Shown: one piece after another, positions 1 to 64,000 of the stretch
How the letters are laid out: each line of letters opens with the position of its first letter
Position numbering within the stretch: the first letter of the stretch is position 1
Assembly (NCBI GenBank): GCA_029252505.1
Contig: JAQXBH010000093.1
Span: forward strand, 526-64,525
DNA length: 64,000 bases
Direction: 5' to 3'
Source of the DNA: Opitutales bacterium
Lineage (GTDB): Bacteria; Verrucomicrobiota; Verrucomicrobiia; Opitutales; Seribacteraceae
Position numbers and translations under genes: made by a program
Notes under the pieces: model-generated
The model's database searches: none
Seen by the model: the letters and a program-made list of their open reading frames with translations, nothing else
What the model was told of the DNA's origin: nothing

Positions 1-3000
1 TAAGGTCCAGGATCGCTTGGATTTTGCCCCCAAAGTATATCTGCTTCCATCTCTTGGCCATCAGATAACATGACCTTAGCCTTTTGGAATGAAGGAGGAA
101 CTTCACCACCACTAGAAGAACCGAAAAAATATCTCCCAGGTTCAATAATTTTCAATCCAACGACTTCGCCTTCAGAATCAACAATAGCCTCCGCTTTTGC
201 ATCTATCCCCGAACTGCCTGCTGGTTGAATTCCAACAGTAGGACGATTTGAATTTTCGACCTTAAATTTAAAAACATGATTGAGTGGCTTTTCGACTTGC
301 AACCAAACATCGTTCGCAACTAATTGACCACTGATTGTAGGTACATTCACATCACTTGGAGTAACAAGTGGAAGATCGCCAGAAAGACTCGGGATATTCA
401 GGTAGTTATTAAAATTATTTTTTTGGCACTGAAAATACTTTCCTTCATGATAAACAATTTGGCCATAATCGTAAGAAAGGTTAGGAGTCCAATCGTCTCC
501 TTGCTGAGCAGAGCGTGGACCGCTAAGCGTTGTTGAACTACCGACTTTACTAAAATATGCACCCTCTTGAAGTGAATAATCAGGCAAGGTTTGAGATGTC
601 CAATTCGATGCAAAATTAGCGACAGTATTATCAGCAGGAGAAATATCAGTGGCAGTAGTATAATATTTACCATCTTTGTAAGCGTGATCACCTGCGCTAA
701 ATGCAAAACCTTCCTTCCATGTTGTTGCCTCAGTCCAGTTGGTCCCAAAATTTCCCAAAGTATTACTCTCAGCTGTAATTGAGGAATTAGCAAAATAAAG
801 TAATCCGTTCGCAGTCGACATTTCACCAGAAGAAACTGGTACACCAGTTACCCAGGATGCGGGCTTGGTTATATCTTGCTTCGCAATATAAAAATCGTTG
901 TTATCTGGATCGTAAATGTAGTCACCAGACTTTGCCTCAAGCTGTCTAGTAGCCGAATAAATAGGTTCCTTACCTTCAGTAGGTAAAGTATCGCCTAATA
1001 AGAAAACATTCCCATCAGAGCGCTCAGTCAATCCGACAACATTTAATGAAGTACCGCTAAAGTGAGTAGCTTGTATATTTGCATCTGTTAAGGAAAATGA
1101 AAAATCTGACTTAACTGCAAAGTATTTGTTGTTTGCGGAGTCATGAACATACTGACCTTTCTTGAGCTTTACCTGCTCAGGACCGTACCCTACATCAAGT
1201 AAACCGGAAGGTAAAAATACGGAAACCGGATTGGTTGTCGTGCTAACATCTTTGAAGTACTTGTTATTCGCGGGGTTGGCAATCGAGGCGTCTTTAGTTG
1301 CTTCATTTTCAACTGTTGTGGATACATTCAACGCAGATGTACCGAAATTCAAACTTGCTAGTTGCGAGGCGCTAGGAGGATTCGGGGGAGTACCTAATTC
1401 TAGCCAATTGGTAGCAAAGTTGGACTCAGTATTGTTAACAGAAGAAGCGTTGTTAATGGCTTCGTATAATTTACCTTGGTAAGTTGTGGTATCACCTTGG
1501 GAAACCGCTTCACCAGTTTTCCATTCGCCAAGGTGCTTTGATTTTATTTCGTAATAAATACCTTTTGCGTTTGCATCTACTCCATCCCAAACCACATCTC
1601 CCACAGCATACTCTTTTTTAGGGTCAAAAGTACCCCTCATAGAATCAGATGCAACCATAACAGAAGTTCCTTCAGGCGAAATGAAATTACCAGCGAGAAA
1701 CGGAGAGGAATTAAACTTCTCAAGGCTGGCAGGATCCTTTGGCATTGTTGTTGCCGTTGCGGTAGCCTGAGAAAGTACTGAGTTAATGTCTGCAGCTGTT
1801 AAGGAAATTTTCTCATTAGCCAAGTAATATTTATTATTAGTATCATCATGAAGATACTGACCTGCATTAATATCAAAACTTGTTGCCGAAGAAAGTTTTA
1901 GCACCGGTCCGTTGTATGTATGAACATTTCCCTGCGGAGGGAAGCTTTCAACTATATGCTCTAAGTTGGAAGGGTCGACCTGGGTGGAGTCTTGGACCAA
2001 GAAATACCTTCCTTCATGCAAAATTACATCATTGTTTTGAAATTTACCCGTAGATGAAAAGACTTGGCCATTTTCTTTTACAAAACTTCCCTTGATTACA
2101 GAACCACCTTCGGCGGCAGCAACAAGTTTGTATTCTAAAGTTTCTGGATCAAAAAATACCGCTGAATCACTTTCAGATGAATTAATTGAAAATTCGTTTA
2201 CAGGAACTGCAATTCGTTTAACAACATTAGCTAAATCTGTGGCAAGAGCAGCACCTGGGTTGCTAGATTGCTGATATTCTTGAATCTTGCTGGCCACAAG
2301 AATCGATTGCGCATGTGCATTGGCACTTGTAACATCAGCAAATAACTTTCCATCGGGAGTTGAGTAATAAAAGCGATTAGTAGTTCCTGTAACCTCCAAG
2401 TTCCAGTCTTCTCTTGGAACATCGTAACCCGAACCAATTTCCGTCCAATAATCAGTTCCACTGTTTACAGGGGAATGATTTACATTATCCGAACCAATTG
2501 ACTCGAAAAATCTTCCTTCATGTTCAACAATATCTCCCTGTTTGTAAATCGTCAAACGCCTCCAATTCTCCGTGTGCTCGACAGCCAAATTTGATGCGCC
2601 ACTAACTTGGGCAGAAGTAACCGTTAGGTCCCTACTCCAATCACTTCCTTTTACGGAAGAATCAACAATTGCTTTTTCTGACTGAGTAAGTTCCGAATAT
2701 TTGACACCAGGAAACCTAGACGCAGTTTCTATGTTTAACTTTTCTTCCAGTTGCTCAGGGAAATAGTAATTGGGATTCCATTTCGTGGTGTAAGAAGAAG
2801 ATGCTTGATAAGATTCTCCAACACTTCCATGGATGAGTAAATTGCCGTTTGCTGCAATTTCAGCATTAAGAGAAGCTTTTGTGTTTCTGAAAGAATCTGA
2901 AGTTGTTGAACCTCTCACGAATGCCTTATACTCTGAGGTTTCATAGGAAAGAGAATCCGAAACTAACTCAGAATCGTTGTTAATCAGATCTTTCAATCGC

Positions 3001-3614
3001 AGGGCAATGTTGTCGGTGCTTAGGCCTTTGATTTTAGATTGAACCACATACTCTCGACCGTTTAACGAAAAATTGACCACTTCACCCTGATCGATTCTTC
3101 TTTTTCCGTCGTTACCAAGAGTGCCCACTTCATTAAAGGTAAAGGTCTTCTGTTCGCGTTTACCAAGCAATATTTCGGAGTTACCATAATCAGGTTTTAA
3201 CTTGGTTCCTCCAAAAAGTGCCTGTTTTCGATGTGTCGAGTTGACTCGATTAAGTGCTTCCTCGATTAACTGATTGAGCTCAAAACCATAGGTTTCCATT
3301 GCTGGGCCATTAAGACTCGAACCGGCAGTTCTGGCAATTTCTTGACCCCGTTGATTGAGTTCACGCAGTTTATCTAAATTTAGATAACCCGCATCCAAAT
3401 ATTCCTTAGCGTAGGAAGCATTCCTTTGGTATTGGGTTAATTGACCCTTTTGAGTCTCCATTTGGATGACACGACCTAAACGCATCCCGTCGTCTTCTGG
3501 TAAAGTCAGTTTTTGCCCACTTGTGATTTGTGCATCAAGCTTAAATCTTTGTTGATCAAGTTCTTTTATCTTTTGGATAATCGAATTACTTGAACTTATA
3601 TTGGGCAACCTCAT
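1..3614 (-). CDS. flgL: Giant flagellar hook-associated protein 3 (FlgL) with CBM5/12-like repeats; 3' end lies outside the window (>1204 aa)
   Basis: Not in the ORF track because there is no stop in the window. Hand translation from ATG 3614 gives MRLPNISSSNSIIQKIKELDQQRFKLDAQITSGQKLTLPEDDGMR...NSTHRKQALFGGTK (flagellin/FlgL N-domain motifs Q-x-x-SG-x-K-x3-P-x-DD and LFGG). The frame is open in every segment checked down to position 1. It starts 3 bp after the flgK stop. Confidence 0.88.
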   Translation of the reverse strand, partial: MRLPNISSSNSIIQKIKELDQQRFKLDAQITSGQKLTLPEDDGMRLGRVIQMETQKGQLTQYQRNASYAKEYLDAGYLNLDKLRELNQRGQEIARTAGSSLNGPAMETYGFELNQLIEEALNRVNSTHRKQALFGGTKLKPDYGNSEILLGKREQKTFTFNEVGTLGNDGKRRIDQGEVVNFSLNGREYVVQSKIKGLSTDNIALRLKDLINNDSELVSDSLSYETSEYKAFVRGSTTSDSFRNTKASLNAEIAANGNLLIHGSVGESYQASSSYTTKWNPNYYFPEQLEEKLNIETASRFPGVKYSELTQSEKAIVDSSVKGSDWSRDLTVTSAQVSGASNLAVEHTENWRRLTIYKQGDIVEHEGRFFESIGSDNVNHSPVNSGTDYWTEIGSGYDVPREDWNLEVTGTTNRFYYSTPDGKLFADVTSANAHAQSILVASKIQEYQQSSNPGAALATDLANVVKRIAVPVNEFSINSSESDSAVFFDPETLEYKLVAAAEGGSVIKGSFVKENGQVFSSTGKFQNNDVILHEGRYFLVQDSTQVDPSNLEHIVESFPPQGNVHTYNGPVLKLSSATSFDINAGQYLHDDTNNKYYLANEKISLTAADINSVLSQATATATTMPKDPASLEKFNSSPFLAGNFISPEGTSVMVASDSMRGTFDPKKEYAVGDVVWDGVDANAKGIYYEIKSKHLGEWKTGEAVSQGDTTTYQGKLYEAINNASSVNNTESNFATNWLELGTPPNPPSASQLASLNFGTSALNVSTTVENEATKDASIANPANNKYFKDVSTTTNPVSVFLPSGLLDVGYGPEQVKLKKGQYVHDSANNKYFAVKSDFSFSLTDANIQATHFSGTSLNVVGLTERSDGNVFLLGDTLPTEGKEPIYSATRQLEAKSGDYIYDPDNNDFYIAKQDITKPASWVTGVPVSSGEMSTANGLLYFANSSITAESNTLGNFGTNWTEATTWKEGFAFSAGDHAYKDGKYYTTATDISPADNTVANFASNWTSQTLPDYSLQEGAYFSKVGSSTTLSGPRSAQQGDDWTPNLSYDYGQIVYHEGKYFQCQKNNFNNYLNIPSLSGDLPLVTPSDVNVPTISGQLVANDVWLQVEKPLNHVFKFKVENSNRPTVGIQPAGSSGIDAKAEAIVDSEGEVVGLKIIEPGRYFFGSSSGGEVPPSFQKAKVMLSDGQEMEADILWGQNPSDPGP
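600..719 (-). repeat. 40-aa CBM5/12-like repeat in FlgL (WKEGFAFSAGDHAYKDGKYYTTATDISPADNTVANFASNW)
   Basis: Hand translation; same W-to-W spacing and NT-x-x-NF-x-x-NW ending as the copies at 735-854 and 1404-1523. Confidence 0.75.
735..854 (-). repeat. 40-aa CBM5/12-like repeat in FlgL (WVTGVPVSSGEMSTANGLLYFANSSITAESNTLGNFGTNW)
   Basis: Hand translation; tandem with the copy at 600-719. Confidence 0.7.
1404..1523 (-). repeat. 40-aa CBM5/12-like repeat in FlgL (WKTGEAVSQGDTTTYQGKLYEAINNASSVNNTESNFATNW)
   Basis: Hand translation; W-x8-GD-x3-Y-x-G-x-x-Y-x-A pattern. Confidence 0.75.
2445..2564 (-). repeat. 40-aa CBM5/12-like repeat in FlgL (WRRLTIYKQGDIVEHEGRFFESIGSDNVNHSPVNSGTDYW)
   Basis: Best match to the ChtBD3/CBM5/12 consensus W-x5-Y-x2-GD-x-V-x-(Y/H)-x-G-x2-(Y/F)...N...P...W. 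Confidence 0.78.
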
Positions 3615-3617
3615 AAA

Positions 3618-6600
3618 TTATTTTAAAAGACCCATTACAACAAGTTCGAGCATTTTGTCGAGCGTATTTAACACTCTAGAAGAGGCCTGGAACGACCGTT
3701 GAAATTGCATAAGGTCAGCAACTTCTTCATCAATTGATACTGAGCTAACTGAATTTCTTTGTTCTAGCAATAATGTTTCAATCGTATTTTGATGATCTAT
3801 ATTATCACTCAAGTCGGAAAGCGAATTGCCTATATCCGCGTTGATATCAGATATATCTTTTGCAAATTCGTTATTACCTAGCTCTGCAATAGCAAGCGCA
3901 ATTTCATTGGAACCCTGATCAAAATCCGCACTCGCAACAATGCTGTCAGCACTGAGATTATTATCAACAATGAGGGAGCTAGCCAAATTCCAACTATTTT
4001 CAAGAACTGTATCGAAAGAAAAATTATCTCCCAATAAAAACTCACTATCACCCTGCTCTAACCTAAAGGGCACATTTTCATAAGCAAGCATAACGGAACG
4101 TCCATCATCAGCGGTACCAATTAGTAAATCTGCACCCGCATAGGTGGAATCAGTTTCCATGGTAACATTTTGCATCTTCTTAGCACTTCCATAAAATGTG
4201 TAAAGCGATCCTGAACTTGAATCCTCTAACTGGATCTGCCCTTCGGTAGTGTCGCGAATAATATATCCAGTCCCTTCGAATTGTTCTCTTAATTCAACTG
4301 GAATCACTGGAGTCGTACTCGTTACAGTAAATGTGTCGTTTTCAGCGTAAGCAAGTGTCATTGAAACTTCATTCCTAAACAACTTCATCTCTCCGTTACC
4401 CTCAACTCCATATAAACCAAACTCTTCCTCCATAATCACATTTCGACCCATGGTAGGTCGGGTCAAATTTGCTTCAAAGCCAAACAGATATTCTCCTGGA
4501 GCGTCCTGAGGGTTATAGATTCCGTTCACTTGTGTTACAAATTTAGAAACCAAATCATTGAGAGAAACTCTGAAATCTTCCAGCTCAACCTGACGGGAGT
4601 GTTGATACCCGTGTAAGGAACCAGATTTTAAATCAATCTCCAATCCATTAACAAATAAGGCATCAGTCGAGGGCAAGTCTTTGGATTGTTGAAGAATGTG
4701 AAAACTCTTAATTTCTCCATCTTGAATAATGGCTTCGGCGACTCCGATATTGAGTTCCTGTAATGAACCATTGGAGATATTTAATCCGCCTGGGTTTGCT
4801 TTTCGTAGGACAGAAGTAACCGGAAGTCCAGAATCAGCATCAGGAGTAAAAATATGAAAATTATTTTTCCAATTAGCGTCGTTGGGATTAAATGTATTAA
4901 TTTCTGCATCACCAACGATGGGGTTTGGTTTTGCTTTGACCAAAAAATGAGTACTAGATGTCTCATCATAATAAATTCCACCCGAGTTAAAATTCATTTG
5001 AAGCTCGGTAGCCTCAACTCCATTTGTAACAATAGTTACATTTTCTGGCAAAGACTGAACAGTGGATATAGTATCATCAACAAAGGAGTTTACCTTGATA
5101 AAGTTAGCGGAGGAATGTGGTAGCTCAGTTGTTGCCGCTGATACATTTGAAACTGCCATATAAAAATCTCCACCCGTACCAGAAGGTGCATTCGGATCTA
5201 TAAATGAAATAACCGAACCTGCTGTAAGGTCGTTTCCATCAGGCCATGACATATTTAATTCTTCAGATTTCTTGGGTAGCGTTGCCCCAAGAGTGACGAT
5301 TCCAGATTGATCAACAGTACCCGCAGTAGTTACTAAGGAAGAAATCTCAGTAGCTCTGGGAATCGTTTTCGTTGCTTGGTAGTAATTATTCTCAAAGAGA
5401 AAAACTTCACCATTAGAATAGTTCCTTGAACTGAGAGTAGCGTTAGTCAAAGGATCGACGACACCAACTTCATTCGATACTGGACCAACCCCGGTAGTTG
5501 CTTGATAGACTTTGCCCTCGTAATAAATCTGTTTACCCTTAGGGATAAAATCAACATCGGAAAAAGTTCTCTTGGTCTCAATTACAATCCCATTGGGTGG
5601 ATTTGAAATAGCCAAAAACCTCGATTCGTCTGTTAGCAAATCTCCCTTTTGTGTATCGACTAAAGCTTGATAGTAACTCTCCCCTTCATAAAAAACTTCT
5701 CCAATCTTTCGAGCAGCAGAAGAAGGATCAACTGGTATAGTACTCGCAATATCGCCCCCCGCCTGAGCGGCAATCTCATTGCCCGCGTCAACTGCTTGGT
5801 TTGCCATTTGAATAGCTGCGACCTGTTCATTTGCTGCGGCATTTTCCTCCTGATTAACCAGATCTGCTTTTTCTTGTACAACAAGAGGTTCGTTTGGCTT
5901 CGGAGGCAACAGACTCACTAAGAAAGGACCATCAGAATCGTTGTACTTAGAACCGCCCTTTAGAACTTCAAGTCTGCCTAACTGTCCATTGGAATCAATT
6001 TTGGCACGGACAACCGCTGCTGTACCGGCAGCATCCTGAGGACCCGCAATTGTAAACTCCTGCCCCCATTGATTAGTAAGAGACTTTGAACCTTTAGAAT
6101 CTAAAATATTAATCTTTTCATCATTTTTTCCTTCGATGAAAAGGTTTACAAAACCAGAGGGTTTACCAGTAGTCGCGGAAACATCATCTTCTTGAGTAAA
6201 ATTAATGTAACTTCCCAATTCCTCAAATAACTTTTGTCTTTGGTCCCGGTAGGAAACTGCTTTTCCTTGATCAAGGAGCTCAAAACGCCGAACTTGGGTA
6301 TTTGCTTCGTGGATTTGACCTAATAAAATATTAATTTTTTCAGTTGATCTTGTAATCACTTCTGAAACATCCTCTTCAATCTGCTCAAGGCTTTGCCCAG
6401 CCTCATTAAAGCGCTTGGTTAAGGTTTCAATCTTATGATAAAGTTCTTGTTTGATAGTCGGTTCATAAGGAGAAGCCGAAAGTTCCTGGAAGGTGTTAAA
6501 AAAATCGTTTAACGCACGGGTTAAACTACCGGGGGCTAAATCGCTGTCATGCAAATCATCCAGTCCAACATTAACTCCTTGACGATTAATTTTCTCTCCC

Positions 6601-6902
6601 AATGCAGCCTGTAACAATTGCAAAATTTCCTGCTGTGCAGCCAATGATTCGGAGTCCCCTTTTTCGTTAATAACCCGGGCATCTAAGATTTGATTCCTGG
6701 CATGATCGACTCCACCAGTCTCTAATCCGGATGAAAGCAGACCCCCAAACGAAGTATGCATGACTCCTTCTCGAGCCAAGACCCTTTGTCGTGCATAATT
6801 TTCGTCATTAACATGAGCTAAATTTTGACCCGCTACTTCTGCTGTTCTTGCATGATAGCGAAGAGCTTCCGAGCTTTTGCTTATTTCTCCAAGTAATCCC
6901 AC
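3618..6902 (-). CDS. flgK: Enlarged flagellar hook-associated protein 1 (FlgK), 1094 aa
   Basis: N-terminal GQNLAHVNDENYARQRV and C-terminal SVSSVSIDEEVADLMQFQRSFQASSRVLNTLDKML are FlgK motifs; lies between flgN and flgL. Confidence 0.93.
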   Translation of the reverse strand: MGLLGEISKSSEALRYHARTAEVAGQNLAHVNDENYARQRVLAREGVMHTSFGGLLSSGLETGGVDHARNQILDARVINEKGDSESLAAQQEILQLLQAALGEKINRQGVNVGLDDLHDSDLAPGSLTRALNDFFNTFQELSASPYEPTIKQELYHKIETLTKRFNEAGQSLEQIEEDVSEVITRSTEKINILLGQIHEANTQVRRFELLDQGKAVSYRDQRQKLFEELGSYINFTQEDDVSATTGKPSGFVNLFIEGKNDEKINILDSKGSKSLTNQWGQEFTIAGPQDAAGTAAVVRAKIDSNGQLGRLEVLKGGSKYNDSDGPFLVSLLPPKPNEPLVVQEKADLVNQEENAAANEQVAAIQMANQAVDAGNEIAAQAGGDIASTIPVDPSSAARKIGEVFYEGESYYQALVDTQKGDLLTDESRFLAISNPPNGIVIETKRTFSDVDFIPKGKQIYYEGKVYQATTGVGPVSNEVGVVDPLTNATLSSRNYSNGEVFLFENNYYQATKTIPRATEISSLVTTAGTVDQSGIVTLGATLPKKSEELNMSWPDGNDLTAGSVISFIDPNAPSGTGGDFYMAVSNVSAATTELPHSSANFIKVNSFVDDTISTVQSLPENVTIVTNGVEATELQMNFNSGGIYYDETSSTHFLVKAKPNPIVGDAEINTFNPNDANWKNNFHIFTPDADSGLPVTSVLRKANPGGLNISNGSLQELNIGVAEAIIQDGEIKSFHILQQSKDLPSTDALFVNGLEIDLKSGSLHGYQHSRQVELEDFRVSLNDLVSKFVTQVNGIYNPQDAPGEYLFGFEANLTRPTMGRNVIMEEEFGLYGVEGNGEMKLFRNEVSMTLAYAENDTFTVTSTTPVIPVELREQFEGTGYIIRDTTEGQIQLEDSSSGSLYTFYGSAKKMQNVTMETDSTYAGADLLIGTADDGRSVMLAYENVPFRLEQGDSEFLLGDNFSFDTVLENSWNLASSLIVDNNLSADSIVASADFDQGSNEIALAIAELGNNEFAKDISDINADIGNSLSDLSDNIDHQNTIETLLLEQRNSVSSVSIDEEVADLMQFQRSFQASSRVLNTLDKMLELVVMGLLK

Positions 6903-6915
6903 AATATTCTATTTG

Positions 6916-7446
6916 TTAAGCAGACTCGTTGAGGGAGGAGCGATTGGTAGAAGACAATCTCCTTATATCCCCAGTACGGTTGTAAGTTTTAGAATGAGAC
7001 TTCGGGTCTGTTACCGAGAGTAACTGATCAGTAACTTCGGAAAGACGAGCAAGAATTTTTTGATTTTGAGCAATCCTATGTCTAATTTGAGAAATAAGTT
7101 TATTGATTTCTTCAATTATGCTTTGAAACATGGGCTGTGTAACTACTGGAAAATGTTCTACCAATTGGTTTAAACTCGAATCACTGGGTTCGCCCATGGA
7201 GTTGGCAAGTGAGATAACAAATCCGTGTCTTCTTTTTTGAAGTATCTGACTTGCTTCCATTTGTGTTTGAACCGACTGATTGATTTCCATTAAACTTTCT
7301 GTACGACGATCAAGAATACTCTGCTGCTGTGCACTCAGTAGTCCCACCAAGCCACCATATTCCTGCAATTCATCTCTAAGTAAAGTGAGTAAATCTTCCC
7401 ATGTAAAGGTTAGATTCGAGTGAGGCTTTTGTGCAAGTTGAACCAT
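6916..7446 (-). CDS. flgN: Flagellar export chaperone FlgN
   Basis: Helical 176-aa protein (LLSAQQQSIL, AQNQKIL, TYNRTG) immediately upstream of flgK. Confidence 0.8.
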   Translation of the reverse strand: MVQLAQKPHSNLTFTWEDLLTLLRDELQEYGGLVGLLSAQQQSILDRRTESLMEINQSVQTQMEASQILQKRRHGFVISLANSMGEPSDSSLNQLVEHFPVVTQPMFQSIIEEINKLISQIRHRIAQNQKILARLSEVTDQLLSVTDPKSHSKTYNRTGDIRRLSSTNRSSLNESA

Positions 7447-7453
7447 TTCTATA

Positions 7454-7798
7454 TTATTTAATTTCTTTATCTACTGGTTCAGAGGAATCATCACTAGTCT
7501 GGAGTTGTTGCTGGAGAATAGTCGAAACTCCAAAACCACCACCGCTGGCAATACTTTCTGAAATCGCATCAGTGAAAAAATGGCGGTACATGCGGTGAGC
7601 CCCACCATCTTCATTAAAAACACCCTTAAACATTGGTTTGAGCGCTTCCTTTAAAAACTGTTTTACCAATACAGATTCAAATTGGTCACTCACTGCTGCT
7701 ACTTTCTGATTATGGGTGGTATTTTTGGAGTGTGCCATCTCCATAAGCATGGAAGAATCCATACCTACATACTGCTTACCAATATCTTGTGCTTCCAT
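7454..7798 (-). CDS. flgJ: FlgJ rod-binding protein (no muramidase domain)
   Basis: QFESVLVKQFLKEA...ESIASGGGFGVSTILQQQL rod-binding motif; follows flgI; 114 aa. Confidence 0.85.
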   Translation of the reverse strand: MEAQDIGKQYVGMDSSMLMEMAHSKNTTHNQKVAAVSDQFESVLVKQFLKEALKPMFKGVFNEDGGAHRMYRHFFTDAISESIASGGGFGVSTILQQQLQTSDDSSEPVDKEIK

Positions 7799-7800
7799 GA

Positions 7801-8916
7801 TTAATTAATGATGAGTTCCGCTTGCAACGCTCCAGCATTCTTGATGGATTGTAAAATTGATGTCATCTCCCTTGTAGTTAATCCGAGTTTATTCAATGCA
7901 GAAGCAAGCTCGTTCACGGTCGATGCTCCAGGTGGATCAAGTTCGTCAAGTGCTTCAAAACGACCAACCTCTTCTATTAATTCAGCATTTTCACCCTGTA
8001 AAATTGTGGTTGCCCCTTGCGAGAAGGGTAAGGGTTGACTTACTCCAGTAGTGGGATTCAAGAAAATTGTTACATTACTACTACTCACCGCGACAGGTGA
8101 GATACGAACGCTTTGAGTGGCAACGATTGTCCCGGTTCGTTCATTAATGATAACACGAGCAGGCACATCTGGTTTTACATCGATACCACCAACTGCAGCG
8201 AGGAAATTAGTTGTCTGTCCACGAAAATCAACCGGTAACTGGACATTTACTACTCCACCATCTACCGCCAGCGAAGTTCCGGGATAGTACTTATTGACCG
8301 CATCAGCGATCTTAACTGCCGTTAAAGCATCCGGTGATCGTAGTATGAGTTCAATCTCGTTGCCAGAATTTAAAATTTTACTTTCAATTTCTCTCTCCAC
8401 TAGTCCTCCATTGCTCACTATCCCAACTGTCGGGTGGTTAACTTGAACATTTGCACCTCCTCCACCACCTGCTGAAAGTCCTCCTATTGAAACTGCACCT
8501 TGTGCAACCGTGTACACATTTCCATCTGCACCGTATAATGGAGTTTGTAATAAAATTCCGCCCTGCAAAGAATCAGCATTACCGATCGATGATACTGTAA
8601 CATCCATACGGGATCCTTCTTTTGCAAAAGGACCAATATCGGCGGTGACCATAACGGCAGCAATATTTCGAGATTTGTCGGCTTTATCGGCACGAATACC
8701 CAAAGTTTCCAATGCATTTAAAATTCCAAGTTCAGTATATTCAATGCGGGAATCTCCCTGCCCCGAAAGTCCAGTAACAATACCATAACCATATAATTGG
8801 TTGCTTCGACTTCCCCGAACATCGGTTAGATCTTTTATACGAGCACCATAAACTGAAAAAGATGCCAATAAAACGAGGCAACTAAATAAGGACTTTATTG
8901 GTAGTGTAATTCTCAT
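7801..8916 (-). CDS. flgI: Flagellar P-ring protein FlgI
   Basis: ARIKDL, NQLYGYGIVTGLSGQGD, NIAAVMVTA, INERTGTIV, GALQAELII. Start moved to ATG 8916 (signal peptide) to avoid overlap with flgH. Confidence 0.97.
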   Translation of the reverse strand: MRITLPIKSLFSCLVLLASFSVYGARIKDLTDVRGSRSNQLYGYGIVTGLSGQGDSRIEYTELGILNALETLGIRADKADKSRNIAAVMVTADIGPFAKEGSRMDVTVSSIGNADSLQGGILLQTPLYGADGNVYTVAQGAVSIGGLSAGGGGGANVQVNHPTVGIVSNGGLVEREIESKILNSGNEIELILRSPDALTAVKIADAVNKYYPGTSLAVDGGVVNVQLPVDFRGQTTNFLAAVGGIDVKPDVPARVIINERTGTIVATQSVRISPVAVSSSNVTIFLNPTTGVSQPLPFSQGATTILQGENAELIEEVGRFEALDELDPPGASTVNELASALNKLGLTTREMTSILQSIKNAGALQAELIIN

Positions 8917-8920
8917 TTGT

Positions 8921-9550
8921 CTAGAATGGATTAACCACCGAAGCGATTTTCTGGTACCAACTCTCTTTCTGAGCATCGTTTAAACTCCCCTTCGATACAA
9001 ATTCGATTTGAGCATCAGCAATATATTGGGAGGAAACGATATTACGGTATCTTAAACCCTCCCGAAATCCTGCACCTATATCTTCTTGCCTGACCATTCC
9101 TTTTAACACTGCGTAGTAACTTTCTCCGGAAAATGTAACCATCCGAGCTCCCTCCAAAACAAGAACACCATTTGGTAAAACATCAATTACAACAACACTA
9201 ACCCGTCCCTTCAAGTCCTGAGTATTAGCAATAGACCCACCGCCTTTATTACTGCTTTTTGATTCAATTTCAGTTCCGGGCAGTCCGCCATTGTGGGTAC
9301 CCATTTTACTATTAGCAAAAAGAAATTGTTTAACGGCGTTCTCGACCTGAGATTGTCGGTTACGAACAGAATTTTGAGAGGCGGCAAGGGAGGAACTTTC
9401 TCCCACATCAATAGTAATTAAATCACCAACAGAAAAAGAGCGCTTGTCACCGTACAAACCTCTTTGGTTGTTAGTGCTCTTCATCCACAAAGAAACGCCA
9501 AAAGTAATATTAACGAGAATTAAAAAGAGAAATGTAATAAAAAACTTCAT
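8921..9550 (-). CDS. flgH: Flagellar L-ring protein FlgH
   Basis: LYGDKRSFSVGDLITI, VIDVLPNGVLVLEG, GMVRQEDI, C-terminal NPF. Confidence 0.95.
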   Translation of the reverse strand: MKFFITFLFLILVNITFGVSLWMKSTNNQRGLYGDKRSFSVGDLITIDVGESSSLAASQNSVRNRQSQVENAVKQFLFANSKMGTHNGGLPGTEIESKSSNKGGGSIANTQDLKGRVSVVVIDVLPNGVLVLEGARMVTFSGESYYAVLKGMVRQEDIGAGFREGLRYRNIVSSQYIADAQIEFVSKGSLNDAQKESWYQKIASVVNPF

Positions 9551-9553
9551 AAA

Positions 9554-10381
9554 TTATAGATGTACCTTAACGCTGTTTTCGTTGAGAACTTTTGCTTGGA
9601 ATTCTTTCTTAGATGAAAGATTTTTGACAGTAACATTGCCCCCTGATACTCCATCCTCGAGCGCCATTCCTTTCATCGTAACATAAATTCCATTCCCTGA
9701 GGCAAACACATCAACTATTTGACCTTTCTTGACCAAGGTAACTTTTGATAAAAAATTCCATTTGATGGGAGTGTTGGATTTTACATTCGATGCAAGTTGG
9801 TAACCCTTTAAGTTAGCATTGGCAGGTACAGTACCTGCATGTTTTTTCAAAATATCGACCGGTCTTTTGTCAAACTGATTAGAATTAAGACGGGCTCCTC
9901 GCTGCAAGGGTGACTTAGAAAAGAAAACATCAACAAAATGACCAATTCTTAAAGGTTCAGCAAAATCACCAACTAGATTACCCCTATCCCAGACACTAAA
10001 ACGAGTAAATGTACTGGAACAAAGTTGATCGGGCGAGCAATCAGAGATTTTGATCAAATAAGTAGAGCTGACCTTTATGGGAGTCCACTCTCTAGTTAAA
10101 AAAGCTACCACTCTTCCAGAAGCTTGGTACCGATGTGCAATGCTCTCCCCCAATCTCTGCTCCAAGATTTCACGGGATAAAGTAATTGTAGAAGGTGAAA
10201 TTACTGTATCCTCAGCGTAAGATCTTAGAGAAGCGGGTCTAGAAGAAATAAAGGCAGACGACTTGGTGTACACTTTTATTTGGCTTCCTGCTCTCGGTAA
10301 ATCAAGAGAATCAATAAATCTACTTACATCAGCAAGTAGAAAGCTGATTGGTAAAAATAGAAACAAAAATGAAAATCTCAT
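9554..10381 (-). CDS. flgA: P-ring formation chaperone FlgA
   Basis: Signal peptide, SAF-like region, LVKKGQIV...GMALEDG...VKNLSSKK. Confidence 0.92.
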   Translation of the reverse strand: MRFSFLFLFLPISFLLADVSRFIDSLDLPRAGSQIKVYTKSSAFISSRPASLRSYAEDTVISPSTITLSREILEQRLGESIAHRYQASGRVVAFLTREWTPIKVSSTYLIKISDCSPDQLCSSTFTRFSVWDRGNLVGDFAEPLRIGHFVDVFFSKSPLQRGARLNSNQFDKRPVDILKKHAGTVPANANLKGYQLASNVKSNTPIKWNFLSKVTLVKKGQIVDVFASGNGIYVTMKGMALEDGVSGGNVTVKNLSSKKEFQAKVLNENSVKVHL

Positions 10382-10384
10382 CAA

Positions 10385-11167
10385 TTATCTTTTCAACTGA
10401 TTCACACGGGAAAGCATATCATCAGAAGTTTGAATAGATTTGGAATTTATTTCATATGCTCTTTGCGCAATGATCATATTTACCATTTCTTCGACAACAT
10501 TAACATTGGACATCTCTAAGTATCCTTGTTGTAAAACTCCAAAACCATTTTCACCAGGAGCACCAATCTCAGGGGCCCCACTGGCTTCGGTTTCAATAAA
10601 AAGATTACCACCAGTGGCCTTGAGTCCAGCGGAATTAGGAAAACGAACTAACTCCAGCTGGCCAATAATTTGAGTACCATCTGCCGTTTCCACAGAAACC
10701 TCTCCAGTCGGTGAGACAAAAACATTAGTTACTTCAGGATCAATTTGCAAGCCTGCGGCAAGTGGTAAAGCGTCCGCGGTCGTAATCTGACCGTCAGGAC
10801 CGACCTTGAAAGCACCATCACGAGTGTAGGCTTCGGTACCATCAGGTTTTTCTACTTGAAAGAAACCCGTTCCATCAATCGCAATATCCATTTTTTCGCC
10901 ACTTTGAGTAAGCTGGCCTTGTGTGAAAATTTTAGCAGTTGAAACTACCTTGGTACCATTTCCCATCTCAACACCGGTAGGCACCACATTACCCGCACCA
11001 GTCTGACCGCCGGATTGTCGTGGGTTTTGATAAAGAAGATCCTGGAACTCAATCTTGTTTTTCTTGTAACCCGTCGTGTTCACATTCGCGATATTATTTG
11101 AAATAACATTCAAGTTCATTTGTTGTGCCTGCATTCCTGTGGCACCTGAGTATAATGATAAGTTCAT
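10385..11167 (-). CDS. flgG: Distal rod protein FlgG
   Basis: SNNIANVNTTGYKK, FQDLLYQ, YTRDG, QGYLEMSNVNVVEEMVNMIIAQRAYEINSK; 260 aa. Confidence 0.97.
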   Translation of the reverse strand: MNLSLYSGATGMQAQQMNLNVISNNIANVNTTGYKKNKIEFQDLLYQNPRQSGGQTGAGNVVPTGVEMGNGTKVVSTAKIFTQGQLTQSGEKMDIAIDGTGFFQVEKPDGTEAYTRDGAFKVGPDGQITTADALPLAAGLQIDPEVTNVFVSPTGEVSVETADGTQIIGQLELVRFPNSAGLKATGGNLFIETEASGAPEIGAPGENGFGVLQQGYLEMSNVNVVEEMVNMIIAQRAYEINSKSIQTSDDMLSRVNQLKR

Positions 11168-11188
11168 AAATTATTTGATTAGTTTCAG

Positions 11189-11950
11189 TTATTGAGTCTG
11201 TCCTAAAGTTCCGATTGCTTTTCCTAAGTTTTGATCAAAAGTTTGTATCATTTTTTGGTTTGCTTCATGAGCACGAGACACCTCAATGAGACCGATCATT
11301 TCTTCAATTGCAGATACATTACTAGATTCTAGGTAGCCTTGCATGACAGTAAATTGTGTTGGGTCTGATACCTCTGGTTGTAACTCGGGATCTTTCGCGA
11401 CAAATCCACCTCCAACCTTCTGTAAATCCATCAAAGGGTCCTCAAATGTAAAGACTCCTACTTTTCCGATGTTTTGATTCCCTTGAAAGACTTGGCCTTC
11501 TTTATCAATAGTTAAATCGCCGCCACCCGGAATAGTTTGAATTGTAGCACCCCCATCATCTGAAAATTGATGCCCCATGCTGTTTACCATTACCCCCTGA
11601 GAATCAACATAAAATTGACCATCGCGTGTATAAACAGAATCACCGTTCTGATTAAGCAATGCAAAAAATCCATCTCCCCTTAATGCTAAGTCCATGGGGT
11701 TATTTGTTTCCTTCATCTCACCTTCGTTGTAATCAACTTGATTCTTCATTACAGGAAAAGAACCGGGCATCTCATTCCGAAGGCGATCATGAGTGCTTCT
11801 TGCGATTTCGCCGCCCTCCACTGCCTCGAAACTTACCGCTACCTTCTTAAAGCCCGCAACATGGCTAGCAGCAATATTATTTGCAATGACATTTTGGTAC
11901 TGCTCAAGTCCTCTTAAAGCAGAAGCGTTTTCGTAGAGAGATAAATTCAC
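11189..11950 (-). CDS. flgF: Proximal rod protein FlgF
   Basis: ANNIAA, YTRDGQF, QGYLESSNV; upstream of flgG. Confidence 0.92.
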   Translation of the reverse strand: MNLSLYENASALRGLEQYQNVIANNIAASHVAGFKKVAVSFEAVEGGEIARSTHDRLRNEMPGSFPVMKNQVDYNEGEMKETNNPMDLALRGDGFFALLNQNGDSVYTRDGQFYVDSQGVMVNSMGHQFSDDGGATIQTIPGGGDLTIDKEGQVFQGNQNIGKVGVFTFEDPLMDLQKVGGGFVAKDPELQPEVSDPTQFTVMQGYLESSNVSAIEEMIGLIEVSRAHEANQKMIQTFDQNLGKAIGTLGQTQ

Positions 11951-11961
11951 GCTTCCATGAA

Positions 11962-11977
11962 AGCAAAAAACATGCCA
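11962..11977 (-). promoter_or_regulatory. sigma54 (-24/-12) promoter of the flgF-flgL operon
   Basis: Minus strand TGGCAT-GTTTT-TTGCT against consensus TGGCAC-N5-TTGCW. Confidence 0.85.
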
Positions 11978-12020
11978 AGTGACATGTTTTTATCAAAGTC
12001 AGGAATGTAGAAAGAAAAAG

Positions 12021-12296
12021 TCAGTATTCACACTTGATGTCAATTACTCGACCGTCCGGTATGTGTACTAACAAATTGGAGGGAATCCCCTCCACCGAAA
12101 CAACTTCAATTTTTATACCGCTCTCGTCTGTATGAATAACGTCAGTTTGAGCATCAATCTCAGCTTGGGTCTCCTCAAGCGGTGGGACTGAAGAGTGCTG
12201 TTTACTTGGGTCAGCCAAATAAGGACTGAATGAGTCTGACTTTTCAGACTCGATATTATCGATGTTGGAACCTCGCCCAGATAAATAACTCTGCAT
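12021..12296 (-). CDS. Small acidic hypothetical protein in the flagellar cluster
   Basis: 91-aa ORF filling the motB-flgF gap, with its own sigma54-like promoter and a beta-rich C-terminus IEVVSVEGIPSNLLVHIPDGRVIDIKCEY. Confidence 0.75.
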   Translation of the reverse strand: MQSYLSGRGSNIDNIESEKSDSFSPYLADPSKQHSSVPPLEETQAEIDAQTDVIHTDESGIKIEVVSVEGIPSNLLVHIPDGRVIDIKCEY

Positions 12297-12307
12297 AATT
12301 AATTCTT

Positions 12308-12323
12308 AGCAGTTTGCATACCG
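12308..12323 (-). promoter_or_regulatory. sigma54-like promoter of the 91-aa gene
   Basis: Minus strand CGGTAT-GCAAA-CTGCT (GG-N10-GC), at the same distance from the start codon as the flgF promoter. Confidence 0.65.
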
Positions 12324-12333
12324 TTATTCAAAC

Positions 12334-13140
12334 CTATTGGTACTGGGCGAGATCTTCCTTGCTCATATCCAAGACGAGACTTAACTCAACTCGACGATTT
12401 TTTTCGGGTTGATTGGGATAACGGATATCATTTGGCTTTGTTGAACCATGCCCTGTAATCCTCTCCAACTTTCCATCCAACTCCCCTGCCGAATAATGAA
12501 CCAATGCATCAGTAACTTCAGCACCTTGCTCCAATGACATTGTCCATGCATTAGAGGTTGTTGTATTTCTTTTACCATCAGTTAAATGATTCGTGTGAGA
12601 ATCGACTCGGTACACTAAAACATGCTGTGCAAGCAACCATGACATTCGTTGCATTACTTTTCGACCGTGATTGGTAAGTTCAGAGGAGGAAGGAGCAAAA
12701 AGTGGTTTCTCATCACCATGAAATAATGTAACTTTTAATCCTTCTGATGTAGCTTCTATCTGCATAGTTGAATCATCAATCTCATGAAGTTTCAGCCTTT
12801 CAAACCAATCTTGGGCAATTCGATGTAGAACATCAATATCTATGGATGTAGTATCATCTGTATTCCTCATTGTGGTATCAGATCTTCCCACAATTTGATC
12901 AACCATACTTCCTGGACGAGCGTCTTTTTGCTCTACAGGGGTGGATTTAGGAACACCTGCTTTGTAAGGATCTCGAAAGAATCGAGTCGTTGCAATTATT
13001 ACCTCCTCGTCTTGGGACAAGATCCAAAGAACGAGAAACAAAGACATCATTCCGGTAACAAAGTCGGCGTAGGCAACTTTCCAGGCTCCTCCATGACTAC
13101 CTGACAAAAGAGGTTTCCGACGATTTTTGATTGTAAACAT
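12334..13140 (-). CDS. motB: Flagellar stator protein MotB
   Basis: WKVAYADFVTGMMSLFLVLW transmembrane motif with the catalytic Asp; OmpA-like C-domain ending NRRVEL. Confidence 0.95.
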   Translation of the reverse strand: MFTIKNRRKPLLSGSHGGAWKVAYADFVTGMMSLFLVLWILSQDEEVIIATTRFFRDPYKAGVPKSTPVEQKDARPGSMVDQIVGRSDTTMRNTDDTTSIDIDVLHRIAQDWFERLKLHEIDDSTMQIEATSEGLKVTLFHGDEKPLFAPSSSELTNHGRKVMQRMSWLLAQHVLVYRVDSHTNHLTDGKRNTTTSNAWTMSLEQGAEVTDALVHYSAGELDGKLERITGHGSTKPNDIRYPNQPEKNRRVELSLVLDMSKEDLAQYQ

Positions 13141-13161
13141 TTTACTGAGAAAAGTATAAAA

Positions 13162-14022
13162 TCAACCGCCTTTTGCGGCATCCTTACATTTTTCCTCTAA
13201 CTCATCAGCGGAAGGCTGTATTAGGTTATCTAAAGAACGTCGCCCTATTTCAACTGCCATGATTGGCGACAAACCAGTTGCAAAACCTGATACTGATCTT
13301 TCTACAATATGATAGTAAAGAAATTCTTGTGTTTGGTTTAACGATACTAATCGGCCAAGAGGTATCCCGATACCATATGCAAGAAAAATACCAAGGAAAG
13401 TACCGCTCAATGCGGCTGCAACCTTTGCCCCAACAGAAGAAGGATCTTCCAAGTTAGACATGGTATTAATAATTCCTAGTACAGCTGCTACAATGCCAAC
13501 TCCTGGTAATGCATCAGAGATCATTTCAATTGCTTTAATTGATCTTCCCGCCTCCGCTTCTCTACTATTTAATTCAGCCTTAAGGATGCCTCCAATTTCA
13601 GCTGGTTTACACCTACCATCGACTATTGGACGAAGTGAATTACATAAAAACTCGACTAATCCAGCATCATTCAAAAAGGAAGGATATTTTGTAAAAATAG
13701 AGCTGTTTTGTGGATCACTTACATGCTCGTCTAATGCAGGTGTACCTTTTCTTCGACCCAGCATAAATAATTCATACAACAAAACTAATAAATCAATAAA
13801 CTTCTCTTTACTTGCAATACCTCCCTTAAAAGCCTTCAGAATATCAATCTTGAGCCCAATCAACACACTTGTAGGACTAGAAACCACAAGTATTCCAAGA
13901 CCAATACCACAAATGATCATAATCTCACCAGCATGAACAAGTGAAATCGGATTTCCTCCAGAAACAACAAAACCTCCAATACAGGAGACGAAAACAATGA
14001 CCATTCCTAGGGCTAGTAACAT
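13162..14022 (-). CDS. motA: Flagellar stator protein MotA
   Basis: DALPGVGIVAAVLGIINTM, AALSGTFLGIFLAYG, AVEIGRR. Confidence 0.96.
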   Translation of the reverse strand: MLLALGMVIVFVSCIGGFVVSGGNPISLVHAGEIMIICGIGLGILVVSSPTSVLIGLKIDILKAFKGGIASKEKFIDLLVLLYELFMLGRRKGTPALDEHVSDPQNSSIFTKYPSFLNDAGLVEFLCNSLRPIVDGRCKPAEIGGILKAELNSREAEAGRSIKAIEMISDALPGVGIVAAVLGIINTMSNLEDPSSVGAKVAAALSGTFLGIFLAYGIGIPLGRLVSLNQTQEFLYYHIVERSVSGFATGLSPIMAVEIGRRSLDNLIQPSADELEEKCKDAAKGG

Positions 14023-14036
14023 AGTAAGTAGATATT

Positions 14037-14867
14037 TTAAAGTAGAGATTGAAAGTGCGCTCGGAGTGCTAACACTGAATGGGATAGAATTTGACTAATT
14101 CGTCCTTCTGACAACCCAAAAATATGAGCAATTTCAGAAAGTTTTAATTCTTCATAATAATATAACATGAGAATCTTTTTTTGGGGATCCGGTAACTCCT
14201 TAATTTTGTCCCTAAGCAGAAGGACTTTTTCTCGATACTCGGTCTTATCCAAAGCATCTTGCTCGGTAGGATCGGAGATGGTCTCCGATAATGGAGTAGA
14301 ATCACCATCTGGGGAGCTTGCATGAACCGGGCCGTCAATAGGAATAAAAGTGATGGGTTGAGTTTCCTTTAATAAAACCTCGTATTCAGACTGGGATAAT
14401 TTCAATTCAGTTTTCACTTCCTCCACACTAACAGGACGCTTTAACCGAGACTCCATTTCAGAAATGGTCGACTGCAAAGATCTTGCTTTAGCTCGGTTTG
14501 CACGAGGCAAACAATCAATTTTACGAAGCTCATCAAGAAGGGATCCCTTAATTCTAAGTGCTGCGTAATTCCCAAAAGATTTTCCTTTTGATGGATTAAA
14601 CTGGTTTACTGACACTATTAAAGCCTTAACCGCAATGCCATACATATCCTCAATTTCATAATGATCTGGAAAGTGAAAACGCATACGGGAAACGGTTGAT
14701 TTGACTAACGGTAAGTAGTCTTCAATCAACTGATCTCTTGATTTTTCATCTGACATCGCGACTCTATATTTTTCGGCAGCCTCTTTCATACGCACAGAAG
14801 AAGAGGCAGAGAATTCAGAATCTGACTTTATCTTTTTAATATTTTGTGCGCTCATCTTGTAATGCAA
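14037..14867 (-). CDS. fliA: Flagellar sigma factor FliA (sigma28)
   Basis: YLPLVK, YAALRIKGSLLDELRKID, LYYYEELKLSEIAHIFGLSEGRISQI; the true start may be a later ATG. Confidence 0.95.
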   Translation of the reverse strand: MHYKMSAQNIKKIKSDSEFSASSSVRMKEAAEKYRVAMSDEKSRDQLIEDYLPLVKSTVSRMRFHFPDHYEIEDMYGIAVKALIVSVNQFNPSKGKSFGNYAALRIKGSLLDELRKIDCLPRANRAKARSLQSTISEMESRLKRPVSVEEVKTELKLSQSEYEVLLKETQPITFIPIDGPVHASSPDGDSTPLSETISDPTEQDALDKTEYREKVLLLRDKIKELPDPQKKILMLYYYEELKLSEIAHIFGLSEGRISQILSHSVLALRAHFQSLL

Positions 14868-14872
14868 GTATG

Positions 14873-15190
14873 CTAAACTTGAGCGTCAACCATGCGGTTG
14901 GCAGTTGTTGAAGCCTCGTTCATTGCAGCGGTAGCCAAATTAGTAGGGTCATTTTCAGTAGATAATGATAAATCTCTCGGATCAATTGGGTTGGTATTTG
15001 AATCTACAATATTTCCATTTAAAATAAAGCTTAATAAAATCCTGCCACAAACTGCAAAAAAGAGACATCCGAAAGAACTTTGCACAAGAGCAGTTAAAAG
15101 ATCGTTAGTGATAATGATTCCAAGCATAAAAAAAAGAACGAATCCGATAAAACCGCTTAAACAAAAGAAAAACTTTGCATCATTATTCAT
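14873..15190 (-). CDS. Small two-TM membrane protein between flhF and fliA
   Basis: 105 aa, two hydrophobic helices then a polar tail; tightly packed in the operon. Confidence 0.75.
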   Translation of the reverse strand: MNNDAKFFFCLSGFIGFVLFFMLGIIITNDLLTALVQSSFGCLFFAVCGRILLSFILNGNIVDSNTNPIDPRDLSLSTENDPTNLATAAMNEASTTANRMVDAQV

Positions 15191-15192
15191 AA

Positions 15193-16359
15193 CTAAATGT
15201 TTCGGTAAGATGAGAAACCTCTCGCATAGAGTTCTTCAGGAAAGGTGCGAGAAATCATTTGATTGAGAACATTAGTGCTGAAATCACCAGTTACATTTTG
15301 TCCATTGCATATGCATAGTGGAGAAAGATTATTACGCAAAAGTAAAGGCCACAACTTGGTCGAATTGGAGAGCTCATCAAAATGAGTAAGGGCAAGATGA
15401 GTCGCCCCGATGTTATTACCGAGATTGATTGACTTACTCAAAACCTGTTTGTCATAGGCTGCGTTAAGAACCAACACTCGAGTTTTGACATTAAGATCAT
15501 CCAACACCTCCTGTGTCCTACTCCACTCATCTGCTTGCCCCAGAGATAAGCCAGGAAAATCGAGATACAGTGGAGAATCCATTGAACTATCTGGAGTTTT
15601 ATTGGACTCCCTGTAGAGAGTTACTCCAACGACTTCACAAAAAATTCTTAGGGCGTCATCAGGGTTGGGTACGCCGTTCTCAACCTTAAGTACATTGGGA
15701 GTCTTTTTATTCATGAAAACCTCATGAGCGAGAAATTTACATAAAGTTGTTGTTTTGCCAACGCCTGGAGCACCGATTAACGCGATTCGGTCATCGGTAG
15801 GTTCTACTTTCAAAGAACGAAAGCGATCAGAAAGTCCGATGGTAATTTCTTTGAGGGACTCGGCAAGAGAAAGGTCTTTAATCGAATTCCAATTTGACCA
15901 CGAGCTAATATCACTCAACAATTGGGAATCAAAACCGGTCTTTGCTAAAATTTTAAAAGAATCGCTTTCAACGGAGTCAGTAAGAATATCTTCTTCTGTC
16001 GCGGTTGGTATGCTAGATTCATTTGTACTAGGTTTAACTGAAGGTGATGCAGATGGAGCAACAGATGGAGAATTGACTTCAGAGTTTGCAATTTGATCTT
16101 TTGGGTTATCCAAGTTTTCGGTTTCAACCAATTGATCTTCGGGGGGAATTTCGGCAATAACTTCGAGCTTAGGCGAAGAAATAAATTTTTTCAACCCTTC
16201 TCCCCCAACTTGCCGAACTGACAAAACCCGAGCTTTATCCCCCAGTTTTTCTCTGATTACGCGAACTGCCTCTTCTGCAGATTTGACAGTTAATCGAAAT
16301 CGTTTACCTGCCTTTGTACCTGAATGATTATCGGTTAAGGTTTCCATTTTATGCGGCAA
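15193..16359 (-). CDS. flhF: SRP-family GTPase FlhF (divergent)
   Basis: N-terminal AEEAVRVIREKLGDKARVLSVRQV, P-loop GAPGVGKTTT, GQNV; follows flhA. Confidence 0.9.
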   Translation of the reverse strand: MPHKMETLTDNHSGTKAGKRFRLTVKSAEEAVRVIREKLGDKARVLSVRQVGGEGLKKFISSPKLEVIAEIPPEDQLVETENLDNPKDQIANSEVNSPSVAPSASPSVKPSTNESSIPTATEEDILTDSVESDSFKILAKTGFDSQLLSDISSWSNWNSIKDLSLAESLKEITIGLSDRFRSLKVEPTDDRIALIGAPGVGKTTTLCKFLAHEVFMNKKTPNVLKVENGVPNPDDALRIFCEVVGVTLYRESNKTPDSSMDSPLYLDFPGLSLGQADEWSRTQEVLDDLNVKTRVLVLNAAYDKQVLSKSINLGNNIGATHLALTHFDELSNSTKLWPLLLRNNLSPLCICNGQNVTGDFSTNVLNQMISRTFPEELYARGFSSYRNI

Positions 16360-18574
16360 CAGGAATATCCTGAGGATCTCTTGGTGTATTAGATTCTTCC
16401 ATTGCTGAAATTATGTCGGGGGGTAAAGATTGCGCTTCCAGTGCAATTGCTCCAAAAGGCTCGATTTGTGTTTCAGTAGGCAACTCTTGATAAGCGAGTA
16501 CTACTAGTTGGGGGTAAGACGGTTCCATGAACCTCCGGAAGGCAAGCCGTAATTCAGTAGTAGTAACAATAATTGGAGAAAGTCCACGCTCCGTCATTTC
16601 CTTAATTTTAGGCTCGATTTCGCGAATAATCCCCTCCGTTAAATTGGGGTCCATTACCAGTCCGATATCAAACTGACTACGCTTCACTCGACTGATGAGG
16701 GTTTGTTCGAGTCTAGGCTCAAATGTCATGGCCAGTAATTTATCCGTTTCCACCTCGTACTCTTTAACAAAATACATGCCTAATCTTTTCCTCGCTTGCT
16801 CGGATAGATCATCAGGATTTTTAGTAATGGCAGCCATGTCTGCAATTGTTTCCAATACAATAGTTAAGTTTTTAATTGGGATTCTCTCTCTCAGTAAGTT
16901 TTGTAATGTTCTTTGGATAATTCCAACATTTACCAAATCTGGCAGAAGTTCACTTACTAAAGTTGGGTTTTTATCTTTTATCAGATCAAGTAGCCTTTGC
17001 GTTCCTTCTCGTTCTAATATTAAATAGGCAATCCTCTTTAGAACATCAGCCAAATGAGTTACGAGAACCGATGAAGGATCCACTACCGTACAACCCTCGA
17101 TTTCCGCATTCCGCCTTTCCTCGTCCGGAATCCACATCGCTTGAATACCAAAAACAGGCTCAATAGTTGGAATACCATTTAATTTCCCGGCATCTCCTCC
17201 TCCCATACTCATCGCCAAAACACGATCGGGCATTATGGTGGAACGAATAATTTCTTTACCACGCAACAAAAACCGATATTCGTTTGGCTCTAATTCGATA
17301 TTATCTCTCACCCCAATGGTAGGGAGTAGCATTCCCATCTCTCTAGCAAAATTTGTTCTTGCACCGGTAATTCTGTCCAGTAAGTCGCCGCCCTTCTTCT
17401 TGTCTGCTAAGACAAGTAATCCATATCCCATTTCTAGCCCAAAGACTTCCTGCTCAATTGCATTCTCCATAGGAGATAATTTATTTTCTTGGCCATCCTC
17501 GGGATTGAGAGCAGAAGTTTGTTGCGGGGCACCACCAGGTGTTGGTTGAGAAGATCCAGCAGTTTGTCCAATTTCATCGAATTCAGATTCCTCAGATGAT
17601 GCAACTTTTGAGTAATGATAAGCGGCACCAAAACATACCATAGAGAGTATGAAAAATGGCCAAAATGTTTCGGAAAGGAAAAATGCGAACAACAGAAGCA
17701 TGCAACCTGCAATCCCAATGGCACGGGGATATACAGTTAATTGCTTTCCTACAAATTCTCCAAGATTCGCTTCTTCCGACGATCGGGTAACAAGAATACC
17801 TGCGGCAATAGAGATAATAATTGCCGGTACTTGACTGACCAAACCATCACCGATTGAAAGAATAGTGTATTTCTCAAGAGAGCCCACAATTGTCATTTCT
17901 TTCTGAAAATAACCAATCAGAATGCCACCAATAATGTTAACAACTGTAATAAATATACCTGCAACTGCATCTCCCCGTACAAATTTACTCGCTCCATCCA
18001 TTGAACCATAAAAATCAGCATCTTTCTGAATTTTTTCTCGCTTGGACAAAGCTTCGGCTTCTGTAATTACTCCGGAATTCATTTCCGCATCAATTGACAT
18101 CTGCTTACCTGGCATTGCATCCAAGGTAAATCTTGCAGTCACTTCAGCAATTCGGCCAGCACCTTTCGTAATTACAACGAAATTAATGATAACTAGAATT
18201 AGAAATATCACCGTACCGACCACATAATTTCCACCTACCACAAATGTTCCAAAAGATTCGATCACAGAACCTGCGTCTCCATCCAATAAAATCAACCGTG
18301 TGGATGCGACATTCAAACCTAGCCTGTAAAGTGTTACCGATAGTAACAACGTCGGGAAAACGGAAAATTCAGGCGGATCTTTGACATAGATCACGGTAAG
18401 CAGTATGAGCAGAGAAATTGCGATGCTTACAACGAGGAGAATACTTAATATATCTTTGTGTACTGGGACGACTAAAAGTAAGACAGCCCCAAAAAGTCCA
18501 AAAACAAAGCCTAAATCTGAATTACCGCTAAAACGGCCAAGATTTGATTTAAATTTCTGAAACAAATCGTTCAT
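16349..18574 (-). CDS. flhA: Flagellar export apparatus protein FlhA
   Basis: RLGLNVASTRLIL, RIAEVTARFTLDAMPGKQM, FYGSMDGASKFVRGDA. Confidence 0.98.
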   Translation of the reverse strand: MNDLFQKFKSNLGRFSGNSDLGFVFGLFGAVLLLVVPVHKDILSILLVVSIAISLLILLTVIYVKDPPEFSVFPTLLLSVTLYRLGLNVASTRLILLDGDAGSVIESFGTFVVGGNYVVGTVIFLILVIINFVVITKGAGRIAEVTARFTLDAMPGKQMSIDAEMNSGVITEAEALSKREKIQKDADFYGSMDGASKFVRGDAVAGIFITVVNIIGGILIGYFQKEMTIVGSLEKYTILSIGDGLVSQVPAIIISIAAGILVTRSSEEANLGEFVGKQLTVYPRAIGIAGCMLLLFAFFLSETFWPFFILSMVCFGAAYHYSKVASSEESEFDEIGQTAGSSQPTPGGAPQQTSALNPEDGQENKLSPMENAIEQEVFGLEMGYGLLVLADKKKGGDLLDRITGARTNFAREMGMLLPTIGVRDNIELEPNEYRFLLRGKEIIRSTIMPDRVLAMSMGGGDAGKLNGIPTIEPVFGIQAMWIPDEERRNAEIEGCTVVDPSSVLVTHLADVLKRIAYLILEREGTQRLLDLIKDKNPTLVSELLPDLVNVGIIQRTLQNLLRERIPIKNLTIVLETIADMAAITKNPDDLSEQARKRLGMYFVKEYEVETDKLLAMTFEPRLEQTLISRVKRSQFDIGLVMDPNLTEGIIREIEPKIKEMTERGLSPIIVTTTELRLAFRRFMEPSYPQLVVLAYQELPTETQIEPFGAIALEAQSLPPDIISAMEESNTPRDPQDIPVAA

Positions 18575-18580
18575 TACAAA

Positions 18581-19690
18581 TTAAGCAATTGGTTTCGCAA
18601 GCAACCTTCTCGCCTTTAATCTATGGTAGTAATAAGCGTGGGACTTGTAAACTTGTGCTAAAATTTCAGCGACTACCTGATAAAAATCAAGTGGAATCGG
18701 TTCTCCAATACGCCCGAGCAAAAAGAGTGCACGTGCCACTGGTTTGTTCTCAATGGTGGGTACATCGTTCTCTGCAGCAATTAATTTTATCCTTCTAGCC
18801 AATATGTTTTCTCCTTTCGCGATTACGACAGGAGCAAGATCCATGCCCTTTTCATAGCGAAGGGCAATTGCATAGTGAGTGGGATTAGTCACTACTACAT
18901 CAGCCGTGCCAACATCCATTAAGTTCTGACCAGATAGCAACTCCATCGCCTTTTTTCGTTGTGCTGATTTTATCTCAGGTGCAACTTCTTTACTTTTTGT
19001 CTCCTCCTTCACCTCATCTTTCGTCATCTTCATCTCTTCATCATTTTCTTTCTTCTTAATCATGTAATTGATGATTGCGATAATCAGTAAAAGAAGGACT
19101 AAAATTGCAAACATTGTTACAAATAAATCATAAATAAAAATAGGTAAGTGCTGAATGGGTATTGGGGCATAGAAAATAGGGTCATCAAAAAAAATAATTA
19201 ACGTTAGCCAAACCACTGTTCCAATTATCGAAAACTTCAAAAAATCAATCATGAAAGTCTTCAGTCCTTTTAATCCAAAGATTCTTTTGAATCCGCTGAT
19301 AGGATTAAATTTACTCAATTTAGGCTCAATCGCTTTGGGAGTAAGACGAAAACCTGTCTGTAAACCCTCCGCCACAAATGCAGCAATAAAAGTCAAAGCT
19401 AACATAGGGAACACAATTACTCCAAGAAATATAAATGCACCTTGTAATGTAGTAGCCATACCCTCTTGGGTAGCTTTTATCGTATGAAGATTTTGCATTA
19501 TTGACTTCGTAAAAGCCATAACATCCAAAGCCTTACTCGGGCCATAAAACAAAATCACAACTAGACCAGCAAGCATCGTCAAGGTCATCCCAATTTCAGG
19601 AGCTTTCGCAAACTGCCCTTTCGATCGAGAATCTGATAATTTCTTGGCAGTAGGTGGTTCCGTCTTCGAGCTTTTATCTACATCTGACAT
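18581..19690 (-). CDS. flhB: Flagellar export switch protein FlhB
   Basis: KTEPPTAKKL and the NPTH autocleavage motif. Confidence 0.97.
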   Translation of the reverse strand: MSDVDKSSKTEPPTAKKLSDSRSKGQFAKAPEIGMTLTMLAGLVVILFYGPSKALDVMAFTKSIMQNLHTIKATQEGMATTLQGAFIFLGVIVFPMLALTFIAAFVAEGLQTGFRLTPKAIEPKLSKFNPISGFKRIFGLKGLKTFMIDFLKFSIIGTVVWLTLIIFFDDPIFYAPIPIQHLPIFIYDLFVTMFAILVLLLLIIAIINYMIKKKENDEEMKMTKDEVKEETKSKEVAPEIKSAQRKKAMELLSGQNLMDVGTADVVVTNPTHYAIALRYEKGMDLAPVVIAKGENILARRIKLIAAENDVPTIENKPVARALFLLGRIGEPIPLDFYQVVAEILAQVYKSHAYYYHRLKARRLLAKPIA

Positions 19691-19694
19691 TAGA

Positions 19695-20459
19695 CTATCC
19701 TGGTTGAATTATTTTCAACATAATCTCAACCGATCGCTTGCTGTTATCTACAATGTATGAAGTAATCAAAAGGATTGAAGAAACAAGTAATACGAGCCCA
19801 GATAAGATTCGTATCGCAAAACTTGTCATAAAAACATTCATTTTGGGAACGGCTTTTCCAAGAACTGCAAATGATATGTTAATTAAAAAATTTAATGCAA
19901 TGAAGGGAGCAGCGATAAGCGTCCCCAGAACAAATACATGAGATACTTCTGAAACAAAATCAGCAGTTGGGTTCGCGGTTAAAAAGAATGTGCCAATGGG
20001 GAATATCTCAAATGTTAAAACAAAAGCCTTAAGTACATCATAGTGAATACCATTAATAAAAAAAACAAGGAGACTGAAGTAGTATAAAAGAGTAGTCACA
20101 GTTGAATCAGTAGATCCCAGTAAGGGGTTTACACTATTGCTTGCCATTAGTCCTATCTCATAGGAAATCAAGTGACCTGCCAGTTCAACGGCAAAAAATA
20201 CCATTCGAACCACCATGGCTAGCAATAAGCCAATACATATCTCGTTGATAGACAGAATAATTGCCCCTGCGAAATGATTGGCAATCTCAAGGTTTGCTGG
20301 GACCATTGGGTTGATTAACAAGGAAAGAAGCAAGCCAAATGCAGTTCTTATTTTTGCGGGTATCATTTTTCCGGCAAATAAAGGGATCCCCAAAAAAAAT
20401 GCTCCAGTCCGTAAAAAAACAAGTACCCAAACAACAATTTGACTAGCTTCAATAGTCAC
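19695..20459 (-). CDS. fliR: Export gate protein FliR
   Basis: Hydrophobic; ELAGHLISYEIGL, LGKAVPKMNVF. Confidence 0.95.
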   Translation of the reverse strand: MTIEASQIVVWVLVFLRTGAFFLGIPLFAGKMIPAKIRTAFGLLLSLLINPMVPANLEIANHFAGAIILSINEICIGLLLAMVVRMVFFAVELAGHLISYEIGLMASNSVNPLLGSTDSTVTTLLYYFSLLVFFINGIHYDVLKAFVLTFEIFPIGTFFLTANPTADFVSEVSHVFVLGTLIAAPFIALNFLINISFAVLGKAVPKMNVFMTSFAIRILSGLVLLVSSILLITSYIVDNSKRSVEIMLKIIQPG

Positions 20460-20725
20460 TGTGCCATAGTTGGAAGCATATTAATCATGGAAATACAAAA
20501 TTCAGTTAAAGTCTTTAATATAAAATTAGCTGAAAGTACAATTGCCAGAGAAACACAAACTAACTTAGGCACAAAAGTTAATGTCTGCTCCTGAAGACTT
20601 GTAATACCTTGAATAAAACTTACTAAAAGTCCAACAACTGTAGCAGTGCCAAGGATCGGGATTGCTAAAATAAGTCCTGTCTGCAACAGGTTTCTCATTA
20701 TATCCACTGCTAGTTCCATTGTCAT
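20456..20725 (-). CDS. fliQ: Export gate protein FliQ
   Basis: QGITSLQEQTLTFVPKL. Confidence 0.97.
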   Translation of the reverse strand: MTMELAVDIMRNLLQTGLILAIPILGTATVVGLLVSFIQGITSLQEQTLTFVPKLVCVSLAIVLSANFILKTLTEFCISMINMLPTMAQ

Positions 20726-20740
20726 ACCCTAATCCCCCCT

Positions 20741-21532
20741 CTACGCGATATTAAAACTATTAACAAGTGATTGAATTACTAGATACCATCCATCTACCAG
20801 TACGAAAAGTAACAACTTAAACGGCATCGATATTACGACCGGCGGCATCATCATCATCCCCATAGACATAAGGGTGGATGCAACAATGAAATCCACAATA
20901 ATAAATGGTATGAAAATTAGAAATCCCATCTGAAATGCAGTACGTAGTTCGCTCAGCACAAAAGAAGGGACGACAATACTTAAAGGAAGTTGATCTCGGG
21001 TCATCGCACCTTGCTTTGAAATTTCTAGAAAAAACTGCACATCCTGTTGGCGAGTCTGATTCATCATAAAGTCCTTCATATGAGCAGTCGCTACCATGAG
21101 TGCATCACTTGATTTCATTGTGGCCGACATGTATGGGGTTACTGCGTCATCGTAAATTTTATTCCAAACGGGTCCCATCACGAAAAAGGTTAGAAATAAT
21201 GCAAGTCCTACAATTATCTGGCTAGAAGGGGCAGAATTAACGCCAATCGCATTTCTGACAAAACCGAGCACAATAATCATCCTGGTAAAACAAGTCATCA
21301 TCATGATGACTGAGGGACCGAGAGACAAAATTGTCATTGCTACAACAAGTTGTATCGCAACCCCAAAATCCCCCTCGTCATTTGAACCAGTTACATCAAT
21401 TCGAAGACCAGGGGCTCCAGCACCAGTGGTTTGAGCGTCCAAGCATGTATGTGAGAAGCTAAAAAAAAGAAAGCCCAATAAAATCAAGGCAAAAAGTCTT
21501 ACCCTTTTTAAAATTAACAATACTTTCTTCAA
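20741..21532 (-). CDS. fliP: Export gate protein FliP
   Basis: MTCFTRMIIVL, SELRTAFQMGF, MGMMMMPP, PFKLLLFVLVDGW. Confidence 0.98.
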   Translation of the reverse strand: MKKVLLILKRVRLFALILLGFLFFSFSHTCLDAQTTGAGAPGLRIDVTGSNDEGDFGVAIQLVVAMTILSLGPSVIMMMTCFTRMIIVLGFVRNAIGVNSAPSSQIIVGLALFLTFFVMGPVWNKIYDDAVTPYMSATMKSSDALMVATAHMKDFMMNQTRQQDVQFFLEISKQGAMTRDQLPLSIVVPSFVLSELRTAFQMGFLIFIPFIIVDFIVASTLMSMGMMMMPPVVISMPFKLLLFVLVDGWYLVIQSLVNSFNIA

Positions 21533-21882
21533 CCAGTCACCTTTCCTATATCATTAGTTAAATCGTTACTTAACGAAGATTGGTTATCTAATTTCGCCAA
21601 GTGATTAATCGAACTAGAACTCACTCCTAAAAGGTGTTTTTCATCCCCATATTGCGCCACCATTAAAAACTGCCGATTGCCAAGAGAACAGGTATCAGCA
21701 ATAACGATTTCGCCCTCTTTGATAGAACTTAACCTCGTTCTTTTTTTCTTAGTATAAATGGAGAGAAAATAAGCACTTGCACCTAAAACTCCAATAAATC
21801 CAATTACCCGAATCCATAAGTATAGCATTTCGGCATCAGAGCTAACAAATGATGAAGAAACTGCAAAGTAATCTAGCATCAT
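21529..21882 (-). CDS. fliO: FliO export-gate assembly chaperone
   Basis: One TM helix plus SLGNRQFLMVAQYGDEKHLLGVS; upstream of fliP. Confidence 0.88.
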   Translation of the reverse strand: MMLDYFAVSSSFVSSDAEMLYLWIRVIGFIGVLGASAYFLSIYTKKKRTRLSSIKEGEIVIADTCSLGNRQFLMVAQYGDEKHLLGVSSSSINHLAKLDNQSSLSNDLTNDIGKVTG

Positions 21883-21893
21883 TTCAATGATTT

Positions 21894-21930
21894 AAAAAAT
21901 GCATTCAACTGCGGTTCGCAGGTGAAGGCA
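21894..21930 (-). terminator. Intra-operonic intrinsic terminator/attenuator between fliN and fliO
   Basis: Minus strand TGCCTTCACCTGCG-AAC-CGCAGTTGAATGCA (14-bp stem, two mismatches) followed by TTTTTT. Confidence 0.6.
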
Positions 21931-21942
21931 AAGAAGGGAGAT

Positions 21943-22191
21943 TCACGATGCCGAATCAACTATCTCGGTAATCTTAAGTCCAAAACGGTCGTCAATTACA
22001 ACAACTTCACCGTGGGCAATAAGTTTTCCATTAACCAGTAAGCTAACAGGATCTTTGGCATTTTGCTTCAATTGAATTTGAGCACCAGGGCTGAGTTCTA
22101 CCACTTCTTTCATTGGAAGTTCTGCCGTTCCTAATTGGACTGTGACACTTACCTTCACATCCATCACAATATCCATTTTTTTACTATCCAT
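21943..22191 (-). CDS. fliN: C-ring protein FliN
   Basis: SpoA domain: VMDVKVSVTVQLG...LIAHGEVVVIDDRFGLKITEI. Confidence 0.96.
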   Translation of the reverse strand: MDSKKMDIVMDVKVSVTVQLGTAELPMKEVVELSPGAQIQLKQNAKDPVSLLVNGKLIAHGEVVVIDDRFGLKITEIVDSAS

Positions 22192-23197
22192 GTTTTTTTC
22201 CGATTAATTTTACAGCTTCAACAATACTTTCACTTACCTGAAAAGCCACCTGGTCCGATTCTATTCCGATCTCACCGATGAAGCAGGTTCTTCCTTCAAT
22301 CCTTAAGTTTGTCTTTTCAATTAAGGCAGGTGACATTTCGATCACATCATCGACCTCTAAATTCGACAGATCTCTTAAACTCAATTCAAACGCATCCCAT
22401 TCTGCTGAAACTGAGACTGGAATTTCGTCATAAATTTCATGCCATCTCGGTGGTTTAACTGTCTGTTTCTCAGTTGAAGAAACCGCATTTAACAAGCGAC
22501 TCACAACTGGTTCTAGTGTGTAGTATGGAACCGCAATCCTCATCGGTCCAGATACATCACCAAAAGATGCCTCCATACTCATAATTAACATCATCGCATC
22601 GGTTGGAGAGGTTTGCAGGAATTTCCCAGAACTTTCTGTACCAATAATACTGGGAGTAAGCGACATTGTATTTTGCCATTGCTTACACCATTCTTCCAAA
22701 ATGATTTGATTAAAATCTTCCACAAGGGCTTTTTCTATGTCAGTCAATCCTCGCTCTTCAGGGTTAGTAGAACCCCGTCCGCCAAGAATTCGATCGACAA
22801 CTGTTGCGGATAAATGAGAGTTAACATCCAACAAACAAACTCCATTTAATTCTTGGAGTTTAAACATAGTTATACAGGATGGGTTCTTTATAGACTGAGT
22901 AAAATTGGCGTACAAATCAGCAGTTAGATCTTCTAATTCAAGATTAAACTCCGTCCTCAAAAACATCGAGAGATGACCCGCTAAATAATAAACAAATTGT
23001 TCTGACTTTGTTTTCAATTTACTCAAATCCGCATCCGATAGTACTATGGGATTTGTAAAGTCATACTTTTTAATTTTGACCGCCGATAGATCAGTGATTT
23101 TCTCACCTTCACAGTTAAATACAGGTTGCCCATCAGCAGAACCTTGTAATTCGCTTATATCGAAGCTTTCGTCTTTAAAATTTGGATCGGAAGACAT
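22184..23197 (-). CDS. fliM: C-ring switch protein FliM
   Basis: IKKYDF, VDRILGGRG, LTDIE, IAVPYYTLEP and a C-terminal SpoA domain. Confidence 0.94.
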   Translation of the reverse strand: MSSDPNFKDESFDISELQGSADGQPVFNCEGEKITDLSAVKIKKYDFTNPIVLSDADLSKLKTKSEQFVYYLAGHLSMFLRTEFNLELEDLTADLYANFTQSIKNPSCITMFKLQELNGVCLLDVNSHLSATVVDRILGGRGSTNPEERGLTDIEKALVEDFNQIILEEWCKQWQNTMSLTPSIIGTESSGKFLQTSPTDAMMLIMSMEASFGDVSGPMRIAVPYYTLEPVVSRLLNAVSSTEKQTVKPPRWHEIYDEIPVSVSAEWDAFELSLRDLSNLEVDDVIEMSPALIEKTNLRIEGRTCFIGEIGIESDQVAFQVSESIVEAVKLIGKKHG

Positions 23198-23208
23198 TTA
23201 AAATCAGA

Positions 23209-23748
23209 TTATTGGACTACAAAGTTTGTGAAGTAAATTTGTCTAATCAAATCACTTTCACCATCTCTATACTTCCGTAGAATTGAAGAAAAGCCTTTTT
23301 TTAAATCAACTCGGACTCTTTCCTGGAAACCATCAAGTTGAGCATCTTCGTAGGTATACCCACCCATAATGGCGAGTGCTTTATCACGAATCCTGTGCTG
23401 ATACATATCGAGTACTTTCTCAAAGTCACCTGCCTGACCCTCTAATTTTAAATCTAGATTGATATAACGAGATTTAATCGGGCCTCCCAAATTAGTGATT
23501 AAAGAATTAAGTTCATAAATTTTCTCCTCACCTGATGGCTCCATATCCAGGGGTTGCCCACCTTCAGTTATTTGAGGCTTTATGGTTTCCTCTGGTTTAT
23601 TCATCTTAATCAACAAAAACATAGCACCTACTGTCAAAGCAGGGGCAAGAATAATTGCTATAAGAGCAGGAATTAAGTTACCACCACCTGCTTTGGGGGC
23701 AGGAACCTCAGTGGTTTCAGGAAGTTCGTCAAGTTGAGCGGCACACAT
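23209..23748 (-). CDS. fliL: Basal-body associated protein FliL
   Basis: TM helix, ITNLGG, IRD, IYFTNFVVQ. Confidence 0.93.
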   Translation of the reverse strand: MCAAQLDELPETTEVPAPKAGGGNLIPALIAIILAPALTVGAMFLLIKMNKPEETIKPQITEGGQPLDMEPSGEEKIYELNSLITNLGGPIKSRYINLDLKLEGQAGDFEKVLDMYQHRIRDKALAIMGGYTYEDAQLDGFQERVRVDLKKGFSSILRKYRDGESDLIRQIYFTNFVVQ

Positions 23749-23773
23749 ATCGTTAGGGAATAAAGGTTAAAGT

Positions 23774-24625
23774 CTATCGTTTAAGGTTAACGGCTTCAGA
23801 GAGAATCATATCAGAAGTTGTCACGACACGAGACCCGGCCTGAAAAGAACGCTGGTGAGAAATCATGGCAGCAAACTCATTAGTCAGATCCACATTAGAC
23901 AATTCTAAAGCATATTGCTTGAGCTTACCGTTGGAGCCTGTTGCTGGAATTGTGTTATCACTAATACCAGCAATGTTTTGACCGGCTTGTCCATTCGAAT
24001 AAAATCCATTCCCTACCCTTCTTAGATATTGAGGAGAGAGAAAATTGTTAAGTTTAATTTGACCTGAACCTCTGATTTCATCTACTCCGTCTTTATTTAC
24101 AACTAAATTGATTTTACCATCTTCCTCGATCCTACGCGCCAGGAGAGTTTCTCCCTCTTGCGTTCCTACAACCAAAGGACCATCTAACCCCTGTAATTGA
24201 TATCGGTATTGGTCTCGAGTAACAACAAATCCTTCCACAGTTGATTCAAATGCACCCGCTCTTGTGTAAAACAATTCGCCAGTTACGGGATCTGCTATTT
24301 CAAAAAAACCACCCCCGTTAGGCAGTGCTTCACCTTGAATTGCCAAATCCAAATCTAAACCTGTGATTTCTACAGTACCTTGTGTGAAATCGGAAGATAT
24401 TGAACCAACATGAACGCCCGTACCATGTTGTTGAATGTTGTTGCTGGGCACACCACCCGCACCAGACTCCGCGTCATTCATGTGTAAATAAAAATTGTCA
24501 GAGTAATTTGCCCTAGAAGACTTGTACCCGAGAGAATTTACATTGGAAATGTTGTTTCCAAGAACCTGTAATCCTTGGGTAAGACTTTTAAGGGCGGTAA
24601 CACCGTTATGTAATGAAGCAATCAT
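23774..24625 (-). CDS. flgE: Flagellar hook protein FlgE (short, 283 aa)
   Basis: GNNISNVNSLGYKSSR, YTRAGAF, LELSNVDLTNEFAAMISHQRSFQAGSR; directly after flgD. Confidence 0.9.
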   Translation of the reverse strand: MIASLHNGVTALKSLTQGLQVLGNNISNVNSLGYKSSRANYSDNFYLHMNDAESGAGGVPSNNIQQHGTGVHVGSISSDFTQGTVEITGLDLDLAIQGEALPNGGGFFEIADPVTGELFYTRAGAFESTVEGFVVTRDQYRYQLQGLDGPLVVGTQEGETLLARRIEEDGKINLVVNKDGVDEIRGSGQIKLNNFLSPQYLRRVGNGFYSNGQAGQNIAGISDNTIPATGSNGKLKQYALELSNVDLTNEFAAMISHQRSFQAGSRVVTTSDMILSEAVNLKR

Positions 24626-25057
24626 TTACAGTTTTGGATTGCTCACACGAGTAATATTTGCAGGAAGATAATTCTTATCCCCAACAGTTACAAAAACTTC
24701 TCCATCATCGTTCTTTTCGACGGAATCGACAAGGCCAGTAACATCTTGTCCTTCCTCAGAAATATTGACCATTTTTCCAAGATAAGCTTGTGCAACCATA
24801 TCTTTCTGAGAATCAGCAAATGTCTCAAAACCTTTAGTAAATTGCTGCATTTGTTCCAATGAAGCAATGTTTGCCATTTGAGAAATGAACTCGGTATCTT
24901 TCATTGGCTCAAGTGGATCTTGGTTACTAATCTGACTAGTGAGCAACTGAAGGAAATCTTCCATCTGCATAGCAGAGTTAGAAGAATTGGACGCATCTGA
25001 TAAAGTAGATGCTCGAGGATTTTGGTTTGCTTGGGATGCTGCTAGTGCGTCTATCAT
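24626..25057 (-). CDS. flgD: Hook capping protein FlgD
   Basis: DFLQLLTSQISNQDPLEPMKDTEFISQMA. Confidence 0.97.
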   Translation of the reverse strand: MIDALAASQANQNPRASTLSDASNSSNSAMQMEDFLQLLTSQISNQDPLEPMKDTEFISQMANIASLEQMQQFTKGFETFADSQKDMVAQAYLGKMVNISEEGQDVTGLVDSVEKNDDGEVFVTVGDKNYLPANITRVSNPKL

Positions 25058-25082
25058 GATATTATATTGTAAAAATTAAAAT

Positions 25083-26033
25083 TTAAGCTGCTTTTAGAAA
25101 AAAGGTGTCCATCTCTTGGTAATCAGAAAAGACATGAATATTGACCTCAACTTCCTGGTCTGAGTCTATTTTCTGCTTAATACCCTTTTGGCAATCATTA
25201 AGCATAATTCGAGTTTTCTCGTCAGGAGCGATAAAGCATAGGGAAACTCCGTTTTCAGATTTTTCTAATCGAACTCCAAGTTTTCCGCCATGGGGTAAAT
25301 CAATTGCAAAACGGACCACTTTCTTTGAAAATTTATTGGTATACGATACTCGAGGAGAAACAGCCTTGCTAATTAAGCTTACTAGTTTATGGACAGTCGA
25401 AGAATCAGTAGTGTAAGAATTGGTAGCACCAACCTCCAAACTAGAGGTTTCTTTATCATTATAATTCATCTTACTTATTGAACGAGCATTTTTTGCGCCA
25501 TGATCCTTATCCTTTTTGCCGCGATCTTGATTTTGGTTATCTCTATTAATTGACCTATGCGTTGGTTCATTAAATACAGGGAGTTTCGAAGGTTCCCTTG
25601 GAGTTAATATTACTGCAGGACGGGCATTGAGAGCAGATACATTAACGCTCTTCGCTGTTGTCGGTGGTTGAAGAAAATTAGATTTAAGTAAAACTTGCTT
25701 CGTCGGGCTTGTGTTTGGATTAGAGGAAAGTTTGTTGGATGGCGATACCCGGGGAGTAATTTTACTAGATTCAGACAAAATTGCTCTTTCAAAACTAATA
25801 TTGGACCGGTTGGAAGAATTAGGGTTGGAGTTTTGTTTCGCTGAATAAGAATTGTTGGTTTTGGAAGAAACAGGAGAACCATTCTTACTCGATTTTGGAG
25901 TCAATGTGCTCGGCTTTTTGATATCAGGAGAATCTTGAGGCATCCAAAATGAACCATTCCTCCCAATTGTCTGATGCTTGGGAATAGAATTGCCATTCGA
26001 AAAACTTTGAATCTGCGGCGAATCTGTCATCAA
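25083..26033 (-). CDS. fliK: Hook-length control protein FliK-like
   Basis: Low-complexity S/N/P/K-rich N-terminus, C-terminal IDLPHGGKLGVRL...VSLCFIA beta domain; directly before flgD. Confidence 0.72.
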   Translation of the reverse strand: MMTDSPQIQSFSNGNSIPKHQTIGRNGSFWMPQDSPDIKKPSTLTPKSSKNGSPVSSKTNNSYSAKQNSNPNSSNRSNISFERAILSESSKITPRVSPSNKLSSNPNTSPTKQVLLKSNFLQPPTTAKSVNVSALNARPAVILTPREPSKLPVFNEPTHRSINRDNQNQDRGKKDKDHGAKNARSISKMNYNDKETSSLEVGATNSYTTDSSTVHKLVSLISKAVSPRVSYTNKFSKKVVRFAIDLPHGGKLGVRLEKSENGVSLCFIAPDEKTRIMLNDCQKGIKQKIDSDQEVEVNIHVFSDYQEMDTFFLKAA

Positions 26034-26039
26034 TAAAAT

Positions 26040-26711
26040 TTAGTTCGCAGGAATTCCGGTTGGGGCTAGGTCGCCCAAATCCAAACTAGGTAACAGTCCA
26101 CGGTCTCTCATTGAAAGAGCATCAGCAAGCTCGATCAAAGAATCCTCATCGCTGTTATACATAAAGGAAATAATGGGAGCTTTGTCTTCCGCTTTGAGAA
26201 GTTCAAATATCGTCAGTGCTTCTTCAAACCTACGTTTTTGTCTCCAATTTTGAATTTCAACAGTCGCAACTTCCGGTCCCATTTCAACCCACCTCTTGGA
26301 GGTATCTTTGTACTCTTTTAATTTTTCCTCACTTAAATCCTGCCCTTGTCTTGCTTCAAAATCAGCTAATCGAGCAGACAGATCATCCTGGATTTGATTC
26401 ATTTCTTTCTTCTGCTTTTCGAGTGCTTCTAAGTCCATTGCGATCGCAGATTCCCGGGAGTCGAGCTCAGTTTCTCTTTCTAGCAATTTTTCTTTCAATG
26501 CAGCCAACTCTTTGGATAGTTGGTTCATCGAATGAGTTTCCGCAGGGGAATAACTGGTATCATCGGCATCGAATTCAACACTGGTAAATTCTGCCTTGAT
26601 CTCTGGTTTAGGTTTAAACAAATCATCGTAGCTCAATACTACCATAAAACCAGCGGATCCGACTGATAGCAATACAGCTAATATAACAATAATAATGGGT
26701 GATATTTTCAT
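26040..26711 (-). CDS. MotE/FlbB/YlxF-like membrane-anchored coiled-coil flagellar protein
   Basis: N-terminal TM, long coiled coil, MgtE_N-like C-terminus (RWVEMGPEVA); position fliJ-X-fliK as for Bacillus ylxF. Confidence 0.65.
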   Translation of the reverse strand: MKISPIIIVILAVLLSVGSAGFMVVLSYDDLFKPKPEIKAEFTSVEFDADDTSYSPAETHSMNQLSKELAALKEKLLERETELDSRESAIAMDLEALEKQKKEMNQIQDDLSARLADFEARQGQDLSEEKLKEYKDTSKRWVEMGPEVATVEIQNWRQKRRFEEALTIFELLKAEDKAPIISFMYNSDEDSLIELADALSMRDRGLLPSLDLGDLAPTGIPAN

Positions 26712-26713
26712 AA

Positions 26714-27166
26714 TTAATAACTCGTGTTGTTGAAAACAAAACGAGCACCAATGATATCCTCAAGTTCTGTTTCCTCCTTTTTTTCTTCTGTTTTTAAATG
26801 CTCGCTTCTTTTCTTATTTTTAAGCTTCAGTAAACTCTTGCAGTTGGAATCTGCTTCCAAGTAGATTTTACGTTTAGCAGATTCTATATTTTTTGAATCC
26901 GCAAGCTTTGAATTGAAATCAATAATCTCTCCTTTTTTTCGATTAATTGATTGGTTGAAATTCTCTTGTTCATGCCCAGAAAACCCAGATGTTCTTTTAA
27001 TCACAATATCCTGGTTAAGAATTTCTAAACTTTTTACTGCATTTCTAAGTTCAACCTCAGCATTTTCACGATTTGAAATCGCGAGTGCATAATTTTTCAT
27101 TGCTTTATCTTTAGACATTTCACGAAGTTGCAAAAGAGTCTCCAAGCGAAAAGTAAATGCCTTCAT
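26714..27166 (-). CDS. fliJ: Flagellar export protein FliJ
   Basis: MKAFTFRLETLLQLRE, coiled coil; follows fliI. Confidence 0.92.
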   Translation of the reverse strand: MKAFTFRLETLLQLREMSKDKAMKNYALAISNRENAEVELRNAVKSLEILNQDIVIKRTSGFSGHEQENFNQSINRKKGEIIDFNSKLADSKNIESAKRKIYLEADSNCKSLLKLKNKKRSEHLKTEEKKEETELEDIIGARFVFNNTSY

Positions 27167-28488
27167 GAACCAAAAATTTCTGCAAGTTGTTGAAATGAGG
27201 ATTCTCGAGTCGAAACTTGATCATACCTTTGCTTAAGAAATGAATCAACCCTATCAAATTTTTCAATCGCCCGATCTATTTTAGGATTACTATTTTTGAC
27301 ATAAGCACCGACATTAATTAGGTCTTCATTTTGCTTGTAAACGGAAAGTAAATCGCGAGCCTCAGAAATAATCTGAATTTCCGACTCAGTGCATACTGCA
27401 CGATCCAAACGACTTACGCTTTGCAATACATCCACAGCAGGAAAATGATTTGCATTTGCAAGTTTACGACTAAGAACGATATGCCCATCGAGAAAACCTC
27501 TGACTGCATCTGCAACGGGTTCATTCATATCATCTCCCTCGACTAGAACAGTATAAATAGCGGTAATTGCACCCGAATCACTCGTTCCAGTTCTTTCAAG
27601 TAATTTTGGTAATAAAGAGAAAACCGAGGGTACATAGCCCCGGGATGCAGGGGGTTCTCCTGCGGCGAGGCCAATCTCGCGTTGTGCCATCGCAAAACGA
27701 GTTAAGGAATCCATTAACAGAAGAACTTTTGAACCTTCGTTACGAAATCCCTCCGCAATTGCAGTTGCTAAGATAGAAGCCCGTATTCTCATCGGCGCAG
27801 GTTGATCGGAAGTAGAAACTACAATTACAGTCTTCTTCATTCCTTCTGGCCCAAGATCTTTTTCCACAAATTCTCTTAATTCTCGACCACGCTCCCCTAC
27901 CAGAGAGATTACATTGATATCAGAATCAGAGCCTCGGGCAATCATACCAAGCAGGATGGATTTCCCGACTCCACTACCTGAAAATATTCCAACCCTTTGG
28001 CCGACACCTAATGGTATAAAAGTATCAATTGATTTAATTCCTGTACTAAAGGCTTCTGAGATCATTGAGCGACTCAATGGGTTAGGCGGTTCTGCATAGA
28101 AACCCTCTCGCCGAGGGGTAAGAAGTGGACCTTTGCCATCAATAGGCCTTCCCATTCCATCGATAATTCTACCTAGTAAAGCAGGTCCGGAAGGCACAAA
28201 ATTATTGTTACGCTGAGAAGACACCTTACAACCTGGATGAATTAGATGTACGCTATCCAAAGCCATTAAAAGGACAAAATTATCCCTAAACCCGACTACC
28301 TGTGCTTCAATTTTTTCCTTATGTCTATCCGAAACAATTGAGCAAACTTGACCGATACTTACCTCCGGGCCTTCGGATTCAATAATGAGTCCAGTTACCC
28401 GACGTACCGTTCCCACTTTATCATAAGTTCTTACTCCCTTAATTCCATTCTCCATGAAGGCGAATCTCTCATCAAGTGACTCAATCAT
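27163..28488 (-). CDS. fliI: Flagellar export ATPase FliI
   Basis: GSGVGKS, GERGRE, DSLTRFAMAQREIG, LDGHIVLSR. Confidence 0.98.
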   Translation of the reverse strand: MIESLDERFAFMENGIKGVRTYDKVGTVRRVTGLIIESEGPEVSIGQVCSIVSDRHKEKIEAQVVGFRDNFVLLMALDSVHLIHPGCKVSSQRNNNFVPSGPALLGRIIDGMGRPIDGKGPLLTPRREGFYAEPPNPLSRSMISEAFSTGIKSIDTFIPLGVGQRVGIFSGSGVGKSILLGMIARGSDSDINVISLVGERGRELREFVEKDLGPEGMKKTVIVVSTSDQPAPMRIRASILATAIAEGFRNEGSKVLLLMDSLTRFAMAQREIGLAAGEPPASRGYVPSVFSLLPKLLERTGTSDSGAITAIYTVLVEGDDMNEPVADAVRGFLDGHIVLSRKLANANHFPAVDVLQSVSRLDRAVCTESEIQIISEARDLLSVYKQNEDLINVGAYVKNSNPKIDRAIEKFDRVDSFLKQRYDQVSTRESSFQQLAEIFGS

Positions 28489-29161
28489 TTCGCTTAAGTT
28501 CTTCCTCTACCTTTCTTATTTTTGTAGAAACCCGACCATCTAGAAGTCCAAACCGACTCTTGATTTGGCAATCTCCAGACTGTAAGGAAGAATCTTCAAA
28601 AAATTTCACATTTGGGTAACCCTCAAGAAGCGCATCATCCCCATCTAATCCGTCAAAAATACCAGCAATAGCAGACGCAAAACCCTCTTCCTCTTCGTTT
28701 TTATCCTTTTCAACTGCTGGCTTTTCAGGATCGGCCATCGCCTTTAGTAAAGATAAATCTTGGGGGCAAAGATATACCTCAAGTTTCTCGTCTTCTCCTG
28801 AAAATTCAGAAACCATGCTTCGTACGATCTCTTCTATTGCATCACGGTCCAAAGTGATCTGACCCAGAACGCGTTCAGCAAGTCCGATGACTAAATCTGG
28901 AAGTCGGTGGTCCAGTTTTGCAATAACCTCGTTTGTTTTAGTATCAATATTCGCTAATAAATGAGACTGCGACTCTGCATAAGTTGTTCTTAATTTTGAG
29001 ATTTCAGCTTGGTAAAAGGCTGTTGCCTCTTCTTTACCTCGGTTATACTCATTTAATGCATTTTCATTGGATTGAGCCGCTGTAACAGAGGGTTCCCCAA
29101 CATGACTTACCTTGAAACCACTGAGTGGTTTCGGGAAATTGATGGATCTATTGTACGACAA
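28481..29161 (-). CDS. fliH: Flagellar assembly protein FliH
   Basis: EYNRGKEE, VYLCPQD, DSSLQSGDCQIKSRFGLLDG. Start moved to TTG 29161, which has a GGAGG SD and overlaps the fliG stop. Confidence 0.9.
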   Translation of the reverse strand: MSYNRSINFPKPLSGFKVSHVGEPSVTAAQSNENALNEYNRGKEEATAFYQAEISKLRTTYAESQSHLLANIDTKTNEVIAKLDHRLPDLVIGLAERVLGQITLDRDAIEEIVRSMVSEFSGEDEKLEVYLCPQDLSLLKAMADPEKPAVEKDKNEEEEGFASAIAGIFDGLDGDDALLEGYPNVKFFEDSSLQSGDCQIKSRFGLLDGRVSTKIRKVEEELKRND

Positions 29162-30191
29162 CGTCGCTTCCTCCAGTATCGAGAATAATTTCCTCGTCCT
29201 CCTCGAGTTCGCGTACAATTTGTATCACTCGGTCTTGGGCAGATTCCACTTCAGATAAGCGTTTAGGTCCAAGAAAGGTAAGTTGTTCTTCAAGTGCCTC
29301 AACTGCTCTCTTGGACATAGTCGAATAAATTATTTTCTTGAGTTCCGGTGAAGCGTTCTTGAGAGCAATTACTAAATCATCTTGGTCCACTTCCTTCGTA
29401 ATTTTACTCACATCTCCAGGGCTGAGTCGTACCAAGTCCTCGAAGCGGAACATCCTTTGTCGGATCGAACCTCCCAATTTAGGGTTTCTTTTCTCAATAC
29501 TTTTGAGTAACTCTTTCCCCTCCTCCTTATCAAACCAGTTCAGTAAATCGGCAGCGGATTTAACTCCGCCAGTTTTGACCCGTGGAGATTGTCCTTTTTT
29601 ACCCATTCTTGCTCCCAGCGTACTGGCAACAACCTCAATTTGATCAATGGGGGTAGTTTCCATAGAACCGACTCTTTCAACAACTTGCTCCTGTACATTT
29701 GGAGGCATCATTTGAAGAACCTCGGAACCTTTGTCCGCATCCACATTTGCAAGTACAAATGCAATTGTTTGGGGTTGTTCAAAGCGGAGGACATTGTAAA
29801 TTTGACCGGAATCCATCTCTTTGATGTCGTCCATGAAATCAAGTGAATCTCGAACCGGTGCAATACGATTCATCATATTGTTTGCCTTGTAGTCGCCGTG
29901 AGCAAGTTCCAAAGTTTTTTGAGCAAATGTCAAACCTCCCAGGTTTGAATTCACGCTAGATTCGATGATTTCTGAAAACTCATCTAATACGCAATCCTTG
30001 AGTTCTTGATCAACAATTGGAAAGTTTCCGATTTCTTTGCAGATCCCTTCAGAATCCTTTGAATCGAAACGCTTTAAAAGTGTTGCAGAAGCTTCAGGAC
30101 CAAGTGCGATCATAAGAAGACCTAATTTTTGATGCCTAGACATACGGGAGTACCGGTCATAAACGGAATCTTCTTCGGTTACTTCATCCAT
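29148..30191 (-). CDS. fliG: Rotor protein FliG
   Basis: EQPQTIA, GGVKSAADLLN, MFRFEDL, MSKRA. Confidence 0.97.
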   Translation of the reverse strand: MDEVTEEDSVYDRYSRMSRHQKLGLLMIALGPEASATLLKRFDSKDSEGICKEIGNFPIVDQELKDCVLDEFSEIIESSVNSNLGGLTFAQKTLELAHGDYKANNMMNRIAPVRDSLDFMDDIKEMDSGQIYNVLRFEQPQTIAFVLANVDADKGSEVLQMMPPNVQEQVVERVGSMETTPIDQIEVVASTLGARMGKKGQSPRVKTGGVKSAADLLNWFDKEEGKELLKSIEKRNPKLGGSIRQRMFRFEDLVRLSPGDVSKITKEVDQDDLVIALKNASPELKKIIYSTMSKRAVEALEEQLTFLGPKRLSEVESAQDRVIQIVRELEEDEEIILDTGGSDVVVQ

Positions 30192-30208
30192 CGGTCAAAA
30201 ATTAGCGG

Positions 30209-31777
30209 TTACGAGGAAGAACCCGTTTCTAAATACCTCCTGAGAGCAGTTCCTACATTGTCAGGTTTTTCCTGAATTAAGTCGTTGAGAAGTTCTGGAG
30301 TTAACCCACTACCTAAACTCCTTGTTCCAGCAAGTAACTGCTGGTCATCTTCGTCCAAAACCTGAACTTCAGCCTCGTTCGGTTTAAATCTCTTTAGCAT
30401 TGTGATGAAGACAATAAACAATGCAATTGCTAAGATAACACCAACTAAAGTTTTTACGTGGGGTCCATATTTATCAACGAAATTCTGAAATTGATCCAAT
30501 GTTTCGCCCCCAATACCCCCAATCGCAGGGTCTTGAAAAACAACTTCTTTGACAGATACATGAGTTAGAAGTTCGCTTTCTTCAAGGTTGAATCTCGCCC
30601 CCACGGCATTGATTACAGCCTCTCGTATAACATCAATATCCTCAGCAGTTCGTGGTGACTCCCCTTTCGCAATAAGAACCGCTACACTTCGACTGATAAT
30701 TGAACCTGGTTCTTGAACTGTCTCTTTTAGATTCCTACTAATCTCAAAATCTGTAGTCTTGGACTCGCGAGACTCATCGCTTTTAGCCATGATAGGATCC
30801 TGTTGAGTAGCATCCTGACTTACATTAGGCACATTAGCACCCATTCCTGTCGCGTTATTTTGAGGCTGTGTCTCTACAGTTGTAGCCATGTCTTTGTCAG
30901 TAGTCGAAGTTCGAGGAACTTGTCCATCAGGATCAAACTTCTCATCTAATTCCGTCATTGATTTGGTGTCTAAATTTACTGAAACTCGAGCGATTACATT
31001 TTGTCTACCGACCGTTTTGGCAAGCATAGTTTCGATCTTAGTTTCCAATCGTCGTTCCTGTGCTTCATAAGCTTTCATCATCTGACCCGCAACACCAGCG
31101 GCACCACTGGATTCTCCCTGCTCAGAAAGAAGGTTTCCTTGGTTGTCCATTACTGCCACATTCGATTTGTTGATTCCTTTGTTAGCATTGGAGACAAGAA
31201 ACTGAATTGCATTTACATTAGCTTTATCAAGTGTACTCCCTCCGGTATCGACATATACTGAAGCGCTGGGCCTATCATTCGGATCTTCGCTAAGCAAAAG
31301 GTTATTTTCAGGCTTAACAATAAAAACCTTTGCTGACTTGATTGAATCCATCATTGCAATTGTTCTCTGTAACTCTCCCTGAATTGCCCGTGTGTGATTA
31401 GTTCGTTGCACGAAATCACTAATCCCAAAATTTCCTTCATCAAAAATCTCAAACCCTACATCACCGCTTCTTGGCAAACCTTTCATGGCAAGTTCCATCC
31501 TCATCGCTGCACGTTTATCCTCAGGCACTAAAATGGTGTCTCCGCTCTCACTATATTCAAATTCGACTTGATTTGATCGCAACACATCCACCACATCGCT
31601 CAGGTCATCGGCATCAGCTCCGCTTACCAAAACGCGCATTGAAGTGCTCCCACCTGACCAGCTAAGAATCCCGACACTTAAAATTAAAATCCCGCCTAAG
31701 GCGACGACTAGGGTTAATTTTCTACTTGAATTCAAACCGTCCCAAAGTTCGGCAAGCTTACTAAATCGTTCTTTCAT
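30209..31777 (-). CDS. fliF: MS-ring protein FliF
   Basis: GFEIFDEGNFGISDF, RAIQGELQRTI, PSASV; two TM helices. Confidence 0.97.
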   Translation of the reverse strand: MKERFSKLAELWDGLNSSRKLTLVVALGGILILSVGILSWSGGSTSMRVLVSGADADDLSDVVDVLRSNQVEFEYSESGDTILVPEDKRAAMRMELAMKGLPRSGDVGFEIFDEGNFGISDFVQRTNHTRAIQGELQRTIAMMDSIKSAKVFIVKPENNLLLSEDPNDRPSASVYVDTGGSTLDKANVNAIQFLVSNANKGINKSNVAVMDNQGNLLSEQGESSGAAGVAGQMMKAYEAQERRLETKIETMLAKTVGRQNVIARVSVNLDTKSMTELDEKFDPDGQVPRTSTTDKDMATTVETQPQNNATGMGANVPNVSQDATQQDPIMAKSDESRESKTTDFEISRNLKETVQEPGSIISRSVAVLIAKGESPRTAEDIDVIREAVINAVGARFNLEESELLTHVSVKEVVFQDPAIGGIGGETLDQFQNFVDKYGPHVKTLVGVILAIALFIVFITMLKRFKPNEAEVQVLDEDDQQLLAGTRSLGSGLTPELLNDLIQEKPDNVGTALRRYLETGSSS

Positions 31778-31801
31778 ATAATTTAACTAAAGTTTTGAAG
31801 A

Positions 31802-32218
31802 CTAAACTTGCATCCTCATTAACTCTTTGTAGGACTCAACTAGTTTATTGCGCACCTCGATCATCAAATTAAATGCCACGCCCGCTTCTTGTGATTTAAC
31901 GACCGCTTCGTGGATGTTATCAGATTTCCCAAGTATAAGATCTTGAGTTTCACGAGCTGAAATTTTCTTCTTTTGATCAACTCCCTTCACAAAGCTTTCG
32001 AACATTTGAGAAAAACCGGGTGCAGTAACTCGGTCGGTGGGCGAAGTTTTATCAATTGGAACAAAATCAACCGCATTAGTTTGCTGGGCTTCTTTTGCCC
32101 CAAAGCCTTGACCTAATTCGCTCGTTTTCGCAAAACGATCGAGTTGCTTGTTCGCTTGAAGATTAGAGTTTTGTGTGAGCAAATCGCTCAGACTAGGAAG
32201 TGATGATATTTCGTTCAC
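31802..32218 (-). CDS. fliE: Hook-basal body protein FliE
   Basis: EVRNKLVESYKELMRMQV. Confidence 0.96.
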   Translation of the reverse strand: MNEISSLPSLSDLLTQNSNLQANKQLDRFAKTSELGQGFGAKEAQQTNAVDFVPIDKTSPTDRVTAPGFSQMFESFVKGVDQKKKISARETQDLILGKSDNIHEAVVKSQEAGVAFNLMIEVRNKLVESYKELMRMQV

Positions 32219-32226
32219 AATATAAA

Positions 32227-32667
32227 TTATCTACCGATAGCGAGCGCTTGCTGAGCTAATCGACGGGAAGTTTTGACTACAGTTAAATTAGCTTCGTAAG
32301 CACGAGAAGCACTTATTAAATCAATCATTTCGCGGGATACATCCACATTGGGCATTTCAACCATACCGTCTTCATTTGCATGAGGATGACCAGGGTTGAA
32401 GATCATGCGACCAGGTGTTTGGTCATCAAATACATCAGTAACCCGAACGCCTTGGTAAAGATTTTCGTCCACATAACCGGGAACTCTGCGCTCCGGAGTT
32501 TTTATAAATTCCTCAAAAGAAACTTCTTTTCTTTTGTAAACATTTCCAGATGCATCCTGAGTAGTGTTCGAGTTTGCAATGTTTTGAGCGATAATTTCAA
32601 GTCTGATCTTCTCTGCAGATAATGCACTGCCAGTAGACTCGATTCCAGGGATAAGGTTCATACTCAT
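32227..32667 (-). CDS. flgC: Rod protein FlgC
   Basis: NIANSNTT, YKRK, PGHPHANEDGMVEMPNV, ASRAYEAN. Confidence 0.97.
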   Translation of the reverse strand: MSMNLIPGIESTGSALSAEKIRLEIIAQNIANSNTTQDASGNVYKRKEVSFEEFIKTPERRVPGYVDENLYQGVRVTDVFDDQTPGRMIFNPGHPHANEDGMVEMPNVDVSREMIDLISASRAYEANLTVVKTSRRLAQQALAIGR

Positions 32668-32678
32668 AATGAAATATT

Positions 32679-33068
32679 TTAGACGCGACCCCTAATTGCT
32701 TTGTTCAGTTCCTTTATTGAACCTCCTACTGCGCCAGTAAGATACTCATAATTTAAAGCGTTACGATTCATTGCAAGCATTTCTTCGTCGATTTGTACCG
32801 TGTTACCATCCATACGGACAGGTTTCGCTTGTCGATCTTCTTCGCTTCGAGGAAGAAGTCCTTTCACCCTACGAAAATCGCTTCTGTCGACTGCCCTTCT
32901 AAGTTCCACAGAAAAAGTCTTAGGTAAGTCTCTTCTTTTAAAACCAGGCGTTTCTACATTCGCAATATTGTTAGAGAGTGCCTCGTGACGCAAATGAGTT
33001 GCATCAAGGAGTTTTTTAGAGATTAGGTAATTCTCTTGACTGTATAAGTTATCGAGTACGACTGCCAT
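32679..33068 (-). CDS. flgB: Rod protein FlgB
   Basis: NNIANVETPGFKRRD, RMDGNTV. Start moved to ATG 33068 because the longer start in the track lies inside the sigma54 promoter. Confidence 0.95.
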   Translation of the reverse strand: MAVVLDNLYSQENYLISKKLLDATHLRHEALSNNIANVETPGFKRRDLPKTFSVELRRAVDRSDFRRVKGLLPRSEEDRQAKPVRMDGNTVQIDEEMLAMNRNALNYEYLTGAVGGSIKELNKAIRGRV

Positions 33069-33069
33069 G

Positions 33070-33085
33070 TGGCACACACAATGCA
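33070..33085 (+). promoter_or_regulatory. Possible opposed sigma54 promoter facing the histidine kinase
   Basis: Plus strand TGGCAC-ACACA-ATGCA (one mismatch), overlapping the flgB promoter by 4 bp. Confidence 0.45.
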
Positions 33086-33097
33086 ATACTTGTGCCA
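33082..33097 (-). promoter_or_regulatory. sigma54 promoter of the flgB operon
   Basis: Minus strand TGGCAC-AAGTA-TTGCA, a perfect consensus match. Confidence 0.92.
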
Positions 33098-33282
33098 AAT
33101 AGTCTTTCGGGCTTAAACTAAGTGTCTTAGTTAGATGATGCTTAGAACCACGGGTCTTAAGTATAGCAAAATTAATTCATACCTAGCATTTTTTTCCCAG
33201 ATAGGAATAAATTTCTTCTTTTGTTGCCATTGGTCGTTCTCTCTTTTCTAAACCAGTAATTTAATATTTAATTGAAACTCTT

Positions 33283-34863
33283 GTGAAATCACCAAATTTT
33301 GAAAATTGTCAAGTAGGCTTAACTCCTGAAGGAAAGATTGAAAAAGTTTCGGATGCATTTGCATCTTGGGTCGGGAAGGGAGCAAAAGACTTAATAGGAG
33401 AAAACTTCCGACCATTCTTTCTTTCTCTTGAAAAGAGTTGGTCACTTCTTCTACCAAAAGATTTTTTTCGGAAGGACTTCGAATGTTTTTTCCCGTTGTC
33501 ACCAGAAAGTCACCGTTCCTCCGTTGGTATTCATTTTCAAAATGTAAGTTATTCCCACAACTCTGTCATTTCTTTGTCCCCTGCCCTAGCTCCGCACGAT
33601 TCATTAAAAAAGGCATTCATGGGCGATTTAATGAATGATCCACGGGCGCTAGCAAACACTCTGATAAGACTTCAGAAAGCAGAAAGCAGACTGTCAGACT
33701 ATATCAGTAACTTTCCGGGGATTTTCTTTACGCAAAGACCTGATATGACGTTTAGTTATTTGTCGCGGGGGATCCAAAAAATATTTCCGTCCGAACATTC
33801 TGAGTTGGCTCGAAATGGTGGCTTGTTTTTAAGCAAAATATTCGAAAAGGACAGAGAACACTTTTTAAAAGAATTAAATACCAACGGAAAAAACCCAGAA
33901 ACCTTTAGCTTTACCTACCGGGTTACCATTCCACCGACCGGTCAGATTATTTATTTATTAGATGTTCGTACTCCTATCATTACTGCGACCAACAAACTTC
34001 TTGGATACGATGGGGTTTTTGTCGATATAACAAGGCAAGCGATAGCTGAGCACAGGTTGTCACACTCCGTTTGGCGGGAAGGCCTTGCCACTCTCACAAA
34101 TGGACTGGTGCATGACTTTAGTAATTTGATGGCAGGAATTTATTCAATTAGCGAATTATATCATGGCATGATGGCAAAGGACGATCCTATGGCCAAAGGA
34201 CTGGGCCAAATTAAAAAAAGTGCGATGCAGGCCCAAAAGTTAGTGCGTAGGATTATTGATTTACACCGTGAAAAAGCTGCTTCACGAACCGTTCACGATC
34301 TTAGATTACTACTAAAAGATCAAATGGACTTGGTTGATATTATCATTCCCAGAAGTGCTAAAATAACCACCGATTTCGGCACTCAAACTATGCCGGCATT
34401 TATTGAAGAAACTGGATTTAGGCAGATGATTCTCAATTTAGTAATTAATGCAAGGGATGCAATCGACCGAACGGGTAAAATTAAAATATCGTTAAGAAAA
34501 GTCAAAAAAGGACAGATAATAATGAAAGGGGCTGTTGGAAATAAAACAACCGCACCAGCAGAAGGTGCGGAACTAGCGCTCACTGATAATGGAAAAGGAA
34601 TTCCCTCTGAACTTGAAGAAAACTTGTTTGATCCATTCATTACTTCAAAGTCATCAGGGAGCGGTTCAGGATTCGGACTATATAATGCCAAAATTTTCAT
34701 CGAGGATCACAATGGATTAATTGGATTTTCAACAATGAAGGGTAAAGGGACTACATTTTTCTTATTTATCCCATTAGAAACCGATGATGAAGACAAGCCA
34801 TCTCAAAATGTGAAACGTGCGAAACGGGCTACAAGGGCATTTATTAAAACGACTAATCAATAA
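33283..34863 (+). CDS. Cytoplasmic PAS-domain sensor histidine kinase
   Basis: PAS/PAC region (GYDGVFVDIT), H-box LVHDFSNL, NLVINARDA, DNGKGI, FDPFITSK, GSGFGL; no TM or receiver domain. Confidence 0.92.
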   Translation: MKSPNFENCQVGLTPEGKIEKVSDAFASWVGKGAKDLIGENFRPFFLSLEKSWSLLLPKDFFRKDFECFFPLSPESHRSSVGIHFQNVSYSHNSVISLSPALAPHDSLKKAFMGDLMNDPRALANTLIRLQKAESRLSDYISNFPGIFFTQRPDMTFSYLSRGIQKIFPSEHSELARNGGLFLSKIFEKDREHFLKELNTNGKNPETFSFTYRVTIPPTGQIIYLLDVRTPIITATNKLLGYDGVFVDITRQAIAEHRLSHSVWREGLATLTNGLVHDFSNLMAGIYSISELYHGMMAKDDPMAKGLGQIKKSAMQAQKLVRRIIDLHREKAASRTVHDLRLLLKDQMDLVDIIIPRSAKITTDFGTQTMPAFIEETGFRQMILNLVINARDAIDRTGKIKISLRKVKKGQIIMKGAVGNKTTAPAEGAELALTDNGKGIPSELEENLFDPFITSKSSGSGSGFGLYNAKIFIEDHNGLIGFSTMKGKGTTFFLFIPLETDDEDKPSQNVKRAKRATRAFIKTTNQ

Positions 34864-34884
34864 TATTGTGTATAAAACAACAAT

Positions 34885-35301
34885 TCACTTTGTCAAAACT
34901 CCCTGCTCATAACGCAGTATGGATCTTACTTTTCCATTTTTTCCATAGAAAATCATATCTCCATGAAGTCGTCCGTCTAAATAATTTGCTTCCACCCAAG
35001 AACCATCTTTTGACTTTTTAATACTCTTTCCGTTTAACCGACCATCGTTAAAAGTTTGGATTGTATTTAATTTAGATCCGTTTCTTTCTAACTTTCCTGC
35101 GAACGGCGCTGCACTTTCCCGATGCAAAAGAATCGAAATGTTATCATCAGGTTCGACTATGAACTCCTTTTGAAAATCTTCTTCTTTTCCTATCCATTCA
35201 GTTGGGAGTTCTCGGGGAGATTCATCTGTCAAATCCTCTCCGCACGAAAGCAGCAAAGAAATACAGGAAAGTGGGAGTAATCGAGTACAGAATTCTCTCA
35301 A
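34885..35301 (-). CDS. Lipoprotein with MORN-variant (YwqK-like) repeats
   Basis: Lipobox LLSC; FNDGRLNG, YLDGRLHG, YGKNGK repeats. Confidence 0.75.
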   Translation of the reverse strand: MREFCTRLLPLSCISLLLSCGEDLTDESPRELPTEWIGKEEDFQKEFIVEPDDNISILLHRESAAPFAGKLERNGSKLNTIQTFNDGRLNGKSIKKSKDGSWVEANYLDGRLHGDMIFYGKNGKVRSILRYEQGVLTK

Positions 35302-35882
35302 TTTTTTAAGTAGTCTGAAAATTCATAAAGTTCAGGATCGCGAATGATTTTTTTCTTCATAAACTTCTTAATCTTGGACTTAACTGTTTCTTGAGAGGCG
35401 CCTTCTTCTCCCTCTTGCATCCCGGAAGGCTGTTCTTCATCTCCTAAAAAGTCTCCCATTTGACTTTCTAGTTCATCCGGATCGGCGCCTTCCTCGAGTT
35501 TGCGTACAACTTCCTCCATAGGTTCATCCATTGTTTCCCCTGTCATCTCACACATTTTGCGCATCAATTGCCCCATTTGCTTGGGATCTGGGTTATCTTC
35601 GTCCATCCCCCCCATAGCACCCTCCAACTCCTTCATTACCTTTTCTGCTTGATTGGGATCCATGCCCGCAAATGGATCATTGGCATCATCTCCAGAACCT
35701 TGCTCGGGCATTTCAACAGGTTCTTCCTTTTTTCCGGTAATCGAAAATCCAGACATCACTTTTTCCATTTTATACTTTTTGCCGTCCGGGCATTCAGGCG
35801 TTTTATCCGAGTATGAAGTGGAATGGGCAAAGAATGAATAGATCTTTCCCTTCTCTCGACTCATGAATTCATAGATTGGCAT
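35298..35882 (-). CDS. FmdB-like protein with a degenerate zinc ribbon and an acidic Met-rich tail
   Basis: MPIYEF...PECPDG...MEKVMSGFS N-terminus; DPKQMGQLMRKM, RKLEEGADP. Confidence 0.75.
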   Translation of the reverse strand: MPIYEFMSREKGKIYSFFAHSTSYSDKTPECPDGKKYKMEKVMSGFSITGKKEEPVEMPEQGSGDDANDPFAGMDPNQAEKVMKELEGAMGGMDEDNPDPKQMGQLMRKMCEMTGETMDEPMEEVVRKLEEGADPDELESQMGDFLGDEEQPSGMQEGEEGASQETVKSKIKKFMKKKIIRDPELYEFSDYLKN

Positions 35883-35968
35883 AATGTAAAAGTTTTACTA
35901 GTAAATTAATAACTTAAAAGATTTCAATGACGTAAAGTTTTTAAGCTAGCAATCTTTTCAAATCCGCA

Positions 35969-36424
35969 ATGAAGACAATTTTTCACTTTTGGAGCAACTC
36001 ACCAACTAGTAGGCTTTGGATTTCCCTGCCCTTGGGCTACACTTTTTTTCTTCAAGTGCTCACCGGTTTCCCCAAGCCAGACAGTCTCAAGGACCTGAAT
36101 GCAAATGAACTTTTTGTCCGCTTTTCCGAGGAACTCTTTGACTACCCCTTTTGGCTGCAGGATCTCAGTCACTTGCCACTCTTTTATGGACTTGCTTGGT
36201 TATGGTCCTGGTACCTCGGACCGATTCGTTCCTTATCTTCAGCTTTTAAATGCAAGGCATTTTATATCGCCACACTCTACGGAATTATTAATGAAATGGC
36301 ACAGGCTTTTATCCCCGATCGTTTTCCCTCCCCTGGCGATTTAATCATGAATTTGGCTGGAGTACTTCTTGGCTTAATCACGCACTCCGTATTGTGCCGA
36401 AAATTCGGCACACCTACAAAGTAG
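35969..36424 (+). CDS. VanZ-like membrane protein
   Basis: SHLPLFYGL, YGIINEMAQAFIPDRFPSPGDLIMNLAG. Confidence 0.85.
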   Translation: MKTIFHFWSNSPTSRLWISLPLGYTFFLQVLTGFPKPDSLKDLNANELFVRFSEELFDYPFWLQDLSHLPLFYGLAWLWSWYLGPIRSLSSAFKCKAFYIATLYGIINEMAQAFIPDRFPSPGDLIMNLAGVLLGLITHSVLCRKFGTPTK

Positions 36425-36430
36425 TACGAT

Positions 36431-37699
36431 CTAGTTTGCCCTCATCGCACCTTCTCTTTCCAACAGAGTCGGATGAGAATAATGAAATCCTGCCATTAAT
36501 GGGTGAGGCAATGGATGAGATAAATTTTCGACATACAGTTTTCTCAGAGCAGAAATTAACGGCTCTTCCCCTCCTACAGCAATTTTGGCAAAATGATCCG
36601 CTTCAAATTCGTGTTTCCTCGAAAATAAATTACTGACGGGAGTGAGCCAGTAGGTAAAAAAGCCAAGTGTCAGGGACAATCCAATAATCAACGGACTCAA
36701 AGAAGAAATCAAACTAACATCTAGACCCAGTCCACTATAAAACCAGGCACTTTCGAGTAAGTACCCCATTAAACCGAAGCCCGCTAACCCCATCACAAAA
36801 GACATCACCAGGCGCTTAGGAATATGCCCCATTTTATAATGTCCGACCTCATGGGCAAGTACCGCTTCAATCTCTTCAATGGACATCTGCTTGATCAGTG
36901 TATCATACAATACAATTCGTCGAAATCGTCCAAAGCCGGTAAAATAGGCATTTGAATGTCCCGAGCGCTTACTGCCATCGATCACTTCAATTGTATTTGC
37001 TTTAAATCCGGTCTTATCCGACAGGGCCATTAGTCGATCCTTCAATTCACCATCTTCCAACGGAGTCAACTTATTAAAAAGAGGAAGAATTAATTTGGGG
37101 TACAGAACCATCATTAAAAGTTGTATACCAAAAAACACAACAAATGCCATGGCCCACCAATACGCAGGAGAAGCCTCCGAAATTGTCCGGTACAACCAAA
37201 TCAATAATGCCAAAAGAAGGTAGGAAAGAACAAAGCCCAGAATCATTCCTTTTACCTTGTCCATAACCCAAAGCTTTTTGGTAGATTTATTAAAGCCAAA
37301 TTTTTCTTCCAAGGTAAACTGATTATACCAGTCAAAAAAGAGACCTGGTATTTGCAGAACATTGAGCAATGCAGTTGCCACAAAAGCACCCCACCAAACT
37401 GAATCAAAAAGAGTCACCGGCCAAATTTCAAATACCGTGGGCAAGACATATAAAAACACGGGAAAGAAGATCACAAAACCAAAAATCTCTTCTACTCTTG
37501 AAAACCGGCTCTTACTGATTGAATAATTACTCGCTTTTCTCCAGGTCTCGTCATCCATCAATGACTTTGATTCTTCCGGTTGAGCTCCGATCAAATTAGC
37601 CACATGCTTCTCGTTCAGAACCTTAAGAAAATACTCGAATAAAAATTGGCACACTGCCAACACCACCACAATCATTTGCAAATCTGTCATAGATTTCAT
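36431..37699 (-). CDS. Peptidase M48 (Ste24/HtpX-like) zinc metalloprotease
   Basis: DGSKRSGHSNAYFTG, RIVLYDTL, AVLAHEVGH, EFEAD, YSHP. Confidence 0.95.
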   Translation of the reverse strand: MKSMTDLQMIVVVLAVCQFLFEYFLKVLNEKHVANLIGAQPEESKSLMDDETWRKASNYSISKSRFSRVEEIFGFVIFFPVFLYVLPTVFEIWPVTLFDSVWWGAFVATALLNVLQIPGLFFDWYNQFTLEEKFGFNKSTKKLWVMDKVKGMILGFVLSYLLLALLIWLYRTISEASPAYWWAMAFVVFFGIQLLMMVLYPKLILPLFNKLTPLEDGELKDRLMALSDKTGFKANTIEVIDGSKRSGHSNAYFTGFGRFRRIVLYDTLIKQMSIEEIEAVLAHEVGHYKMGHIPKRLVMSFVMGLAGFGLMGYLLESAWFYSGLGLDVSLISSLSPLIIGLSLTLGFFTYWLTPVSNLFSRKHEFEADHFAKIAVGGEEPLISALRKLYVENLSHPLPHPLMAGFHYSHPTLLEREGAMRAN

Positions 37700-37929
37700 C
37701 CTATCAATTCAATTTCAAGTTGTCGACTAAAGAGGCTCCACAAAACTGATACACAGCTTCATCGTGAATACAGTAATCGTAAATGATATCACATGTCGGA
37801 AATTCAAAGATAGGAAAATGATATAACTTTGCGTCAAAATACTCTTTTTTGCTAAAGACATGACGATGTTCAATTAATTCAATTTGAATTGCGATTAAGT
37901 AAAAATGCTATAGAAAATATCTTTATTAA

Positions 37930-38184
37930 ATGGGAACTTCTGAAAAACAAACCGCAGGACAAAATGATCTCACTTTTGAGCAAGCCTTGGCCAATCTTGA
38001 AGAAATCATTCAACGAATGGAGTCTGGTGAGGCTCCCCTCGACTCTTTAATTACTCACTACCAAACTGGCGTGAAAATGTTAAAACTTTGCCGAGAAAAA
38101 ATAGAGGCTGCGGAAATAAACATCAAAGAGGTTCAGGAAAGGGATGAAGAATTGATAAAAAAAGATTTTGAAGATATTGTGTGA
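37930..38184 (+). CDS. xseB: Exodeoxyribonuclease VII small subunit
   Basis: TFEQALANLEEIIQRMESGEAPLD...YQTG. Confidence 0.95.
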   Translation: MGTSEKQTAGQNDLTFEQALANLEEIIQRMESGEAPLDSLITHYQTGVKMLKLCREKIEAAEINIKEVQERDEELIKKDFEDIV

Positions 38185-40106
38185 TGGGAAATAATACCGA
38201 GATATTGAAAGAAATAACTGGTCCAGCTGATTTAAAAAAGCTCGATCACGAACAGATCGAGATTCTTTGCCAGGAAATTCGTAACAGAATAATTGATGCT
38301 ACTTCTCAAAACGGTGGCCATGTCGGTCCCAACCTTGGCGTGGTCGAGTTAACCGTTGCCTTGCATATTGCCTTTGATACTCCGCAGGATTCTTTCTTCT
38401 GGGATGTTTCCCACCAAGGGTATGTACATAAGTTGCTTACCGGTCGAAATGACGAGCGGTTTGAAAAAATTCGTCAATCAAACGGATTAAGTGGATTTCT
38501 TTCTCGCGAAGAAAGCAAACACGATGCGTTTGGAGCCGGTCATGCAGGCACAGCCCTTTCTGCCGCTCTCGGTCGCTGTATTGCACGTGACCTTAATAAG
38601 AAGGATGAGCATGTGGTTGCGGTTGCCGGGGATGCCGCATTTACCTGTGGCATTACTTTGGAGGCCCTGAACAATATTGCCAGTTCGACAAAGCGGTTCA
38701 TATTAATTTTGAATGATAATGAGTGGTCAATCGCCAAAAATGTGGGTGCGTTTTCCAAGTATTTTAACGAGTTGATCACCAATCCCGCATACACTCGTTT
38801 ACACAAAGACGCGGAAAGTTTCCTCACTCAAGTTCCCGGTGGTCCTTCACTGATGAAATTTCTATCGAAGGCAAAGCGAGATACAAAGGAATTAATTGCA
38901 CCCTCTAGCATTTTTGAAAAACTGGGCATCCGTTACCTCGGTCCAATTGATGGACACGATGTGCAATCATTAGTGCGCTTTTTTGAATTTGCCAAAACCT
39001 CCGATGAACCGATTGTCCTACACCTTCTTACCCAAAAAGGAAAAGGGTTTCCGGTGGCTTTGGAAGAACCGGAAAAGTGGCATGGATCAGGGCCTTTTGA
39101 CAAGCAGACAGGTCAAAGCAAACCGTCTTCTACAACTTCCCCGCCCAAATATCAGGATGTATTTGGAGAATGCCTATCCAAATTGGCCGCAGAGAATGAA
39201 AACATTGTCGGTATTACTGCGGCAATGCCAAGTGGTACTGGATTGGACGCCCTACATAAGGTAATCCCAGAACGCTTCTTTGATGTGGGCATTGCCGAAG
39301 AGCATGCCGTTCTTTTGGCTGCTGGTATGGCAACTGGTGGGAAACTTCCGGTATGTGCAATTTACTCCACTTTTTTACAAAGGGCTTATGACCCAATCAT
39401 TCATGATGTCTGCTTACAAAACCTTCCGGTTACTTTCTGCTTAGACCGTGCTGGACTCTCTCCTAATGATGGTCCCACCCACCATGGTTTATTCGATATA
39501 TCCTATCTGCGATGCGTACCAAACGGAATCATTATGCAACCGAAGGACGAGGATGAATTACAAGACATGATGGCAACCGGTATAACCTCAGGATCTCCCT
39601 CTTTTATCCGATATCCTCGTGGAGAAGGCGTTGGCGTACAAAGAAAACATATCCCCGTCCCCCTTGAAATTGGAAAAGCTGAAATCATAAGAGAAGGTTC
39701 TACCTGCTCGATTTGGGCAATTGGGGATTTTGTTCAATCTGCACTTCATATTGCCGATCACTTGTTAGAGAAATACGGAATAAAAATCTCAGTTGTAAAT
39801 GCAAGATTTATTAAACCCATAGACGAAGAATGTTTACTTAAACATGCTGAATCACACGAGTACATCGTTACGCTTGAAGATAATGTTCTCATGGGTGGAT
39901 TTGGATCTAGTATTCTTGAGGTATTCGAAAAGAATAATACTACAATAGCAGTTAAGCGTTTTGGTTGGCCTGATCAATTCATCGAGCACGGAAACTCGGT
40001 AGATGAATTAAGAAGTAAAGTCGGTCTAGATCAAGAAAGTCTAACGAAATCGATTGAGTCATTTCTCTTAATCGAAGATCAGTTGGCTGCTCCAATATTT
40101 GCTTAA
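38181..40106 (+). CDS. dxs: 1-deoxy-D-xylulose-5-phosphate synthase
   Basis: GGHVGPNLGVVEL, WDVSHQGY, GDAA...EALNN, DVGIAEEHA, IYSTFLQRAYD, DGPTHHG. Confidence 0.98.
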   Translation: MMGNNTEILKEITGPADLKKLDHEQIEILCQEIRNRIIDATSQNGGHVGPNLGVVELTVALHIAFDTPQDSFFWDVSHQGYVHKLLTGRNDERFEKIRQSNGLSGFLSREESKHDAFGAGHAGTALSAALGRCIARDLNKKDEHVVAVAGDAAFTCGITLEALNNIASSTKRFILILNDNEWSIAKNVGAFSKYFNELITNPAYTRLHKDAESFLTQVPGGPSLMKFLSKAKRDTKELIAPSSIFEKLGIRYLGPIDGHDVQSLVRFFEFAKTSDEPIVLHLLTQKGKGFPVALEEPEKWHGSGPFDKQTGQSKPSSTTSPPKYQDVFGECLSKLAAENENIVGITAAMPSGTGLDALHKVIPERFFDVGIAEEHAVLLAAGMATGGKLPVCAIYSTFLQRAYDPIIHDVCLQNLPVTFCLDRAGLSPNDGPTHHGLFDISYLRCVPNGIIMQPKDEDELQDMMATGITSGSPSFIRYPRGEGVGVQRKHIPVPLEIGKAEIIREGSTCSIWAIGDFVQSALHIADHLLEKYGIKISVVNARFIKPIDEECLLKHAESHEYIVTLEDNVLMGGFGSSILEVFEKNNTTIAVKRFGWPDQFIEHGNSVDELRSKVGLDQESLTKSIESFLLIEDQLAAPIFA

Positions 40107-40141
40107 AATTACAAATTACTTAATAAGGCATCACTTAGCTT

Positions 40142-43100
40142 TTATTCATAGCGATGCCATTTCTTTAAACTGTAGTGGTAAATTGCAGAAGGTACATCAC
40201 CTTGTTTCCTTCTGAAAAACAACCAGTCCGAAATTAAAGAGTTGTATAAATAGCCCTCCCCCTTATCAGCGTCCCAATTTTCTGTATTAGTCCAAGACCA
40301 TCCCCATCTTTCGGTCCAAAACCAGATATTATCGGTTTGAGAATTAGCGACTAAATAAATCCATAGAAAATCTTCATGATAAGTCCATGAATTATCAAAT
40401 GTATTAAAATAACCTAGCCAATTGGTTTTCCAATCCCCCAAATTAGTCTCGGTTGCTTCTTGAGACATTTTAGTCTGAACAGTTAAAGAATATTCAAGAG
40501 TTTCTTGATAACTAAAGTTTTGATCGATGAACTGGTCCGCAAATATTTGAATCGGAAAAGTTCCAGTGTCCCTTTCTAATGGAGTTCCTTCGACAACAAA
40601 TCGATTCTTGGATATGCGGTTTAATCGTAACCATTTCGGAAAACCTTCGGGTATTAATAAGATATTATCAAACGATGAACCAGTAAGTAGGAATTCGGAT
40701 CGATATAGCTTAAACTGAACTCCGCTTGAAACTGGGTTTCCAAGAATGGAGAAAGCACTTCCATTCACTAGAATCTTAACTTTCCATTGAGCAGTAAGTC
40801 CTGGAAGGTCGGTCGAATTGATATCAAACCTCACCGTTTCATCAGGACTAATTGTAGTTGGACTTTTCCCCCAAACTAAACCACTGCCATCCGAAAAGAG
40901 GTCTATATTTAACCAATTCGGCTTTTGCACATTATTGAGTGTTAACTCGGTTCCACTCGGCCAAGGTCCAGAATTGAATTCATAACGGTACATACTGGAT
41001 GTAGGGATACTTGTTTTGGGCGCAGGAGAAAGAATGGGAGTAAACTGTTTGGGTCCCCATAGTGCTATATACGCATTAAAAGATCCGTTATTTGCAGTGG
41101 ATAAGGATCCACTTGAATCCATTATTCCTGAAGTGATTCCTGTAGTCAGTTTATGCCCTGGAAATGAACTGGTAATAGATTTCATTAAGTCATCTCCTGC
41201 CCCTCCAATCTGCACGGCATCAATTACGCTGGTACCCTCTTGGTTAAGCTTTGCTAAAAAAGAATCTTTCTTACCGGATGTTGAAAATATTTTTTCGCCT
41301 AATTTGATGTCATTGGAGAAAGAACCAACAAAATATGTGTGAATCGAATTTTTGTGAATTGAGTCAATTGAATCATTTCCAGTACCCCCGTAGGCATTGA
41401 AGGAAATACAATTTCCTTTATCAGTAAGAACAGCAATAAAACCATCCTGCTTTCCGTTACTTTCCACTTTTCGATTTCCCCAACTCATAGAGTTTCGAAA
41501 ATTTCCAGCAATCACTAATCGGTTTTCTTGTTCAAGATAGAGGCCATTAACCTTATCTGCCCCTTCTCCGCCACCGGAGTAAATATTTTGCCAAATTCCC
41601 TTATTATTAAGTTCTGCGACAAAGCAATCGGACAGACCAAGTGATTGATGGGTAATATCTCCAAAAGAAGATATTCCTTGATAAGATCCAGCGAGGAAAA
41701 TTTTTCCCATTGATGAAATAGCAAGAGCATCGACCCTGTCGTCTTCAATTCCTCCAAAACTTTGTAACCAAGAAGCAGAAGAGATATCAATCGAGGGGAC
41801 TTCTAAAATAAAGCCGTCTTCTCCTCCCTTGGAATTAACCGTGTACATACCGTGGGAAAAAGTTCCGTCGAATTGTCCTGTCAAAAAAAGACTATTTTGA
41901 TAAAAGCAAGCGTCCTGAAAGTACTCATTGGAAGAACTTCCAATTGAGCTAAGATTTTTCAAAGATCCATCTTCTGACCATTCAACCACATATAAGTCAT
42001 GACCACCTGAAGACTGAATACTAAATGGGCCAATTTGAAGATCTCCGCTAAAGTCCCCAATGATATAAATTTCGCCATCGAGTCCAAGAATCGTTGACCC
42101 TACAGATAAATCACCTGAACTTATCAATTGCACCGAACGGTCTATGGTTCCACTCAAAGAAAGCTTTGCTACGAAACCATTTGTCTGACCTTGGCTGCGA
42201 AGGATAGTTTGTCCTAAATTCACTGATTGAGAAAAGGTTCCACCAATCAAGTAGTTTCCATCTGATGAAGGGGCAGTAGAAGAAATATTGACTTCTTTTC
42301 CAAAATTAAGTGCAGAAGAAAAAGATGCTAATTTTGGATTAGAAATTATTACTTGGGGATTACTTGTAACAGAGTAATTAAAATCTAAATCAGAAATACC
42401 CCCATCTCCATTGTATGCACGAACCTTTATATTTCCCGTACTGGAAATTGTATTGGATGGAACACCACCAAGCATACCAGTACCATTTAGGTTATCTTGA
42501 AAGCTCATCCAAGGAGGAGATTTAATTAACTCCATCCGAACAAATGGTTGATTGAGAACTCTAATTTCCTGATGAAAGAAAGTATTTTCCTGGAGATTCA
42601 AATTAGAAAAAGGAGCAAAAGCCGGTTTCCCCAGAATAGACTCAAGTTGTACCAAAAATTGATTTCCCACAGAATATGAAAATTCGTTCAAGTTAAAAGG
42701 CGTTGAGAGAGAAGTCCCTAATAAGATTGTTCCAAACGGACCGATTTGAAACTCTGTGGCGAAATCATTCGCCACTGTGCTGATTGGTTCATTCCAAATA
42801 ATTGCTCCAGTAATAGGATCTAGTTTAACAAGCATCAAATCATTCAATCCTAACGATTCATGAATGAGCGAACTACTAGGAACCGACAAATTCCCATCGT
42901 AATTTAAAACAACAATCGGATAACCAAATCGATCTGCTTGGACTTCCTGTACTGTAGTACTTCCAGTGGAAGAAAAGGATTTCATCCAATTTAATTCGAG
43001 AGCAGAATCAAAGGATAAAGTAAACCCACTCGAAGGGGAGCCGGAAGAAATTGCCATAGAATCGATGATTAACTGGGTTTCAAATTGCCCAACAACCAAT

Positions 43101-46100
43101 ATTGAATCATTTATACACTCAAGTCCGGTCGACTGATTAAAGTTCACATTTGGGAAGGATTTCCCTCCAGTCACGACTCCGTCTTTGTTGAATTTAACTA
43201 AAGTAGAATAGGAGGGAGAGTTTTCTTTCACTGAGTTGCTTACTGCAACAAAAGACCCATTTGATAATTCTCCCATCCCGACCATTTCCTCTGTTCCTTC
43301 TCCTCCATAAGTCTTGAGCCATATCAACTCTCCGGTATCTGTTAATTTCATGGCGAAATTATCGCTCTCACCCTGTGCATTCCAGTTTTGAGAATTGAGT
43401 TTAAGTTGTTCTCGAAAGTTTCCAGCAATTTGAATGGATTGATCCATCATCTCCATTTGTTCTAAGTTGGACAAGGTAGAAGAGCAGGAAATAGTCTTTA
43501 ACCAAACATGTTGGAAATTATTATCTAGTCTCGCAATAAAAGCATTATGATTTCCTTTTGCTGAAACTAAATTCTTACCAAATTCTAAATTCCCCCGAAA
43601 CACGCCACATACCGAAAAACCTCCATCTTTCAGCTCTAAAACTTGTTCAATCGAAATTTTCTGTGCTTTAAATCTTAGTGTATGAATTGGATTGGAGAGC
43701 TCTACATGATTCTCATATTTTGATACTATTGCTTCCGACTCAGACGATGAACCAAGTAAAAACGATCCGTTTTTTAAAACTGAAAAAGTATCAAGTCCTA
43801 CCGGGACAATTGAAGTAATATTCGATATACGAACGCTGTCATTTCGATCCACAACTTGAATAGTTCTTTTCAATTCCGAGAAATTCCCTGATGAATCTGC
43901 CGACCGGTAAGTAATTTGATAAATACCCTTTTGACTCATATCGACACTACCATTTATATCCACACTGTCATTTAAATCACTTCCGTCTTGAGCAGTGGAA
44001 AGATAACCCGGTTCAGAAAATATCTGCCCCACGCTTAATTGAATAAATTGATCTCCTTTAAGAATGAGTTGGGGAGGAGAAATATTTAAAACTTTCAAAC
44101 TATACTCTTTTAGAGCTTTCCGTTCATTATTTTCCAAAAAGGAGAGTTTGATTGCAAAGTCTCCGGTAACATTCTCTGGAACCATACCCTCTAACTTAAA
44201 TAAATCATAAGCCACTTTTTTGACTTTTAACCATGGCGGGCCTTGCAATATTATTGCCTGAGTAACCGAGTTGCGGGTCAGATTAGATATCTTAAAATGA
44301 TCAGTGATGCTAAGCCCTGCCGTTGTAGAAGTGATCGTGGGTTCAGTAACATCAAATGAATCGAAGTTTTCGACGACAATGGCAATAATTTCAATTTCAT
44401 CAAAACTTACTCCATCGGATACCCTTATTCCAAAGCGATCCTTTTGCGCAGAAGAATATGGAAGGTATTTAATCAGAGGGTTTGAAGTTCCATCTCCTGA
44501 TACAGATACCGTACCAAAGGAGGGTAAAGAATTGGGAGAAAGACTCCATACAAGATTTTCTCCCTCGGTATCGCTTGCATATAATCGAGCGATGTCAGAA
44601 GGATGTGCCTGACCAGTACTATCGAAACGAATGGTGATGATCGAACTTGGATTAATTACCGGGCTTATATTCTTTCCATCCACAATAAGTTGACAATTGA
44701 GCACAGAAAATAGACCTGTATCATCGGTAACAACAAAGGCAAGTTGATAACGATCACCACTACTTTGAGAAGGGGCAACACCAAATAAGCGAGCGCTCCC
44801 ACTGCTACTATTTTGGTCCCCCAGTTTGAGCCATGATTCCCCCCCTGATGGTAGTCCAAAAACCTTGATAGTCCGAGGACTGTTATCAGGGTCAGCAGTT
44901 GAAATATCCAAGCTGAACTGAGCTCCTTCTTTTGCGACTAATACAGATTCAAACGATGTGGTAAAAGTGGGTGCATCAGGAAGAGCTCTTACTTTTACCC
45001 GTACAGGAAGGATTGAACTTCGATTACCATCGCTCACTTTGAGCTTTATGATGTCGTCTCCAAAAAAATTCTCCCGAGGGGAATAAGAAAATAAATAAGG
45101 TCGTTGCCTGTCAATTTCACCGGAATTGGGAGAATCCTGAACTACTACGCTCGCCCCACTTTTAGGATTTTCTGCCAATGTCCAAGTCAGGGGGATTGCT
45201 GATGGCTTTGTCGGATCAGGGTCTTCAGCGATATAGTCTGATGGGGCAACCCATCCGCCCCGGGCACTACTTAGATTAGAGTCCTCATCAACATATACAA
45301 GTAATTCAGAAATTGTTTTGTTCGATTCGCTGACTGACTTAAAAACTGGCGGATAATTATCGATTCTGATTTCCAGCGTGAAGTTCTGTATCGTTGAAGT
45401 TTGATTAGAATCAAAAACTTCAAAAGAAATAGTATAATTTCCTTCCTCTTGAACTGTGGCTAATCCATAAAGAAGTCCGGTACCATTTCCCTCATCTTTA
45501 AAGGTTAACCATTCCGGTAGATTTCCACTGACATTGAGATCAATGGAATGCCATTCATAATTCCAGTCTGCGTCATAGGTATTGACGTTGTAAACATAGA
45601 CTGATTCATCATTCCAACTGTAAGATGGGGTGGAAATAAAAACCGGAGGGTCGTTGACAGGAGATACCTCCACATTTACTACAATCGTATCATATTTAGA
45701 AGGTGATCCCTCAATCCCTCCCCCATCGGTTACCTTAACTGTAAAGGAATCTGAGCCAGAAAAATTTCCGTCAGGAGAATAATCAAAAGTAGCCGGACTG
45801 GATCCATTTCCAGATATTATAACGGTTCCATGGCTAGGATGTGAAAAAACAGACCAAACCAAATTAGATGAGGGAGTTTCCATATCGATTCCCACTAAAA
45901 CAGGTGCAATCCAAGTAGAGTTCTGATCTTCAACCATAGTAACCGAAACGGAAGCCAAACCTGAATTGATAATCGGGGCATAATTAAGAACGCGTACCTG
46001 AACGTCGAACTCAGCGGAATTATATAAACCTGTTGAATCGGTAATACGTATAGAAAAGGATGAATTGCCTTCGTCGCTTTCTCCTGGAACTCCTTCCAGT

Positions 46101-49100
46101 AGAATAACACCATTAGAACGATCAAAAGAGGAAACTCCGAGCCATGATGGTCCAGTCAATTGAATTTCGCTTCCAACTAGACTATCTGCATCATACACCT
46201 TTGGAGAAATGGTAAAATTTTGGTTATCGATCGTAATCTGATCGGTGGGAAGAATCGAAAAAACGGGAGCATCATCAACATTTTGAATATTCAAATTAAT
46301 AGTAATTAAATCACTTCCGATTCCATCGCTCACTTCAACCTGAAAGGAATCAAAACCTGAAAAATTAGAATCAGGAGTATAGTCTAAAACAGGAGGCGAT
46401 GAACCCTGACCAGAAACCTGAGCACTTCCATTGGATGGGCTTGATTTAAGAGTCCAATTTAAGAATTGTCCGTCTATATCGGTTGCTGAAATGAGCGAAC
46501 TTCCATTCCAAGTCAGGTCCTCGGTATGAACAAAGGTCGTAGTTTCACCCTGAGCGATGACCGGATTGTTATTTTCGTCTAATACAACAAGCATAAAAGC
46601 CTGAACAGCAAATCGATTGGTTTGGTCACGAACTTCCAGCACGATTAAATTATTGCCAAGATCGTATTGATTAGGTGAGCCGCTCAATCGTGCCGAACCA
46701 TTACCGAAATCACTTAAGTTTAACCAACCAGGCAGTGGGACAAGGGAAGAAATTGTCACATTTGCGCCAAGATCTGCATCGAAAGTTGTAATATTATAGT
46801 CAAAAAGGAAATCCTGAATGGCCACGCCTGAGGTCGAACTCTTAAAAACCGGATCATCCTCAACTGGCAAAACATTTAAATTAATTCGAATTACATCCGA
46901 AGCATTTGGGTCCAAAGATTCAAAAACTTGTACTAAAAAGTAATCTGTTCCCGAAAAATTACCATCAGGTTGATAGCTCAGGGAAGAGGGTGTGGTTCCG
47001 GTTCCTGTGACCGATGCAATTCCATTTTGAGCCTGCTGCGAAATTACCCAAGTCAAAGTACCCAAGGTCTGGTCTAATCCTGTAACGGATAAATCAAGAC
47101 CACTCCATGTATTGATAATTGAATCCTCATTCAGGGAAGTTGAAAAAGTGGCCCCTTGTGATATTACAGGGGGATAGTTATTTGGGATCACTTGAAGAGT
47201 AAAAGCTTGAGTATCCTCCAACCCGGCTTGATCCACCACCTTAATCACGATCAACCTCGGTCCCACTTCCTCATAGTCCGACCAAGATGGCGTACCCGAT
47301 AATATCTGAGTCGTAGAATTGTATTCTAACCATCCGTTGGAAGGAAGGTTTTCAACCGTCACATTGAGCAACTCTGTACTTCCCACATCGTTAAGGTCTG
47401 GGTCCAATAACACCAGTGGGTAATGAAACATACTACCTTCATTTACGTCAGTGAAGGCAGGCACGGACGAAATTTCAGGTGGGTCATTAACCGGAGAAAT
47501 AACCAAGTTAAAAGTTAATAGAGTAGATTTATTACCCTCCCCATCAATATCCCTTAGGATCATAGTAAAGGAATCGGTTCCATTAAAATGAGGCACAAGA
47601 GGAGTGTAGGAAATACTTCTGTTCAAATCGGTTGCATTAATGTCCCAAGTAAGATTTCCGTGGGTTGGATAAACTGTGACATTTAGATCAACTCGATGAC
47701 CGTCTGAGTCATTGTAGTCTAAAAGTGGTAAAGAGGCATACCATGAAGTCTCATTAAAATCCTCACTTAAAATAATATCTGGTAAAACTGATAGATTAGA
47801 ATCTCCATTCACCCAAATTTGTGGAGGGTTATTGCGCTTGAGAATCTGAAGATTGAATGATTTTTGGACAATATCAGTCCCGTCATTAAGCGACAGAGTT
47901 ACATTGTAATCCTGATATGCTTGTCCATTGGCACTTCCTCCGCCCGGAATGCCAGCAATAGTAAAGCCGGTAAGACCTAAACCCACTAAAGTGGAGTTAT
48001 AACTTAATGATAGGTTGTCACCATCAGCATCAAAAACTGAGATAGTTTGATTATAATCATCTCCCTCCATGCCAGACGGAATAGAACTGGTAATAAATAT
48101 TGGCGCATCCTGAACCGGGGTGACGGTTACATTAAAATCAACGATATCGAAGTAATTCTCATTTGAAAGAGTCGCTCGAAATGAATGAATTCCACTAAAA
48201 TTCCCATCCGGAGTATAAGAAAACATTCCAGTGGTAGAATTTAAATCAAAAGTTGCATTGCCATCTGGATGTAGGAAGAGAGACCAAATCAAATCTGAAT
48301 CAAATGGGTGTGAACCGTTGAAGTCATATTGATAGATTCCACTATCTTCGGCGATGGTATGATTGATCGATGCATTATAATCAATAATCGGAGCCAAATC
48401 AGGTAAAACCTTCATTTGCCAGGCATCATTATGAAACGCTAAAGCACCTCCCCCGACATCTGCAAAAGTACTATCCCCAGGAATTCCAACTATCGCGGTT
48501 CCATTTTTCAACGCGATAGAAAGAAAACCCTGATCCGTGGAATTGGATTCATCAAGACTAAGGCTCGAAATCAATGAAATATTCGAACCATTACTTTCCA
48601 CACGATATAAATGTACATATCCCTCACCCTGACTGGGTGATGAGACAGCAAGAATGTCCGTGTTTACTTTCAAGTCGGAAGAAAAAAACTGATTGGATTG
48701 ATCTTGGGGTGGATAAATTATTGAAACTTGTTCCCAATTCAGGCCATTAAGATGAAAAATGTAAACCGCACCCGCATTAGTTCCATTTCCATCTTTTTGC
48801 CTCGCTCCCACGAAGGCTAGATTATTTGCGAGGGATACTGAATAACCGAACTCATCGCCAGCAGATAAGCCAATCGGAGATAACTTTGCAGTTTGAAACC
48901 ATCCCGATGCATTTTGCTCAAAAATGTAGGCTGCACCCGAATCAGTACCATTCGCGTCCGCTTTCGGTGCACCTACAAGTAGGCGAGGGCCAGAAAGGTT
49001 TAATGAGTAGCCAAATTCGTCATTACTTTGATTGTCGTCTGCACGCAAAACAGTATCAATCCCCCAATTCGTACCATTATTTTCAAAAATTGAGATTTTA

Positions 49101-49993
49101 CCTCCACCATTATTGATTGATTGAAGTGAGCTAACTGCCAAATAATTGTCAGCGGCCGAAATATCCCAACCAAAACTGTCCAAATTCTCCCCAACAGTAT
49201 TTAGACTTTCCGTAAATCCATAACTTCCATTTGATTCACGAGTAAAAATATCAACTAAACCGGAGGAGGTCGAACTATCAGGGGAACTCACAAAAAGAAA
49301 TTGGTTTTCTACTTCCATTGCATGGCCAAATTGACCATTTTGTCCAGAGACAGAAGGAATTATTTTTTCAAGGTAAGAGTAACTCCCATTTACTTCCTTG
49401 TTGAAAACATGGATTGCACCGTCATGTGATATTGTCTCTCCCGGAGAACCGATAATAGTTTGGTTCCAATCGTTAATCACAACGGATTGACCAAACTTTA
49501 AAGAAGTTTCATTTACTTGGGGATGAAAAAATTGTGAATCATGAGGAGAAATATTAATTTGACCAACTGAAGCATTATCTTCGGGATTGAAGTAGTAAAG
49601 AACGCGGGAAGAATTTAATTCAGGCGAGAACAATGAATATTCGTCATCGCTATGGGACCCATTGTTCCAAATATCGAAGCCTTGGTATTGTGTATTGTTA
49701 TCTTCACCAATAGATAAGCGGACAGCGATTGTGCTGTTATTGTTAAAAACATAATAATTGTTTTCGTATAGTGATAAAGTAGGAAAAGAAGAATGTAACA
49801 ACCCATCCCCACTCAGTAAGAAGTCGGTACCATTCCAGTCCACCGAGAATGCCTGACTCATATTACCATCTTGGTTATTGGAAAATCCTCTGAGCGAAGT
49901 CAAAAAAAGCAAAAACAGACAAACCAGCAACCCTTTACAAAAAGCAAGGATGCAATTACTCAAACGAGTAAATATAGGTAAGCGCACGAGCAT
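40142..49993 (-). CDS. Giant secreted/surface protein (~3280 aa): FG-GAP propeller, tandem cadherin/Ig-like domains, DUF5011-like domain, two SBBP-like propeller regions, Trp-rich C-terminal domain
   Basis: Signal peptide; DEFGYS...LVGAP...GAAYIF repeats; VNDPP/YTPDGNFSG/LSGTP repeats; PPQLILKGD; GGEG/GGAGDD propeller repeats. AGGAGG SD at 50003-50008 favours ATG 49993. Confidence 0.9.
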   Translation of the reverse strand: MLVRLPIFTRLSNCILAFCKGLLVCLFLLFLTSLRGFSNNQDGNMSQAFSVDWNGTDFLLSGDGLLHSSFPTLSLYENNYYVFNNNSTIAVRLSIGEDNNTQYQGFDIWNNGSHSDDEYSLFSPELNSSRVLYYFNPEDNASVGQINISPHDSQFFHPQVNETSLKFGQSVVINDWNQTIIGSPGETISHDGAIHVFNKEVNGSYSYLEKIIPSVSGQNGQFGHAMEVENQFLFVSSPDSSTSSGLVDIFTRESNGSYGFTESLNTVGENLDSFGWDISAADNYLAVSSLQSINNGGGKISIFENNGTNWGIDTVLRADDNQSNDEFGYSLNLSGPRLLVGAPKADANGTDSGAAYIFEQNASGWFQTAKLSPIGLSAGDEFGYSVSLANNLAFVGARQKDGNGTNAGAVYIFHLNGLNWEQVSIIYPPQDQSNQFFSSDLKVNTDILAVSSPSQGEGYVHLYRVESNGSNISLISSLSLDESNSTDQGFLSIALKNGTAIVGIPGDSTFADVGGGALAFHNDAWQMKVLPDLAPIIDYNASINHTIAEDSGIYQYDFNGSHPFDSDLIWSLFLHPDGNATFDLNSTTGMFSYTPDGNFSGIHSFRATLSNENYFDIVDFNVTVTPVQDAPIFITSSIPSGMEGDDYNQTISVFDADGDNLSLSYNSTLVGLGLTGFTIAGIPGGGSANGQAYQDYNVTLSLNDGTDIVQKSFNLQILKRNNPPQIWVNGDSNLSVLPDIILSEDFNETSWYASLPLLDYNDSDGHRVDLNVTVYPTHGNLTWDINATDLNRSISYTPLVPHFNGTDSFTMILRDIDGEGNKSTLLTFNLVISPVNDPPEISSVPAFTDVNEGSMFHYPLVLLDPDLNDVGSTELLNVTVENLPSNGWLEYNSTTQILSGTPSWSDYEEVGPRLIVIKVVDQAGLEDTQAFTLQVIPNNYPPVISQGATFSTSLNEDSIINTWSGLDLSVTGLDQTLGTLTWVISQQAQNGIASVTGTGTTPSSLSYQPDGNFSGTDYFLVQVFESLDPNASDVIRINLNVLPVEDDPVFKSSTSGVAIQDFLFDYNITTFDADLGANVTISSLVPLPGWLNLSDFGNGSARLSGSPNQYDLGNNLIVLEVRDQTNRFAVQAFMLVVLDENNNPVIAQGETTTFVHTEDLTWNGSSLISATDIDGQFLNWTLKSSPSNGSAQVSGQGSSPPVLDYTPDSNFSGFDSFQVEVSDGIGSDLITINLNIQNVDDAPVFSILPTDQITIDNQNFTISPKVYDADSLVGSEIQLTGPSWLGVSSFDRSNGVILLEGVPGESDEGNSSFSIRITDSTGLYNSAEFDVQVRVLNYAPIINSGLASVSVTMVEDQNSTWIAPVLVGIDMETPSSNLVWSVFSHPSHGTVIISGNGSSPATFDYSPDGNFSGSDSFTVKVTDGGGIEGSPSKYDTIVVNVEVSPVNDPPVFISTPSYSWNDESVYVYNVNTYDADWNYEWHSIDLNVSGNLPEWLTFKDEGNGTGLLYGLATVQEEGNYTISFEVFDSNQTSTIQNFTLEIRIDNYPPVFKSVSESNKTISELLVYVDEDSNLSSARGGWVAPSDYIAEDPDPTKPSAIPLTWTLAENPKSGASVVVQDSPNSGEIDRQRPYLFSYSPRENFFGDDIIKLKVSDGNRSSILPVRVKVRALPDAPTFTTSFESVLVAKEGAQFSLDISTADPDNSPRTIKVFGLPSGGESWLKLGDQNSSSGSARLFGVAPSQSSGDRYQLAFVVTDDTGLFSVLNCQLIVDGKNISPVINPSSIITIRFDSTGQAHPSDIARLYASDTEGENLVWSLSPNSLPSFGTVSVSGDGTSNPLIKYLPYSSAQKDRFGIRVSDGVSFDEIEIIAIVVENFDSFDVTEPTITSTTAGLSITDHFKISNLTRNSVTQAIILQGPPWLKVKKVAYDLFKLEGMVPENVTGDFAIKLSFLENNERKALKEYSLKVLNISPPQLILKGDQFIQLSVGQIFSEPGYLSTAQDGSDLNDSVDINGSVDMSQKGIYQITYRSADSSGNFSELKRTIQVVDRNDSVRISNITSIVPVGLDTFSVLKNGSFLLGSSSESEAIVSKYENHVELSNPIHTLRFKAQKISIEQVLELKDGGFSVCGVFRGNLEFGKNLVSAKGNHNAFIARLDNNFQHVWLKTISCSSTLSNLEQMEMMDQSIQIAGNFREQLKLNSQNWNAQGESDNFAMKLTDTGELIWLKTYGGEGTEEMVGMGELSNGSFVAVSNSVKENSPSYSTLVKFNKDGVVTGGKSFPNVNFNQSTGLECINDSILVVGQFETQLIIDSMAISSGSPSSGFTLSFDSALELNWMKSFSSTGSTTVQEVQADRFGYPIVVLNYDGNLSVPSSSLIHESLGLNDLMLVKLDPITGAIIWNEPISTVANDFATEFQIGPFGTILLGTSLSTPFNLNEFSYSVGNQFLVQLESILGKPAFAPFSNLNLQENTFFHQEIRVLNQPFVRMELIKSPPWMSFQDNLNGTGMLGGVPSNTISSTGNIKVRAYNGDGGISDLDFNYSVTSNPQVIISNPKLASFSSALNFGKEVNISSTAPSSDGNYLIGGTFSQSVNLGQTILRSQGQTNGFVAKLSLSGTIDRSVQLISSGDLSVGSTILGLDGEIYIIGDFSGDLQIGPFSIQSSGGHDLYVVEWSEDGSLKNLSSIGSSSNEYFQDACFYQNSLFLTGQFDGTFSHGMYTVNSKGGEDGFILEVPSIDISSASWLQSFGGIEDDRVDALAISSMGKIFLAGSYQGISSFGDITHQSLGLSDCFVAELNNKGIWQNIYSGGGEGADKVNGLYLEQENRLVIAGNFRNSMSWGNRKVESNGKQDGFIAVLTDKGNCISFNAYGGTGNDSIDSIHKNSIHTYFVGSFSNDIKLGEKIFSTSGKKDSFLAKLNQEGTSVIDAVQIGGAGDDLMKSITSSFPGHKLTTGITSGIMDSSGSLSTANNGSFNAYIALWGPKQFTPILSPAPKTSIPTSSMYRYEFNSGPWPSGTELTLNNVQKPNWLNIDLFSDGSGLVWGKSPTTISPDETVRFDINSTDLPGLTAQWKVKILVNGSAFSILGNPVSSGVQFKLYRSEFLLTGSSFDNILLIPEGFPKWLRLNRISKNRFVVEGTPLERDTGTFPIQIFADQFIDQNFSYQETLEYSLTVQTKMSQEATETNLGDWKTNWLGYFNTFDNSWTYHEDFLWIYLVANSQTDNIWFWTERWGWSWTNTENWDADKGEGYLYNSLISDWLFFRRKQGDVPSAIYHYSLKKWHRYE

Positions 49994-50076
49994 TAACAAT
50001 AACCTCCTAAATATAAGCTAGTATTGCAAAGCTTTTAGGGAAATTTTTTACCCGAGTACAATCGGGGAGATCATAC

Positions 50077-50427
50077 TCAAGACCTCTTCGGTGCTCGTCT
50101 TACGAAAGGGACTATTTTGGATGAAGGCACACGTTGTACAAGTGGAGTACTTCTGACTGGCTTAGGTCGTTTGACTAAAGGCGTGCGCTTGACACGCTTT
50201 GGATATCTTGCAGTAGGTGAACGAGGAGCACTTGGCGACTTACGGGCAATTCGAGCGGAGGACACAAAAGGAGCACGCTTGGGAAAACCAAAGCTTGGAA
50301 CCGAACGAACTTTACTAACAGAGGGGGCTCGAGGAGCAGAAGGTGCTTGTCGAAAACCGAAAACAGAAAATGTGAGCAGGAAAAATCCTGTTAAGTATGA
50401 TAGATAAAATAATCTGTTAGGAAACAC
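50077..50427 (-). CDS. Small secreted Pro/Arg/Ser-rich polycationic protein
   Basis: Signal-peptide-like N-terminus, then R-x-P repeats with no Asp/Glu; GTG start overlaps the stop of the upstream peptidase gene. Confidence 0.55.
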   Translation of the reverse strand: MFPNRLFYLSYLTGFFLLTFSVFGFRQAPSAPRAPSVSKVRSVPSFGFPKRAPFVSSARIARKSPSAPRSPTARYPKRVKRTPLVKRPKPVRSTPLVQRVPSSKIVPFVRRAPKRS

Positions 50428-51610
50428 TTGTTAGAAATTTTTCTACCGGATACTCAGAGGAGAGATGATCCAGTAAAAAAGCAGTTGGTTGAAAGTTCTG
50501 TAGAATACTAATACTCTCACCATTTTTGCTCATTCTGACTTCCGAAACATTAATTTCAGGGGTCTTTGGCGGTGCATATAAAATATCATCATGCGATGCA
50601 TTCATCCGGGAATTAAAAAGGTCAGGAGTTAATGAACCTCCTAAATGATCGCTCCTTCCGGTGGCAACATGACAAGTACCTAATATTTTTTCATCTTGAA
50701 TATCCTTGCCAGAAAAAGGTAGTAACTGTGTACCAAAGCCAAGTTCACCGATAATACCGGTTGCAGGATCTTCCTTGAGTTGCAGGTTGCGGTCATCCAC
50801 TTTCTGTTGATCCCCTCGGATGAGCGACGCATTTATGATCGCTCCATTATCAACCTCCATCTGAGCGAGGGTACCGTCCGAAAAGCGAAATGGAAATGAA
50901 CCGGAAGCAGAAGTAGGAACAAAATAAACTTCTCCGGCAGGAAGGTTTGCAACATCGGGAATCCCCCCCGGGCACAGACCATGACTTTTCTGTGCCGATT
51001 GGTTTTGGCAGTTAATAGTGAGGGTGGACTTTGTTCCCAACACTTCAAAATCGAGCTCAAAGGAATCAGACTGATCTAAAACACTTCTAAAAAGTTCGGA
51101 TTGCTTGCTTATTTCGTTATAATCAACCGCTAAACCTGAATTCAAAATTATATCGTTCACACCATGCAATGTAGCACCACGAAAACCATGTATCTTTGCC
51201 GAAGCAGTCAGTGGTGCGGTTAGTGAATAGTCAGTAATCGCAAGTATGATATCATATTTTGGATAAATATCATTTTCTAATGAAAGAGAATCACCATCGA
51301 AATTAGTAGCTGCATCTTCCGGATCTAAGTTACTGCCGCCAGTTGTTTTGAATGCAAATATGTCGTTACCCGAGTAATTGAGATCCTGCGATACTCCGTT
51401 TTTTAAATCATTTAGAAACACGTCGTGTGCATACTTCTGAACAGAAAAATCACTTGAATCCAGAAATTTGTGACCGTGCATTAAAGCGAGGTCAGGAAGA
51501 TCAATTAATATACAAATTCGTTTACCTCCGGAATCATTGTTGCCAAAACAAGTACTGAGAAGACGCTTTAAAGAAAACTTTGGGAATTCGTTGATGTTTG
51601 GTAAATACAT
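50417..51610 (-). CDS. M29 (aminopeptidase T-like) metallopeptidase homologue
   Basis: NLPAGEVY, IGELGFG, DEKILGTCHVATG, HDDI. Confidence 0.8.
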   Translation of the reverse strand: MYLPNINEFPKFSLKRLLSTCFGNNDSGGKRICILIDLPDLALMHGHKFLDSSDFSVQKYAHDVFLNDLKNGVSQDLNYSGNDIFAFKTTGGSNLDPEDAATNFDGDSLSLENDIYPKYDIILAITDYSLTAPLTASAKIHGFRGATLHGVNDIILNSGLAVDYNEISKQSELFRSVLDQSDSFELDFEVLGTKSTLTINCQNQSAQKSHGLCPGGIPDVANLPAGEVYFVPTSASGSFPFRFSDGTLAQMEVDNGAIINASLIRGDQQKVDDRNLQLKEDPATGIIGELGFGTQLLPFSGKDIQDEKILGTCHVATGRSDHLGGSLTPDLFNSRMNASHDDILYAPPKTPEINVSEVRMSKNGESISILQNFQPTAFLLDHLSSEYPVEKFLTSVS

Positions 51611-51682
51611 GATCTTTTTATATAAGCTTTTTGGAATTGTACAATACCACGCTTAAAAAAAACAATTTTTTTTGTAAATCTA

Positions 51683-52408
51683 TTATTTTGAATTTCGTCC
51701 TCCACATATTCTACAATCAATACCTTGTGGTTTTGAGGTCAAACTACCCCGCCCTCTTTGATAAAATGAACACCCTGGTCGGTGAATCTTACCAAAAGTA
51801 GTCACCCAGAAACTAAGTGAAGGTACGAAAGATCGTTGATTATTGTACATTCCAGGGAGGCGAGGTGTGGGAATGGACGAAGGGGATTGAATTTGCTTGT
51901 AGTTGAAATTATTAGCCCAAATTCCTAAATTTAATCGCTTAGCTTTTAACTGAGCTATTACAAATGGACCGTATCGATTCGATTCTTTTTCTGAATGCCA
52001 ACCAATTCCAAGTGAAATTGCCTCCCTGCTAAAATTCATTTGACCGTTCATGATGACAACTTCCACAACTTTCAAATTTTGCAAATCAAATTCTTGCCTT
52101 ATTTGAATTTTGGGGGAGGCAGATAGTAGTTTTTGTTCACTAAATGTAATTGCTTCATTGTATCCTGGTTGTTCCCGCTTGGGAAACTCTACTCCCCATA
52201 CTCTCATCCGAACCATAAAATCACGGGATTGAAAGTCAAAAACTCCAGGTTTTATTACTCTAATAATCTCTTCTTTTAACTGTGTGCTATTTGCTTCGTT
52301 TCCGGATAGGGGAACTTTTGATTTGTCTAATTCTCCAAAGGAATAAGTTAAAGAAATCAGCAGTAATAAAAAAATACTAAAGAAAAATTTAACATTTATG
52401 ATTCTCAT
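51683..52408 (-). CDS. Secreted thermonuclease (SNase)-fold protein with a C-terminal Cys/His zinc-finger-like domain
   Basis: Signal peptide; RVWGVEFPKREQPG, LGIGWH, AKRLNLGIW; KIHRPGC...CRICGG. Confidence 0.7.
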   Translation of the reverse strand: MRIINVKFFFSIFLLLLISLTYSFGELDKSKVPLSGNEANSTQLKEEIIRVIKPGVFDFQSRDFMVRMRVWGVEFPKREQPGYNEAITFSEQKLLSASPKIQIRQEFDLQNLKVVEVVIMNGQMNFSREAISLGIGWHSEKESNRYGPFVIAQLKAKRLNLGIWANNFNYKQIQSPSSIPTPRLPGMYNNQRSFVPSLSFWVTTFGKIHRPGCSFYQRGRGSLTSKPQGIDCRICGGRNSK

Positions 52409-52484
52409 AAGGTATTGAATTCAAACACTGTTCCGCATTCAATGCAACAATATGAAAAGTTTAAACTTCCTGAGATAATATAGA

Positions 52485-52513
52485 TTGAAAGTGTTCTTAC
52501 ATTATCTTATTCT
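52485..52513 (+). promoter_or_regulatory. sigma70-type promoter placing +1 at about the ATG (leaderless)
   Basis: TTGAAA-N17-TATTCT-N6-ATG(52520). Confidence 0.55.
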
Positions 52514-52519
52514 CTAAGA

Positions 52520-53413
52520 ATGCCTAGATTTGAAAGACCGAGAGCATCGACGATTGGAACTCCTGTTTATCATAGAAGGAGAAGAGACTGGAAAGATGAT
52601 CGAGACTTAATTGAAGAAGTTGCCGCATCGGTAAATAAATTGGATGGACCGTATGAGTACTATGATAAGGGCGTATTTGCATTTAGGGAAAAAGTAAAAG
52701 GATATAGAGAAGCTGGATATGAAAATAATAAAAGTGTTTTCTACCTTGGTATATGGCTTCGAGAGAAGCTGAGCGAAATGTCAAGAAACCAAGCAAGTTA
52801 CGATCTTCGCGTGCACACGATTCCTTTTCCAGAAGATCTTGAAACAGCTATCTTAAAAATTGAAAATAAAACATTTAATCCAGCGCAGAATAAAAACGAA
52901 AAGCTCTCTTTGGACACTCTGTTTCCAGATGCTCACTTGCGCAGTTTTGCGAGAGAAAGAATGCAGATGCTTCATAATGGAGACTTGATCGCCTACCTTT
53001 CATCACTGGTGCTCAAAGAAAAAGAATCATTATTAACTAATTCTGCTTCGATTATGGATTTGATTCACATTTGCGAATACAAGTTATCAGCCCTTAAGTT
53101 GGATGTAAGAAAGAGATACTCAGTCGGCGAAACAGATTTGTGGATTCCTTCCTTATCACTTGGAGTTGAAATTAGAAATACTTGGGAAAAAAGTGACGAA
53201 ATTTCTTTAATTCAAACTCTCAGCGATACCAATTTCAGACTCCAGTCTCGTCATCTCGTAGTAGTAGTGCCGGACGACATAAGCGACGAATCATTCGAAT
53301 TACTTCGTGCAATTGAAAGAAGGCAGGTGTTTGAAAACCTATCCATTATCCGAATCGGAGACTTTTCCGAGTATGTATCAAGAATTAAGGAAAGCGAAAA
53401 AACAAGAAGCTAA
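52520..53413 (+). CDS. Hypothetical protein with a possible C-terminal PD-(D/E)xK-like fold
   Basis: 297-aa ORF; ETDLWIPSLSLGVEIR motif followed by LVVVVP. Confidence 0.7.
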   Translation: MPRFERPRASTIGTPVYHRRRRDWKDDRDLIEEVAASVNKLDGPYEYYDKGVFAFREKVKGYREAGYENNKSVFYLGIWLREKLSEMSRNQASYDLRVHTIPFPEDLETAILKIENKTFNPAQNKNEKLSLDTLFPDAHLRSFARERMQMLHNGDLIAYLSSLVLKEKESLLTNSASIMDLIHICEYKLSALKLDVRKRYSVGETDLWIPSLSLGVEIRNTWEKSDEISLIQTLSDTNFRLQSRHLVVVVPDDISDESFELLRAIERRQVFENLSIIRIGDFSEYVSRIKESEKTRS

Positions 53414-53979
53414 CTTTGAGGTGTAATTTCCTCTTTTATTAATCGTCCAGTTCGATCCCATAAACGACGACCAATATACCTCCCTTCACTCCAATAAGCC
53501 TCTTCCCTTACTACCCCATTGGGCCACCATCTCGATTTAACCCCAACCAGCACACCTTGATCAAAGTTTGCTTCAAGGGCTCTTTGCCCACCCGAAAAAT
53601 TCCTGACTTGTTGCCCATGGGGTAACCCTCTGTAGTAAGAAGTTTTTAATGAAAGCGATCCATCGGAGAAATTCTCAATCACAGTACCGGTAAAAGGTTC
53701 GTCCCATAAATCTTTACGATATAGACGACCATTTTTTTGAGTAACTGCTTCGCTTTGCTCAATCGTGGGAAAAGTTGCGAGTGGTTTTTCAAAATCGGCC
53801 AAAATTTTATCGACTTCACGGTCTTTTGAATTAAAACGATCATCGATCACCAAATCTTCGATCGTCTCTACTTCATTGAAAGCGGTCTCTGTAAGTTGAG
53901 TAACAGATTCGGGCTCCTTTTCACTACATCCCCCAAAATAAAAACTGATCCATACGAACGAAAGAATAATTGATCTCAT
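53410..53979 (-). CDS. Lipoprotein with MORN-variant (YwqK-like) repeats
   Basis: FGGC lipobox; EPFTG, YYRGLPHG, FDQGVLVG, WWPNG repeats. Confidence 0.8.
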   Translation of the reverse strand: MRSIILSFVWISFYFGGCSEKEPESVTQLTETAFNEVETIEDLVIDDRFNSKDREVDKILADFEKPLATFPTIEQSEAVTQKNGRLYRKDLWDEPFTGTVIENFSDGSLSLKTSYYRGLPHGQQVRNFSGGQRALEANFDQGVLVGVKSRWWPNGVVREEAYWSEGRYIGRRLWDRTGRLIKEEITPQS

Positions 53980-54034
53980 GATGGTTATGGTGAAGATTAG
54001 TTGGACTCGTGCAATACGAAAAAAAATTACTGAA

Positions 54035-54523
54035 ATGAAAAACTTATTCTTAATTCGACATGCAAAGTCTTCTTGGGAAAGCAGCCAAATTGAAGATCAC
54101 GAACGAACATTAAATGCAAGAGGCTTAAAAGATGCCTCCAATATGGGCAAAACGCTAAAAGCACGTTATACTTCTCCGCAAAAAATAATTTCTTCGACTG
54201 CATGCCGAGCAAAAGAAACAATCGCATTAATCAAAGCTCAATGGTGTCCTTTGCAAAGTGTAGAATATGATAAACTACTATACGAAGGATCCCCATCTAC
54301 AATTTTGGATAAAATTCAAAGATTCCCCCCGGAAATAAGCTCCGTTGCATTAGTATTTCACAACCCTATGGTTACACATCTTGCAAACCTATTGGGATCG
54401 AGTTCAATCCTAAGTATTCCAACATGTGGAGTGGTAATTTTAAGTAGTAAAAACGAGAAATGGAATTTACTCGAAGTAGGAAGCTGTGTGGTCGAAAATT
54501 TTGAATATCCCAAAAAGAGTTAA
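54035..54523 (+). CDS. sixA: Phosphohistidine phosphatase SixA
   Basis: LIRHAKSSW, DHERTLNARG, SSTACRA, FHNP; start at ATG 54035. Confidence 0.9.
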   Translation: MKNLFLIRHAKSSWESSQIEDHERTLNARGLKDASNMGKTLKARYTSPQKIISSTACRAKETIALIKAQWCPLQSVEYDKLLYEGSPSTILDKIQRFPPEISSVALVFHNPMVTHLANLLGSSSILSIPTCGVVILSSKNEKWNLLEVGSCVVENFEYPKKS

Positions 54524-54526
54524 ACG

Positions 54527-54814
54527 CTACAGATAATTTTCTTCGGAAAGAATTCTTTCCGCAACACAACTCAAGGGATCATCGAATTGCTCAAATCCCA
54601 TATTCATAAAATCAGAATCAGAATTTTCTGCTTCTGGCATTTCCATTAGCAGGTCAACCCATTTGCCAATTTCTTCCTTGGAGATTTTTTCAGCAGGTTC
54701 AGAGGGAAATATAATAATATCACTCTGATTGATGTAGCTTGAATTCAAAGGAGTTGATTCATCACTCCTCATCAAGTTTTTTTCCTTCTTTAGATAGTCT
54801 TGAATATATATCAC
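54527..54814 (-). CDS. Small acidic protein, copy 1; divergent FlgM (anti-sigma28)-like
   Basis: Paralogue of 55030-55317 (KEEIGKWVD.LMEMPE and DDPL.CVAERILSEE shared). Alternative start ATG 54772 with an AAGGA SD. Coding status is well supported; the FlgM call is an inference. Confidence 0.6.
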   Translation of the reverse strand: MIYIQDYLKKEKNLMRSDESTPLNSSYINQSDIIIFPSEPAEKISKEEIGKWVDLLMEMPEAENSDSDFMNMGFEQFDDPLSCVAERILSEENYL

Positions 54815-54853
54815 AACAAATTAATAAAATGCCTGTTCGGCAAAATTGGTGGT

Positions 54854-54918
54854 TGTGATTCTAATCGACCTCCTGTGGATTGAACCAAATTTTAATGAGG
54901 CTACATCCATGTAGCTAA
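54854..54918 (-). promoter_or_regulatory. Structured 5' leader with GGA-loop (CsrA/RsmA-type) hairpins, copy 1
   Basis: GCTACA-TGGA-TGTAGC hairpin plus TTCAATCCACAGGAGGTCGATTAGAATCACA (31 bp identical in copy 2). Confidence 0.7.
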
Positions 54919-54923
54919 CAATA

Positions 54924-54950
54924 TGATCGACCATTTTATCTAAATCTTTA
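54924..54950 (-). promoter_or_regulatory. sigma28 (FliA) promoter, copy 1
   Basis: TAAA-N15-GTCGATCA against consensus TAAA-N15-GCCGATAA. Confidence 0.75.
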
Positions 54951-55029
54951 ACGAAAAGTTGATATTCAACCTCTTACTAAACTTCGTCGATTTCATAATA
55001 AGATACCTAGTTCGTCAGAATATTGCTTA

Positions 55030-55317
55030 CTAAAAGTAGCTTTCTTCCGAAAGAATTCTTTCTGCAACACAGGTCAATGGATCATCAAGTTCGTTGTATC
55101 CTTCGTCTACGAACATAGAAGGCGAAGTTTTAGGTTCAGGCATCTCCATTAATTGATCTACCCATTTACCAATTTCTTCTTTGGTTACATCCTCCTCTGC
55201 TTCAGCGGGGAATGAAATCACATCCCGTTGGGTACTAAAATCAGATGCAGTTTGGCTTGATTCATCACTCATAGTTAACAATTCCTTTTTTTCCAGATAG
55301 TCTTGAATAAATATCAC
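55030..55317 (-). CDS. Small acidic protein, copy 2; divergent FlgM (anti-sigma28)-like
   Basis: Paralogue of 54527-54814; alternative start ATG 55272 with an AAGGA SD. Confidence 0.6.
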   Translation of the reverse strand: MIFIQDYLEKKELLTMSDESSQTASDFSTQRDVISFPAEAEEDVTKEEIGKWVDQLMEMPEPKTSPSMFVDEGYNELDDPLTCVAERILSEESYF

Positions 55318-55355
55318 AACAATTTGAATTTAATGTCCTAGACATTATTATTGGC

Positions 55356-55420
55356 TGTGATTCTAATCGACCTCCTGTGGATTGAATCAGTAATAAATGA
55401 GGCTGCATCCTTGCGGCTAA
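55356..55420 (-). promoter_or_regulatory. Structured 5' leader with GGA-loop (CsrA/RsmA-type) hairpins, copy 2
   Basis: GCCGCA-AGGA-TGCAGC hairpin plus the same 31-bp block as copy 1. Confidence 0.7.
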
Positions 55421-55426
55421 TTAACA

Positions 55427-55453
55427 TAATCGGTCGTCAAACTCGCAACTTTA
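55427..55453 (-). promoter_or_regulatory. sigma28 (FliA) promoter, copy 2
   Basis: TAAA-N15-ACCGATTA; the spacer sequence differs from copy 1 but its length is conserved. Confidence 0.75.
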
Positions 55454-55523
55454 GTAAAATAGTCATTTTTTATTTTTTCTGAATGAACTTTTCATTTACC
55501 TAAGAAAAAGCGACACTATCAAT

Positions 55524-56339
55524 ATGACAAAAAAATTATCCAAAGCATATTCGAATAAAGAGTTTCTTAACAGCCATGAAGCACGACCAATCCGAGTACA
55601 ATGTGAATTAATTGAACCAGAAGTTCGGTTACGTGAACAGGGAGTTGAAAACTCAATCGTTTTTTTTGGATCTGCTCGCTCAAAACCTCTGGAGAAAGCT
55701 CAGGATGAACTATCATTATTCAAAAAAAGCCTGTCTTCAAAAATAACGATTTCAGATCAGGATCAAGCGGAGCTAGCCCAAAAAGAAAGTATCGTTTTAT
55801 TATCAAAATACTATGATGAAGCCGTATTACTTTCGCGTCGCCTAACCGAGTGGTCCGATACTAAAGAAGTGCCAGGAAATAAATATTATGTTTGTTCAGG
55901 AGGTGGACCAGGCATGATGGAAGCGGCAAATAAAGGTGCCAATGACGCCAAAGGTAAATCAATCGCATTAGGCATAAGCCTTCCTTTCGAACAAGGAGTG
56001 AATCAATATGCGACCCCAGAATTATCCTTTGAATTTCATTATTTCTTTGTCCGTAAATTCTATTTTCTTTACCACGCAAAAGCAGTGGTAGTCTTCCCTG
56101 GTGGATTTGGGACAATGGATGAACTTTTTGAAACATTAACATTAATCCAAACCAAAAAACTGGGTAAACAAATGCCTATCGTTTTATACGGGCGCGAATT
56201 TTGGGAAGGACTAATCAATTTTGAACAATTTATTAAATGGGGTGTTATCTCACCCAAAGATATAGAATTATTTAAAATTGTAGATGATGTGGATGAGGCA
56301 TTCTCGCTCATTACCAAAAACCTAAAAGAAATTAGTTAA
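55524..56339 (+). CDS. LOG-family (TIGR00730) nucleotide phosphoribohydrolase
   Basis: FFGSAR, SGGGPGMMEAANKGA, FHYFFVRK, PGGFGTMDE. Confidence 0.93.
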   Translation: MTKKLSKAYSNKEFLNSHEARPIRVQCELIEPEVRLREQGVENSIVFFGSARSKPLEKAQDELSLFKKSLSSKITISDQDQAELAQKESIVLLSKYYDEAVLLSRRLTEWSDTKEVPGNKYYVCSGGGPGMMEAANKGANDAKGKSIALGISLPFEQGVNQYATPELSFEFHYFFVRKFYFLYHAKAVVVFPGGFGTMDELFETLTLIQTKKLGKQMPIVLYGREFWEGLINFEQFIKWGVISPKDIELFKIVDDVDEAFSLITKNLKEIS

Positions 56340-56377
56340 ATCTAGATTACCCATCCATTTGACAAATCAAGATCTCC

Positions 56378-57286
56378 CTATAATGACTGTAAACAGGTAT
56401 TAAAATCTAGTGGTAGTTCGGCTCTAAAAGTAAGCTCTTCAGCACTTACGGGATGAGTCAGCTTCAAACAATGTGCGTGGAGCATCACTCGATTAAAATT
56501 AGGGTGTTTCTTTGCTCCATAAGTTGAGTCACCGGCCAATGGATGTCCAAGAAATGACAGATGGACACGAATTTGATGCGTTCTGCCAGTGTGAATCTTA
56601 ACACGCAAAAAACTAAAGGATTCTTGATATGTTCGGATGGTCTCCCATTCAGTCAATGCAGACTTTCCATATTCAACCACTGCCATCCTAGTCCGATTTT
56701 TGGGATGCCTACCAATTGGTTTATCCACTTTTCCCTTCTCCGAGGGAAGTTCCCCAAAAACTAAGGCTAAATACTCTTTATCAGTTTTCCTTTGTGAAAA
56801 TTGATCAACCAGCGAATAGTAAGCCCTTTCTGATTTTGCAATTACCATAACGCCACTTGTCTCCTTGTCTAACCGGTGAACTATGCCGGGTCTTTCAGGT
56901 GCTCCTACTGGGCATAAACCAGTAGGATAATGATGGAGCAAAGCATGAACGAGGGTGTCATCTTTAGTTCCGTCTCCCGGATGAACCACCATTCCACTTA
57001 CTTTATTAATTACTACTATTTCTTCATCTTCGTATAAAATAGTAAGGGGAATATCTCTTGCAACCAAGGGAACAATGTCATCTCTAGACAAATCTATTAC
57101 CAATTTCTCTCCAGCATAGATCTTTGTTTTTGCCACAACCAATGCCCCTTCTTGTCGCCTAACTTTTTTCCCCTCAATTGCCTTTTGAATTAAAGAACGA
57201 CTTATATCTGGAAATACCTTCGCAAGAATTTTATCGACCCTTCCCGATAATCCATCCGGGCAAATAAAAAGTTCCTCAGCCATCAA
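56378..57286 (-). CDS. rluD: RluA/RluD-family 23S rRNA pseudouridine synthase
   Basis: S4-like N-terminus, NKVSGMVVHP, RPGIVHRLDKETSG, TGRTHQIRVH. Confidence 0.92.
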   Translation of the reverse strand: MMAEELFICPDGLSGRVDKILAKVFPDISRSLIQKAIEGKKVRRQEGALVVAKTKIYAGEKLVIDLSRDDIVPLVARDIPLTILYEDEEIVVINKVSGMVVHPGDGTKDDTLVHALLHHYPTGLCPVGAPERPGIVHRLDKETSGVMVIAKSERAYYSLVDQFSQRKTDKEYLALVFGELPSEKGKVDKPIGRHPKNRTRMAVVEYGKSALTEWETIRTYQESFSFLRVKIHTGRTHQIRVHLSFLGHPLAGDSTYGAKKHPNFNRVMLHAHCLKLTHPVSAEELTFRAELPLDFNTCLQSL

Positions 57287-58283
57287 CTGTGTTCATTTTG
57301 GATGTTTCCTCTTTAATTTGATTAAGAAAACTTCTTTTAGTCGTCTCGGGTAAATCGGCAACCTTGAAGCCATTGGATATTAAATGGGCAATTTCATGGT
57401 ACGAGAGAGATAAGTGATTCGCCAAAGAAATATATTCATCATTTAATGAATTATTAAAAGATAAAGGATCATCCGTACTGACAGTACATCGAATTCCTCT
57501 CTTCATAAAATCTTTAATGGGATGGTTTTCCATTCGATCCACTACTCTTAATTTAACATTGCTAATGGGGCACATATCAAGAGTAACCTGTTCATCAACT
57601 AAGAGTTGCATTACCTCGTCATCTTCAAATGCACGGGTACCATGTTGAATACGCTTCACCTTTAACTCCTGAACGGCTTGTGACACATTGGATGCAGGAC
57701 CAAATTCACCCGCATGAGCCTTTATCATTTTCCCGTGCTCCTTCGCACGTTTCCATAAGGGAGAAATCCAAGCCTCGAATGGTAAGGACTCCAGACCATG
57801 TAAATCGATACCGGACAAGTTACCCCAACCAATCGCCTGCTCCAGTATGGGTCCCAAATAGGAGGTGTAAGCATTACGACTGATACCAAGAAAAACACGA
57901 ACTTCAAGCCCCTCAGGGACAGCATCCAAAATTGCATTAACAATTTCTTCGCCAGGAAGTTTAAGGAACTCAATCATACCAGCGTGAAAACTGGTTTCTA
58001 CATACTTAACATTTTGCTGAATATGTTTTGAAAAAATTGCTTTTGCCGCTTCATGATAACTTTCTGCTGAATCAAACCAACCCATCGCATGCTCGATAAG
58101 AATAGATTCAAACTGCTCAAAACTCTTGTACTTAAAGTTCGGCTCATGAAAAAAGGGTACCGGATTAAATTTTCCAGGATCTTTTTCAATTAAAAGTTCC
58201 CACGGCAGAGCACCTTCAATATGTAAATGGGTCTCTGTTTTGGGCAAAGTGGCAAGGAATTGATTCAATGCCGACGGAATCAT
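57276..58283 (-). CDS. add: Adenosine/adenine deaminase
   Basis: PKTETHLHIEG, HAGE, RIQHG, CPISN, STDDP. Confidence 0.9.
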   Translation of the reverse strand: MIPSALNQFLATLPKTETHLHIEGALPWELLIEKDPGKFNPVPFFHEPNFKYKSFEQFESILIEHAMGWFDSAESYHEAAKAIFSKHIQQNVKYVETSFHAGMIEFLKLPGEEIVNAILDAVPEGLEVRVFLGISRNAYTSYLGPILEQAIGWGNLSGIDLHGLESLPFEAWISPLWKRAKEHGKMIKAHAGEFGPASNVSQAVQELKVKRIQHGTRAFEDDEVMQLLVDEQVTLDMCPISNVKLRVVDRMENHPIKDFMKRGIRCTVSTDDPLSFNNSLNDEYISLANHLSLSYHEIAHLISNGFKVADLPETTKRSFLNQIKEETSKMNTVDG

Positions 58284-58298
58284 TTCAATCAGGTCGTG

Positions 58299-59417
58299 TT
58301 ATGAATTTTGCAAAAGATAATCAGGATTTAATTTATGTAAATCCTCAGGAACAAATTCACCATCTTTCCGAATCATTTCACCATCGAACCAAATCTCACC
58401 ACCACCATATTCAGGCCTTTGTATGTTTACCATATCCCAATGAACTTGTGATTTGTTTCCATTATTAGCTTCTTCATAAGCCTGTCCAGGCGTGAAATGA
58501 AATGACCCTGCAATTTTTTCATCGAACAAAATATCAAGCATGGGTTCACGAATCATAGGATTAAACGCAATCGCGAATTCGCCAATAAATCTAGCTCCAT
58601 CATCAGAATCTAAGATCTCAGTTAATTTCTTGGAATTAGCAGATGAACTTGATTCAACAATTCTTCCTTTTTCAAAATGAAGAACCACATTTGAAAAGGA
58701 AGTACCTTGATAGATCGTATCGGCATTAAAAGTTATTGTACCCTCTACGCTATCGCGGACAGGACAGGAAAAAACTTCTCCGTCGGGGATATTGTGTGTT
58801 CCTCCACATGCAACAGCATCGATCCCTTTAATTGAAAATTTCAAATCTGTTCCCGGGCCAACAATCTTTACTTGATCCGCATTTCGCATACGATTTTCTA
58901 GAGCAACCATACCTTCACTCATTCGACCATAATCCATACAACAGGCATCAAAATAAAAATTTTCGAATGCCTCACTACTCATTTTTGCTTGTTGTGCCAT
59001 CGAGGGGGAAGGCCAGCGTAAAACACACCATTTTGTTTTCTGCACCCGCCAATCGAGAACTGGTTTCAGTAATTTCATTGCCCGCTTTAGATCTTCTTGC
59101 GGGAGGTCTGAATTTTCAAAAACATTCAAAGATCCGCGAATCGCAATGTAGGCATCCATGCTCTTCATTCTCTCCATTTCCCAGTTGAGAGAAGTTTCAA
59201 ACTGAATATCCTCCCCTCCTAATATACACTCGCGATCAATCCGTCCATTTTGAACCTGTACAAAAGGGATCGCCTTACATTCTCGGGTCGCACGAATTAA
59301 CGCCAATGTCATATCTTGAGGGATATCAATTGCGTGAATTAATACCTTCTCTCCAGGATTTAACTTGGTGGAATGATAAACGAGAGTGTCCGCTAATTTT
59401 TCGTATCTATGATCCAT
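58299..59417 (-). CDS. Aminopeptidase, M29 family (AmpS/aminopeptidase T)
   Basis: [35 protein letters not shown]. Confidence 0.93.
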
Positions 59418-59450
59418 GAATTATTTTAAAGAAATAGCTGTGTGGAATTT

Positions 59451-60737
59451 TTACAAACCTCGTCGAATTGTAGAACCAGGAAATTTAATTCTTACTCGGT
59501 AGACTTTTTTGACCCGATTAATAATTTCATAGGTCTTAGGATCAATTCGGGACGGAACTTCCATTCTTCGAATATCCACAACGGCGGTGAAACCTCTTTC
59601 CGTAAAGATATCAATTAACATCGCTACTGCGAGTGGATCATCAAAAACGGAAGCTTCAGAATTAATGTAAGCTAAACCAGAAATAGAGTGTTTCTCTACA
59701 ATAGGAATAAATTTGCTTTTGATCAAACCCACGACCTGTTCAAAAAGCTCCGGATGAAATTTCTGATAAGAATCAAGCCTCTGAACTAAAAGTTGCCTGG
59801 CATGTAAGGAAAGTTTTTGCGCCAGAGGAATCGAGGAAATTTGGTCATGAGTTAATTCATCCAGTTCAAGTGAACTTTGATATTTAAGTTCTTGAATAAT
59901 CCTTTGTTGAACTTCAATAACCGAGCCGTGTGCATTGATGAAATGATAATGAAATACATCACGTAAAGTAGTAAGAGAGTCATAGGTTGATTCCTTAAAA
60001 GTTTTGTACCGACTATGGGCCGCTGCTTCATCCAGGTCAGTTTTTCGTACCTCCCTTCTTCTCCCAACTCCAGAAGCATCCACTTCTGCATTATGATCCA
60101 ATGACCTTTGCCCACGAATAAATTGTCTTCGGACACTCTCCTCTTCATCAATAAATAGCATGATGATATGAAAGCGAGGTTTTGGAAATTGTGCCTCCTG
60201 AAAAGTTCCAAGATATTTGCTCCTCAATTCAGTCAATCGACGATGAAAAAGTTTCAAACATTCAACCTGGGTCTTTGTTCTAGGGTATCCATCTACAATG
60301 GCACCACTCTGATAATTGGGTTCAAGTAAGTTGCGCAGTACCAACTTGGTGACCTCACGGTCTCCCGCTAGCAAGCCCGCATCAATCTTCTTGCGTGCTT
60401 CCGGAGAGTTCAACAACTCACTGACAATTATTGGTTTCTCAGTCAGATCACGAAATTCCATGATAAATGCAGTCTGAGTACCTTTACCCGCCCCCGGAGA
60501 TCCATTAAGCCAGAATATCTCAGCCGGGAAATGAAGGTTCTCTACTCCGACCTCTTGTTCGAGTTCATGCCAAATCGAGTGAAAAATTAATTGAGCATCT
60601 TTTACTTCAAGATCTTCCACTTTCTTTTTTCCTTTATTTTCGAAATCAGAAGAAACAATGGTCTCGTCTAATTTATCCTCAGTGCTGGAAGAACTGTTGG
60701 AAGAAATAGGTTGTTCGGGTTTAGATTTGGGGAACAT
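59451..60737 (-). CDS. Adenylate/nucleoside monophosphate kinase family protein with long extensions
   Basis: NGSPGAGKGTQ P-loop, IVDGYPRT; 428 aa. Confidence 0.85.
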   Translation of the reverse strand: MFPKSKPEQPISSNSSSSTEDKLDETIVSSDFENKGKKKVEDLEVKDAQLIFHSIWHELEQEVGVENLHFPAEIFWLNGSPGAGKGTQTAFIMEFRDLTEKPIIVSELLNSPEARKKIDAGLLAGDREVTKLVLRNLLEPNYQSGAIVDGYPRTKTQVECLKLFHRRLTELRSKYLGTFQEAQFPKPRFHIIMLFIDEEESVRRQFIRGQRSLDHNAEVDASGVGRRREVRKTDLDEAAAHSRYKTFKESTYDSLTTLRDVFHYHFINAHGSVIEVQQRIIQELKYQSSLELDELTHDQISSIPLAQKLSLHARQLLVQRLDSYQKFHPELFEQVVGLIKSKFIPIVEKHSISGLAYINSEASVFDDPLAVAMLIDIFTERGFTAVVDIRRMEVPSRIDPKTYEIINRVKKVYRVRIKFPGSTIRRGL

Positions 60738-60791
60738 TAAATTTTTGTCTATATTAAGGGAGTAGTTTCGTCAATAAAAGGACATTTTAAA

Positions 60792-61601
60792 TTAAATCCC
60801 TCCCCCACTCTCATATTCTCGCATCTCCAATAAATTATGATCCATTCCCATAGCAGGAGATACAGTTTTAATCGTGCCAATTTCTTTGGCCGGAACTCCT
60901 GCAACCGAAATATGGGCAGGAACATCATCGAGCACTACACTACTTGCACCAACTCTAGACCCTTCTCCAATCTCAACATTACCGAGAATCTTGGCACCAG
61001 CCCCTATTAAGACACCGGATCTAATTTTAGGATGTCGATCGCCACGATCTTTTCCGGTTCCCCCTAGAGTCACTTCGTGTAAAATCGAGACATTATCTTC
61101 AATAACAGTCGTTTCTCCGGCCACAAAACCAGTCGCATGGTCAAGGAGAATTCCTTTTCCAATGGTTGCGGCAGGGTGAATGTCCACGGAATAAACAACT
61201 GCAACTAAGCTTTGCAAATAAAGAGCTAAATCTTTTCTATTTTTTTGCCAAAGAAAATGGGCGACTCGATAACAACATAGTGCCTGAAATCCTTTAAAAT
61301 ATAAAAAGGGACTAATAAAATCATTACAGGCAGGATCTCTCTCGGTAACGGCAATCAAATCAGATTCAACGCTTTTGAGCATTTCAGCATCTTCCTCAAA
61401 CGCCTTTTTGATCAAGTCCCGAATATCACTTTCTGGCACACTATTTTTGACTAAACGGGACGCTAATCTCCACCCCAAAGCATCGCTTAGACTTTCTCTT
61501 TCCAAAATAAACTCAGTCAAAACCTTTGAGAGAATTCTTTCTTTGGAGGCAACTTCTCTCGCCTCGTCCACTAAAGTGTTCCAAACAGTCAAATCATTCA
61601 T
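60792..61601 (-). CDS. cysE: Serine O-acetyltransferase
   Basis: RDPAC, YFKGFQAL, VDIHPAA, LDHATG, VTLGGTGK...RHPK. Confidence 0.97.
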   Translation of the reverse strand: MNDLTVWNTLVDEAREVASKERILSKVLTEFILERESLSDALGWRLASRLVKNSVPESDIRDLIKKAFEEDAEMLKSVESDLIAVTERDPACNDFISPFLYFKGFQALCCYRVAHFLWQKNRKDLALYLQSLVAVVYSVDIHPAATIGKGILLDHATGFVAGETTVIEDNVSILHEVTLGGTGKDRGDRHPKIRSGVLIGAGAKILGNVEIGEGSRVGASSVVLDDVPAHISVAGVPAKEIGTIKTVSPAMGMDHNLLEMREYESGGGI

Positions 61602-61619
61602 GGTAATAAAATTTTAAAG

Positions 61620-62279
61620 TTAAGCGCCCGGCTCTACTCCGTAAAAGGTTTCCCCAATATTTACCTTGTTACGCCCCTGAGAAACTCTCCATTTATTAGT
61701 ATCCCGCAAGGAGTAAACACAACCACAGTATTCTTGCTGATAAAAATTTTCCCGTTTTGAAATCTCAATCATTCTCTGCGAACCACCAGCTTTTCTCCAA
61801 TTATAAGTCCAATAATCTAGCTTCTCATAGCGAGCGGCCGCACGCTCTCCACAACCATTAATCTGTTTCATATTCTTCCAGCGGGAAATACCCAGGCTGC
61901 TGGAAAATAAATTAAAACCATGTTCATGAGCATACAGAGCAGTCCTTTCAAAACGCATATCAAAGCAAACGGTACACCGTGCTCCCCTCTCAGGTTCCCA
62001 TTCCAGTCCCTTAACGCGCTCAAACCAATTTCTCACATCATAATCAGCGTCAATATGCTCCACCCCCATTTTATCGCAAAATTTCTTATCCTCGGCTTTA
62101 CGAATCTCGTATTCTTTTTTGGGGTGGATATTCGGGTTATAAAAAAAGACAGTGGGTTGAATTTTTGAATTCAGCAAAGTCTCCAACACCTCCCCCTCAC
62201 AGGGAGCACAGCATGAATGTAGTAACAAACGATCTTCTTTATTGGGTGCTTCTAAAATTGGTACTTCCGCTGAGTTCAT
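61620..62279 (-). CDS. queH: Epoxyqueuosine reductase QueH (DUF208)
   Basis: [38 protein letters not shown]. Confidence 0.95.
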
Positions 62280-62300
62280 AATAATTAAAATGAAAGTTGA

Positions 62301-63314
62301 TTATTCCCGCAACGACTCCGCCTTAAGTCCACGGCTCATGAGATCGGAGAGTGCAAGATAAGGATCTTTCCCTTCATATAAAATACCATAAATCTCACGA
62401 AGAATTGGCATTTCAACGCCCTGAGAACCACATTTCTCAAAAAAACACCCAGTTGCCCAATACCCCTCAACAACGGTTTTTTGAGTACTAATAATATCCT
62501 TTGGCGTCCCCCCTTTTGCTAACGCAAGTCCAAATCTTCGGTTGCGGCTCCATTCGCCCATACAAGTTCCAATTAAGTCGCCAAATCCGCTCAGTCCAAA
62601 AAATGTTTCACTCTCACCTCCAAGTGAAATCCCGAGGTCAATCATTTCATTCATACTCCTTGTCAGAAGTGCGGCTCTTGCATTATCTCCTAAACCCAGT
62701 CCATCTGACAAGCCGGTTGCAATGGCATATACATTTTTTAAACAACTTCCTAATGCCACTCCGACACGATCTTCGGATCTATAAATCCTCATTGTCTTAG
62801 AACTTAAATTACTCTGCAGTTGAATCAGTTCAGTCTCTGCACAGTCCATCGTAAGTACCATTGCAGTGGGCTTATTTACAGCCACATCATGAGCGTGACT
62901 CGGTCCGGTTAAATAACCGGAACCTATATCACTTCCAAGTTCCTCCTGAATTACTTCATGAGCAAATAAATTACTTTTCGGTTCCAGTCCCTTACATAGA
63001 GCGATACCACCTTTTAAATTCCATGAATCCTCTCGGAATAGACTGACCTGCTTGCAAGTTTCACGCAGGGCATGAGATGGACAAGCAAAAAAGAGATATT
63101 CGGACTCCATGAGAACGGGGCGTAAGGAACAACCAATCTGCAAGTCCTCGTCAAAACTAATACCGGGCAAGTAATCTTGATTCTGTCTTTCCGAAGAAAG
63201 GGTAAGGGCATGTTCAACTCGTCGAGGAATCAGCGAAACCGAGTGACCGCACTTGGAAAGGTAGACCGCCATTGCAGTCCCCCAGGCACCAGCACCAAGC
63301 ACGCAAAAATTCAT
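62301..63314 (-). CDS. gpsA: NAD(P)H-dependent glycerol-3-phosphate dehydrogenase
   Basis: GAGAWGTA, KGLE, LKNVYAIA, GLSGFGDL, SRNRRFG, VEG. Confidence 0.97.
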   Translation of the reverse strand: MNFCVLGAGAWGTAMAVYLSKCGHSVSLIPRRVEHALTLSSERQNQDYLPGISFDEDLQIGCSLRPVLMESEYLFFACPSHALRETCKQVSLFREDSWNLKGGIALCKGLEPKSNLFAHEVIQEELGSDIGSGYLTGPSHAHDVAVNKPTAMVLTMDCAETELIQLQSNLSSKTMRIYRSEDRVGVALGSCLKNVYAIATGLSDGLGLGDNARAALLTRSMNEMIDLGISLGGESETFFGLSGFGDLIGTCMGEWSRNRRFGLALAKGGTPKDIISTQKTVVEGYWATGCFFEKCGSQGVEMPILREIYGILYEGKDPYLALSDLMSRGLKAESLRE

Positions 63315-64000
63315 TTTTTCGCGATTGGATTACTCCTCGTTTTTTGGACATAGCCAGTAAGAGCGTTTAACCCGTCGAGCCCTAAACTTGCACATGGCTT
63401 AACAAAAGAAGGCAGCGGGCTCGGGGTTAGTCCAATTAAATCATGAGTAACAAGAATTTGACCATCACACTTATCACCACTCCCTATACCAATTAAAGGA
63501 GGAAGAATTTGAGTGGCTAATTGAGTGGCAACACGCTCGTCCATCATCTCTGCGATAACTGCAAAACAACCCGCTTCCTCCAAGCTAATCGCGTCGGTAT
63601 ACAAACTATCAGCCTCCTCTCGACTGGATCCAAACTTACGATAACCGCCGATCGCCTTTACTGTTTGGGGTAACAATCCAATGTGTCCCATGACCGGAAT
63701 ACCGGTGGCAACCAGTTTTTCAATATCATCTGCCACATCTTTCCCACCTTCGATCTTTACTGCATCTGCCCCATTTTGCATAAGCCGACGCGAAGATTCA
63801 AGTAATCGATCAAACGAAAGGCTCGCTTCTCCAAATGGTAAATCTGCTACAACTAGGCAACCAGGTTGTCCACGACGAACGGCTGCAGTATGATGGACCA
63901 TATCATCAATCGTTACCGGGATTGTGGTATCATACCCTAGAAGAGTAGTACCAACAGAATCGCCGACCAAAATAAAATCAACTCCCGCCTTGGATACAAG
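63311..64000 (-). CDS. panB: 3-methyl-2-oxobutanoate hydroxymethyltransferase (5' end outside the window)
   Basis: LVGDSVG, VADLPF, AVKIEGG, GHIGLLPQ, IGIGSG..CDGQILV. Confidence 0.96.
   Translation of the reverse strand, partial: LVSKAGVDFILVGDSVGTTLLGYDTTIPVTIDDMVHHTAAVRRGQPGCLVVADLPFGEASLSFDRLLESSRRLMQNGADAVKIEGGKDVADDIEKLVATGIPVMGHIGLLPQTVKAIGGYRKFGSSREEADSLYTDAISLEEAGCFAVIAEMMDERVATQLATQILPPLIGIGSGDKCDGQILVTHDLIGLTPSPLPSFVKPCASLGLDGLNALTGYVQKTRSNPIAKK

Follow-up and report, generated by a model that had tools for sequence, protein, structure and literature searches.

The hook–filament junction of the flagellum is generally regarded as a small, invariant adaptor. What, then, would a junction protein do that is about four times the usual size and carries, in its middle, repeats resembling carbohydrate-binding domains? 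The question is raised by the first gene in a 64,000-nucleotide stretch of DNA (the window; its first base is base 526 of contig C142) from an uncultured marine member of the Opitutales (Verrucomicrobiota) near 'Ca. Seribacter sulfatis'. A sequence-only reading had taken this gene for a giant flgL and its repeats for relatives of CBM5/12 chitin-binding domains, which would form a collar for attachment to chitin or algal particles.

A genuine flgL gene

The gene fills window positions 3..3614 on the minus strand, with an ATG start at 3614 and an alternative TTG at 3608. Its frame stays open to the window edge, as had been claimed, and continues on the contig to 1379 aa, interrupted solely by the contig end. 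We place the C-terminus ~20 residues beyond that end, for an estimated full length of ~1399 aa; a homologue (P0004), which is 94% identical and complete at 1397 aa, terminates ...YQAALQIGSQLLNTSLLNYL. The locus contains the following genes and regions.

3..3614, minus strand: flgL, aa 1-1204 of ~1399; a further 175 aa precede the window on the contig (L001:3-527)
3192..3614, minus strand: FlgL N-terminal D0/D1 helical region (aa 1-141), matched by TIGR02550 positions 1-141 (E 2e-18) and by Flagellin_N
3618..6902, minus strand: flgK, 1094 aa, oversized, with three weak half-modules at aa 403-512 (module HMM)
6916..7446, minus strand: flgN, chaperone of FlgK and FlgL (PF05130, E 2e-18)

Both ends of the protein are those of FlgL. 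The normal N-domain noticed earlier is matched by Flagellin_N (27.3 bits, cut-off 26.6) and by the FlgL model TIGR02550, which aligns its positions 1-141 with aa 2-140. The C-terminal D1/D0 region, beyond the reach of the window, is there as well: aa 1259-1378 match positions 264-366 of the 387 in TIGR02550 (E 2.9e-10), while Pfam detects no Flagellin_C in the C-terminal 230 aa. The whole protein scores 99.7 bits against an NCBIfam equivalog cut-off of 127.2, a value that is out of reach because the insert replaces model positions 142-263 and the contig end removes 367-387. We considered a filament-forming flagellin and rejected it, as TIGR02550 reaches E 2e-28 overall and flagellin models only E 0.004, and the gene sits after flgK. 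The local order is flgF/G-flgA-flgH-flgI-flgJ-flgN-flgK-flgL, with a 3-nt spacer between flgK and flgL, and fliW-csrA follow flgL in a relative (L013). This minus-strand frame is thus a genuine flgL, encoding FlgL (HAP3), a protein of the hook–filament junction. Pieces of flgL and flgK of at least 99% identity occur in metatranscriptome contigs from three runs of one marine study (at most two samples); as DNA carry-over is possible in such contigs, they are a mere hint of expression.

In Salmonella and Campylobacter, cryo-EM places about 11 FlgL copies in each junction, with the middle domain exposed (PMC12221982), in agreement with what the sequence-only reading had assumed. By analogy with these structures, the giant FlgL would also occupy the junction in 11 copies.

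An insert with CBM5/12-fold modules

In place of the small outer domain, the protein has an insert of ~1100 residues that holds four complete modules of CBM5/12 fold, one truncated module and one weak half-module. Its features are listed here in protein order.

2445..2564, minus strand: CBM5/12-fold module 1 (aa 351-390), the best conserved of the modules; its NVNHSP loop is nearly invariant
1974..2045, minus strand: weak half-module (aa 524-547), the central hairpin alone (module HMM iE 5e-4)
1825..1862, minus strand: hairpin motif GQYLHDDTNNKYY (aa 585-597), with sister copies at window 1120-1157 and 890-926
1404..1523, minus strand: CBM5/12-fold module 2 (aa 698-737), from the module HMM
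735..854, minus strand: CBM5/12-fold module 3 (aa 921-960), modelled with pLDDT above 90 and superposed structurally
600..719, minus strand: CBM5/12-fold module 4 (aa 966-1005), which forms a tandem with module 3 (Foldseek)
405..494, minus strand: truncated module 5 (aa 1041-1070), without the closing Trp (module HMM iE 5e-15; PF02839 E 0.005)

Each of the four complete repeats spans exactly 40 aa from Trp to Trp, just where the sequence-only reading had put them, and the spacing is far from chance: four Trp pairs at exactly +39 are observed against 0.15 expected, a number reached in 0 of 20,000 shuffles. The units starting at 698, 921 and 966 share 33-45% identity with one another; the unit at 351 is merely 12-20% identical to them. 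Three partial copies had also been proposed, of which that at aa 1041-1070 is firm, that at aa 524-547 weak, and that at aa 660-679 has no match to the module HMM.

The modules are homologous to CBM5/12 in both sequence and predicted fold. Pfam CBM_5_12 (PF02839) matches FlgL at 27.8 bits (cut-off 26.2) and reaches E below 0.01 in 37 of 55 modules, and a profile built from these 55 finds 4nz1 (E 4e-10), 3wx7 (5e-9), 1ed7 (1.7e-6) and 2rts (2.5e-5) in the PDB. The model of modules 3-4, with pLDDT above 90 across both, adopts a small three-stranded β-fold with a Trp/Tyr core, and the core signature Trp...Tyr...Gly...Gly-x-x-Tyr...Trp is retained. Module 3 superposes on the CBM12 of 4ny2 with an rmsd of 1.2 Å over 43 residues and on 1ed7 with 1.9 Å over 40; across 4ny2, 4tx8, 1ed7 and 8yug the range is 1.2-2.0 Å over 40-44 residues, and other CBM5 domains (2d49, 4hmc, 2rts and 1aiw) follow at 2.0-2.3 Å. 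Matches to CBM5/12 domains have Z scores of 4.4-6.5, and Foldseek aligns modules 3 and 4 together with the tandem CBM12 pair of a Vibrio chitin deacetylase (probability 1.0).

A second motif, GQY(L/V)HD..NNKY / GDYIYDPDNNDFY, occurs three times (aa 585-597, 820-832 and 897-909), at the places first noticed, and is predicted as a β-hairpin in both structure models. That these hairpins are degenerate half-modules is unsupported; their module HMM iE of 0.2 is below significance.

How the insert is arranged in space could take more than one form. A 1161-residue model consists of many small β-rich domains whose relative placement has low confidence (pTM 0.27), so it gives no compact collar, and flexible tentacles could equally be present. 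A fold search with this model returned nothing confident other than the CBM12 matches; teneurin, Rhs and β-propeller rows had probabilities below 0.1. A three-copy prediction for aa 340-600, the most conserved part of the insert, scored 0.00 with an uncertain partner fold, a result that speaks neither for self-association nor against it.

A fold without its aromatic binding face

Surface aromatics and residues of the hydrophobic core have been described for CBM5 domains (PMC8449059). Of 266 modules from 85 homologues, every one lacks the canonical chitin-binding aromatics. The alignment has aromatics at the position of the CBM5 Y/W-W pair in at most 3% of modules and at that of ChiA1 Trp687 in 0-1%; Trp687 is reportedly (Ferrandon 2003) the exposed, sugar-stacking Trp of the ChiA1 CBM12. 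The third sugar-stacking aromatic of CBM5 is absent too, the Trp of the 4nz1 DWAP motif aligns with Pro or Asn, and the exposed aromatics in general are substituted by Asn, Thr, Pro or Ser. The tryptophans that define the repeats align with residues of the fold core as assigned in PMC8449059, and not with exposed binding residues. The expectation of a CBM5/12 fold with exposed aromatics thus held for the fold and failed for the aromatics, and because the residues that grip chitin are missing, a sugar-binding collar remains only a candidate.

Some other positions are nevertheless kept. A polar loop in module 1, N-x-N-H-x-P, is nearly invariant, and at the place where CBM5/12 domains bind sugar, modules 2-4 have an invariant Asn and a frequent Phe; either could be a non-canonical ligand site. 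The mean frequency of the major residue is 0.90 in the N-terminal D0/D1, 0.74 in module 1 and 0.64 outside the core of modules 2-4, which places the last among the less conserved parts of FlgL.

Genome and lineage

With ~80 sulfatase matches, which indicate a life on algal glycans, the genome suggests a specialist on sulfated polysaccharides rather than a chitin degrader. Our survey for chitinases found a single, partial GH18 match (51 bits in a 343-aa frame). The only CBM_5_12 matches in the genome search, all under the cut-off, fall in flagellar proteins, and CBM5/12-type modules in this genome are restricted to exposed ones: FlgL, FliD (1559 aa, itself oversized) and one flagellin. This restriction suits surface recognition and a structural role equally. 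Some flagellins are oversized as well, up to 828-975 aa.

One Opitutales family has the insert in 11 of its 13 genomes, and none of 237 genomes from other families of the order has it; a sequence search for relatives of the insert named no homologue outside Opitutae/Verrucomicrobia. Homologues of the giant FlgL form 85 clusters of 774-1491 aa; in every other genome of the genus that has a match, one frame contains it, and the complete frames span 1080-1502 aa. Among close lineages, length and module number vary widely (774-1502 aa, 2-5 modules). A survey of the literature on Opitutales flagella, on 'Seribacter' and on carbohydrate- or chitin-binding modules in FlgL or flagellin, with most subscription journals outside its coverage, found no such protein described.

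What the giant junction may do

We consider it somewhat probable, on balance, that this genuine FlgL uses its insert to make a bulky and mainly mechanical junction layer. The helices conserved at both termini would build the usual 11-subunit distal layer of the junction, and the insert, together with the co-expanded FlgK and FliD and the giant flagellins, would most likely form a bulky outer layer around it. Its main role would be to handle load and to provide continuity with a thick filament, with the CBM5/12-fold modules as sturdy building or contact blocks. A bulky junction as such is likely.

The mechanical part of this proposal follows the precedent of Rhodobacter sphaeroides, whose Fla1 FlgK1 (HAP1) has 1363 aa, conserved ends, a non-conserved middle of ~860 aa derived from internal duplication, and a bulky HAP region seen by EM; with deletions in the middle, flagella assemble and swimming is abolished, and this part is required for handling motor load (PMC7277832). 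The Opitutales FlgL is likewise a giant junction protein with conserved ends, but the R. sphaeroides protein is built of flagellin-IN motifs (PF07196), not CBM5/12 modules, and is a FlgK, whereas FlgK, FlgL and FliD are enlarged here. A second precedent is Campylobacter jejuni FlgL (~750 aa; PDB 9gsx), with a bulky, solvent-exposed D2 domain in an 11-subunit distal layer (PMC12221982). The insert matches the fold of 9gsx_B weakly (probability 0.41, a hint only), and the Opitutales protein differs in being almost twice as long, with a string of small domains, CBM5/12-fold modules included. Given these two cases, the statement that no such junction had been described was too strong. Giant flagellins of marine Gammaproteobacteria, which exceed 1000 aa and have outer domains that thicken the structure (PMC6248924), are oversized axial proteins like the long flagellins of this genome; the present protein is a FlgL, and the giant-flagellin study explicitly removed FlgL.

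Glycan binding is a minority reading. An unlikely alternative is that a non-canonical polar or Phe surface lets the modules bind some glycan that is not chitin, making the junction, possibly with cap and filament, a multivalent adhesin; the ligand might be a sulfated polysaccharide of algae or a glycan on the bacterium's flagella. The real CBM5/12 fold, the conserved Asn, Phe and NxNHxP in the loop corresponding to the binding face of true CBMs, the confinement of modules to exposed flagellar proteins and the sulfatase-rich genome are all consistent with it, as are the glycosyltransferase, epimerase-like and aminotransferase genes downstream of the flagellar genes in a relative. Against it stand the loss of the canonical sugar-stacking aromatics in 266 of 266 modules and the poor conservation of modules 2-4 outside the core, where a conserved ligand site would predict the opposite. 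Eleven copies beside the cell surface would also suit an adhesin poorly, the filament offering a better place.

The same fold also occurs in fibrous assemblies outside the cell. The best structural match overall is 9rkv_M (Z 6.5, rmsd 1.4 Å over 44 residues, 27% identity), from the tail fibre of Agrobacterium phage 7-7-1, and similar small modules are found in phage Milano (8fqc) and in an Anabaena contractile injection system, CIS (7b5i/7b5h). These host proteins differ from FlgL and, to our knowledge, their modules in phage tail fibres, tailspikes and the CIS have no known sugar-binding role, which argues further against a lectin function. Phages 7-7-1 and Milano bind flagella, which is curious but establishes no link to the FlgL modules.

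A broader version, which we regard as distinctly unlikely, has the CBM5/12-derived modules create a new lectin surface that is non-aromatic, on FlgL, FlgK and FliD as well as some flagellins. The flagellum in its entirety, including a dense ring of 11-fold symmetry at the junction, would then serve this marine specialist on polysaccharides as an organ for attachment to glycans. Its targets would again be sulfated algal polysaccharides or the flagellar glycans of the cell itself.

It is quite improbable that the insert is a fast-evolving coat that protects the conserved axial core against proteases, grazers or flagellotropic phages, with modules that are simply robust and readily duplicated β-units. 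The variation in length and module number between close lineages, module surfaces that vary while cores stay, and the dozens of flagellin paralogues in the genus would fit such a coat. Yet aa 351-600, 865-901 and 1090-1250 of the insert have invariant or near-invariant columns across homologues that are ~50% identical, which argues for a specific conserved function and not for variation alone.

Attachment to chitin or chito-oligosaccharides in the manner of chitinase CBM5/12 domains, the original proposal, is very improbable. Chitin-active proteins do give the best matches in sequence and fold (Vibrio chitin deacetylase, ChiA1, ChiB, ChiC and GbpA), and the 40-45-residue fold and core signature W-x5-Y-x2-G-x2-V-x3-G-x2-Y...W are common to the modules and to the CBM5/CBM12 domains of the Vibrio chitin oligosaccharide deacetylase tandem (4nz1, 3wx7), Bacillus circulans ChiA1 (1ed7) and Serratia marcescens ChiB. 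The setting differs, as the FlgL modules belong to a type-III-exported axial flagellar protein rather than a secreted enzyme. Against chitin binding, every aromatic of the chitin-binding face is missing, and the genome is rich in sulfatases with only that partial GH18.

Finally, a mis-assembled or decaying gene is hardly credible: the contig end does cut the gene, and the assembly, with a completeness of 87% and contamination of 3%, has another flgK-flgL pair on a different contig, but the 1379-aa frame is uninterrupted, full-length homologues of 77-94% identity come from independent samples, within contigs as long as 118 kb, and near-identical pieces recur in the metatranscriptome runs.

In one whole family of polysaccharide degraders that are abundant in the sea, FlgL has thus grown to 1000-1500 residues; FlgK, FliD and several flagellins are oversized as well in this genome, with a module whose origin lies in carbohydrate-binding proteins. 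A mechanical collar would extend the one tested case, that of FlgK in Rhodobacter, both to FlgL and to a second phylum. Should the modules bind glycan by a new surface, a flagellum would have a new way of serving as an adhesin on particles of algae. In both cases, the modules are a natural example of CBM5/12 modules without the aromatic binding face.

An oversized FlgL in a conventional gene neighbourhood

The long frame at the window edge encodes a giant FlgL. The NCBIfam FlgL model TIGR02550 aligns to aa 2-140 (model positions 1-141) and again to aa 1259-1378 (positions 264-366 of 387); the two alignments together reach E 2e-28, versus 0.004 at best for flagellin models. The total of 99.7 bits falls below the equivalog cut-off of 127.2 because the insert replaces the middle of the model and its last 21 positions lie beyond the contig end. 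The second alignment supplies the downstream FlgL C-terminus that the sequence-only reading had named as its decisive check. Upstream on the same strand are flgF/flgG, flgA, flgH, flgI, the rod-binding flgJ, flgN and flgK, whose stop is 3 nt from the flgL ATG; in a relative whose contig extends further, fliW and then csrA follow flgL. The features discussed here are:

Window 3618-6902, minus strand: flgK, 1094 aa
Window 3-3614, minus strand: flgL, with module 1 (aa 351-390), module 2 (aa 698-737), module 3 (aa 921-960) and module 4 (aa 966-1005)
Locus L018 (contig C47, 834-5510): FliD (filament cap), 1559 aa
Contig C147: second FliD-like frame, 761 aa
Locus L017 (contig C268, 1-10224), 1342-6516, plus strand: second FlgK, 1724 aa
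Locus L017, 6526-10224, plus strand: second FlgL, at least 1233 aa, open at the contig end

The sole long frame in window 1-3614 lies on the minus strand and spans 1204 codons between its ATG at 3614 and the edge of the window. Position 1 of the window corresponds to base 526 in contig C142, which belongs to the source MAG (3.1 Mb, 291 contigs, 87% complete, 3% contaminated). Outside the window the frame stays open for another 175 codons until the contig stops, for a total of 1379 aa. Among public homologues the closest is P0004 (94% identical, 1397 aa, encoded on a 118-kb contig), which ends in ...YQAALQIGSQLLNTSLLNYL, 20 residues past the last residue of the window's FlgL; our gene is therefore essentially complete at about 1399 aa.

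The start is ambiguous (window 3608-3614, minus strand): the ATG at 3614 gives MRLPNISS, and P0004 is annotated from a TTG two codons on, giving MPNISS; no Shine-Dalgarno-like sequence was seen in the 3-nt gap between flgK and flgL. Separately, the relative's locus carries, after flgL-fliW-csrA, genes for DUF1015, a GT28/epimerase-like protein, an unknown protein and a class-III aminotransferase (L013:11010-15337), which may form a flagellar glycosylation set.

Repeats of the CBM5/12 fold

All the repeats listed in the sequence-only reading translate as quoted and lie where they were placed. Four Trp-Trp pairs have a spacing of exactly +39, where 0.15 are expected, and four were not reached in any of 20,000 shuffles. 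The units starting at aa 698, 921 and 966 share 33-45% identity, and that at aa 351 is more distant (12-20%). A module HMM grown from these repeats finds two to five copies per giant FlgL in 85 homologues (261-266 modules in total), with the consensus W-x5-Y-x2-G-x2-V-x3-G-x2-Y-x8-N-x10-W. Of the partial copies proposed earlier, this HMM recovers a truncated fifth copy at aa 1041-1070 and a weak half copy at aa 524-547, and has no match at aa 660-679.

The likeness of these repeats to CBM5/12 domains, also proposed from the sequence, holds at several levels. Pfam CBM_5_12 scores 27.8 bits over the whole FlgL against a cut-off of 26.2, with about 18 bits for each single module, and 37 of 55 family modules match PF02839 at E < 0.01. 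A profile built from these 55 modules and run against every PDB sequence matches the tandem CBM12 of the Vibrio chitin oligosaccharide deacetylase (4nz1, E 4e-10; 3wx7, E 5e-9), the ChiA1 chitin-binding domain (1ed7, E 1.7e-6) and a Pyrococcus chitin-binding domain (2rts, E 2.5e-5). In an AlphaFold model of aa 885-1100, modules 3 and 4 have pLDDT > 90; Foldseek pairs them with the Vibrio enzyme's tandem CBM12 (probability 1.0) and superposes one module on the CBM5 of Serratia ChiB at an rmsd of 2.1-3.3 A. A second fold search, independent of Foldseek and covering 48,161 chains, returned almost exclusively CBM5/12-type domains in its top list, including 9rkv_M (Z 6.5, 1.4 A over 44 residues) and 4ny2 (Z 6.0, 1.2 A over 43 residues), where Z 4-6 is the attainable maximum for a 44-residue domain, as well as 4tx8, 2d49, 1ed7, 4hmc, 8yug, 2rts, 1aiw and 6z40. 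As sequence and predicted fold agree, the assignment of the repeats to the CBM5/12 fold can be considered safe.

In structure, module 3 (window 735-854) comes closest to the Agrobacterium phage 7-7-1 tail fibre (9rkv), and its other matches include the baseplate and receptor-binding complex of phage Milano (8fqc). Both phages are flagellotropic. The resemblance may be coincidental, or the module may have been exchanged between flagella and flagellum-binding phages.

Binding surface

Although the fold is that of a chitin-binding domain, the canonical binding surface is missing, and the earlier proposal of chitin-binding modules is not supported on this point. Trp687 of ChiA1 is a pivotal chitin-binding residue. 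Its counterpart in 4nz1, which we take from the HT..(G/D)W(E/A)PS pattern to be the Trp of the 'DWAP' motif, lies opposite a Pro/Asn of the module consensus in the HMMER alignment, and only 0-1% of 266 modules have an aromatic at this site. In CBM5 domains, binding relies on two adjacent aromatics, Y-W or W-W, that hardly vary, and on a third one that is also exposed; another two conserved aromatics, Y265 and W299 in CjCBM5, are part of the hydrophobic core (PMC8449059). At each of the seven positions that follow the hairpin Tyr, the stretch in which that pair lies, aromatics occur in at most 3% of the 266 modules. The positions that are always aromatic are W3, Y9, Y22 and W41, so the Trp-to-Trp spacing mirrors the core of the fold and not an exposed binding face. 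Chitin binding proper is very improbable.

Of the rivals to a mechanical role, a lectin function through a novel type of site ranks first and fares better than chitin binding, though we still consider it unlikely. In the equivalent loop, modules 2-4 keep an invariant Asn and a frequent Phe, and module 1 a near-invariant N-x-N-H-x-P, which leaves room for a non-canonical site. In its 3.1 Mb the MAG carries 81 matches to sulfatases (PF00884) and a single, partial GH18 match, a gene profile that points to a specialist in sulfated polysaccharides; its Pfam CBM_5_12 matches fall in flagellar proteins only.

Expansion across the flagellum

FlgK and FlgL are both expanded, with related pieces. The adjoining FlgK carries GxxVxYxGxxYQA hairpins at aa 403-512 that resemble weak half-modules; it matches the module HMM weakly (protein E 6e-7 in a four-sequence search) and falls under threshold in the genome-wide search. 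That search returned five frames: two FlgL copies, the C268 FlgK, one giant flagellin and the giant FliD, which has FliD_N and FliD_C ends and two module matches (E 4e-7). The MAG has about 27 Flagellin_C matches in 3.1 Mb (contigs C88, C115, C124, C135, C147, C164, C242 and others; loci L002-L009 and L019-L021), including giants of 828, 959 and 975 aa, one of them with a sub-threshold CBM_5_12 match. Other genomes of the genus have up to 39 FlgL/flagellin-type matches each.

Contig C268 was probably co-binned from another organism, as its FlgL shares only about 40-55% identity with the window's, its best relatives are 1251-1272-aa FlgLs from a sister genus, and a second gene of this kind is absent from the other genomes of the genus.

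The insert is confined to a narrow lineage in the genomes surveyed. An exhaustive insert-only search of 1.84 billion representative proteins gave 98 clusters, all of them giant FlgLs or pieces of such proteins. The relatives that carry a name are 'Ca. Seribacter sulfatis', at 99% over the part that is available, together with uncultured Opitutales/Puniceicoccaceae MAGs. A conserved insert segment is present in 11 of 13 genomes of the window's family (three genera) and in none of 237 genomes from the order's other families, whose flagellated members have FlgLs of 301-321 aa. Within the genus, each of 14 high-quality genomes (14/14) has one giant flgL; complete frames in the genus as a whole span 1080-1502 aa.

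Discussion

The giant FlgL itself is confirmed; its interpretation as a chitin- or glycan-binding collar at the hook-filament junction is supported only in part. No account of this protein turned up in the literature searched. Bulky junctions and oversized FlgL are themes already known, making it a variant on a known theme. By cryo-EM, the distal junction layer consists of 11 FlgL subunits with an exposed D2 domain, which is bulky in C. jejuni (PMC12221982). The 1363-aa FlgK of R. sphaeroides forms a bulky HAP region visible by EM; mutants with deletions in its non-conserved central part still assemble flagella but cannot swim, and this was taken to reflect a role in load handling (PMC7277832). 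In the present FlgL, the model for aa 130-1290 (pLDDT 67, pTM 0.27) has many small beta-rich domains and a few helical pairs, whose relative placement is not confidently predicted, and beyond CBM12 matches the insert shows only weak likeness to C. jejuni FlgL (9gsx_B, probability 0.41).

By analogy with these junction proteins, the insert of about 1100 residues would form, together with FlgK, a large outer layer at the junction, with 11 copies of about 120 kDa contributing roughly 1.3 MDa. Such a layer would adjoin a thick filament and an oversized cap, and its role would most likely be mainly mechanical.

What the first reader, a model, noticed from the sequence alone, without database searches (positions are those of the whole stretch)
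1..33097. Candidate system: a chemotaxis-uncoupled, adhesin-decorated flagellum
Seen together in one cluster: giant repeat-bearing FlgK/FlgL, FliM without the CheY-binding peptide, no cheY/che or flhG at their usual positions, a degenerate FlhF, and MotB without peptidoglycan-binding residues. The export apparatus, rotor and ion-conducting stator residues are intact. Inference: the organelle may serve non-tactic dispersal plus capture of or tethering to polysaccharide particles, rather than classical chemotaxis.
Basis: inference. Interest (0 to 1): 0.8.

Follow-up and report, generated by a model that had tools for sequence, protein, structure and literature searches.

The report
Chemotaxis-free flagellum with giant junction proteins
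An uncultured marine Verrucomicrobia (Opitutales) bacterium has a complete flagellum gene cluster but no detectable chemotaxis system, and the two proteins that join hook to filament are two to four times normal size because of surface inserts with sugar-binding-type folds; whether these inserts stick to sugars or only strengthen the joint is not settled.

Summary
The cluster is real: 36 minus-strand genes from flgB (33098) to flgL (runs off the contig). FlgK is 1094 aa. FlgL is over 1380 aa here and about 1400 aa in orthologs.

- **Family-specific size.** Giant FlgK occurs only in this family. It is 417-671 aa in the other Opitutales searched.
- **Inserts.** They are not tandem repeats. They carry dispersed CBM5/12-fold modules, supported by Pfam and Foldseek, but lack the canonical chitin-binding Trp pair.
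- **No chemotaxis.** CheW, MCP and CheR were not found in this 87%-complete genome, nor CheW or MCP in two congeners at least 95% complete. Congeners that have CheA carry a cyclase-output pathway instead.
- **FliM.** It lacks LSQxEIDALL but has a clade-conserved DESFD(L/I)SE peptide.
- **Not part of a syndrome.** The derived FlhF and the missing flhG also occur in a chemotactic outgroup with normal FlgK and FlgL.
- **Beyond the window.** The genus has 12-33 flagellin-domain matches in its better assemblies, giant flagellins, and FliD up to 1950 aa.

Best reading: undirected swimming with a bulky junction collar, as in Rhodobacter sphaeroides FlgK1. Sugar binding is possible but unproven. This scan had already noted giant FlgK in another genome of this family (e1-4214143).

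The parts
26714..33098 (-). flgB, flgC, fliE, fliF, fliG, fliH, fliI, fliJ (rod, MS ring, rotor, export ATPase complex)
   Evidence: Pfam matches. FliG aligns end to end with solved FliG structures.
23209..26711 (-). Conserved unknown ORF (223 aa, 26040-26711), fliK (weak), flgD, flgE (short hook protein, 283 aa), fliL
   Evidence: The 223-aa ORF is 61-99% identical in 26 related loci.
22184..23197 (-). fliM, 337 aa, with FliM and FliMN_C domains
23141..23173 (-). FliM residues 9-19, DESFDISELQG: a clade-conserved N-terminal peptide in place of the CheY-docking LSQxEIDALL
   Evidence: DESFD is at least 90% conserved among 31 distinct relatives, against 53-62% in the flanks. Outgroups G027 and G022 have LEQGDIDALM and LSQGGIDALL.
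16349..22191 (-). fliN (82 aa), fliO, fliP, fliQ, fliR, flhB, flhA (C ring and export gate)
15193..16359 (-). flhF, 388 aa: P-loop kept, G2 (DTYR) absent, DFPG and THFD in place of DTAG and TKLD
   Evidence: The motifs are conserved in 21 relatives and shared with chemotactic outgroup G027.
14873..15190 (-). 105-aa unknown ORF where flhG usually lies
   Evidence: No Pfam family. Homologs in 34 related loci and in outgroup G027.
12334..14867 (-). fliA (sigma-28), motA, motB. MotB keeps the plug and channel Asp; its OmpA-like motif has D->N and R->Q.
   Evidence: No second MotAB set found in the genome.
6916..12296 (-). Unknown 91-aa ORF, flgF, flgG, flgA, flgH, flgI, rod-binding flgJ-like gene (114 aa), flgN
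3618..6902 (-). flgK (HAP1), 1094 aa: FlgK_D1 at the N-terminus, Flg_bbr_C at the C-terminus
   Evidence: The model core matches solved FlgK structures at Foldseek E 1e-8. Orthologs are 1050-1139 aa in the genus.
4623..6197 (-). FlgK beta-rich surface insert, about residues 236-760. It is modelled best (pLDDT about 70-90) over residues 390-800. A second, poorly modelled stretch follows at about 800-1000.
   Evidence: Weak fold matches to the CBM12 pair of Vibrio chitin oligosaccharide deacetylase.
5595..5741 (-). FlgK CBM5/12-like hairpin module 1 (...GEVFYEGESYYQAL...)
5307..5447 (-). FlgK CBM5/12-like hairpin module 2 (...GEVFLFENNYYQAT...)
1..3614 (-). flgL (HAP3), over 1380 aa. It runs past the window start to the contig end, so about 20 C-terminal residues are missing.
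   Evidence: Flagellin_N and CBM_5_12. Open frame 1380 aa. Orthologs 1394-1402 aa ending ...LLNTSLLNYL.
2445..2576 (-). FlgL CBM5/12-like module (W..Y.QGDIVEHEGRFF....P......W)
1434..1526 (-). FlgL Pfam CBM_5_12 match, residues 697-727
   Evidence: 27.8 bits against a cut-off of 26.2. FlgL-like representatives elsewhere score 26.6-41.5 bits.
822..962 (-). FlgL CBM5/12-like module (...GDYIYDPDNNDFYIA...)
375..503 (-). FlgL CBM5/12-like module (W....Y.YGQIVYHEGKYFQC)

Best explanation
This is the main flagellar gene cluster of an uncultured marine Opitutales bacterium. Its FlhA is 98% identical to 'Candidatus Seribacter sulfatis', and its G+C content and flagellation resemble the MB11C04 group.

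**Shown**
- The cluster encodes a complete flagellum with L and P rings, driven by MotAB.
- The genome has no detectable CheA, CheW, MCP or CheR.
- FliM has replaced the CheY-docking peptide with a clade-conserved DESFD(L/I)SE(I/L) peptide.
- FlgK and FlgL are 2 to 4.5 times normal size because of family-specific surface inserts that contain CBM5/12-fold modules.
- Related inserts occur in some flagellins and in FliD.

**Inferred**
- The motor drives undirected, non-tactic swimming.
- The 11 + 11 giant junction subunits form a bulky collar between hook and filament. As in Rhodobacter sphaeroides FlgK1, I take its main job to be mechanical: coupling the hook to a filament that is probably glycosylated and built from several flagellins, and bearing the load.
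- Sugar binding by the CBM-like modules, whether to the cell's own flagellar glycans or to outside polymers, is a possible added function and is unproven.
For: - **Complete machine.**. Only one copy of each core gene was found.
- **No chemotaxis genes.**. The same holds in high-quality congeners G006 and G013. The inspected che locus of a congener has a cyclase output.
- **No other motor inputs found.** No PilZ domain. No CheY-like single-domain regulator next to flagellar genes.
- **FliM peptide.**
- **Giant FlgK and FlgL throughout the genus.**. They are confined to one family within the order.
- **FlgK structure.** The core matches solved FlgK, and the insert lies between the D1 helices, so it is surface-exposed.
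- **CBM5/12 fold.**
- **Mechanical precedent.** R. sphaeroides FlgK1 is 1363 aa and gives a bulky HAP region visible by EM. Deletions in its insert stop swimming without changing flagellar appearance (PMC7277832).
- **Constraint on the insert.** Full-length FlgK identity across the genus is 49-89%, which points to structural constraint rather than a free hypervariable region.
- **Expression.** Flagellar proteins of the MB11C04 genus are abundant in bloom metaproteomes (PMC8857213).
Against: - The mechanical role rests on analogy with a non-homologous insert in an alphaproteobacterium.
- CBM5/12 modules also occur in FliD at the filament tip and, weakly, in a giant flagellin. A junction-only mechanical role does not explain that.
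- The middle of FlgL (residues 616-1030) varies in presence and length between species, as expected for an accessory, possibly binding, function.
- Absence of che genes is inferred from draft genomes.
- The conserved FliM peptide suggests that some unknown partner still docks on the switch.
Confidence: 0.45

Rival explanations
1. One reading: an adhesin-decorated flagellum. The CBM5/12-type modules on FlgK, FlgL, FliD and some flagellins bind external polysaccharide such as chitin fibrils or algal exopolymers. A non-tactic swimmer would then catch or tether to particles on contact.
For: - CBM_5_12 scores above Pfam's cut-off in FlgL (27.8 bits), in the second FlgL-like gene (43 bits) and in FlgL-like representatives elsewhere (26.6-41.5 bits).
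- The FlgL insert model matches the tandem CBM12 domains of Vibrio chitin oligosaccharide deacetylase (Foldseek probability 1.0, E 5e-4) and the CBM5 of chitinase B.
- Similar modules occur in giant FliD, at the tip, which is a classical adhesin position.
- In this genome the modules were found only in flagellar axial proteins.
- By established knowledge, the organism belongs to polysaccharide-degrading, bloom-associated Verrucomicrobia.
Against: - None of the modules keeps the Trp-Trp pair that binds chitin in canonical CBM5/12 (sequences).
- The same fold also matches phage tail fibres, where it need not bind sugar.
- The junction holds only about 22 subunits, close to the cell.
- MB11C04 cells were mostly single and not on particles (PMC8857213).
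- Giant FliD is not universal in the genus (G006 has 652 aa), whereas giant FlgK and FlgL are.
Confidence: 0.3
2. The motor is still under sensory control. Either a che system was missed in the draft assembly, or an unknown regulator docks on the conserved FliM DESFD peptide, so 'chemotaxis-uncoupled' would be wrong.
For: - The genome is only 87% complete, in 291 contigs.
- 6 of 18 congeners have CheA and CheW.
- The FliM N-terminal peptide is far better conserved than its flanks, which argues for a binding partner.
- Outgroup G028 has CheW and MCP genes but no canonical FliM peptide, so peptide loss alone does not prove uncoupling.
Against: - Three independent che families and two BLASTP checks found nothing.
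- Congeners at 95-96% completeness also lack them.
- The inspected congener che locus has a hybrid CheA and a cyclase output, with no CheY, CheB or CheR.
- The FliM peptide is the same in congeners with and without that locus.
- The only complete single-domain receiver (141 aa) does not look CheY-like and lies next to cstA.
Confidence: 0.1
3. The apparatus is not mainly a motility organelle. It would serve as a type III exporter that releases large CBM-bearing proteins (FlgK, FlgL, FliD) into the water.
For: By established knowledge from Salmonella, hook-associated proteins are exported in excess. The substrates here are unusually large and carry CBM-type folds.
Against: - All parts for rotation and a filament are kept and conserved: MotAB, FliG, L and P rings.
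- Better-assembled congeners carry 12-27 flagellin-domain matches, and relatives carry flagellin glycosylation genes.
- FlgK and FlgL keep their polymerising termini.
Confidence: 0.04

Closest known systems
Rhodobacter (Cereibacter) sphaeroides Fla1 FlgK1 (HAP1), 1363 aa, with a bulky HAP region (PMC7277832)
   Same: Both are junction proteins two to three times normal size. [quoted passage not shown] The Rhodobacter insert is required to bear motor load.
   Different: The inserts are unrelated in sequence. Here FlgL is also giant (about 1400 aa), the inserts contain CBM5/12-fold modules, and the organism has no detectable chemotaxis system. R. sphaeroides is chemotactic.
Giant flagellins of Bermanella marisrubri and Oleibacter marinus (PMC6248924), and enzymatic flagellins such as flagellinolysins (PMC7643111)
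   Same: Flagellar axial proteins with very large surface-exposed central domains that thicken or functionalise the organelle. This genus also has flagellins of 828-1035 aa.
   Different: Those cases concern flagellin only. Here the junction proteins and the cap carry the inserts, and the fold is CBM-like rather than protease.
CBM5/CBM12 chitin-binding modules, for example the tandem CBM12 of Vibrio chitin oligosaccharide deacetylase (4NY2, 3WX7) and the CBM5 of Serratia chitinase B (1H0G)
   Same: Pfam CBM_5_12 matches above the cut-off, and Foldseek probability 1.0 over about 100 columns at 23-25% identity.
   Different: The modules are embedded in flagellar axial proteins rather than attached to an enzyme. 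The canonical exposed Trp pair is not conserved, and no binding has been tested.
Flagellated bacteria without chemotaxis genes, such as Aquifex aeolicus (from my own knowledge, not checked here)
   Same: A full flagellar gene set with no CheA, CheW, CheY or MCP.
   Different: Here the loss occurs within an order whose other flagellated members keep che genes and the FliM docking peptide. It also coincides with large elaboration of the extracellular parts.

Membership tests
Bacterial flagellum (Gram-negative type) | Core set: export gate FlhAB/FliPQR, ATPase FliHIJ, MS and C rings FliFGMN, rod FlgBCFG/FliE, L and P rings FlgHI, hook FlgDE/FliK, stator MotAB | tested here: met
   All were found in one cluster with Pfam matches above the cut-offs, except for weak FliK and MotB OmpA matches.
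FlgK (HAP1) | FlgK_D1 helical domain, rod-type C-terminus, a fold like solved FlgK, and a gene lying between flgN and flgL | tested here: met
   PF22638 at 87.5 bits and PF06429 at 35.2 bits. Foldseek E 1e-8 to 2D4Y, 9GO6 and 5XBJ. Gene order.
FlgL (HAP3) | Flagellin-type N- and C-terminal helices and a gene directly after flgK | tested here: met
   Flagellin_N at 27.3 bits. The C-terminus is cut by the contig end here, but it is present and conserved in orthologs (...LLNTSLLNYL). 26% identical to the 303-aa FlgL of outgroup G027.
CBM5/CBM12 carbohydrate-binding modules | Sequence match to PF02839 and the small beta-hairpin fold | tested here: met
   27.8 bits in FlgL, 43 bits in the second FlgL-like gene, and 26.6-41.5 bits in FlgL-like representatives. 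Foldseek probability 1.0 to CBM12 of 4NYU and 4NY2.
CBM5/CBM12 carbohydrate-binding modules | Exposed aromatic pair (the ...AxWW... Trp residues) that stacks on chitin or cellulose | tested here: not met
   The modules read ...RFFESIGS, KYFQCQKN, SYYQALVD, NYYQATKT. None has the Trp pair.
CBM5/CBM12 carbohydrate-binding modules | Measured binding to an insoluble polysaccharide | not testable with these tools
   This needs recombinant protein and binding assays.
Flagellar chemotaxis pathway | CheA and CheW (CheW-like domain) present in the genome | tested here: not met
   PF01584 gave 0 matches in the own genome at 87% completeness. BLASTP with a congener's CheA and CheW hit only receiver domains.
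Flagellar chemotaxis pathway | MCP signalling domain and CheR methyltransferase | tested here: not met
   PF00015 and PF01739 gave 0 matches. 17 of 18 congeners lack MCPsignal.
Flagellar chemotaxis pathway | FliM N-terminal CheY-docking peptide LSQxEIDALL | tested here: not met
   FliM reads DESFDISELQG. The canonical peptide is present in outgroups G027 and G022.
FlhF-FlhG placement system | FlhF with a full SRP-type GTPase motif set (G1-G4) | tested here: not met
   G1 is present and G2 (DTYR) is absent. G3 reads DFPG and G4 reads THFD. The changes are conserved across relatives and shared with outgroup G027.
FlhF-FlhG placement system | MinD-type FlhG ATPase | tested here: not met
   It is not at the flhF locus. 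The only two ORFs with a deviant Walker A motif in the genome look Soj-like and Mrp-like. This was a motif scan of an 87%-complete draft, not a family search.
MotB / OmpA-like peptidoglycan anchor | The hallmark NxxLSxxRAxxV motif with its Arg, and the upstream (G)HTD Asp | tested here: not met
   SHTN ... MSLEQGAEV, conserved in 17 relatives. OmpA scores 25.9 bits against a 27.2 cut-off. Outgroup G027 keeps the Arg.
Giant flagellins (over 1000 aa, as defined in PMC6248924) | Flagellin with N- and C-terminal domains and a length over 1000 aa | tested here: inconclusive
   The own genome has flagellins of 828, 959 and 975 aa. Congeners have open frames of 994-1035 aa.

The most novel reading that the evidence does not exclude
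In an abundant family of bloom-associated marine Verrucomicrobia, the flagellum may have been rebuilt as a rotating, sugar-binding capture organelle. Junction, cap and part of the filament would display lectin-like CBM modules. Chemotaxis has been discarded. The switch protein FliM would carry a new conserved docking peptide (DESFD...) for a motor input that is not CheY and is still unknown.
Probability: 0.2. Interest if true: 0.85.

Novelty: new variant of a known kind. Interest (0 to 1): 0.58.

Why it matters
Flagella are usually treated as chemotaxis-steered propellers with a small, invariant hook-filament joint. In this widespread group of marine polysaccharide degraders several things differ together:
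- steering appears to have been dropped;
- every extracellular part beyond the hook has been elaborated: FlgK, FlgL, in some species FliD, and a few flagellins;
- the better-assembled genomes hold 12-33 flagellin-domain matches.

If the inserts bind sugars, motility, encounter and attachment would be fused into one organelle. That bears on how carbon in algal blooms is found and consumed.

If the inserts are mechanical, this is a second, independent case after Rhodobacter showing that the junction can be a tunable load-bearing element.

Either way, the conserved non-canonical FliM peptide offers a direct way to look for new motor inputs.

Tried and rejected
- **Tandem repeats.** Tandem Repeats Finder on 1-7000 found none. 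BLASTP self-comparison of FlgK and FlgL found no internal repeats. The 'repeats' are therefore short dispersed modules only.
- **Weak Pfam hits on the inserts.** A relaxed scan (E up to 1) added nothing beyond CBM_5_12.
- **ESM Atlas feature search on FlgK 390-800.** Scores were at most 0.81, which is uninformative.
- **PilZ or YcgR-type brake.** No match.
- **141-aa single-domain receiver as a CheY candidate.** Rejected: it has an LLTGH / ILNKP pattern, lies next to cstA, and has no flagellar context.
- **FlhF, flhG and MotB as markers of uncoupling.** Rejected, because chemotactic outgroup G027 shares the FlhF and flhG traits.
- **A second flagellar system.** Rejected: no paralogs of core genes except on contig C268. 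That contig may be a co-binned relative.
- **Complex prediction.** Not used. I do not claim a specific binding pair.
- **Separate fold searches of single insert domains.** The FlgK and FlgL insert models have only moderate confidence (mean pLDDT 64-65).

Full report
**What is in the window**

All large ORFs from 33098 down to base 1 lie on the minus strand. Pfam assigns them in this order:
- flgB, flgC, fliE, fliF, fliG, fliH, fliI, fliJ
- an unknown 223-aa ORF, then fliK (weak), flgD, a short flgE (283 aa), fliL
- fliM, fliN (82 aa), fliO, fliP, fliQ, fliR, flhB, flhA, flhF
- an unknown 105-aa ORF, then fliA, motA, motB
- an unknown 91-aa ORF, then flgF, flgG, flgA, flgH, flgI, a 114-aa rod-binding flgJ-like gene, flgN
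- flgK (1094 aa) and flgL

The window is bases 526-64525 of the longest contig of a 3.1-Mb draft. That draft has 291 contigs, 42% G+C, 87% completeness and 3% contamination. flgL runs to the contig end: its open frame is 1380 aa. Orthologs are 1394-1402 aa, so only about 20 residues are missing.

**Organism**

FlhA finds 42 loci, all in marine MAGs and single-cell genomes labelled Opitutales, Opitutia, Puniceicoccaceae or Verrucomicrobiota. The closest, at 98% identity, is 'Candidatus Seribacter sulfatis'.

G+C content and flagellation fit the MB11C04 group described by Orellana et al. That paper reports three things about the group (PMC8857213):
- all members encode flagella;
- flagellar proteins are abundant in late-bloom metaproteomes;
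- cells are large, single and not attached to particles.

I did not verify that this genome belongs to MB11C04.

**Chemotaxis**

In the own genome I found none of the following:
- a CheW-like domain, which also rules out CheA;
- an MCP signalling domain;
- CheR;
- a PilZ domain.

BLASTP with a congener's CheA, CheW, dCache protein and REC-cyclase hit only receiver and cyclase domains. An outgroup's MCP and CheW found nothing.

Among 18 congeners, 12 lack CheW, including G006 (96% complete) and G013 (95%). Seventeen lack MCPsignal.

Six congeners have CheW, all with the same hit pattern at one locus. I inspected the G008 locus. It encodes:
- a hybrid CheA with two CheW domains and a receiver;
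- CheW;
- a dCache protein;
- a REC-REC-adenylate/guanylate cyclase.

No CheY, CheB or CheR lies on that contig. This is a chemosensory pathway with a second-messenger output, not a flagellar one.

Ten receiver domains exist in the own genome. The only complete single-domain one (141 aa) lies next to cstA and does not look CheY-like.

**FliM**

The canonical docking peptide is absent. Two flagellated, che-positive outgroups of the same order keep it: LEQGDIDALM in G027 and LSQGGIDALL in G022.

In its place all 31 distinct relatives carry (D/E)ESFD(L/I/V)(S/D)E(I/L). The DESFD residues are at least 90% conserved. The preceding residues are 53% conserved and the following linker 62%.

The peptide is the same in congeners with and without the CheA locus. 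It is therefore under selection, and an unknown partner is a real possibility.

A third che-positive outgroup, G028, also lacks the canonical peptide. Peptide loss alone is therefore weak evidence for uncoupling.

**FlhF, flhG and MotB**

The FlhF motif changes are real and nearly invariant in 21 relatives.

The chemotactic outgroup G027 has the same gene order, including:
- the same small ORF in place of flhG;
- a similarly derived FlhF (EEPNPDD, DLPG, SHLD);
- a MotB without the HTD Asp.

G027 also has a FlgK of 519 aa, a FlgL of 303 aa, and FliW, an MCP and CheW just downstream.

These traits are thus shared with at least one distant family of the order and are not linked to loss of chemotaxis. 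The MotB Arg-to-Gln change is conserved in the 17 relatives aligned, and G027 keeps the Arg.

A motif scan found only a Soj-like and an Mrp-like deviant Walker A ORF in the genome. No second stator set was found.

**The giant junction proteins**

FlgK orthologs are 1050-1139 aa, and FlgL open frames are 1080-1502 aa. Each was found in 34-35 of 41 genus genomes, and in all 12 of the high-quality ones.

Across 121 genomes from 79 genera of the order, the FlgK open frame is 417-671 aa everywhere except in this family, where it is 1084-1729 aa. One outgroup copy is split into two frames.

A search of 5.8 billion proteins found 175 clusters of giant FlgK. Every cluster that carries a taxon name is labelled Opitutae, Puniceicoccaceae or Verrucomicrobia. 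One subtype of 1576-1811 aa carries CBM_5_12 in some members.

The FlgL insert has only 72 relatives at E <= 0.001 among 1.84 billion representatives. The four long ones I scanned are FlgL-like, with Flagellin_N plus CBM_5_12 at 26.6-41.5 bits.

The FlgK model has a mean pLDDT of 64, with the insert at about 70-90 over residues 390-800. Its core matches solved FlgK at E 1e-8. A beta-rich insert sits between the D1 helices, which is the outward-facing position.

The FlgL insert model (mean pLDDT 65) best matches:
- the tandem CBM12 domains of Vibrio chitin oligosaccharide deacetylase (probability 1.0, E 5e-4, 23-25% identity);
- tail fibres of flagellotropic Agrobacterium phages;
- the CBM5 of chitinase B.

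Short CBM5/12-like hairpin modules recur far above chance in FlgK (2), FlgL (3-4), the giant FliDs and the C268 paralogs. A profile built from them hits no non-flagellar ORF in the genome at a significant level. That profile matches its own seed sequences by construction.

None of the modules keeps the Trp pair that binds chitin in canonical CBM5/12.

- The genome has 33 Flagellin_N matches, including flgL and a second flgL-like gene. Three are flagellins of 828-975 aa.
- Congeners have up to 27 matches, with 21 in a 40-contig, 96%-complete genome. Open frames reach 994-1035 aa.
- Part of the FlgL insert is homologous to giant-flagellin inserts: 27% identity within the genome (E 6e-15) and 40-42% in relatives.
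- There are four FliD genes: 1923 aa, over 1559 aa, and two of 761 aa that are 91% identical to each other. Congeners have one FliD each, of 652 to 1951 aa.
- Contig C268 carries a second flgI (84% identical), flgJ, flgN, flgK (1729 aa) and flgL (over 1236 aa).

No other congener shows two FlgK copies, and the 1700-aa type exists as a separate lineage. C268 and the doubled fliD may therefore come from a co-binned relative. The count of 33 should be read with that caveat.

Downstream of flgL in relatives lie FliW and a gene set for nonulosonic-acid synthesis plus a Maf-type protein. This indicates glycosylated flagellins. No che genes lie there.

**Interpretation**

The 'chemotaxis-uncoupled' part of the reading is well supported.

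For the inserts, two readings remain.

*For sugar binding:*
- the CBM5/12 sequence and fold;
- their presence on cap and filament proteins as well as on the junction;
- their restriction to flagellar proteins in this genome.

*Against sugar binding, or for a mechanical role:*
- the missing aromatic pair;
- only about 22 junction subunits (11 FlgK and 11 FlgL, established knowledge; see PMC12221982);
- unattached cells in situ;
- the R. sphaeroides precedent, where a 1363-aa FlgK1 gives a bulky HAP region and insert deletions stop swimming without changing flagellar appearance (PMC7277832);
- universal enlargement of FlgK and FlgL but not of FliD;
- fairly strong conservation of the FlgK insert.

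I rank a mechanical or structural collar first (0.45) and external adhesion second (0.30).

**Novelty**

Giant FlgK, giant flagellins, adhesive FliD and che-less flagellates are each known. I found no paper describing any of the following:
- a giant FlgL;
- CBM-type modules in junction proteins;
- this combination in marine Verrucomicrobia.

An earlier follow-up in this scan reached a similar conclusion for FlgK in another genome of the family (e1-4214143).

Noticed in passing
own genome, contigs C242, C124, C164, C147, C135, C88, C115, C67 and others (loci L001-L008, L069-L071): The flagellin family is greatly expanded. This draft has 33 Flagellin_N matches, counting flgL and a second flgL-like gene. 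Well-assembled congeners have 21-27, many in tandem arrays. Giant flagellins reach 828-1035 aa.
   Followed up: partly
own genome, C159:2843-8611 (L072), C47:834-5510 (L073), C138 (L074), C147:2078-4360 (L075): There are four FliD cap genes: 1923 aa, over 1559 aa, and two of 761 aa that are 91% identical. Congeners have one FliD each, ranging from 652 to 1951 aa. The giant ones carry the same hairpin modules as FlgK and FlgL.
   Followed up: partly
own genome, contig C268 (L068 = 6517-10224): A second set of flgI (84% identical), flgJ, flgN, flgK (1729 aa) and flgL (over 1236 aa, CBM_5_12 at 43 bits). It is either a true paralogous junction set or a contig from a co-binned related population. 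No congener shows two FlgK copies.
   Followed up: partly
L058 (G008:C132:1-7588); the same hit pattern occurs in G004, G012, G014, G017, G018: Six of 18 congeners have CheW matches at one locus. In G008 the locus encodes a hybrid CheA (two CheW domains plus a receiver), CheW, a dCache protein without a detectable MCP signalling domain, and a REC-REC-adenylate/guanylate cyclase. This looks like a chemosensory pathway with a cyclic-nucleotide output.
   Followed up: partly
L120 (G034:C1:9000-23400), downstream of flgL in a congener: FliW and DUF1015 are followed by PseG-like, aminotransferase, Maf-type (MptE-like), PseB-like and NeuB genes. This is a nonulosonic-acid flagellin glycosylation set, placed where outgroup G027 has an MCP and CheW.
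   Followed up: partly
window 40142-49999 (-): A 3285-aa surface protein with Big_9, FG-GAP, He_PIG, cadherin-like and bacterial Ig-like domains. It is a conventional giant adhesin candidate, 7 kb from the flagellar cluster.
   Followed up: no
window 26040-26711, 14873-15190, 12021-12296 (all -): Three ORFs without any Pfam family (223, 105 and 91 aa) are embedded in the flagellar cluster and conserved in 26-34 related loci. The 105-aa ORF occupies the flhG position and also has a homolog in outgroup G027.
   Followed up: no
window 33283-34863 (+): A histidine kinase with HATPase_c and a weak PAS match (526 aa) is transcribed divergently from flgB. It is a candidate FlgS/FleS-type regulator of the cluster.
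   Followed up: no
protein P0174 (3775 aa): This non-flagellar giant protein has thermolysin (M4) and subtilase (S8) domains. It carries 12 stretches similar to positions 461-508 of the FlgL insert query, which correspond to FlgL residues about 641-688. At least one insert module therefore also occurs on a secreted protease.
   Followed up: no
L079 (G028:C6:205734-209642): Outgroup G028 has CheW, MCP and flagellin genes, but its FliM N-terminus has no LSQxEIDALL-like peptide. The docking peptide is therefore variable within Opitutales even where che genes exist.
   Followed up: no

Follow-up and report, generated by a model that had tools for sequence, protein, structure and literature searches.

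Elaboration of the outer domains is well known in flagellins, but the proteins of the hook-filament junction are commonly regarded as adaptors that are small and do not vary. The junction has been solved in two species, Salmonella and Campylobacter jejuni; it consists of 11 FlgK and 11 FlgL subunits, and in Salmonella the layer formed by FlgK measures about 190 Å across (PMC12221982, in the part of the paper available). According to the available part of the study of Thomson et al. 2018 (PMC6248924), the giant flagellins of marine gamma-proteobacteria are axial proteins of more than 1000 amino acids in which conserved helices at the two ends flank an enlarged outer region in the center. They are subunits of the filament, with thousands of copies, and make it thicker over its whole length. 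That study set FlgL-like proteins aside, and giant ones are not described in the part available. The proteins analyzed here are also axial proteins of this size, but unlike the giant flagellins they are junction proteins (presumably 11 copies each), belong to Verrucomicrobiota, and carry CBM5/12-like modules. The literature searches returned no account of CBM5/12-like modules within flagellar axial proteins.

The window, which is the whole 64-kb stretch of DNA that was analyzed, contains a bona fide flgK (3618..6902) with an intact tube-forming D0/D1 core. The product has 1094 amino acids, the length given in an earlier sequence-only reading of this DNA. Residues 126-258 match FlgK_D1 (PF22638; 87.5 bits, gathering cutoff 28.6) and residues 1051-1086 match Flg_bbr_C (PF06429; 35.2 bits, cutoff 23). 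The best NCBIfam match is TIGR02492 (flgK_ends; 152.2 bits, E 2.6e-44), and its score below the cutoff of 170.75 fits an interrupted FlgK architecture. FlgK of Salmonella enterica (HAP1, 553 amino acids; 9go6, 2d4y) and of C. jejuni (608 amino acids; 9gsx) have the same Pfam domains, their N-terminal D0/D1 regions and C-terminal helices align with the window protein, and their genes likewise have flgN upstream and flgL downstream. For example, residues 103-216 and 460-547 of Salmonella 9go6 align to K124-236 and K1001-1086 (K and L are used here for residues of the window FlgK and FlgL). The window order is flgN-flgK-flgL, and fliW and csrA come next in a locus that is 89% identical (L002). 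The difference lies between the conserved blocks, where the window FlgK has about 765 residues and the Salmonella protein about 244, and the solved FlgKs lack the CBM5/12-like and other beta modules found here.

The additional residues form two insertions, whose boundaries were set with an HMM of 19 small FlgKs of 450-496 amino acids (17 assigned to Verrucomicrobiota from record titles or from their place in the tree, the unclassified L073, and L079 from Actinomycetota). Insertion 1 lies in a D1 loop and splits FlgK_D1; the model is continuous in a 469-residue relative, and in relatives with the insertion the match picks up again after it. The sequence-only reading had placed an insertion of about 470 residues at 4650-6060, which falls within insertion 1. 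Its anchor motifs lie at K274-283 and K758-770 with 474 residues between them, so its length was correct, and all eight of its quoted strings are present in FlgK, those of the modules at K398-416, 453-470, 494-512, 553-567, 580-585, and 640-653. It had also noted a second insertion in the C-terminal third, which was borne out at K806-973. For insertion 2 the ESM Atlas gives features that score below 0.9 throughout and are no more than leads, to FlgK D2-like families, and phmmer found no significant PDB sequence match to K758-1000. The features of the locus are listed in Table 1.

Table 1. Features of the flgL-flgK-flgN region and of the hook protein candidate, with window positions.
Feature	Residues	Position	Strand	Basis
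flgL (hook-associated protein 3), gene extends past window start	first 1204 aa	3..3614	minus	Pfam, NCBIfam
FlgL copy of G-type module	L1132-1163	126..221	minus	hhalign with G1
FlgL class-A (CBM5/12-like) repeat A5	L1040-1070	405..497	minus	i-E 1.1e-13
FlgL class-A repeats A3 and A4, tandem	L920-962, L965-1007	594..857	minus	i-E 8.8e-13, 2.7e-15
FlgL class-B repeat B3	L892-920	855..941	minus	i-E 8.7e-15
FlgL class-B repeat B2	L815-844	1083..1172	minus	i-E 6.9e-15
FlgL class-A repeat A2	L696-740	1395..1529	minus	HMM i-E 1.3e-17
FlgL class-B repeat B1	L580-609	1788..1877	minus	i-E 1.5e-14
FlgL class-A repeat A1, flanking W and YW conserved	L349-393	2436..2570	minus	HMM i-E 2.8e-19
flgK (hook-associated protein 1), GTG start	1094 aa	3618..6902	minus	ORF; Pfam and NCBIfam
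FlgK insertion 2, 168 aa (about 6 aa in small FlgKs)	K806-973	3984..4487	minus	small-FlgK HMM
FlgK insertion 1, 489 aa (about 27 aa in small FlgKs)	K268-756	4635..6101	minus	small-FlgK HMM
G2, second FlgK copy of G-type module	K712-760	4623..4769	minus	hhalign 69%, E 4.3e-5 vs FlgL 1132-1190
Module M5 core, weakest tie to FlgL repeats	K640-653	4944..4985	minus	class-B HMM, hhalign
Module M4, nearer FlgL class-B repeats	K553-585	5148..5246	minus	class-B HMM, hhalign
Aromatic module M3 core	K494-512	5367..5423	minus	FlgL-repeat HMM, hhalign
Aromatic module M2 core	K453-470	5493..5546	minus	FlgL-repeat HMM, hhalign
Aromatic module M1 core, degenerate CBM5/12-like	K398-416	5655..5711	minus	FlgL-repeat HMM, hhalign
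Predicted disordered Q/A/N/E-rich linker	K340-389	5736..5885	minus	AF2 pLDDT and alignment
G1, first FlgK copy of G-type module	K289-320	5943..6038	minus	hhalign 90%, E 1.7e-6 vs FlgL 1132-1163
flgN (export chaperone gene, upstream of flgK)		6916..7446	minus	FlgN 67.5 bits
FlgE/F/G-family protein, putative D2-less hook protein, between flgD and fliL	283 aa	23774..24625	minus	Pfam, NCBIfam

Insertion 1 consists of G1, the disordered linker, three to four degenerate CBM5/12-like beta-hairpin modules in tandem, whose core motif is kG[DE]xVxYxGxxYYQA, one further aromatic module (the fifth), and the second G-type copy. The AF2 model of K284-757 is all-beta (pLDDT 86.9, pTM 0.81). Insert residues 57-87 and 89-106, in the linker, have pLDDT values under 50, and in the FlgK alignment the linker shows the lowest conservation and the most gaps. 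Modules 1-3 modeled alone reach a pTM of only 0.52, and the higher value for the whole insert suggests that the modules are packed as a compact body. Such compact packing would suit a structural role at least as well as it would suit ligand binding. A two-copy complex prediction of the insert scored 0.00, below the mark, and speaks neither for nor against lateral contacts.

The modules of the FlgK insert are homologous to the FlgL repeats, as the sequence-only reading had proposed in calling them degenerate versions, and profile comparisons support this. Single-sequence comparisons are marginal. BLASTP between FlgK and FlgL yields no more than a diffuse alignment (E 1e-4), and neither protein searched against itself gives self-repeat HSPs. 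An HMM from the five FlgL repeats in the window alone is weak on FlgK (best score 8.1), and one enriched with homologues (253 repeats from 82 FlgLs) still gives i-E values of only 1.9, 0.15, and 0.0025 at M1, M2, and M3. From these values the likeness could be put down to chance or composition, as the motifs are short, aromatic-rich strings biased toward G, Y, and Q. However, over 121 FlgK homologues the FlgL-repeat HMM gives 205 matches at i-E<0.01 and none in reversed or shuffled sequences. The matches are position-specific in the FlgK family alignment, clustering on the first three motifs at P0001 positions 400-410, 450-460, and 500; at i-E<0.1 there are 255 matches in 109 aligned homologues, with 62 in bins 400-410 (M1), 103 in 450-460 (M2), and 78 in 500 (M3). 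A class-B HMM finds 17 matches in the homologues (0 reversed, 0 shuffled), and class-B matches lie in bins 570-580 (18, at M4) and 640-650 (6, at M5); at M4 of the window FlgK its i-E is 0.32. Among 232 six-frame stretches of the window, only FlgL and FlgK, the latter at M3, matched the FlgL-repeat HMM. The best hhalign probabilities are 91% for M1 (A5), 97% for M2 (A2), 94% for M3 (A5), and 95% for M4 (B3), while seven other FlgK segments used as controls reach at most 9% each. M5 is less clear, with 78% (a6) and 44% (B2). Chance or composition is therefore refuted so far as controls can show, and we give it almost no credence. The FlgK modules fit just the first 25-30 or so positions of the FlgL-repeat profile.

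A second module type, here called G, is also common to FlgK and FlgL according to the profile comparisons. Both FlgK copies align with the same region of FlgL, and controls score at most 3%; compared directly, G1 and G2 give only 4%.

The unit shared by the two proteins is a CBM5/12-like beta-hairpin module, of which the FlgK copies are degenerate. FlgL reaches the Pfam model CBM_5_12 (PF02839) marginally, with 27.8 bits summed over stretches against a cutoff of 26.2, and trimmed FlgL gives three stretches and 26.2 bits. The best stretch is in A2, where L697-727 covers profile positions 1-31 of 44. Precomputed PF02839 annotations are present on 59 of 81 FlgL homologues. Pfam finds no CBM_5_12 in the window FlgK insert (K284-757) even at E<=10; four FlgK relatives (P0109, P0115, P0119, P0206) pass the cutoff with 27.3-34.7 bits. 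Described CBM5/12 domains (1ed7, and the C-terminal modules of the Vibrio deacetylases 3wx7 and 4ny2, which we take to be CBM12) appear to have the same small beta-hairpin fold, and their core G-D/E-x-V-x-Y-x-G-x-x-Y-x-A is common to the FlgK and FlgL modules. In contrast to these domains, the window FlgK modules have no Pfam score and align with the first half of the repeat profile only. They are also without tryptophans at their flanks, since their consensus has neither the N-terminal W nor the C-terminal NW, both of which are kept in FlgL A1-A4.

Foldseek with the whole 474-residue insert found nothing in the PDB at E<=1e-3 (TM-scores about 0.1), and its matches suggest at most a likeness to tandem CBM-bearing proteins. 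With K388-535 there were also no PDB matches at E<=1e-3; Vibrio chitin oligosaccharide deacetylases were listed at a probability of 0.80-0.85, and the chitin-binding domain of Bacillus circulans ChiA1 (1ed7) was matched over 43 columns (TMt 0.62, rmsd 2.1 Å, E 2.3). A BFVD search gave seven matches at E<=1e-3, one annotated as a chitin oligosaccharide deacetylase, and further matches at E 2e-3 to 0.1 annotated as chitin oligosaccharide deacetylase, CBM5/12, ChiA1-BD, ChiC_BD, or chitin-binding type 3. Proteins with CBM5/12-type modules make up most of the entries in the Foldseek lists for K388-535 and in BFVD. A phmmer search of FlgL residues 340-1080 against PDB sequences returned no matches.

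The gene after flgK starts 3 nucleotides past the flgK stop codon and most probably encodes FlgL rather than a giant flagellin. The closest full-length homologue has 1397 residues and 94% identity. FlgL has about 1100 extra residues, and its 1204 residues in the window include eight to ten aromatic repeats and one G-type copy. If this protein were instead a giant flagellin, the junction would have no collar, and the insert of FlgK would simply correspond to a thick filament. Its sole N-terminal Pfam match is Flagellin_N (27.3 bits, cutoff 26.6), no flagellin gene was seen in the window, and the full-length homologue in L002 has no Flagellin_C match at E<=0.01. Flagellins of more than 1000 residues are present in marine bacteria, and the model pf00669 also matches FlgL (PMC6248924, available part). 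However, the top NCBIfam model is TIGR02550 (66.7 bits, E 2.3e-18; below its cutoff of 127.2, with the C-terminus outside the window), and flagellin models score E 0.0029 or worse. The gene order flgN-flgK-X-fliW-csrA also argues for FlgL, and in all 23 loci with small FlgKs the gene in this position encodes 298-414 residues, and the same HMM of the N-terminus recognizes it. By analogy with B. subtilis, the presence of FliW and CsrA implies that the flagellin they target is another protein. The identification as a giant flagellin was rejected on the NCBIfam scores and synteny, and is very unlikely.

The giant pair is the standard state of a marine Opitutales clade and is not peculiar to this genome. 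All of the relatives are uncultured MAGs or SAGs. A giant FlgK (1042-1708 residues) is paired with a giant FlgL (1065-1619 residues) in 38 of 38 marine Opitutales loci, both being two to four times as large as usual. The remaining 23 loci come mostly from other Verrucomicrobiota, and in all 23 of them the two proteins are small and repeat-free (FlgK 450-875, FlgL 298-414 residues). An FlgL-type ORF directly follows flgK in all 61 loci with complete pairs, and also in 14 more in which FlgK or FlgL was cut, split, or missed by the filter. The small proteins of Opitutaceae, Chthoniobacteraceae, and Terrimicrobiaceae (e.g., L051-L070) have cores orthologous to those of the window proteins, and their genes are also adjacent. 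The best tblastn segment shows 29-38% identity, and for eight of them the BLASTP HSPs show 31-45%. They differ from the window pair in having FlgKs of 450-496 residues, FlgLs of 298-313 residues, and no repeat matches. A few FlgKs of Terrimicrobiaceae and Chthoniobacter have 861-875 residues, but the extra residues follow a continuous D1, at another site, and FlgL has 376-389 residues. The sequence-only reading had considered that long FlgK and FlgL might be standard and already characterized in this lineage. They are standard in the clade, but the literature searches returned no description of enlarged or CBM-bearing FlgK or FlgL.

The giant FlgKs form one branch in a quick IQ-TREE search (SH-aLRT 100), which is consistent with a single origin of the giant pair. 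Within the giant clade neither the lengths of FlgK and FlgL (rho 0.22, p 0.18) nor their repeat numbers (rho 0.16, p 0.33) covary. The proposal that the two proteins were elaborated together thus holds for the pairing across loci but not for lengths within the clade, and "co-expanded" would mean one ancestral event followed by independent tinkering. The anatomical and evolutionary statements about the giant proteins can be regarded as secure, with high confidence.

The same data bear on whether the inserts have a function at all. With 11 copies each, outer domains would be cheap, and modules without a specific function could drift, duplicate, or diversify, nearly neutrally or under antigenic pressure such as that from flagellotropic phages or grazers. 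Variable length and repeat number without covariation between FlgK and FlgL would fit this, as would the poorly conserved stretch 561-640 (mean identity to the window FlgK 0.23) and the presence of tail-fiber proteins of phages Milano and 7-7-1, which we take to be flagellotropic, among the best PDB fold matches (E about 0.01). Against it, both proteins are giant in 38 of 38 loci, and the insert aligns with few gaps over 109 sequences (the window FlgK and 108 homologues), its architecture being kept down to about 41% identity. Mean identity over blocks K401-480 (modules 1-2) is 0.53-0.54, and the modules contain invariant residues, among them Q412, Q458, and Q467. This conservation reads as purifying selection, and functionless bloat appears rather improbable.

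FlgK and FlgL would together build a collar of two tiers, larger than usual, where hook and filament meet. From its D0/D1 core and the Salmonella and C. jejuni structures, FlgK would be the proximal layer of 11 subunits. Since the D0/D1 core lines the tube and the junction holds 11 FlgK and 11 FlgL, the inserts would have to point outward. Both proteins would probably contribute to an oversized, exposed collar with about 130-165 aromatic modules per flagellum, and we consider this geometry fairly likely. The better-preserved CBM5/12-like repeats of FlgL would then be the binding tier and the degenerate FlgK copies mainly a scaffold tier beneath it, and the collar would anchor the base of the flagellum either to particles of polysaccharide or to glycans on the surface of the cell itself. 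That it is an exposed glycan-binding surface is proposed tentatively, at somewhat less than even odds. Against this reading, the 22 module-bearing subunits per flagellum offer only a small adhesive surface. The "surface-display platform" of the sequence-only reading was purely inferred. Overall a giant FlgK/FlgL two-tier collar with putative glycan binding is the best explanation, with a probability of roughly 0.45.

The hook protein bears on a mechanical alternative. The 283-residue FlgE/F/G-family ORF adjoins flgD and fliK in a gene order that is presumably Bacillus-like. It has only Flg_bb_rod, LlgE_F_G_D1, and Flg_bbr_C domains and no D2, it matches the FlgG-named NCBIfam model NF009278 (263 positions) end to end, and it scores 156.8 bits with the subfamily model TIGR03506 (cutoff 70.25). 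The minimal FlgE pointed out earlier is therefore real and D2-less, but it is not obviously part of the enlargement of the junction. A putative hook protein with D0/D1 only could favor a purely mechanical collar, in which the CBM5/12-like hairpins are rigid, ligand-free blocks that stiffen or protect a thin D2-less hook/filament junction. The difference in pTM between the whole insert and modules 1-3 would agree with such an integrated body, as would FlgK modules that lack the flanking tryptophans and fail Pfam CBM_5_12. In addition, mutations in the Salmonella FlgK-FlgL interface cause filaments to break more easily under shear (PMC12221982, available part). However, the class-A repeats of FlgL reach the Pfam cutoff, and homologues retain their W...NW pattern. 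Some 1750 additional residues for each FlgK-FlgL pair are more than stiffening of two layers should need, and the wide range of lengths in the clade looks more like an exposed, evolvable surface. A mechanical role alone is a possible reading, although its odds are well short of even.

The proposal of a glycan-binding collar can be taken further, with the junction as a dedicated polysaccharide-adhesion organelle of planktonic marine Opitutales. The 11 FlgK and 11 FlgL would form a ring that shows about 130-165 CBM5/12-type modules and is separated from the cell surface by about the length of a hook. Through this ring the cell would attach to chitinous or algal-glycan particles, and loading or stalling of the motor by the ring could report surface contact. 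This stronger version is unlikely. If it were true, it would be a function of junction proteins without a counterpart found in the literature, and it would provide a molecular handle on the switch of motile Verrucomicrobiota from free-living to particle-attached life.

The giant FlgK and FlgL are a natural example of D1 loops of axial proteins that tolerate inserts of about 500 residues, which must pass the type III export channel, and their junction is a clear target for cryo-ET whether the collar binds glycans or is structural. In a whole abundant marine clade both adaptors have been enlarged from one shared toolkit of carbohydrate-binding type, and the architecture has been conserved. If the collar is purely structural, it would be a new way of joining a hook and a filament that are mechanically mismatched. 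If it binds glycans, motility hardware would be tied directly to particle attachment in polysaccharide-degrading Verrucomicrobiota.

The domain content of FlgK and its alignment with smaller FlgKs indicate that the protein encoded in the window contains two insertions. The flgK gene lies in one long flagellar gene cluster on the minus strand. The FlgK equivalog TIGR02492 is the top NCBIfam model for its product (E 2.6e-44), at 152 bits, under the 170.75 cutoff. The downstream Flagellin_N protein is best matched by TIGR02550 (FlgL; E 2.3e-18), versus E 0.0029 or worse for flagellin models, and in locus L002, where FlgK is 89% identical to the window's, fliW and csrA come after the homologue; therefore this protein is called FlgL. 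Its closest full-length homologue has 1397 aa and 94% identity. Salmonella FlgK (553 aa, PDB 9go6) is alignable to the window FlgK solely at residues K124-236 and K1001-1086, between which there are ~765 residues versus ~244 in Salmonella. An HMM of 19 small FlgKs (450-496 aa; 17 assigned to Verrucomicrobiota from record title or tree position, L073 unclassified, and L079 from Actinomycetota) aligns to K2-267, K757-805, and K974-1090. The Pfam FlgK_D1 model is unbroken in a 469-aa Opitutaceae FlgK; it is broken in the window FlgK and resumes past the insert in relatives, which places insertion 1 in a D1 loop. For insertion 2, the ESM Atlas features, all below 0.9, are only leads to FlgK D2-like families, and a PDB sequence search gave no significant match. 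The most variable part of the first insert is a Q/A/N/E-rich linker that is disordered in the prediction. In a sister group (P0033 and P0040), residues 349-376, which have residue numbers similar to those of the linker, score 30.6-30.9 bits with Biotin_lipoyl_2. Public records name these FlgKs 'FlgK', 'hypothetical protein', and even 'biotin/lipoyl-binding protein, partial', the last in accordance with that score.

Features of the window, with nucleotide positions and residues of FlgK (K) and FlgL (L)
Feature	Position	Strand	Residues	Remarks
Flagellar genes	7454-33098	-		start with flgB
flgN	6916-7446	-		directly upstream of flgK
flgK	3618..6902	-	1094 aa	FlgK_D1 at 126-258 (87.5 bits, cutoff 28.6)
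FlgK Flg_bbr_C		-	K1051-1086	35.2 bits, cutoff 23
Insertion 1			K268-756	489 aa vs ~27 aa in small FlgKs
Insertion 2			K806-973	168 aa vs ~6 aa in small FlgKs
Linker	5736-5885		K340-389	
Second module type, FlgK	5943-6038		K289-320	
Second module type, FlgK	4623-4769		K712-760	
Second module type, FlgL	126-221		L1132-1163	
flgL	begins 3614	-	1204 aa inside window	3 nt downstream of flgK; rest beyond window edge
FlgL class A repeats			L349-393, 696-740, 920-962, 965-1007, 1040-1070	five clear copies and weaker ones
FlgL class B repeats			L580-609, 815-844, 892-920	three copies
FlgE-like ORF	23774-24625	-	283 aa	Flg_bb_rod, D1 domain, Flg_bbr_C only
Large ORF	40142-49999	-	3285 aa	Big_9, FG-GAP_2, He_PIG, cadherin-like, bacterial surface Ig-like domains
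Pfam-less ORFs	50417-53979, 34885-35882			
Pfam-less ORFs in flagellar cluster	26040-26711, 12021-12296, 14873-15190			fliJ/fliK; motB/flgF; FlhF-like/sigma factor

Profile comparisons show that aromatic modules are common to insertion 1 and FlgL. The sequence-only reading had described the FlgK modules as degenerate versions of the FlgL repeats, and the eight strings it quoted are all found (K274-283, 398-416, 453-470, 494-512, 553-567, 580-585, 640-653, and 758-770). FlgL class A is recognised by Pfam as CBM_5_12, a chitin-binding-type module (27.8 bits versus a cutoff of 26.2). A class-A HMM built from FlgL alone (253 repeats from 82 FlgLs) was run on 121 FlgKs, the window's and 120 listed homologues. 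There are 205 matches at i-E<0.01 and 45 at i-E<1e-4, versus none at either threshold in reversed or shuffled copies. At i-E<0.1 in a 109-sequence alignment, 255 matches fall in bins 400-410 (62), 450-460 (103), 480 (2), 500 (78), and 560-570 (10), most of them at the first three quoted module motifs (K398-416, 453-470, and 494-512) and a small number at the fourth. The window FlgK by itself has weak matches (i-E 1.9, 0.15, and 0.0025). The class-B HMM gives 17 matches in FlgKs at i-E<0.01 and none in reversed or shuffled copies, with bins at 570-580 (18 at i-E<0.1), 640-650 (6), and 460 (7). The best hhalign probabilities against FlgL repeats are 91, 97, 94, 95, and 78% for modules M1 to M5 of insertion 1, while seven control segments of FlgK reach at most 9% against all ten repeats. 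Among the window's 232 six-frame stretches, FlgL and FlgK are the sole matches to the repeat HMMs. The scan proposed in that reading supports its claim: the kinship with the FlgL repeats is real in modules M1-M4, and in M5 it is plausible. FlgK copies cover just ~positions 5-30 of the 42-position class-A profile and have neither the flanking W nor the flanking NW conserved in the class-A copies of FlgL, and "degenerate" is a fair term for them. The common core is kG[DE]xVxYxGxxYYQA. FlgK and FlgL also share a second module type, not related to the aromatic repeats, in which an Ala-rich strand precedes 'D..G.l....V...G..Y'. Its first FlgK copy matches the FlgL copy with 90% hhalign probability (E 1.7e-6) and its second matches the same FlgL region with 69%, versus at most 3% for controls; the two FlgK copies match each other directly at only 4%.

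The distribution of the enlarged proteins shows that both are features of one clade. Among the 120 listed FlgK homologues, 108 have 1035-1207 aa and 11 have 1503-1811 aa; the remaining one is a fragment of 678 aa. Few gaps interrupt the insert in the alignment of the window FlgK with 108 homologues, where mean identity to the window FlgK is 0.53-0.54 over K401-480 (M1 and M2), falling to 0.23 over K561-640. A scan of the insert against 1.84 billion representatives yielded just 48 proteins at E<=1e-3. Of the eleven that were checked, eight contain an FlgK or CBM_5_12 domain and the other three lack any Pfam family; all eleven are thus compatible with being FlgKs or pieces of them. The FlgL homologues found number 81 (734-1491 aa), 59 of them with precomputed PF02839. 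A contig scan yielded 80 loci, of which 61 have complete FlgK and FlgL ORFs. The 19 left out comprise 14 with either gene cut by the contig end, two with no complete FlgK ORF past the filter (L015 and L040), two with no downstream FlgL ORF found (L074 and L075), and L050, which looks like a broken assembly. In L050 (4816-9538) overlapping FlgK frames of 667 and 533 aa accompany a FlgL ORF of just 406 aa, and in L026 (13435-17302) FlgL is broken into 113 and 1237 aa; these splits are probably assembly frameshifts.

All 38 marine Opitutales-type loci, which come from uncultured MAGs or SAGs, pair a FlgK of 1042-1708 aa with a FlgL of 1065-1619 aa, and class-A matches occur in both proteins. The other 23 loci (19 verrucomicrobial, 4 unclassified or Actinomycetota) have FlgKs of 450-875 aa, FlgLs of 298-414 aa, and no class-A or class-B matches. 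A quick IQ-TREE search on the conserved core (67 rows, 349 columns) separates the 42 giants from all other sequences by a branch with SH-aLRT 100. Inside the giant clade neither length (rho 0.22, p 0.18) nor repeat count (rho 0.16, p 0.33) covaries between FlgK and FlgL. Therefore the co-expansion goes back to one ancestral state of the clade, after which the two proteins changed independently. The earlier statement that the two proteins were elaborated together agrees with the division into giant and small pairs. One subclade (P0103-P0106, P0109, P0110, P0114, P0115, P0119, P0122; loci L021, L035, L036, L037) has FlgKs that measure 1576-1811 aa and contain additional CBM5/12-like modules (3-4 class-A matches versus 1-3 elsewhere), and several of these FlgKs pass the Pfam CBM_5_12 cutoff. 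In L036 the FlgK has 1659 aa and its partner FlgL has 1619 aa. Terrimicrobiaceae and Chthoniobacter FlgKs (L075, L077, L078; 861-875 aa) carry extra length at another site, after an unbroken D1, and no CBM-like repeats were found in them. FlgL has 376-389 aa in L077 and L078, and this enlargement looks independent and confined to FlgK.

The FlgE-like gene of the cluster is of a known type. The cluster starts with flgB, flgC, fliE, fliF, fliG, fliH, fliI, fliJ, an unknown ORF, and a fliK-like gene. It continues with flgD, the FlgE-like gene, fliL, fliM, fliP, fliR, flhB, flhA, an FlhF-like GTPase, and a sigma factor, then motA, motB, flgF, flgG, flgA, flgH, flgI, and a rod-binding protein, and ends with flgN-flgK-flgL-fliW-csrA. 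This order follows that of the Bacillus subtilis fla/che operon. The FlgE-like ORF matches the 263-position model NF009278 end to end, passes the FlgE/F/G subfamily cutoff (156.8 versus 70.25), and is placed between flgD and fliL, after the fliK-like gene. Its domain content, model match, and position make "minimal FlgE" a fair description, but no evidence was seen linking it to the junction expansion. No Pfam family was assigned at E<=0.001 to nine ORFs of the window (91-397 aa), and three of these lie within the cluster. Judged from its domains, the 3285-aa ORF, 7 kb beyond the cluster, seems to encode a giant protein of surface or adhesin type, and the FlgL-repeat HMMs had no match in it.

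Predicted structures of the insert may resemble chitin-binding modules. AF2 with a 63-row alignment predicts K284-757 as all-beta with one disordered stretch (pLDDT 86.9, pTM 0.81), and K388-535 alone has pLDDT 83.4 and pTM 0.52. Foldseek against the PDB gave nothing at E<=1e-3 for either model. Vibrio chitin oligosaccharide deacetylases are among the leading entries (probability up to 0.89), and the ChiA1 chitin-binding domain 1ed7 aligns with TMt 0.62 and rmsd 2.1 A over 43 columns, none of these reaching E<=1e-3. The best E values (0.008-0.02, both models) belong to receptor-binding or tail-fibre proteins of Agrobacterium phages Milano (8fqc) and 7-7-1 (9rkv), with low TM-scores (0.09-0.24). 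These phages are flagellotropic, and the resemblance is likely due to tandem small beta modules on both sides. In BFVD there are seven matches at E<=1e-3; the annotations of one of these and of named ones at E 2e-3 to 0.1 are chitin oligosaccharide deacetylase, CBM5/12, ChiA1-BD, ChiC_BD, or chitin-binding type 3. Four longer FlgK relatives (P0109, P0115, P0119, P0206) pass the Pfam CBM_5_12 cutoff, while the window FlgK does not pass it, whatever the threshold. Therefore the FlgK modules are filed as 'CBM5/12-like, degenerate', not as CBM5/12 members.

The enlarged proteins may form a collar at the hook-filament junction. The axial core of FlgK is intact, and the insert is at an outward-facing loop position, is confidently predicted as all-beta, has modules in common with FlgL, and is conserved clade-wide. 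PMC12221982 describes 11 FlgK and 11 FlgL at the junction in both solved species and a Salmonella FlgK layer ~190 A wide. With these numbers per junction, the inserts would make a two-tier collar of roughly 130-165 aromatic modules. The collar is putatively glycan-binding, with a probability of about 40%; binding would fall to the FlgL tier, and FlgK would serve mostly as scaffold. The main rival is a purely mechanical sleeve, a slightly less probable explanation, favored by the compactness of the insert (pTM 0.81 versus 0.52 for modules 1-3 alone) and by the loss of the flanking tryptophans in the FlgK modules. Full-text literature searches found no description of FlgK or FlgL proteins that are enlarged or carry CBMs, nor any paper about the flagella of this clade, and the giant-flagellin paper removed FlgL-like proteins from its flagellin set (PMC6248924). 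Overall the giant FlgK and FlgL represent an unusual architecture, well supported and present throughout the clade, whose function is testable; they do not amount to a new kind of system.
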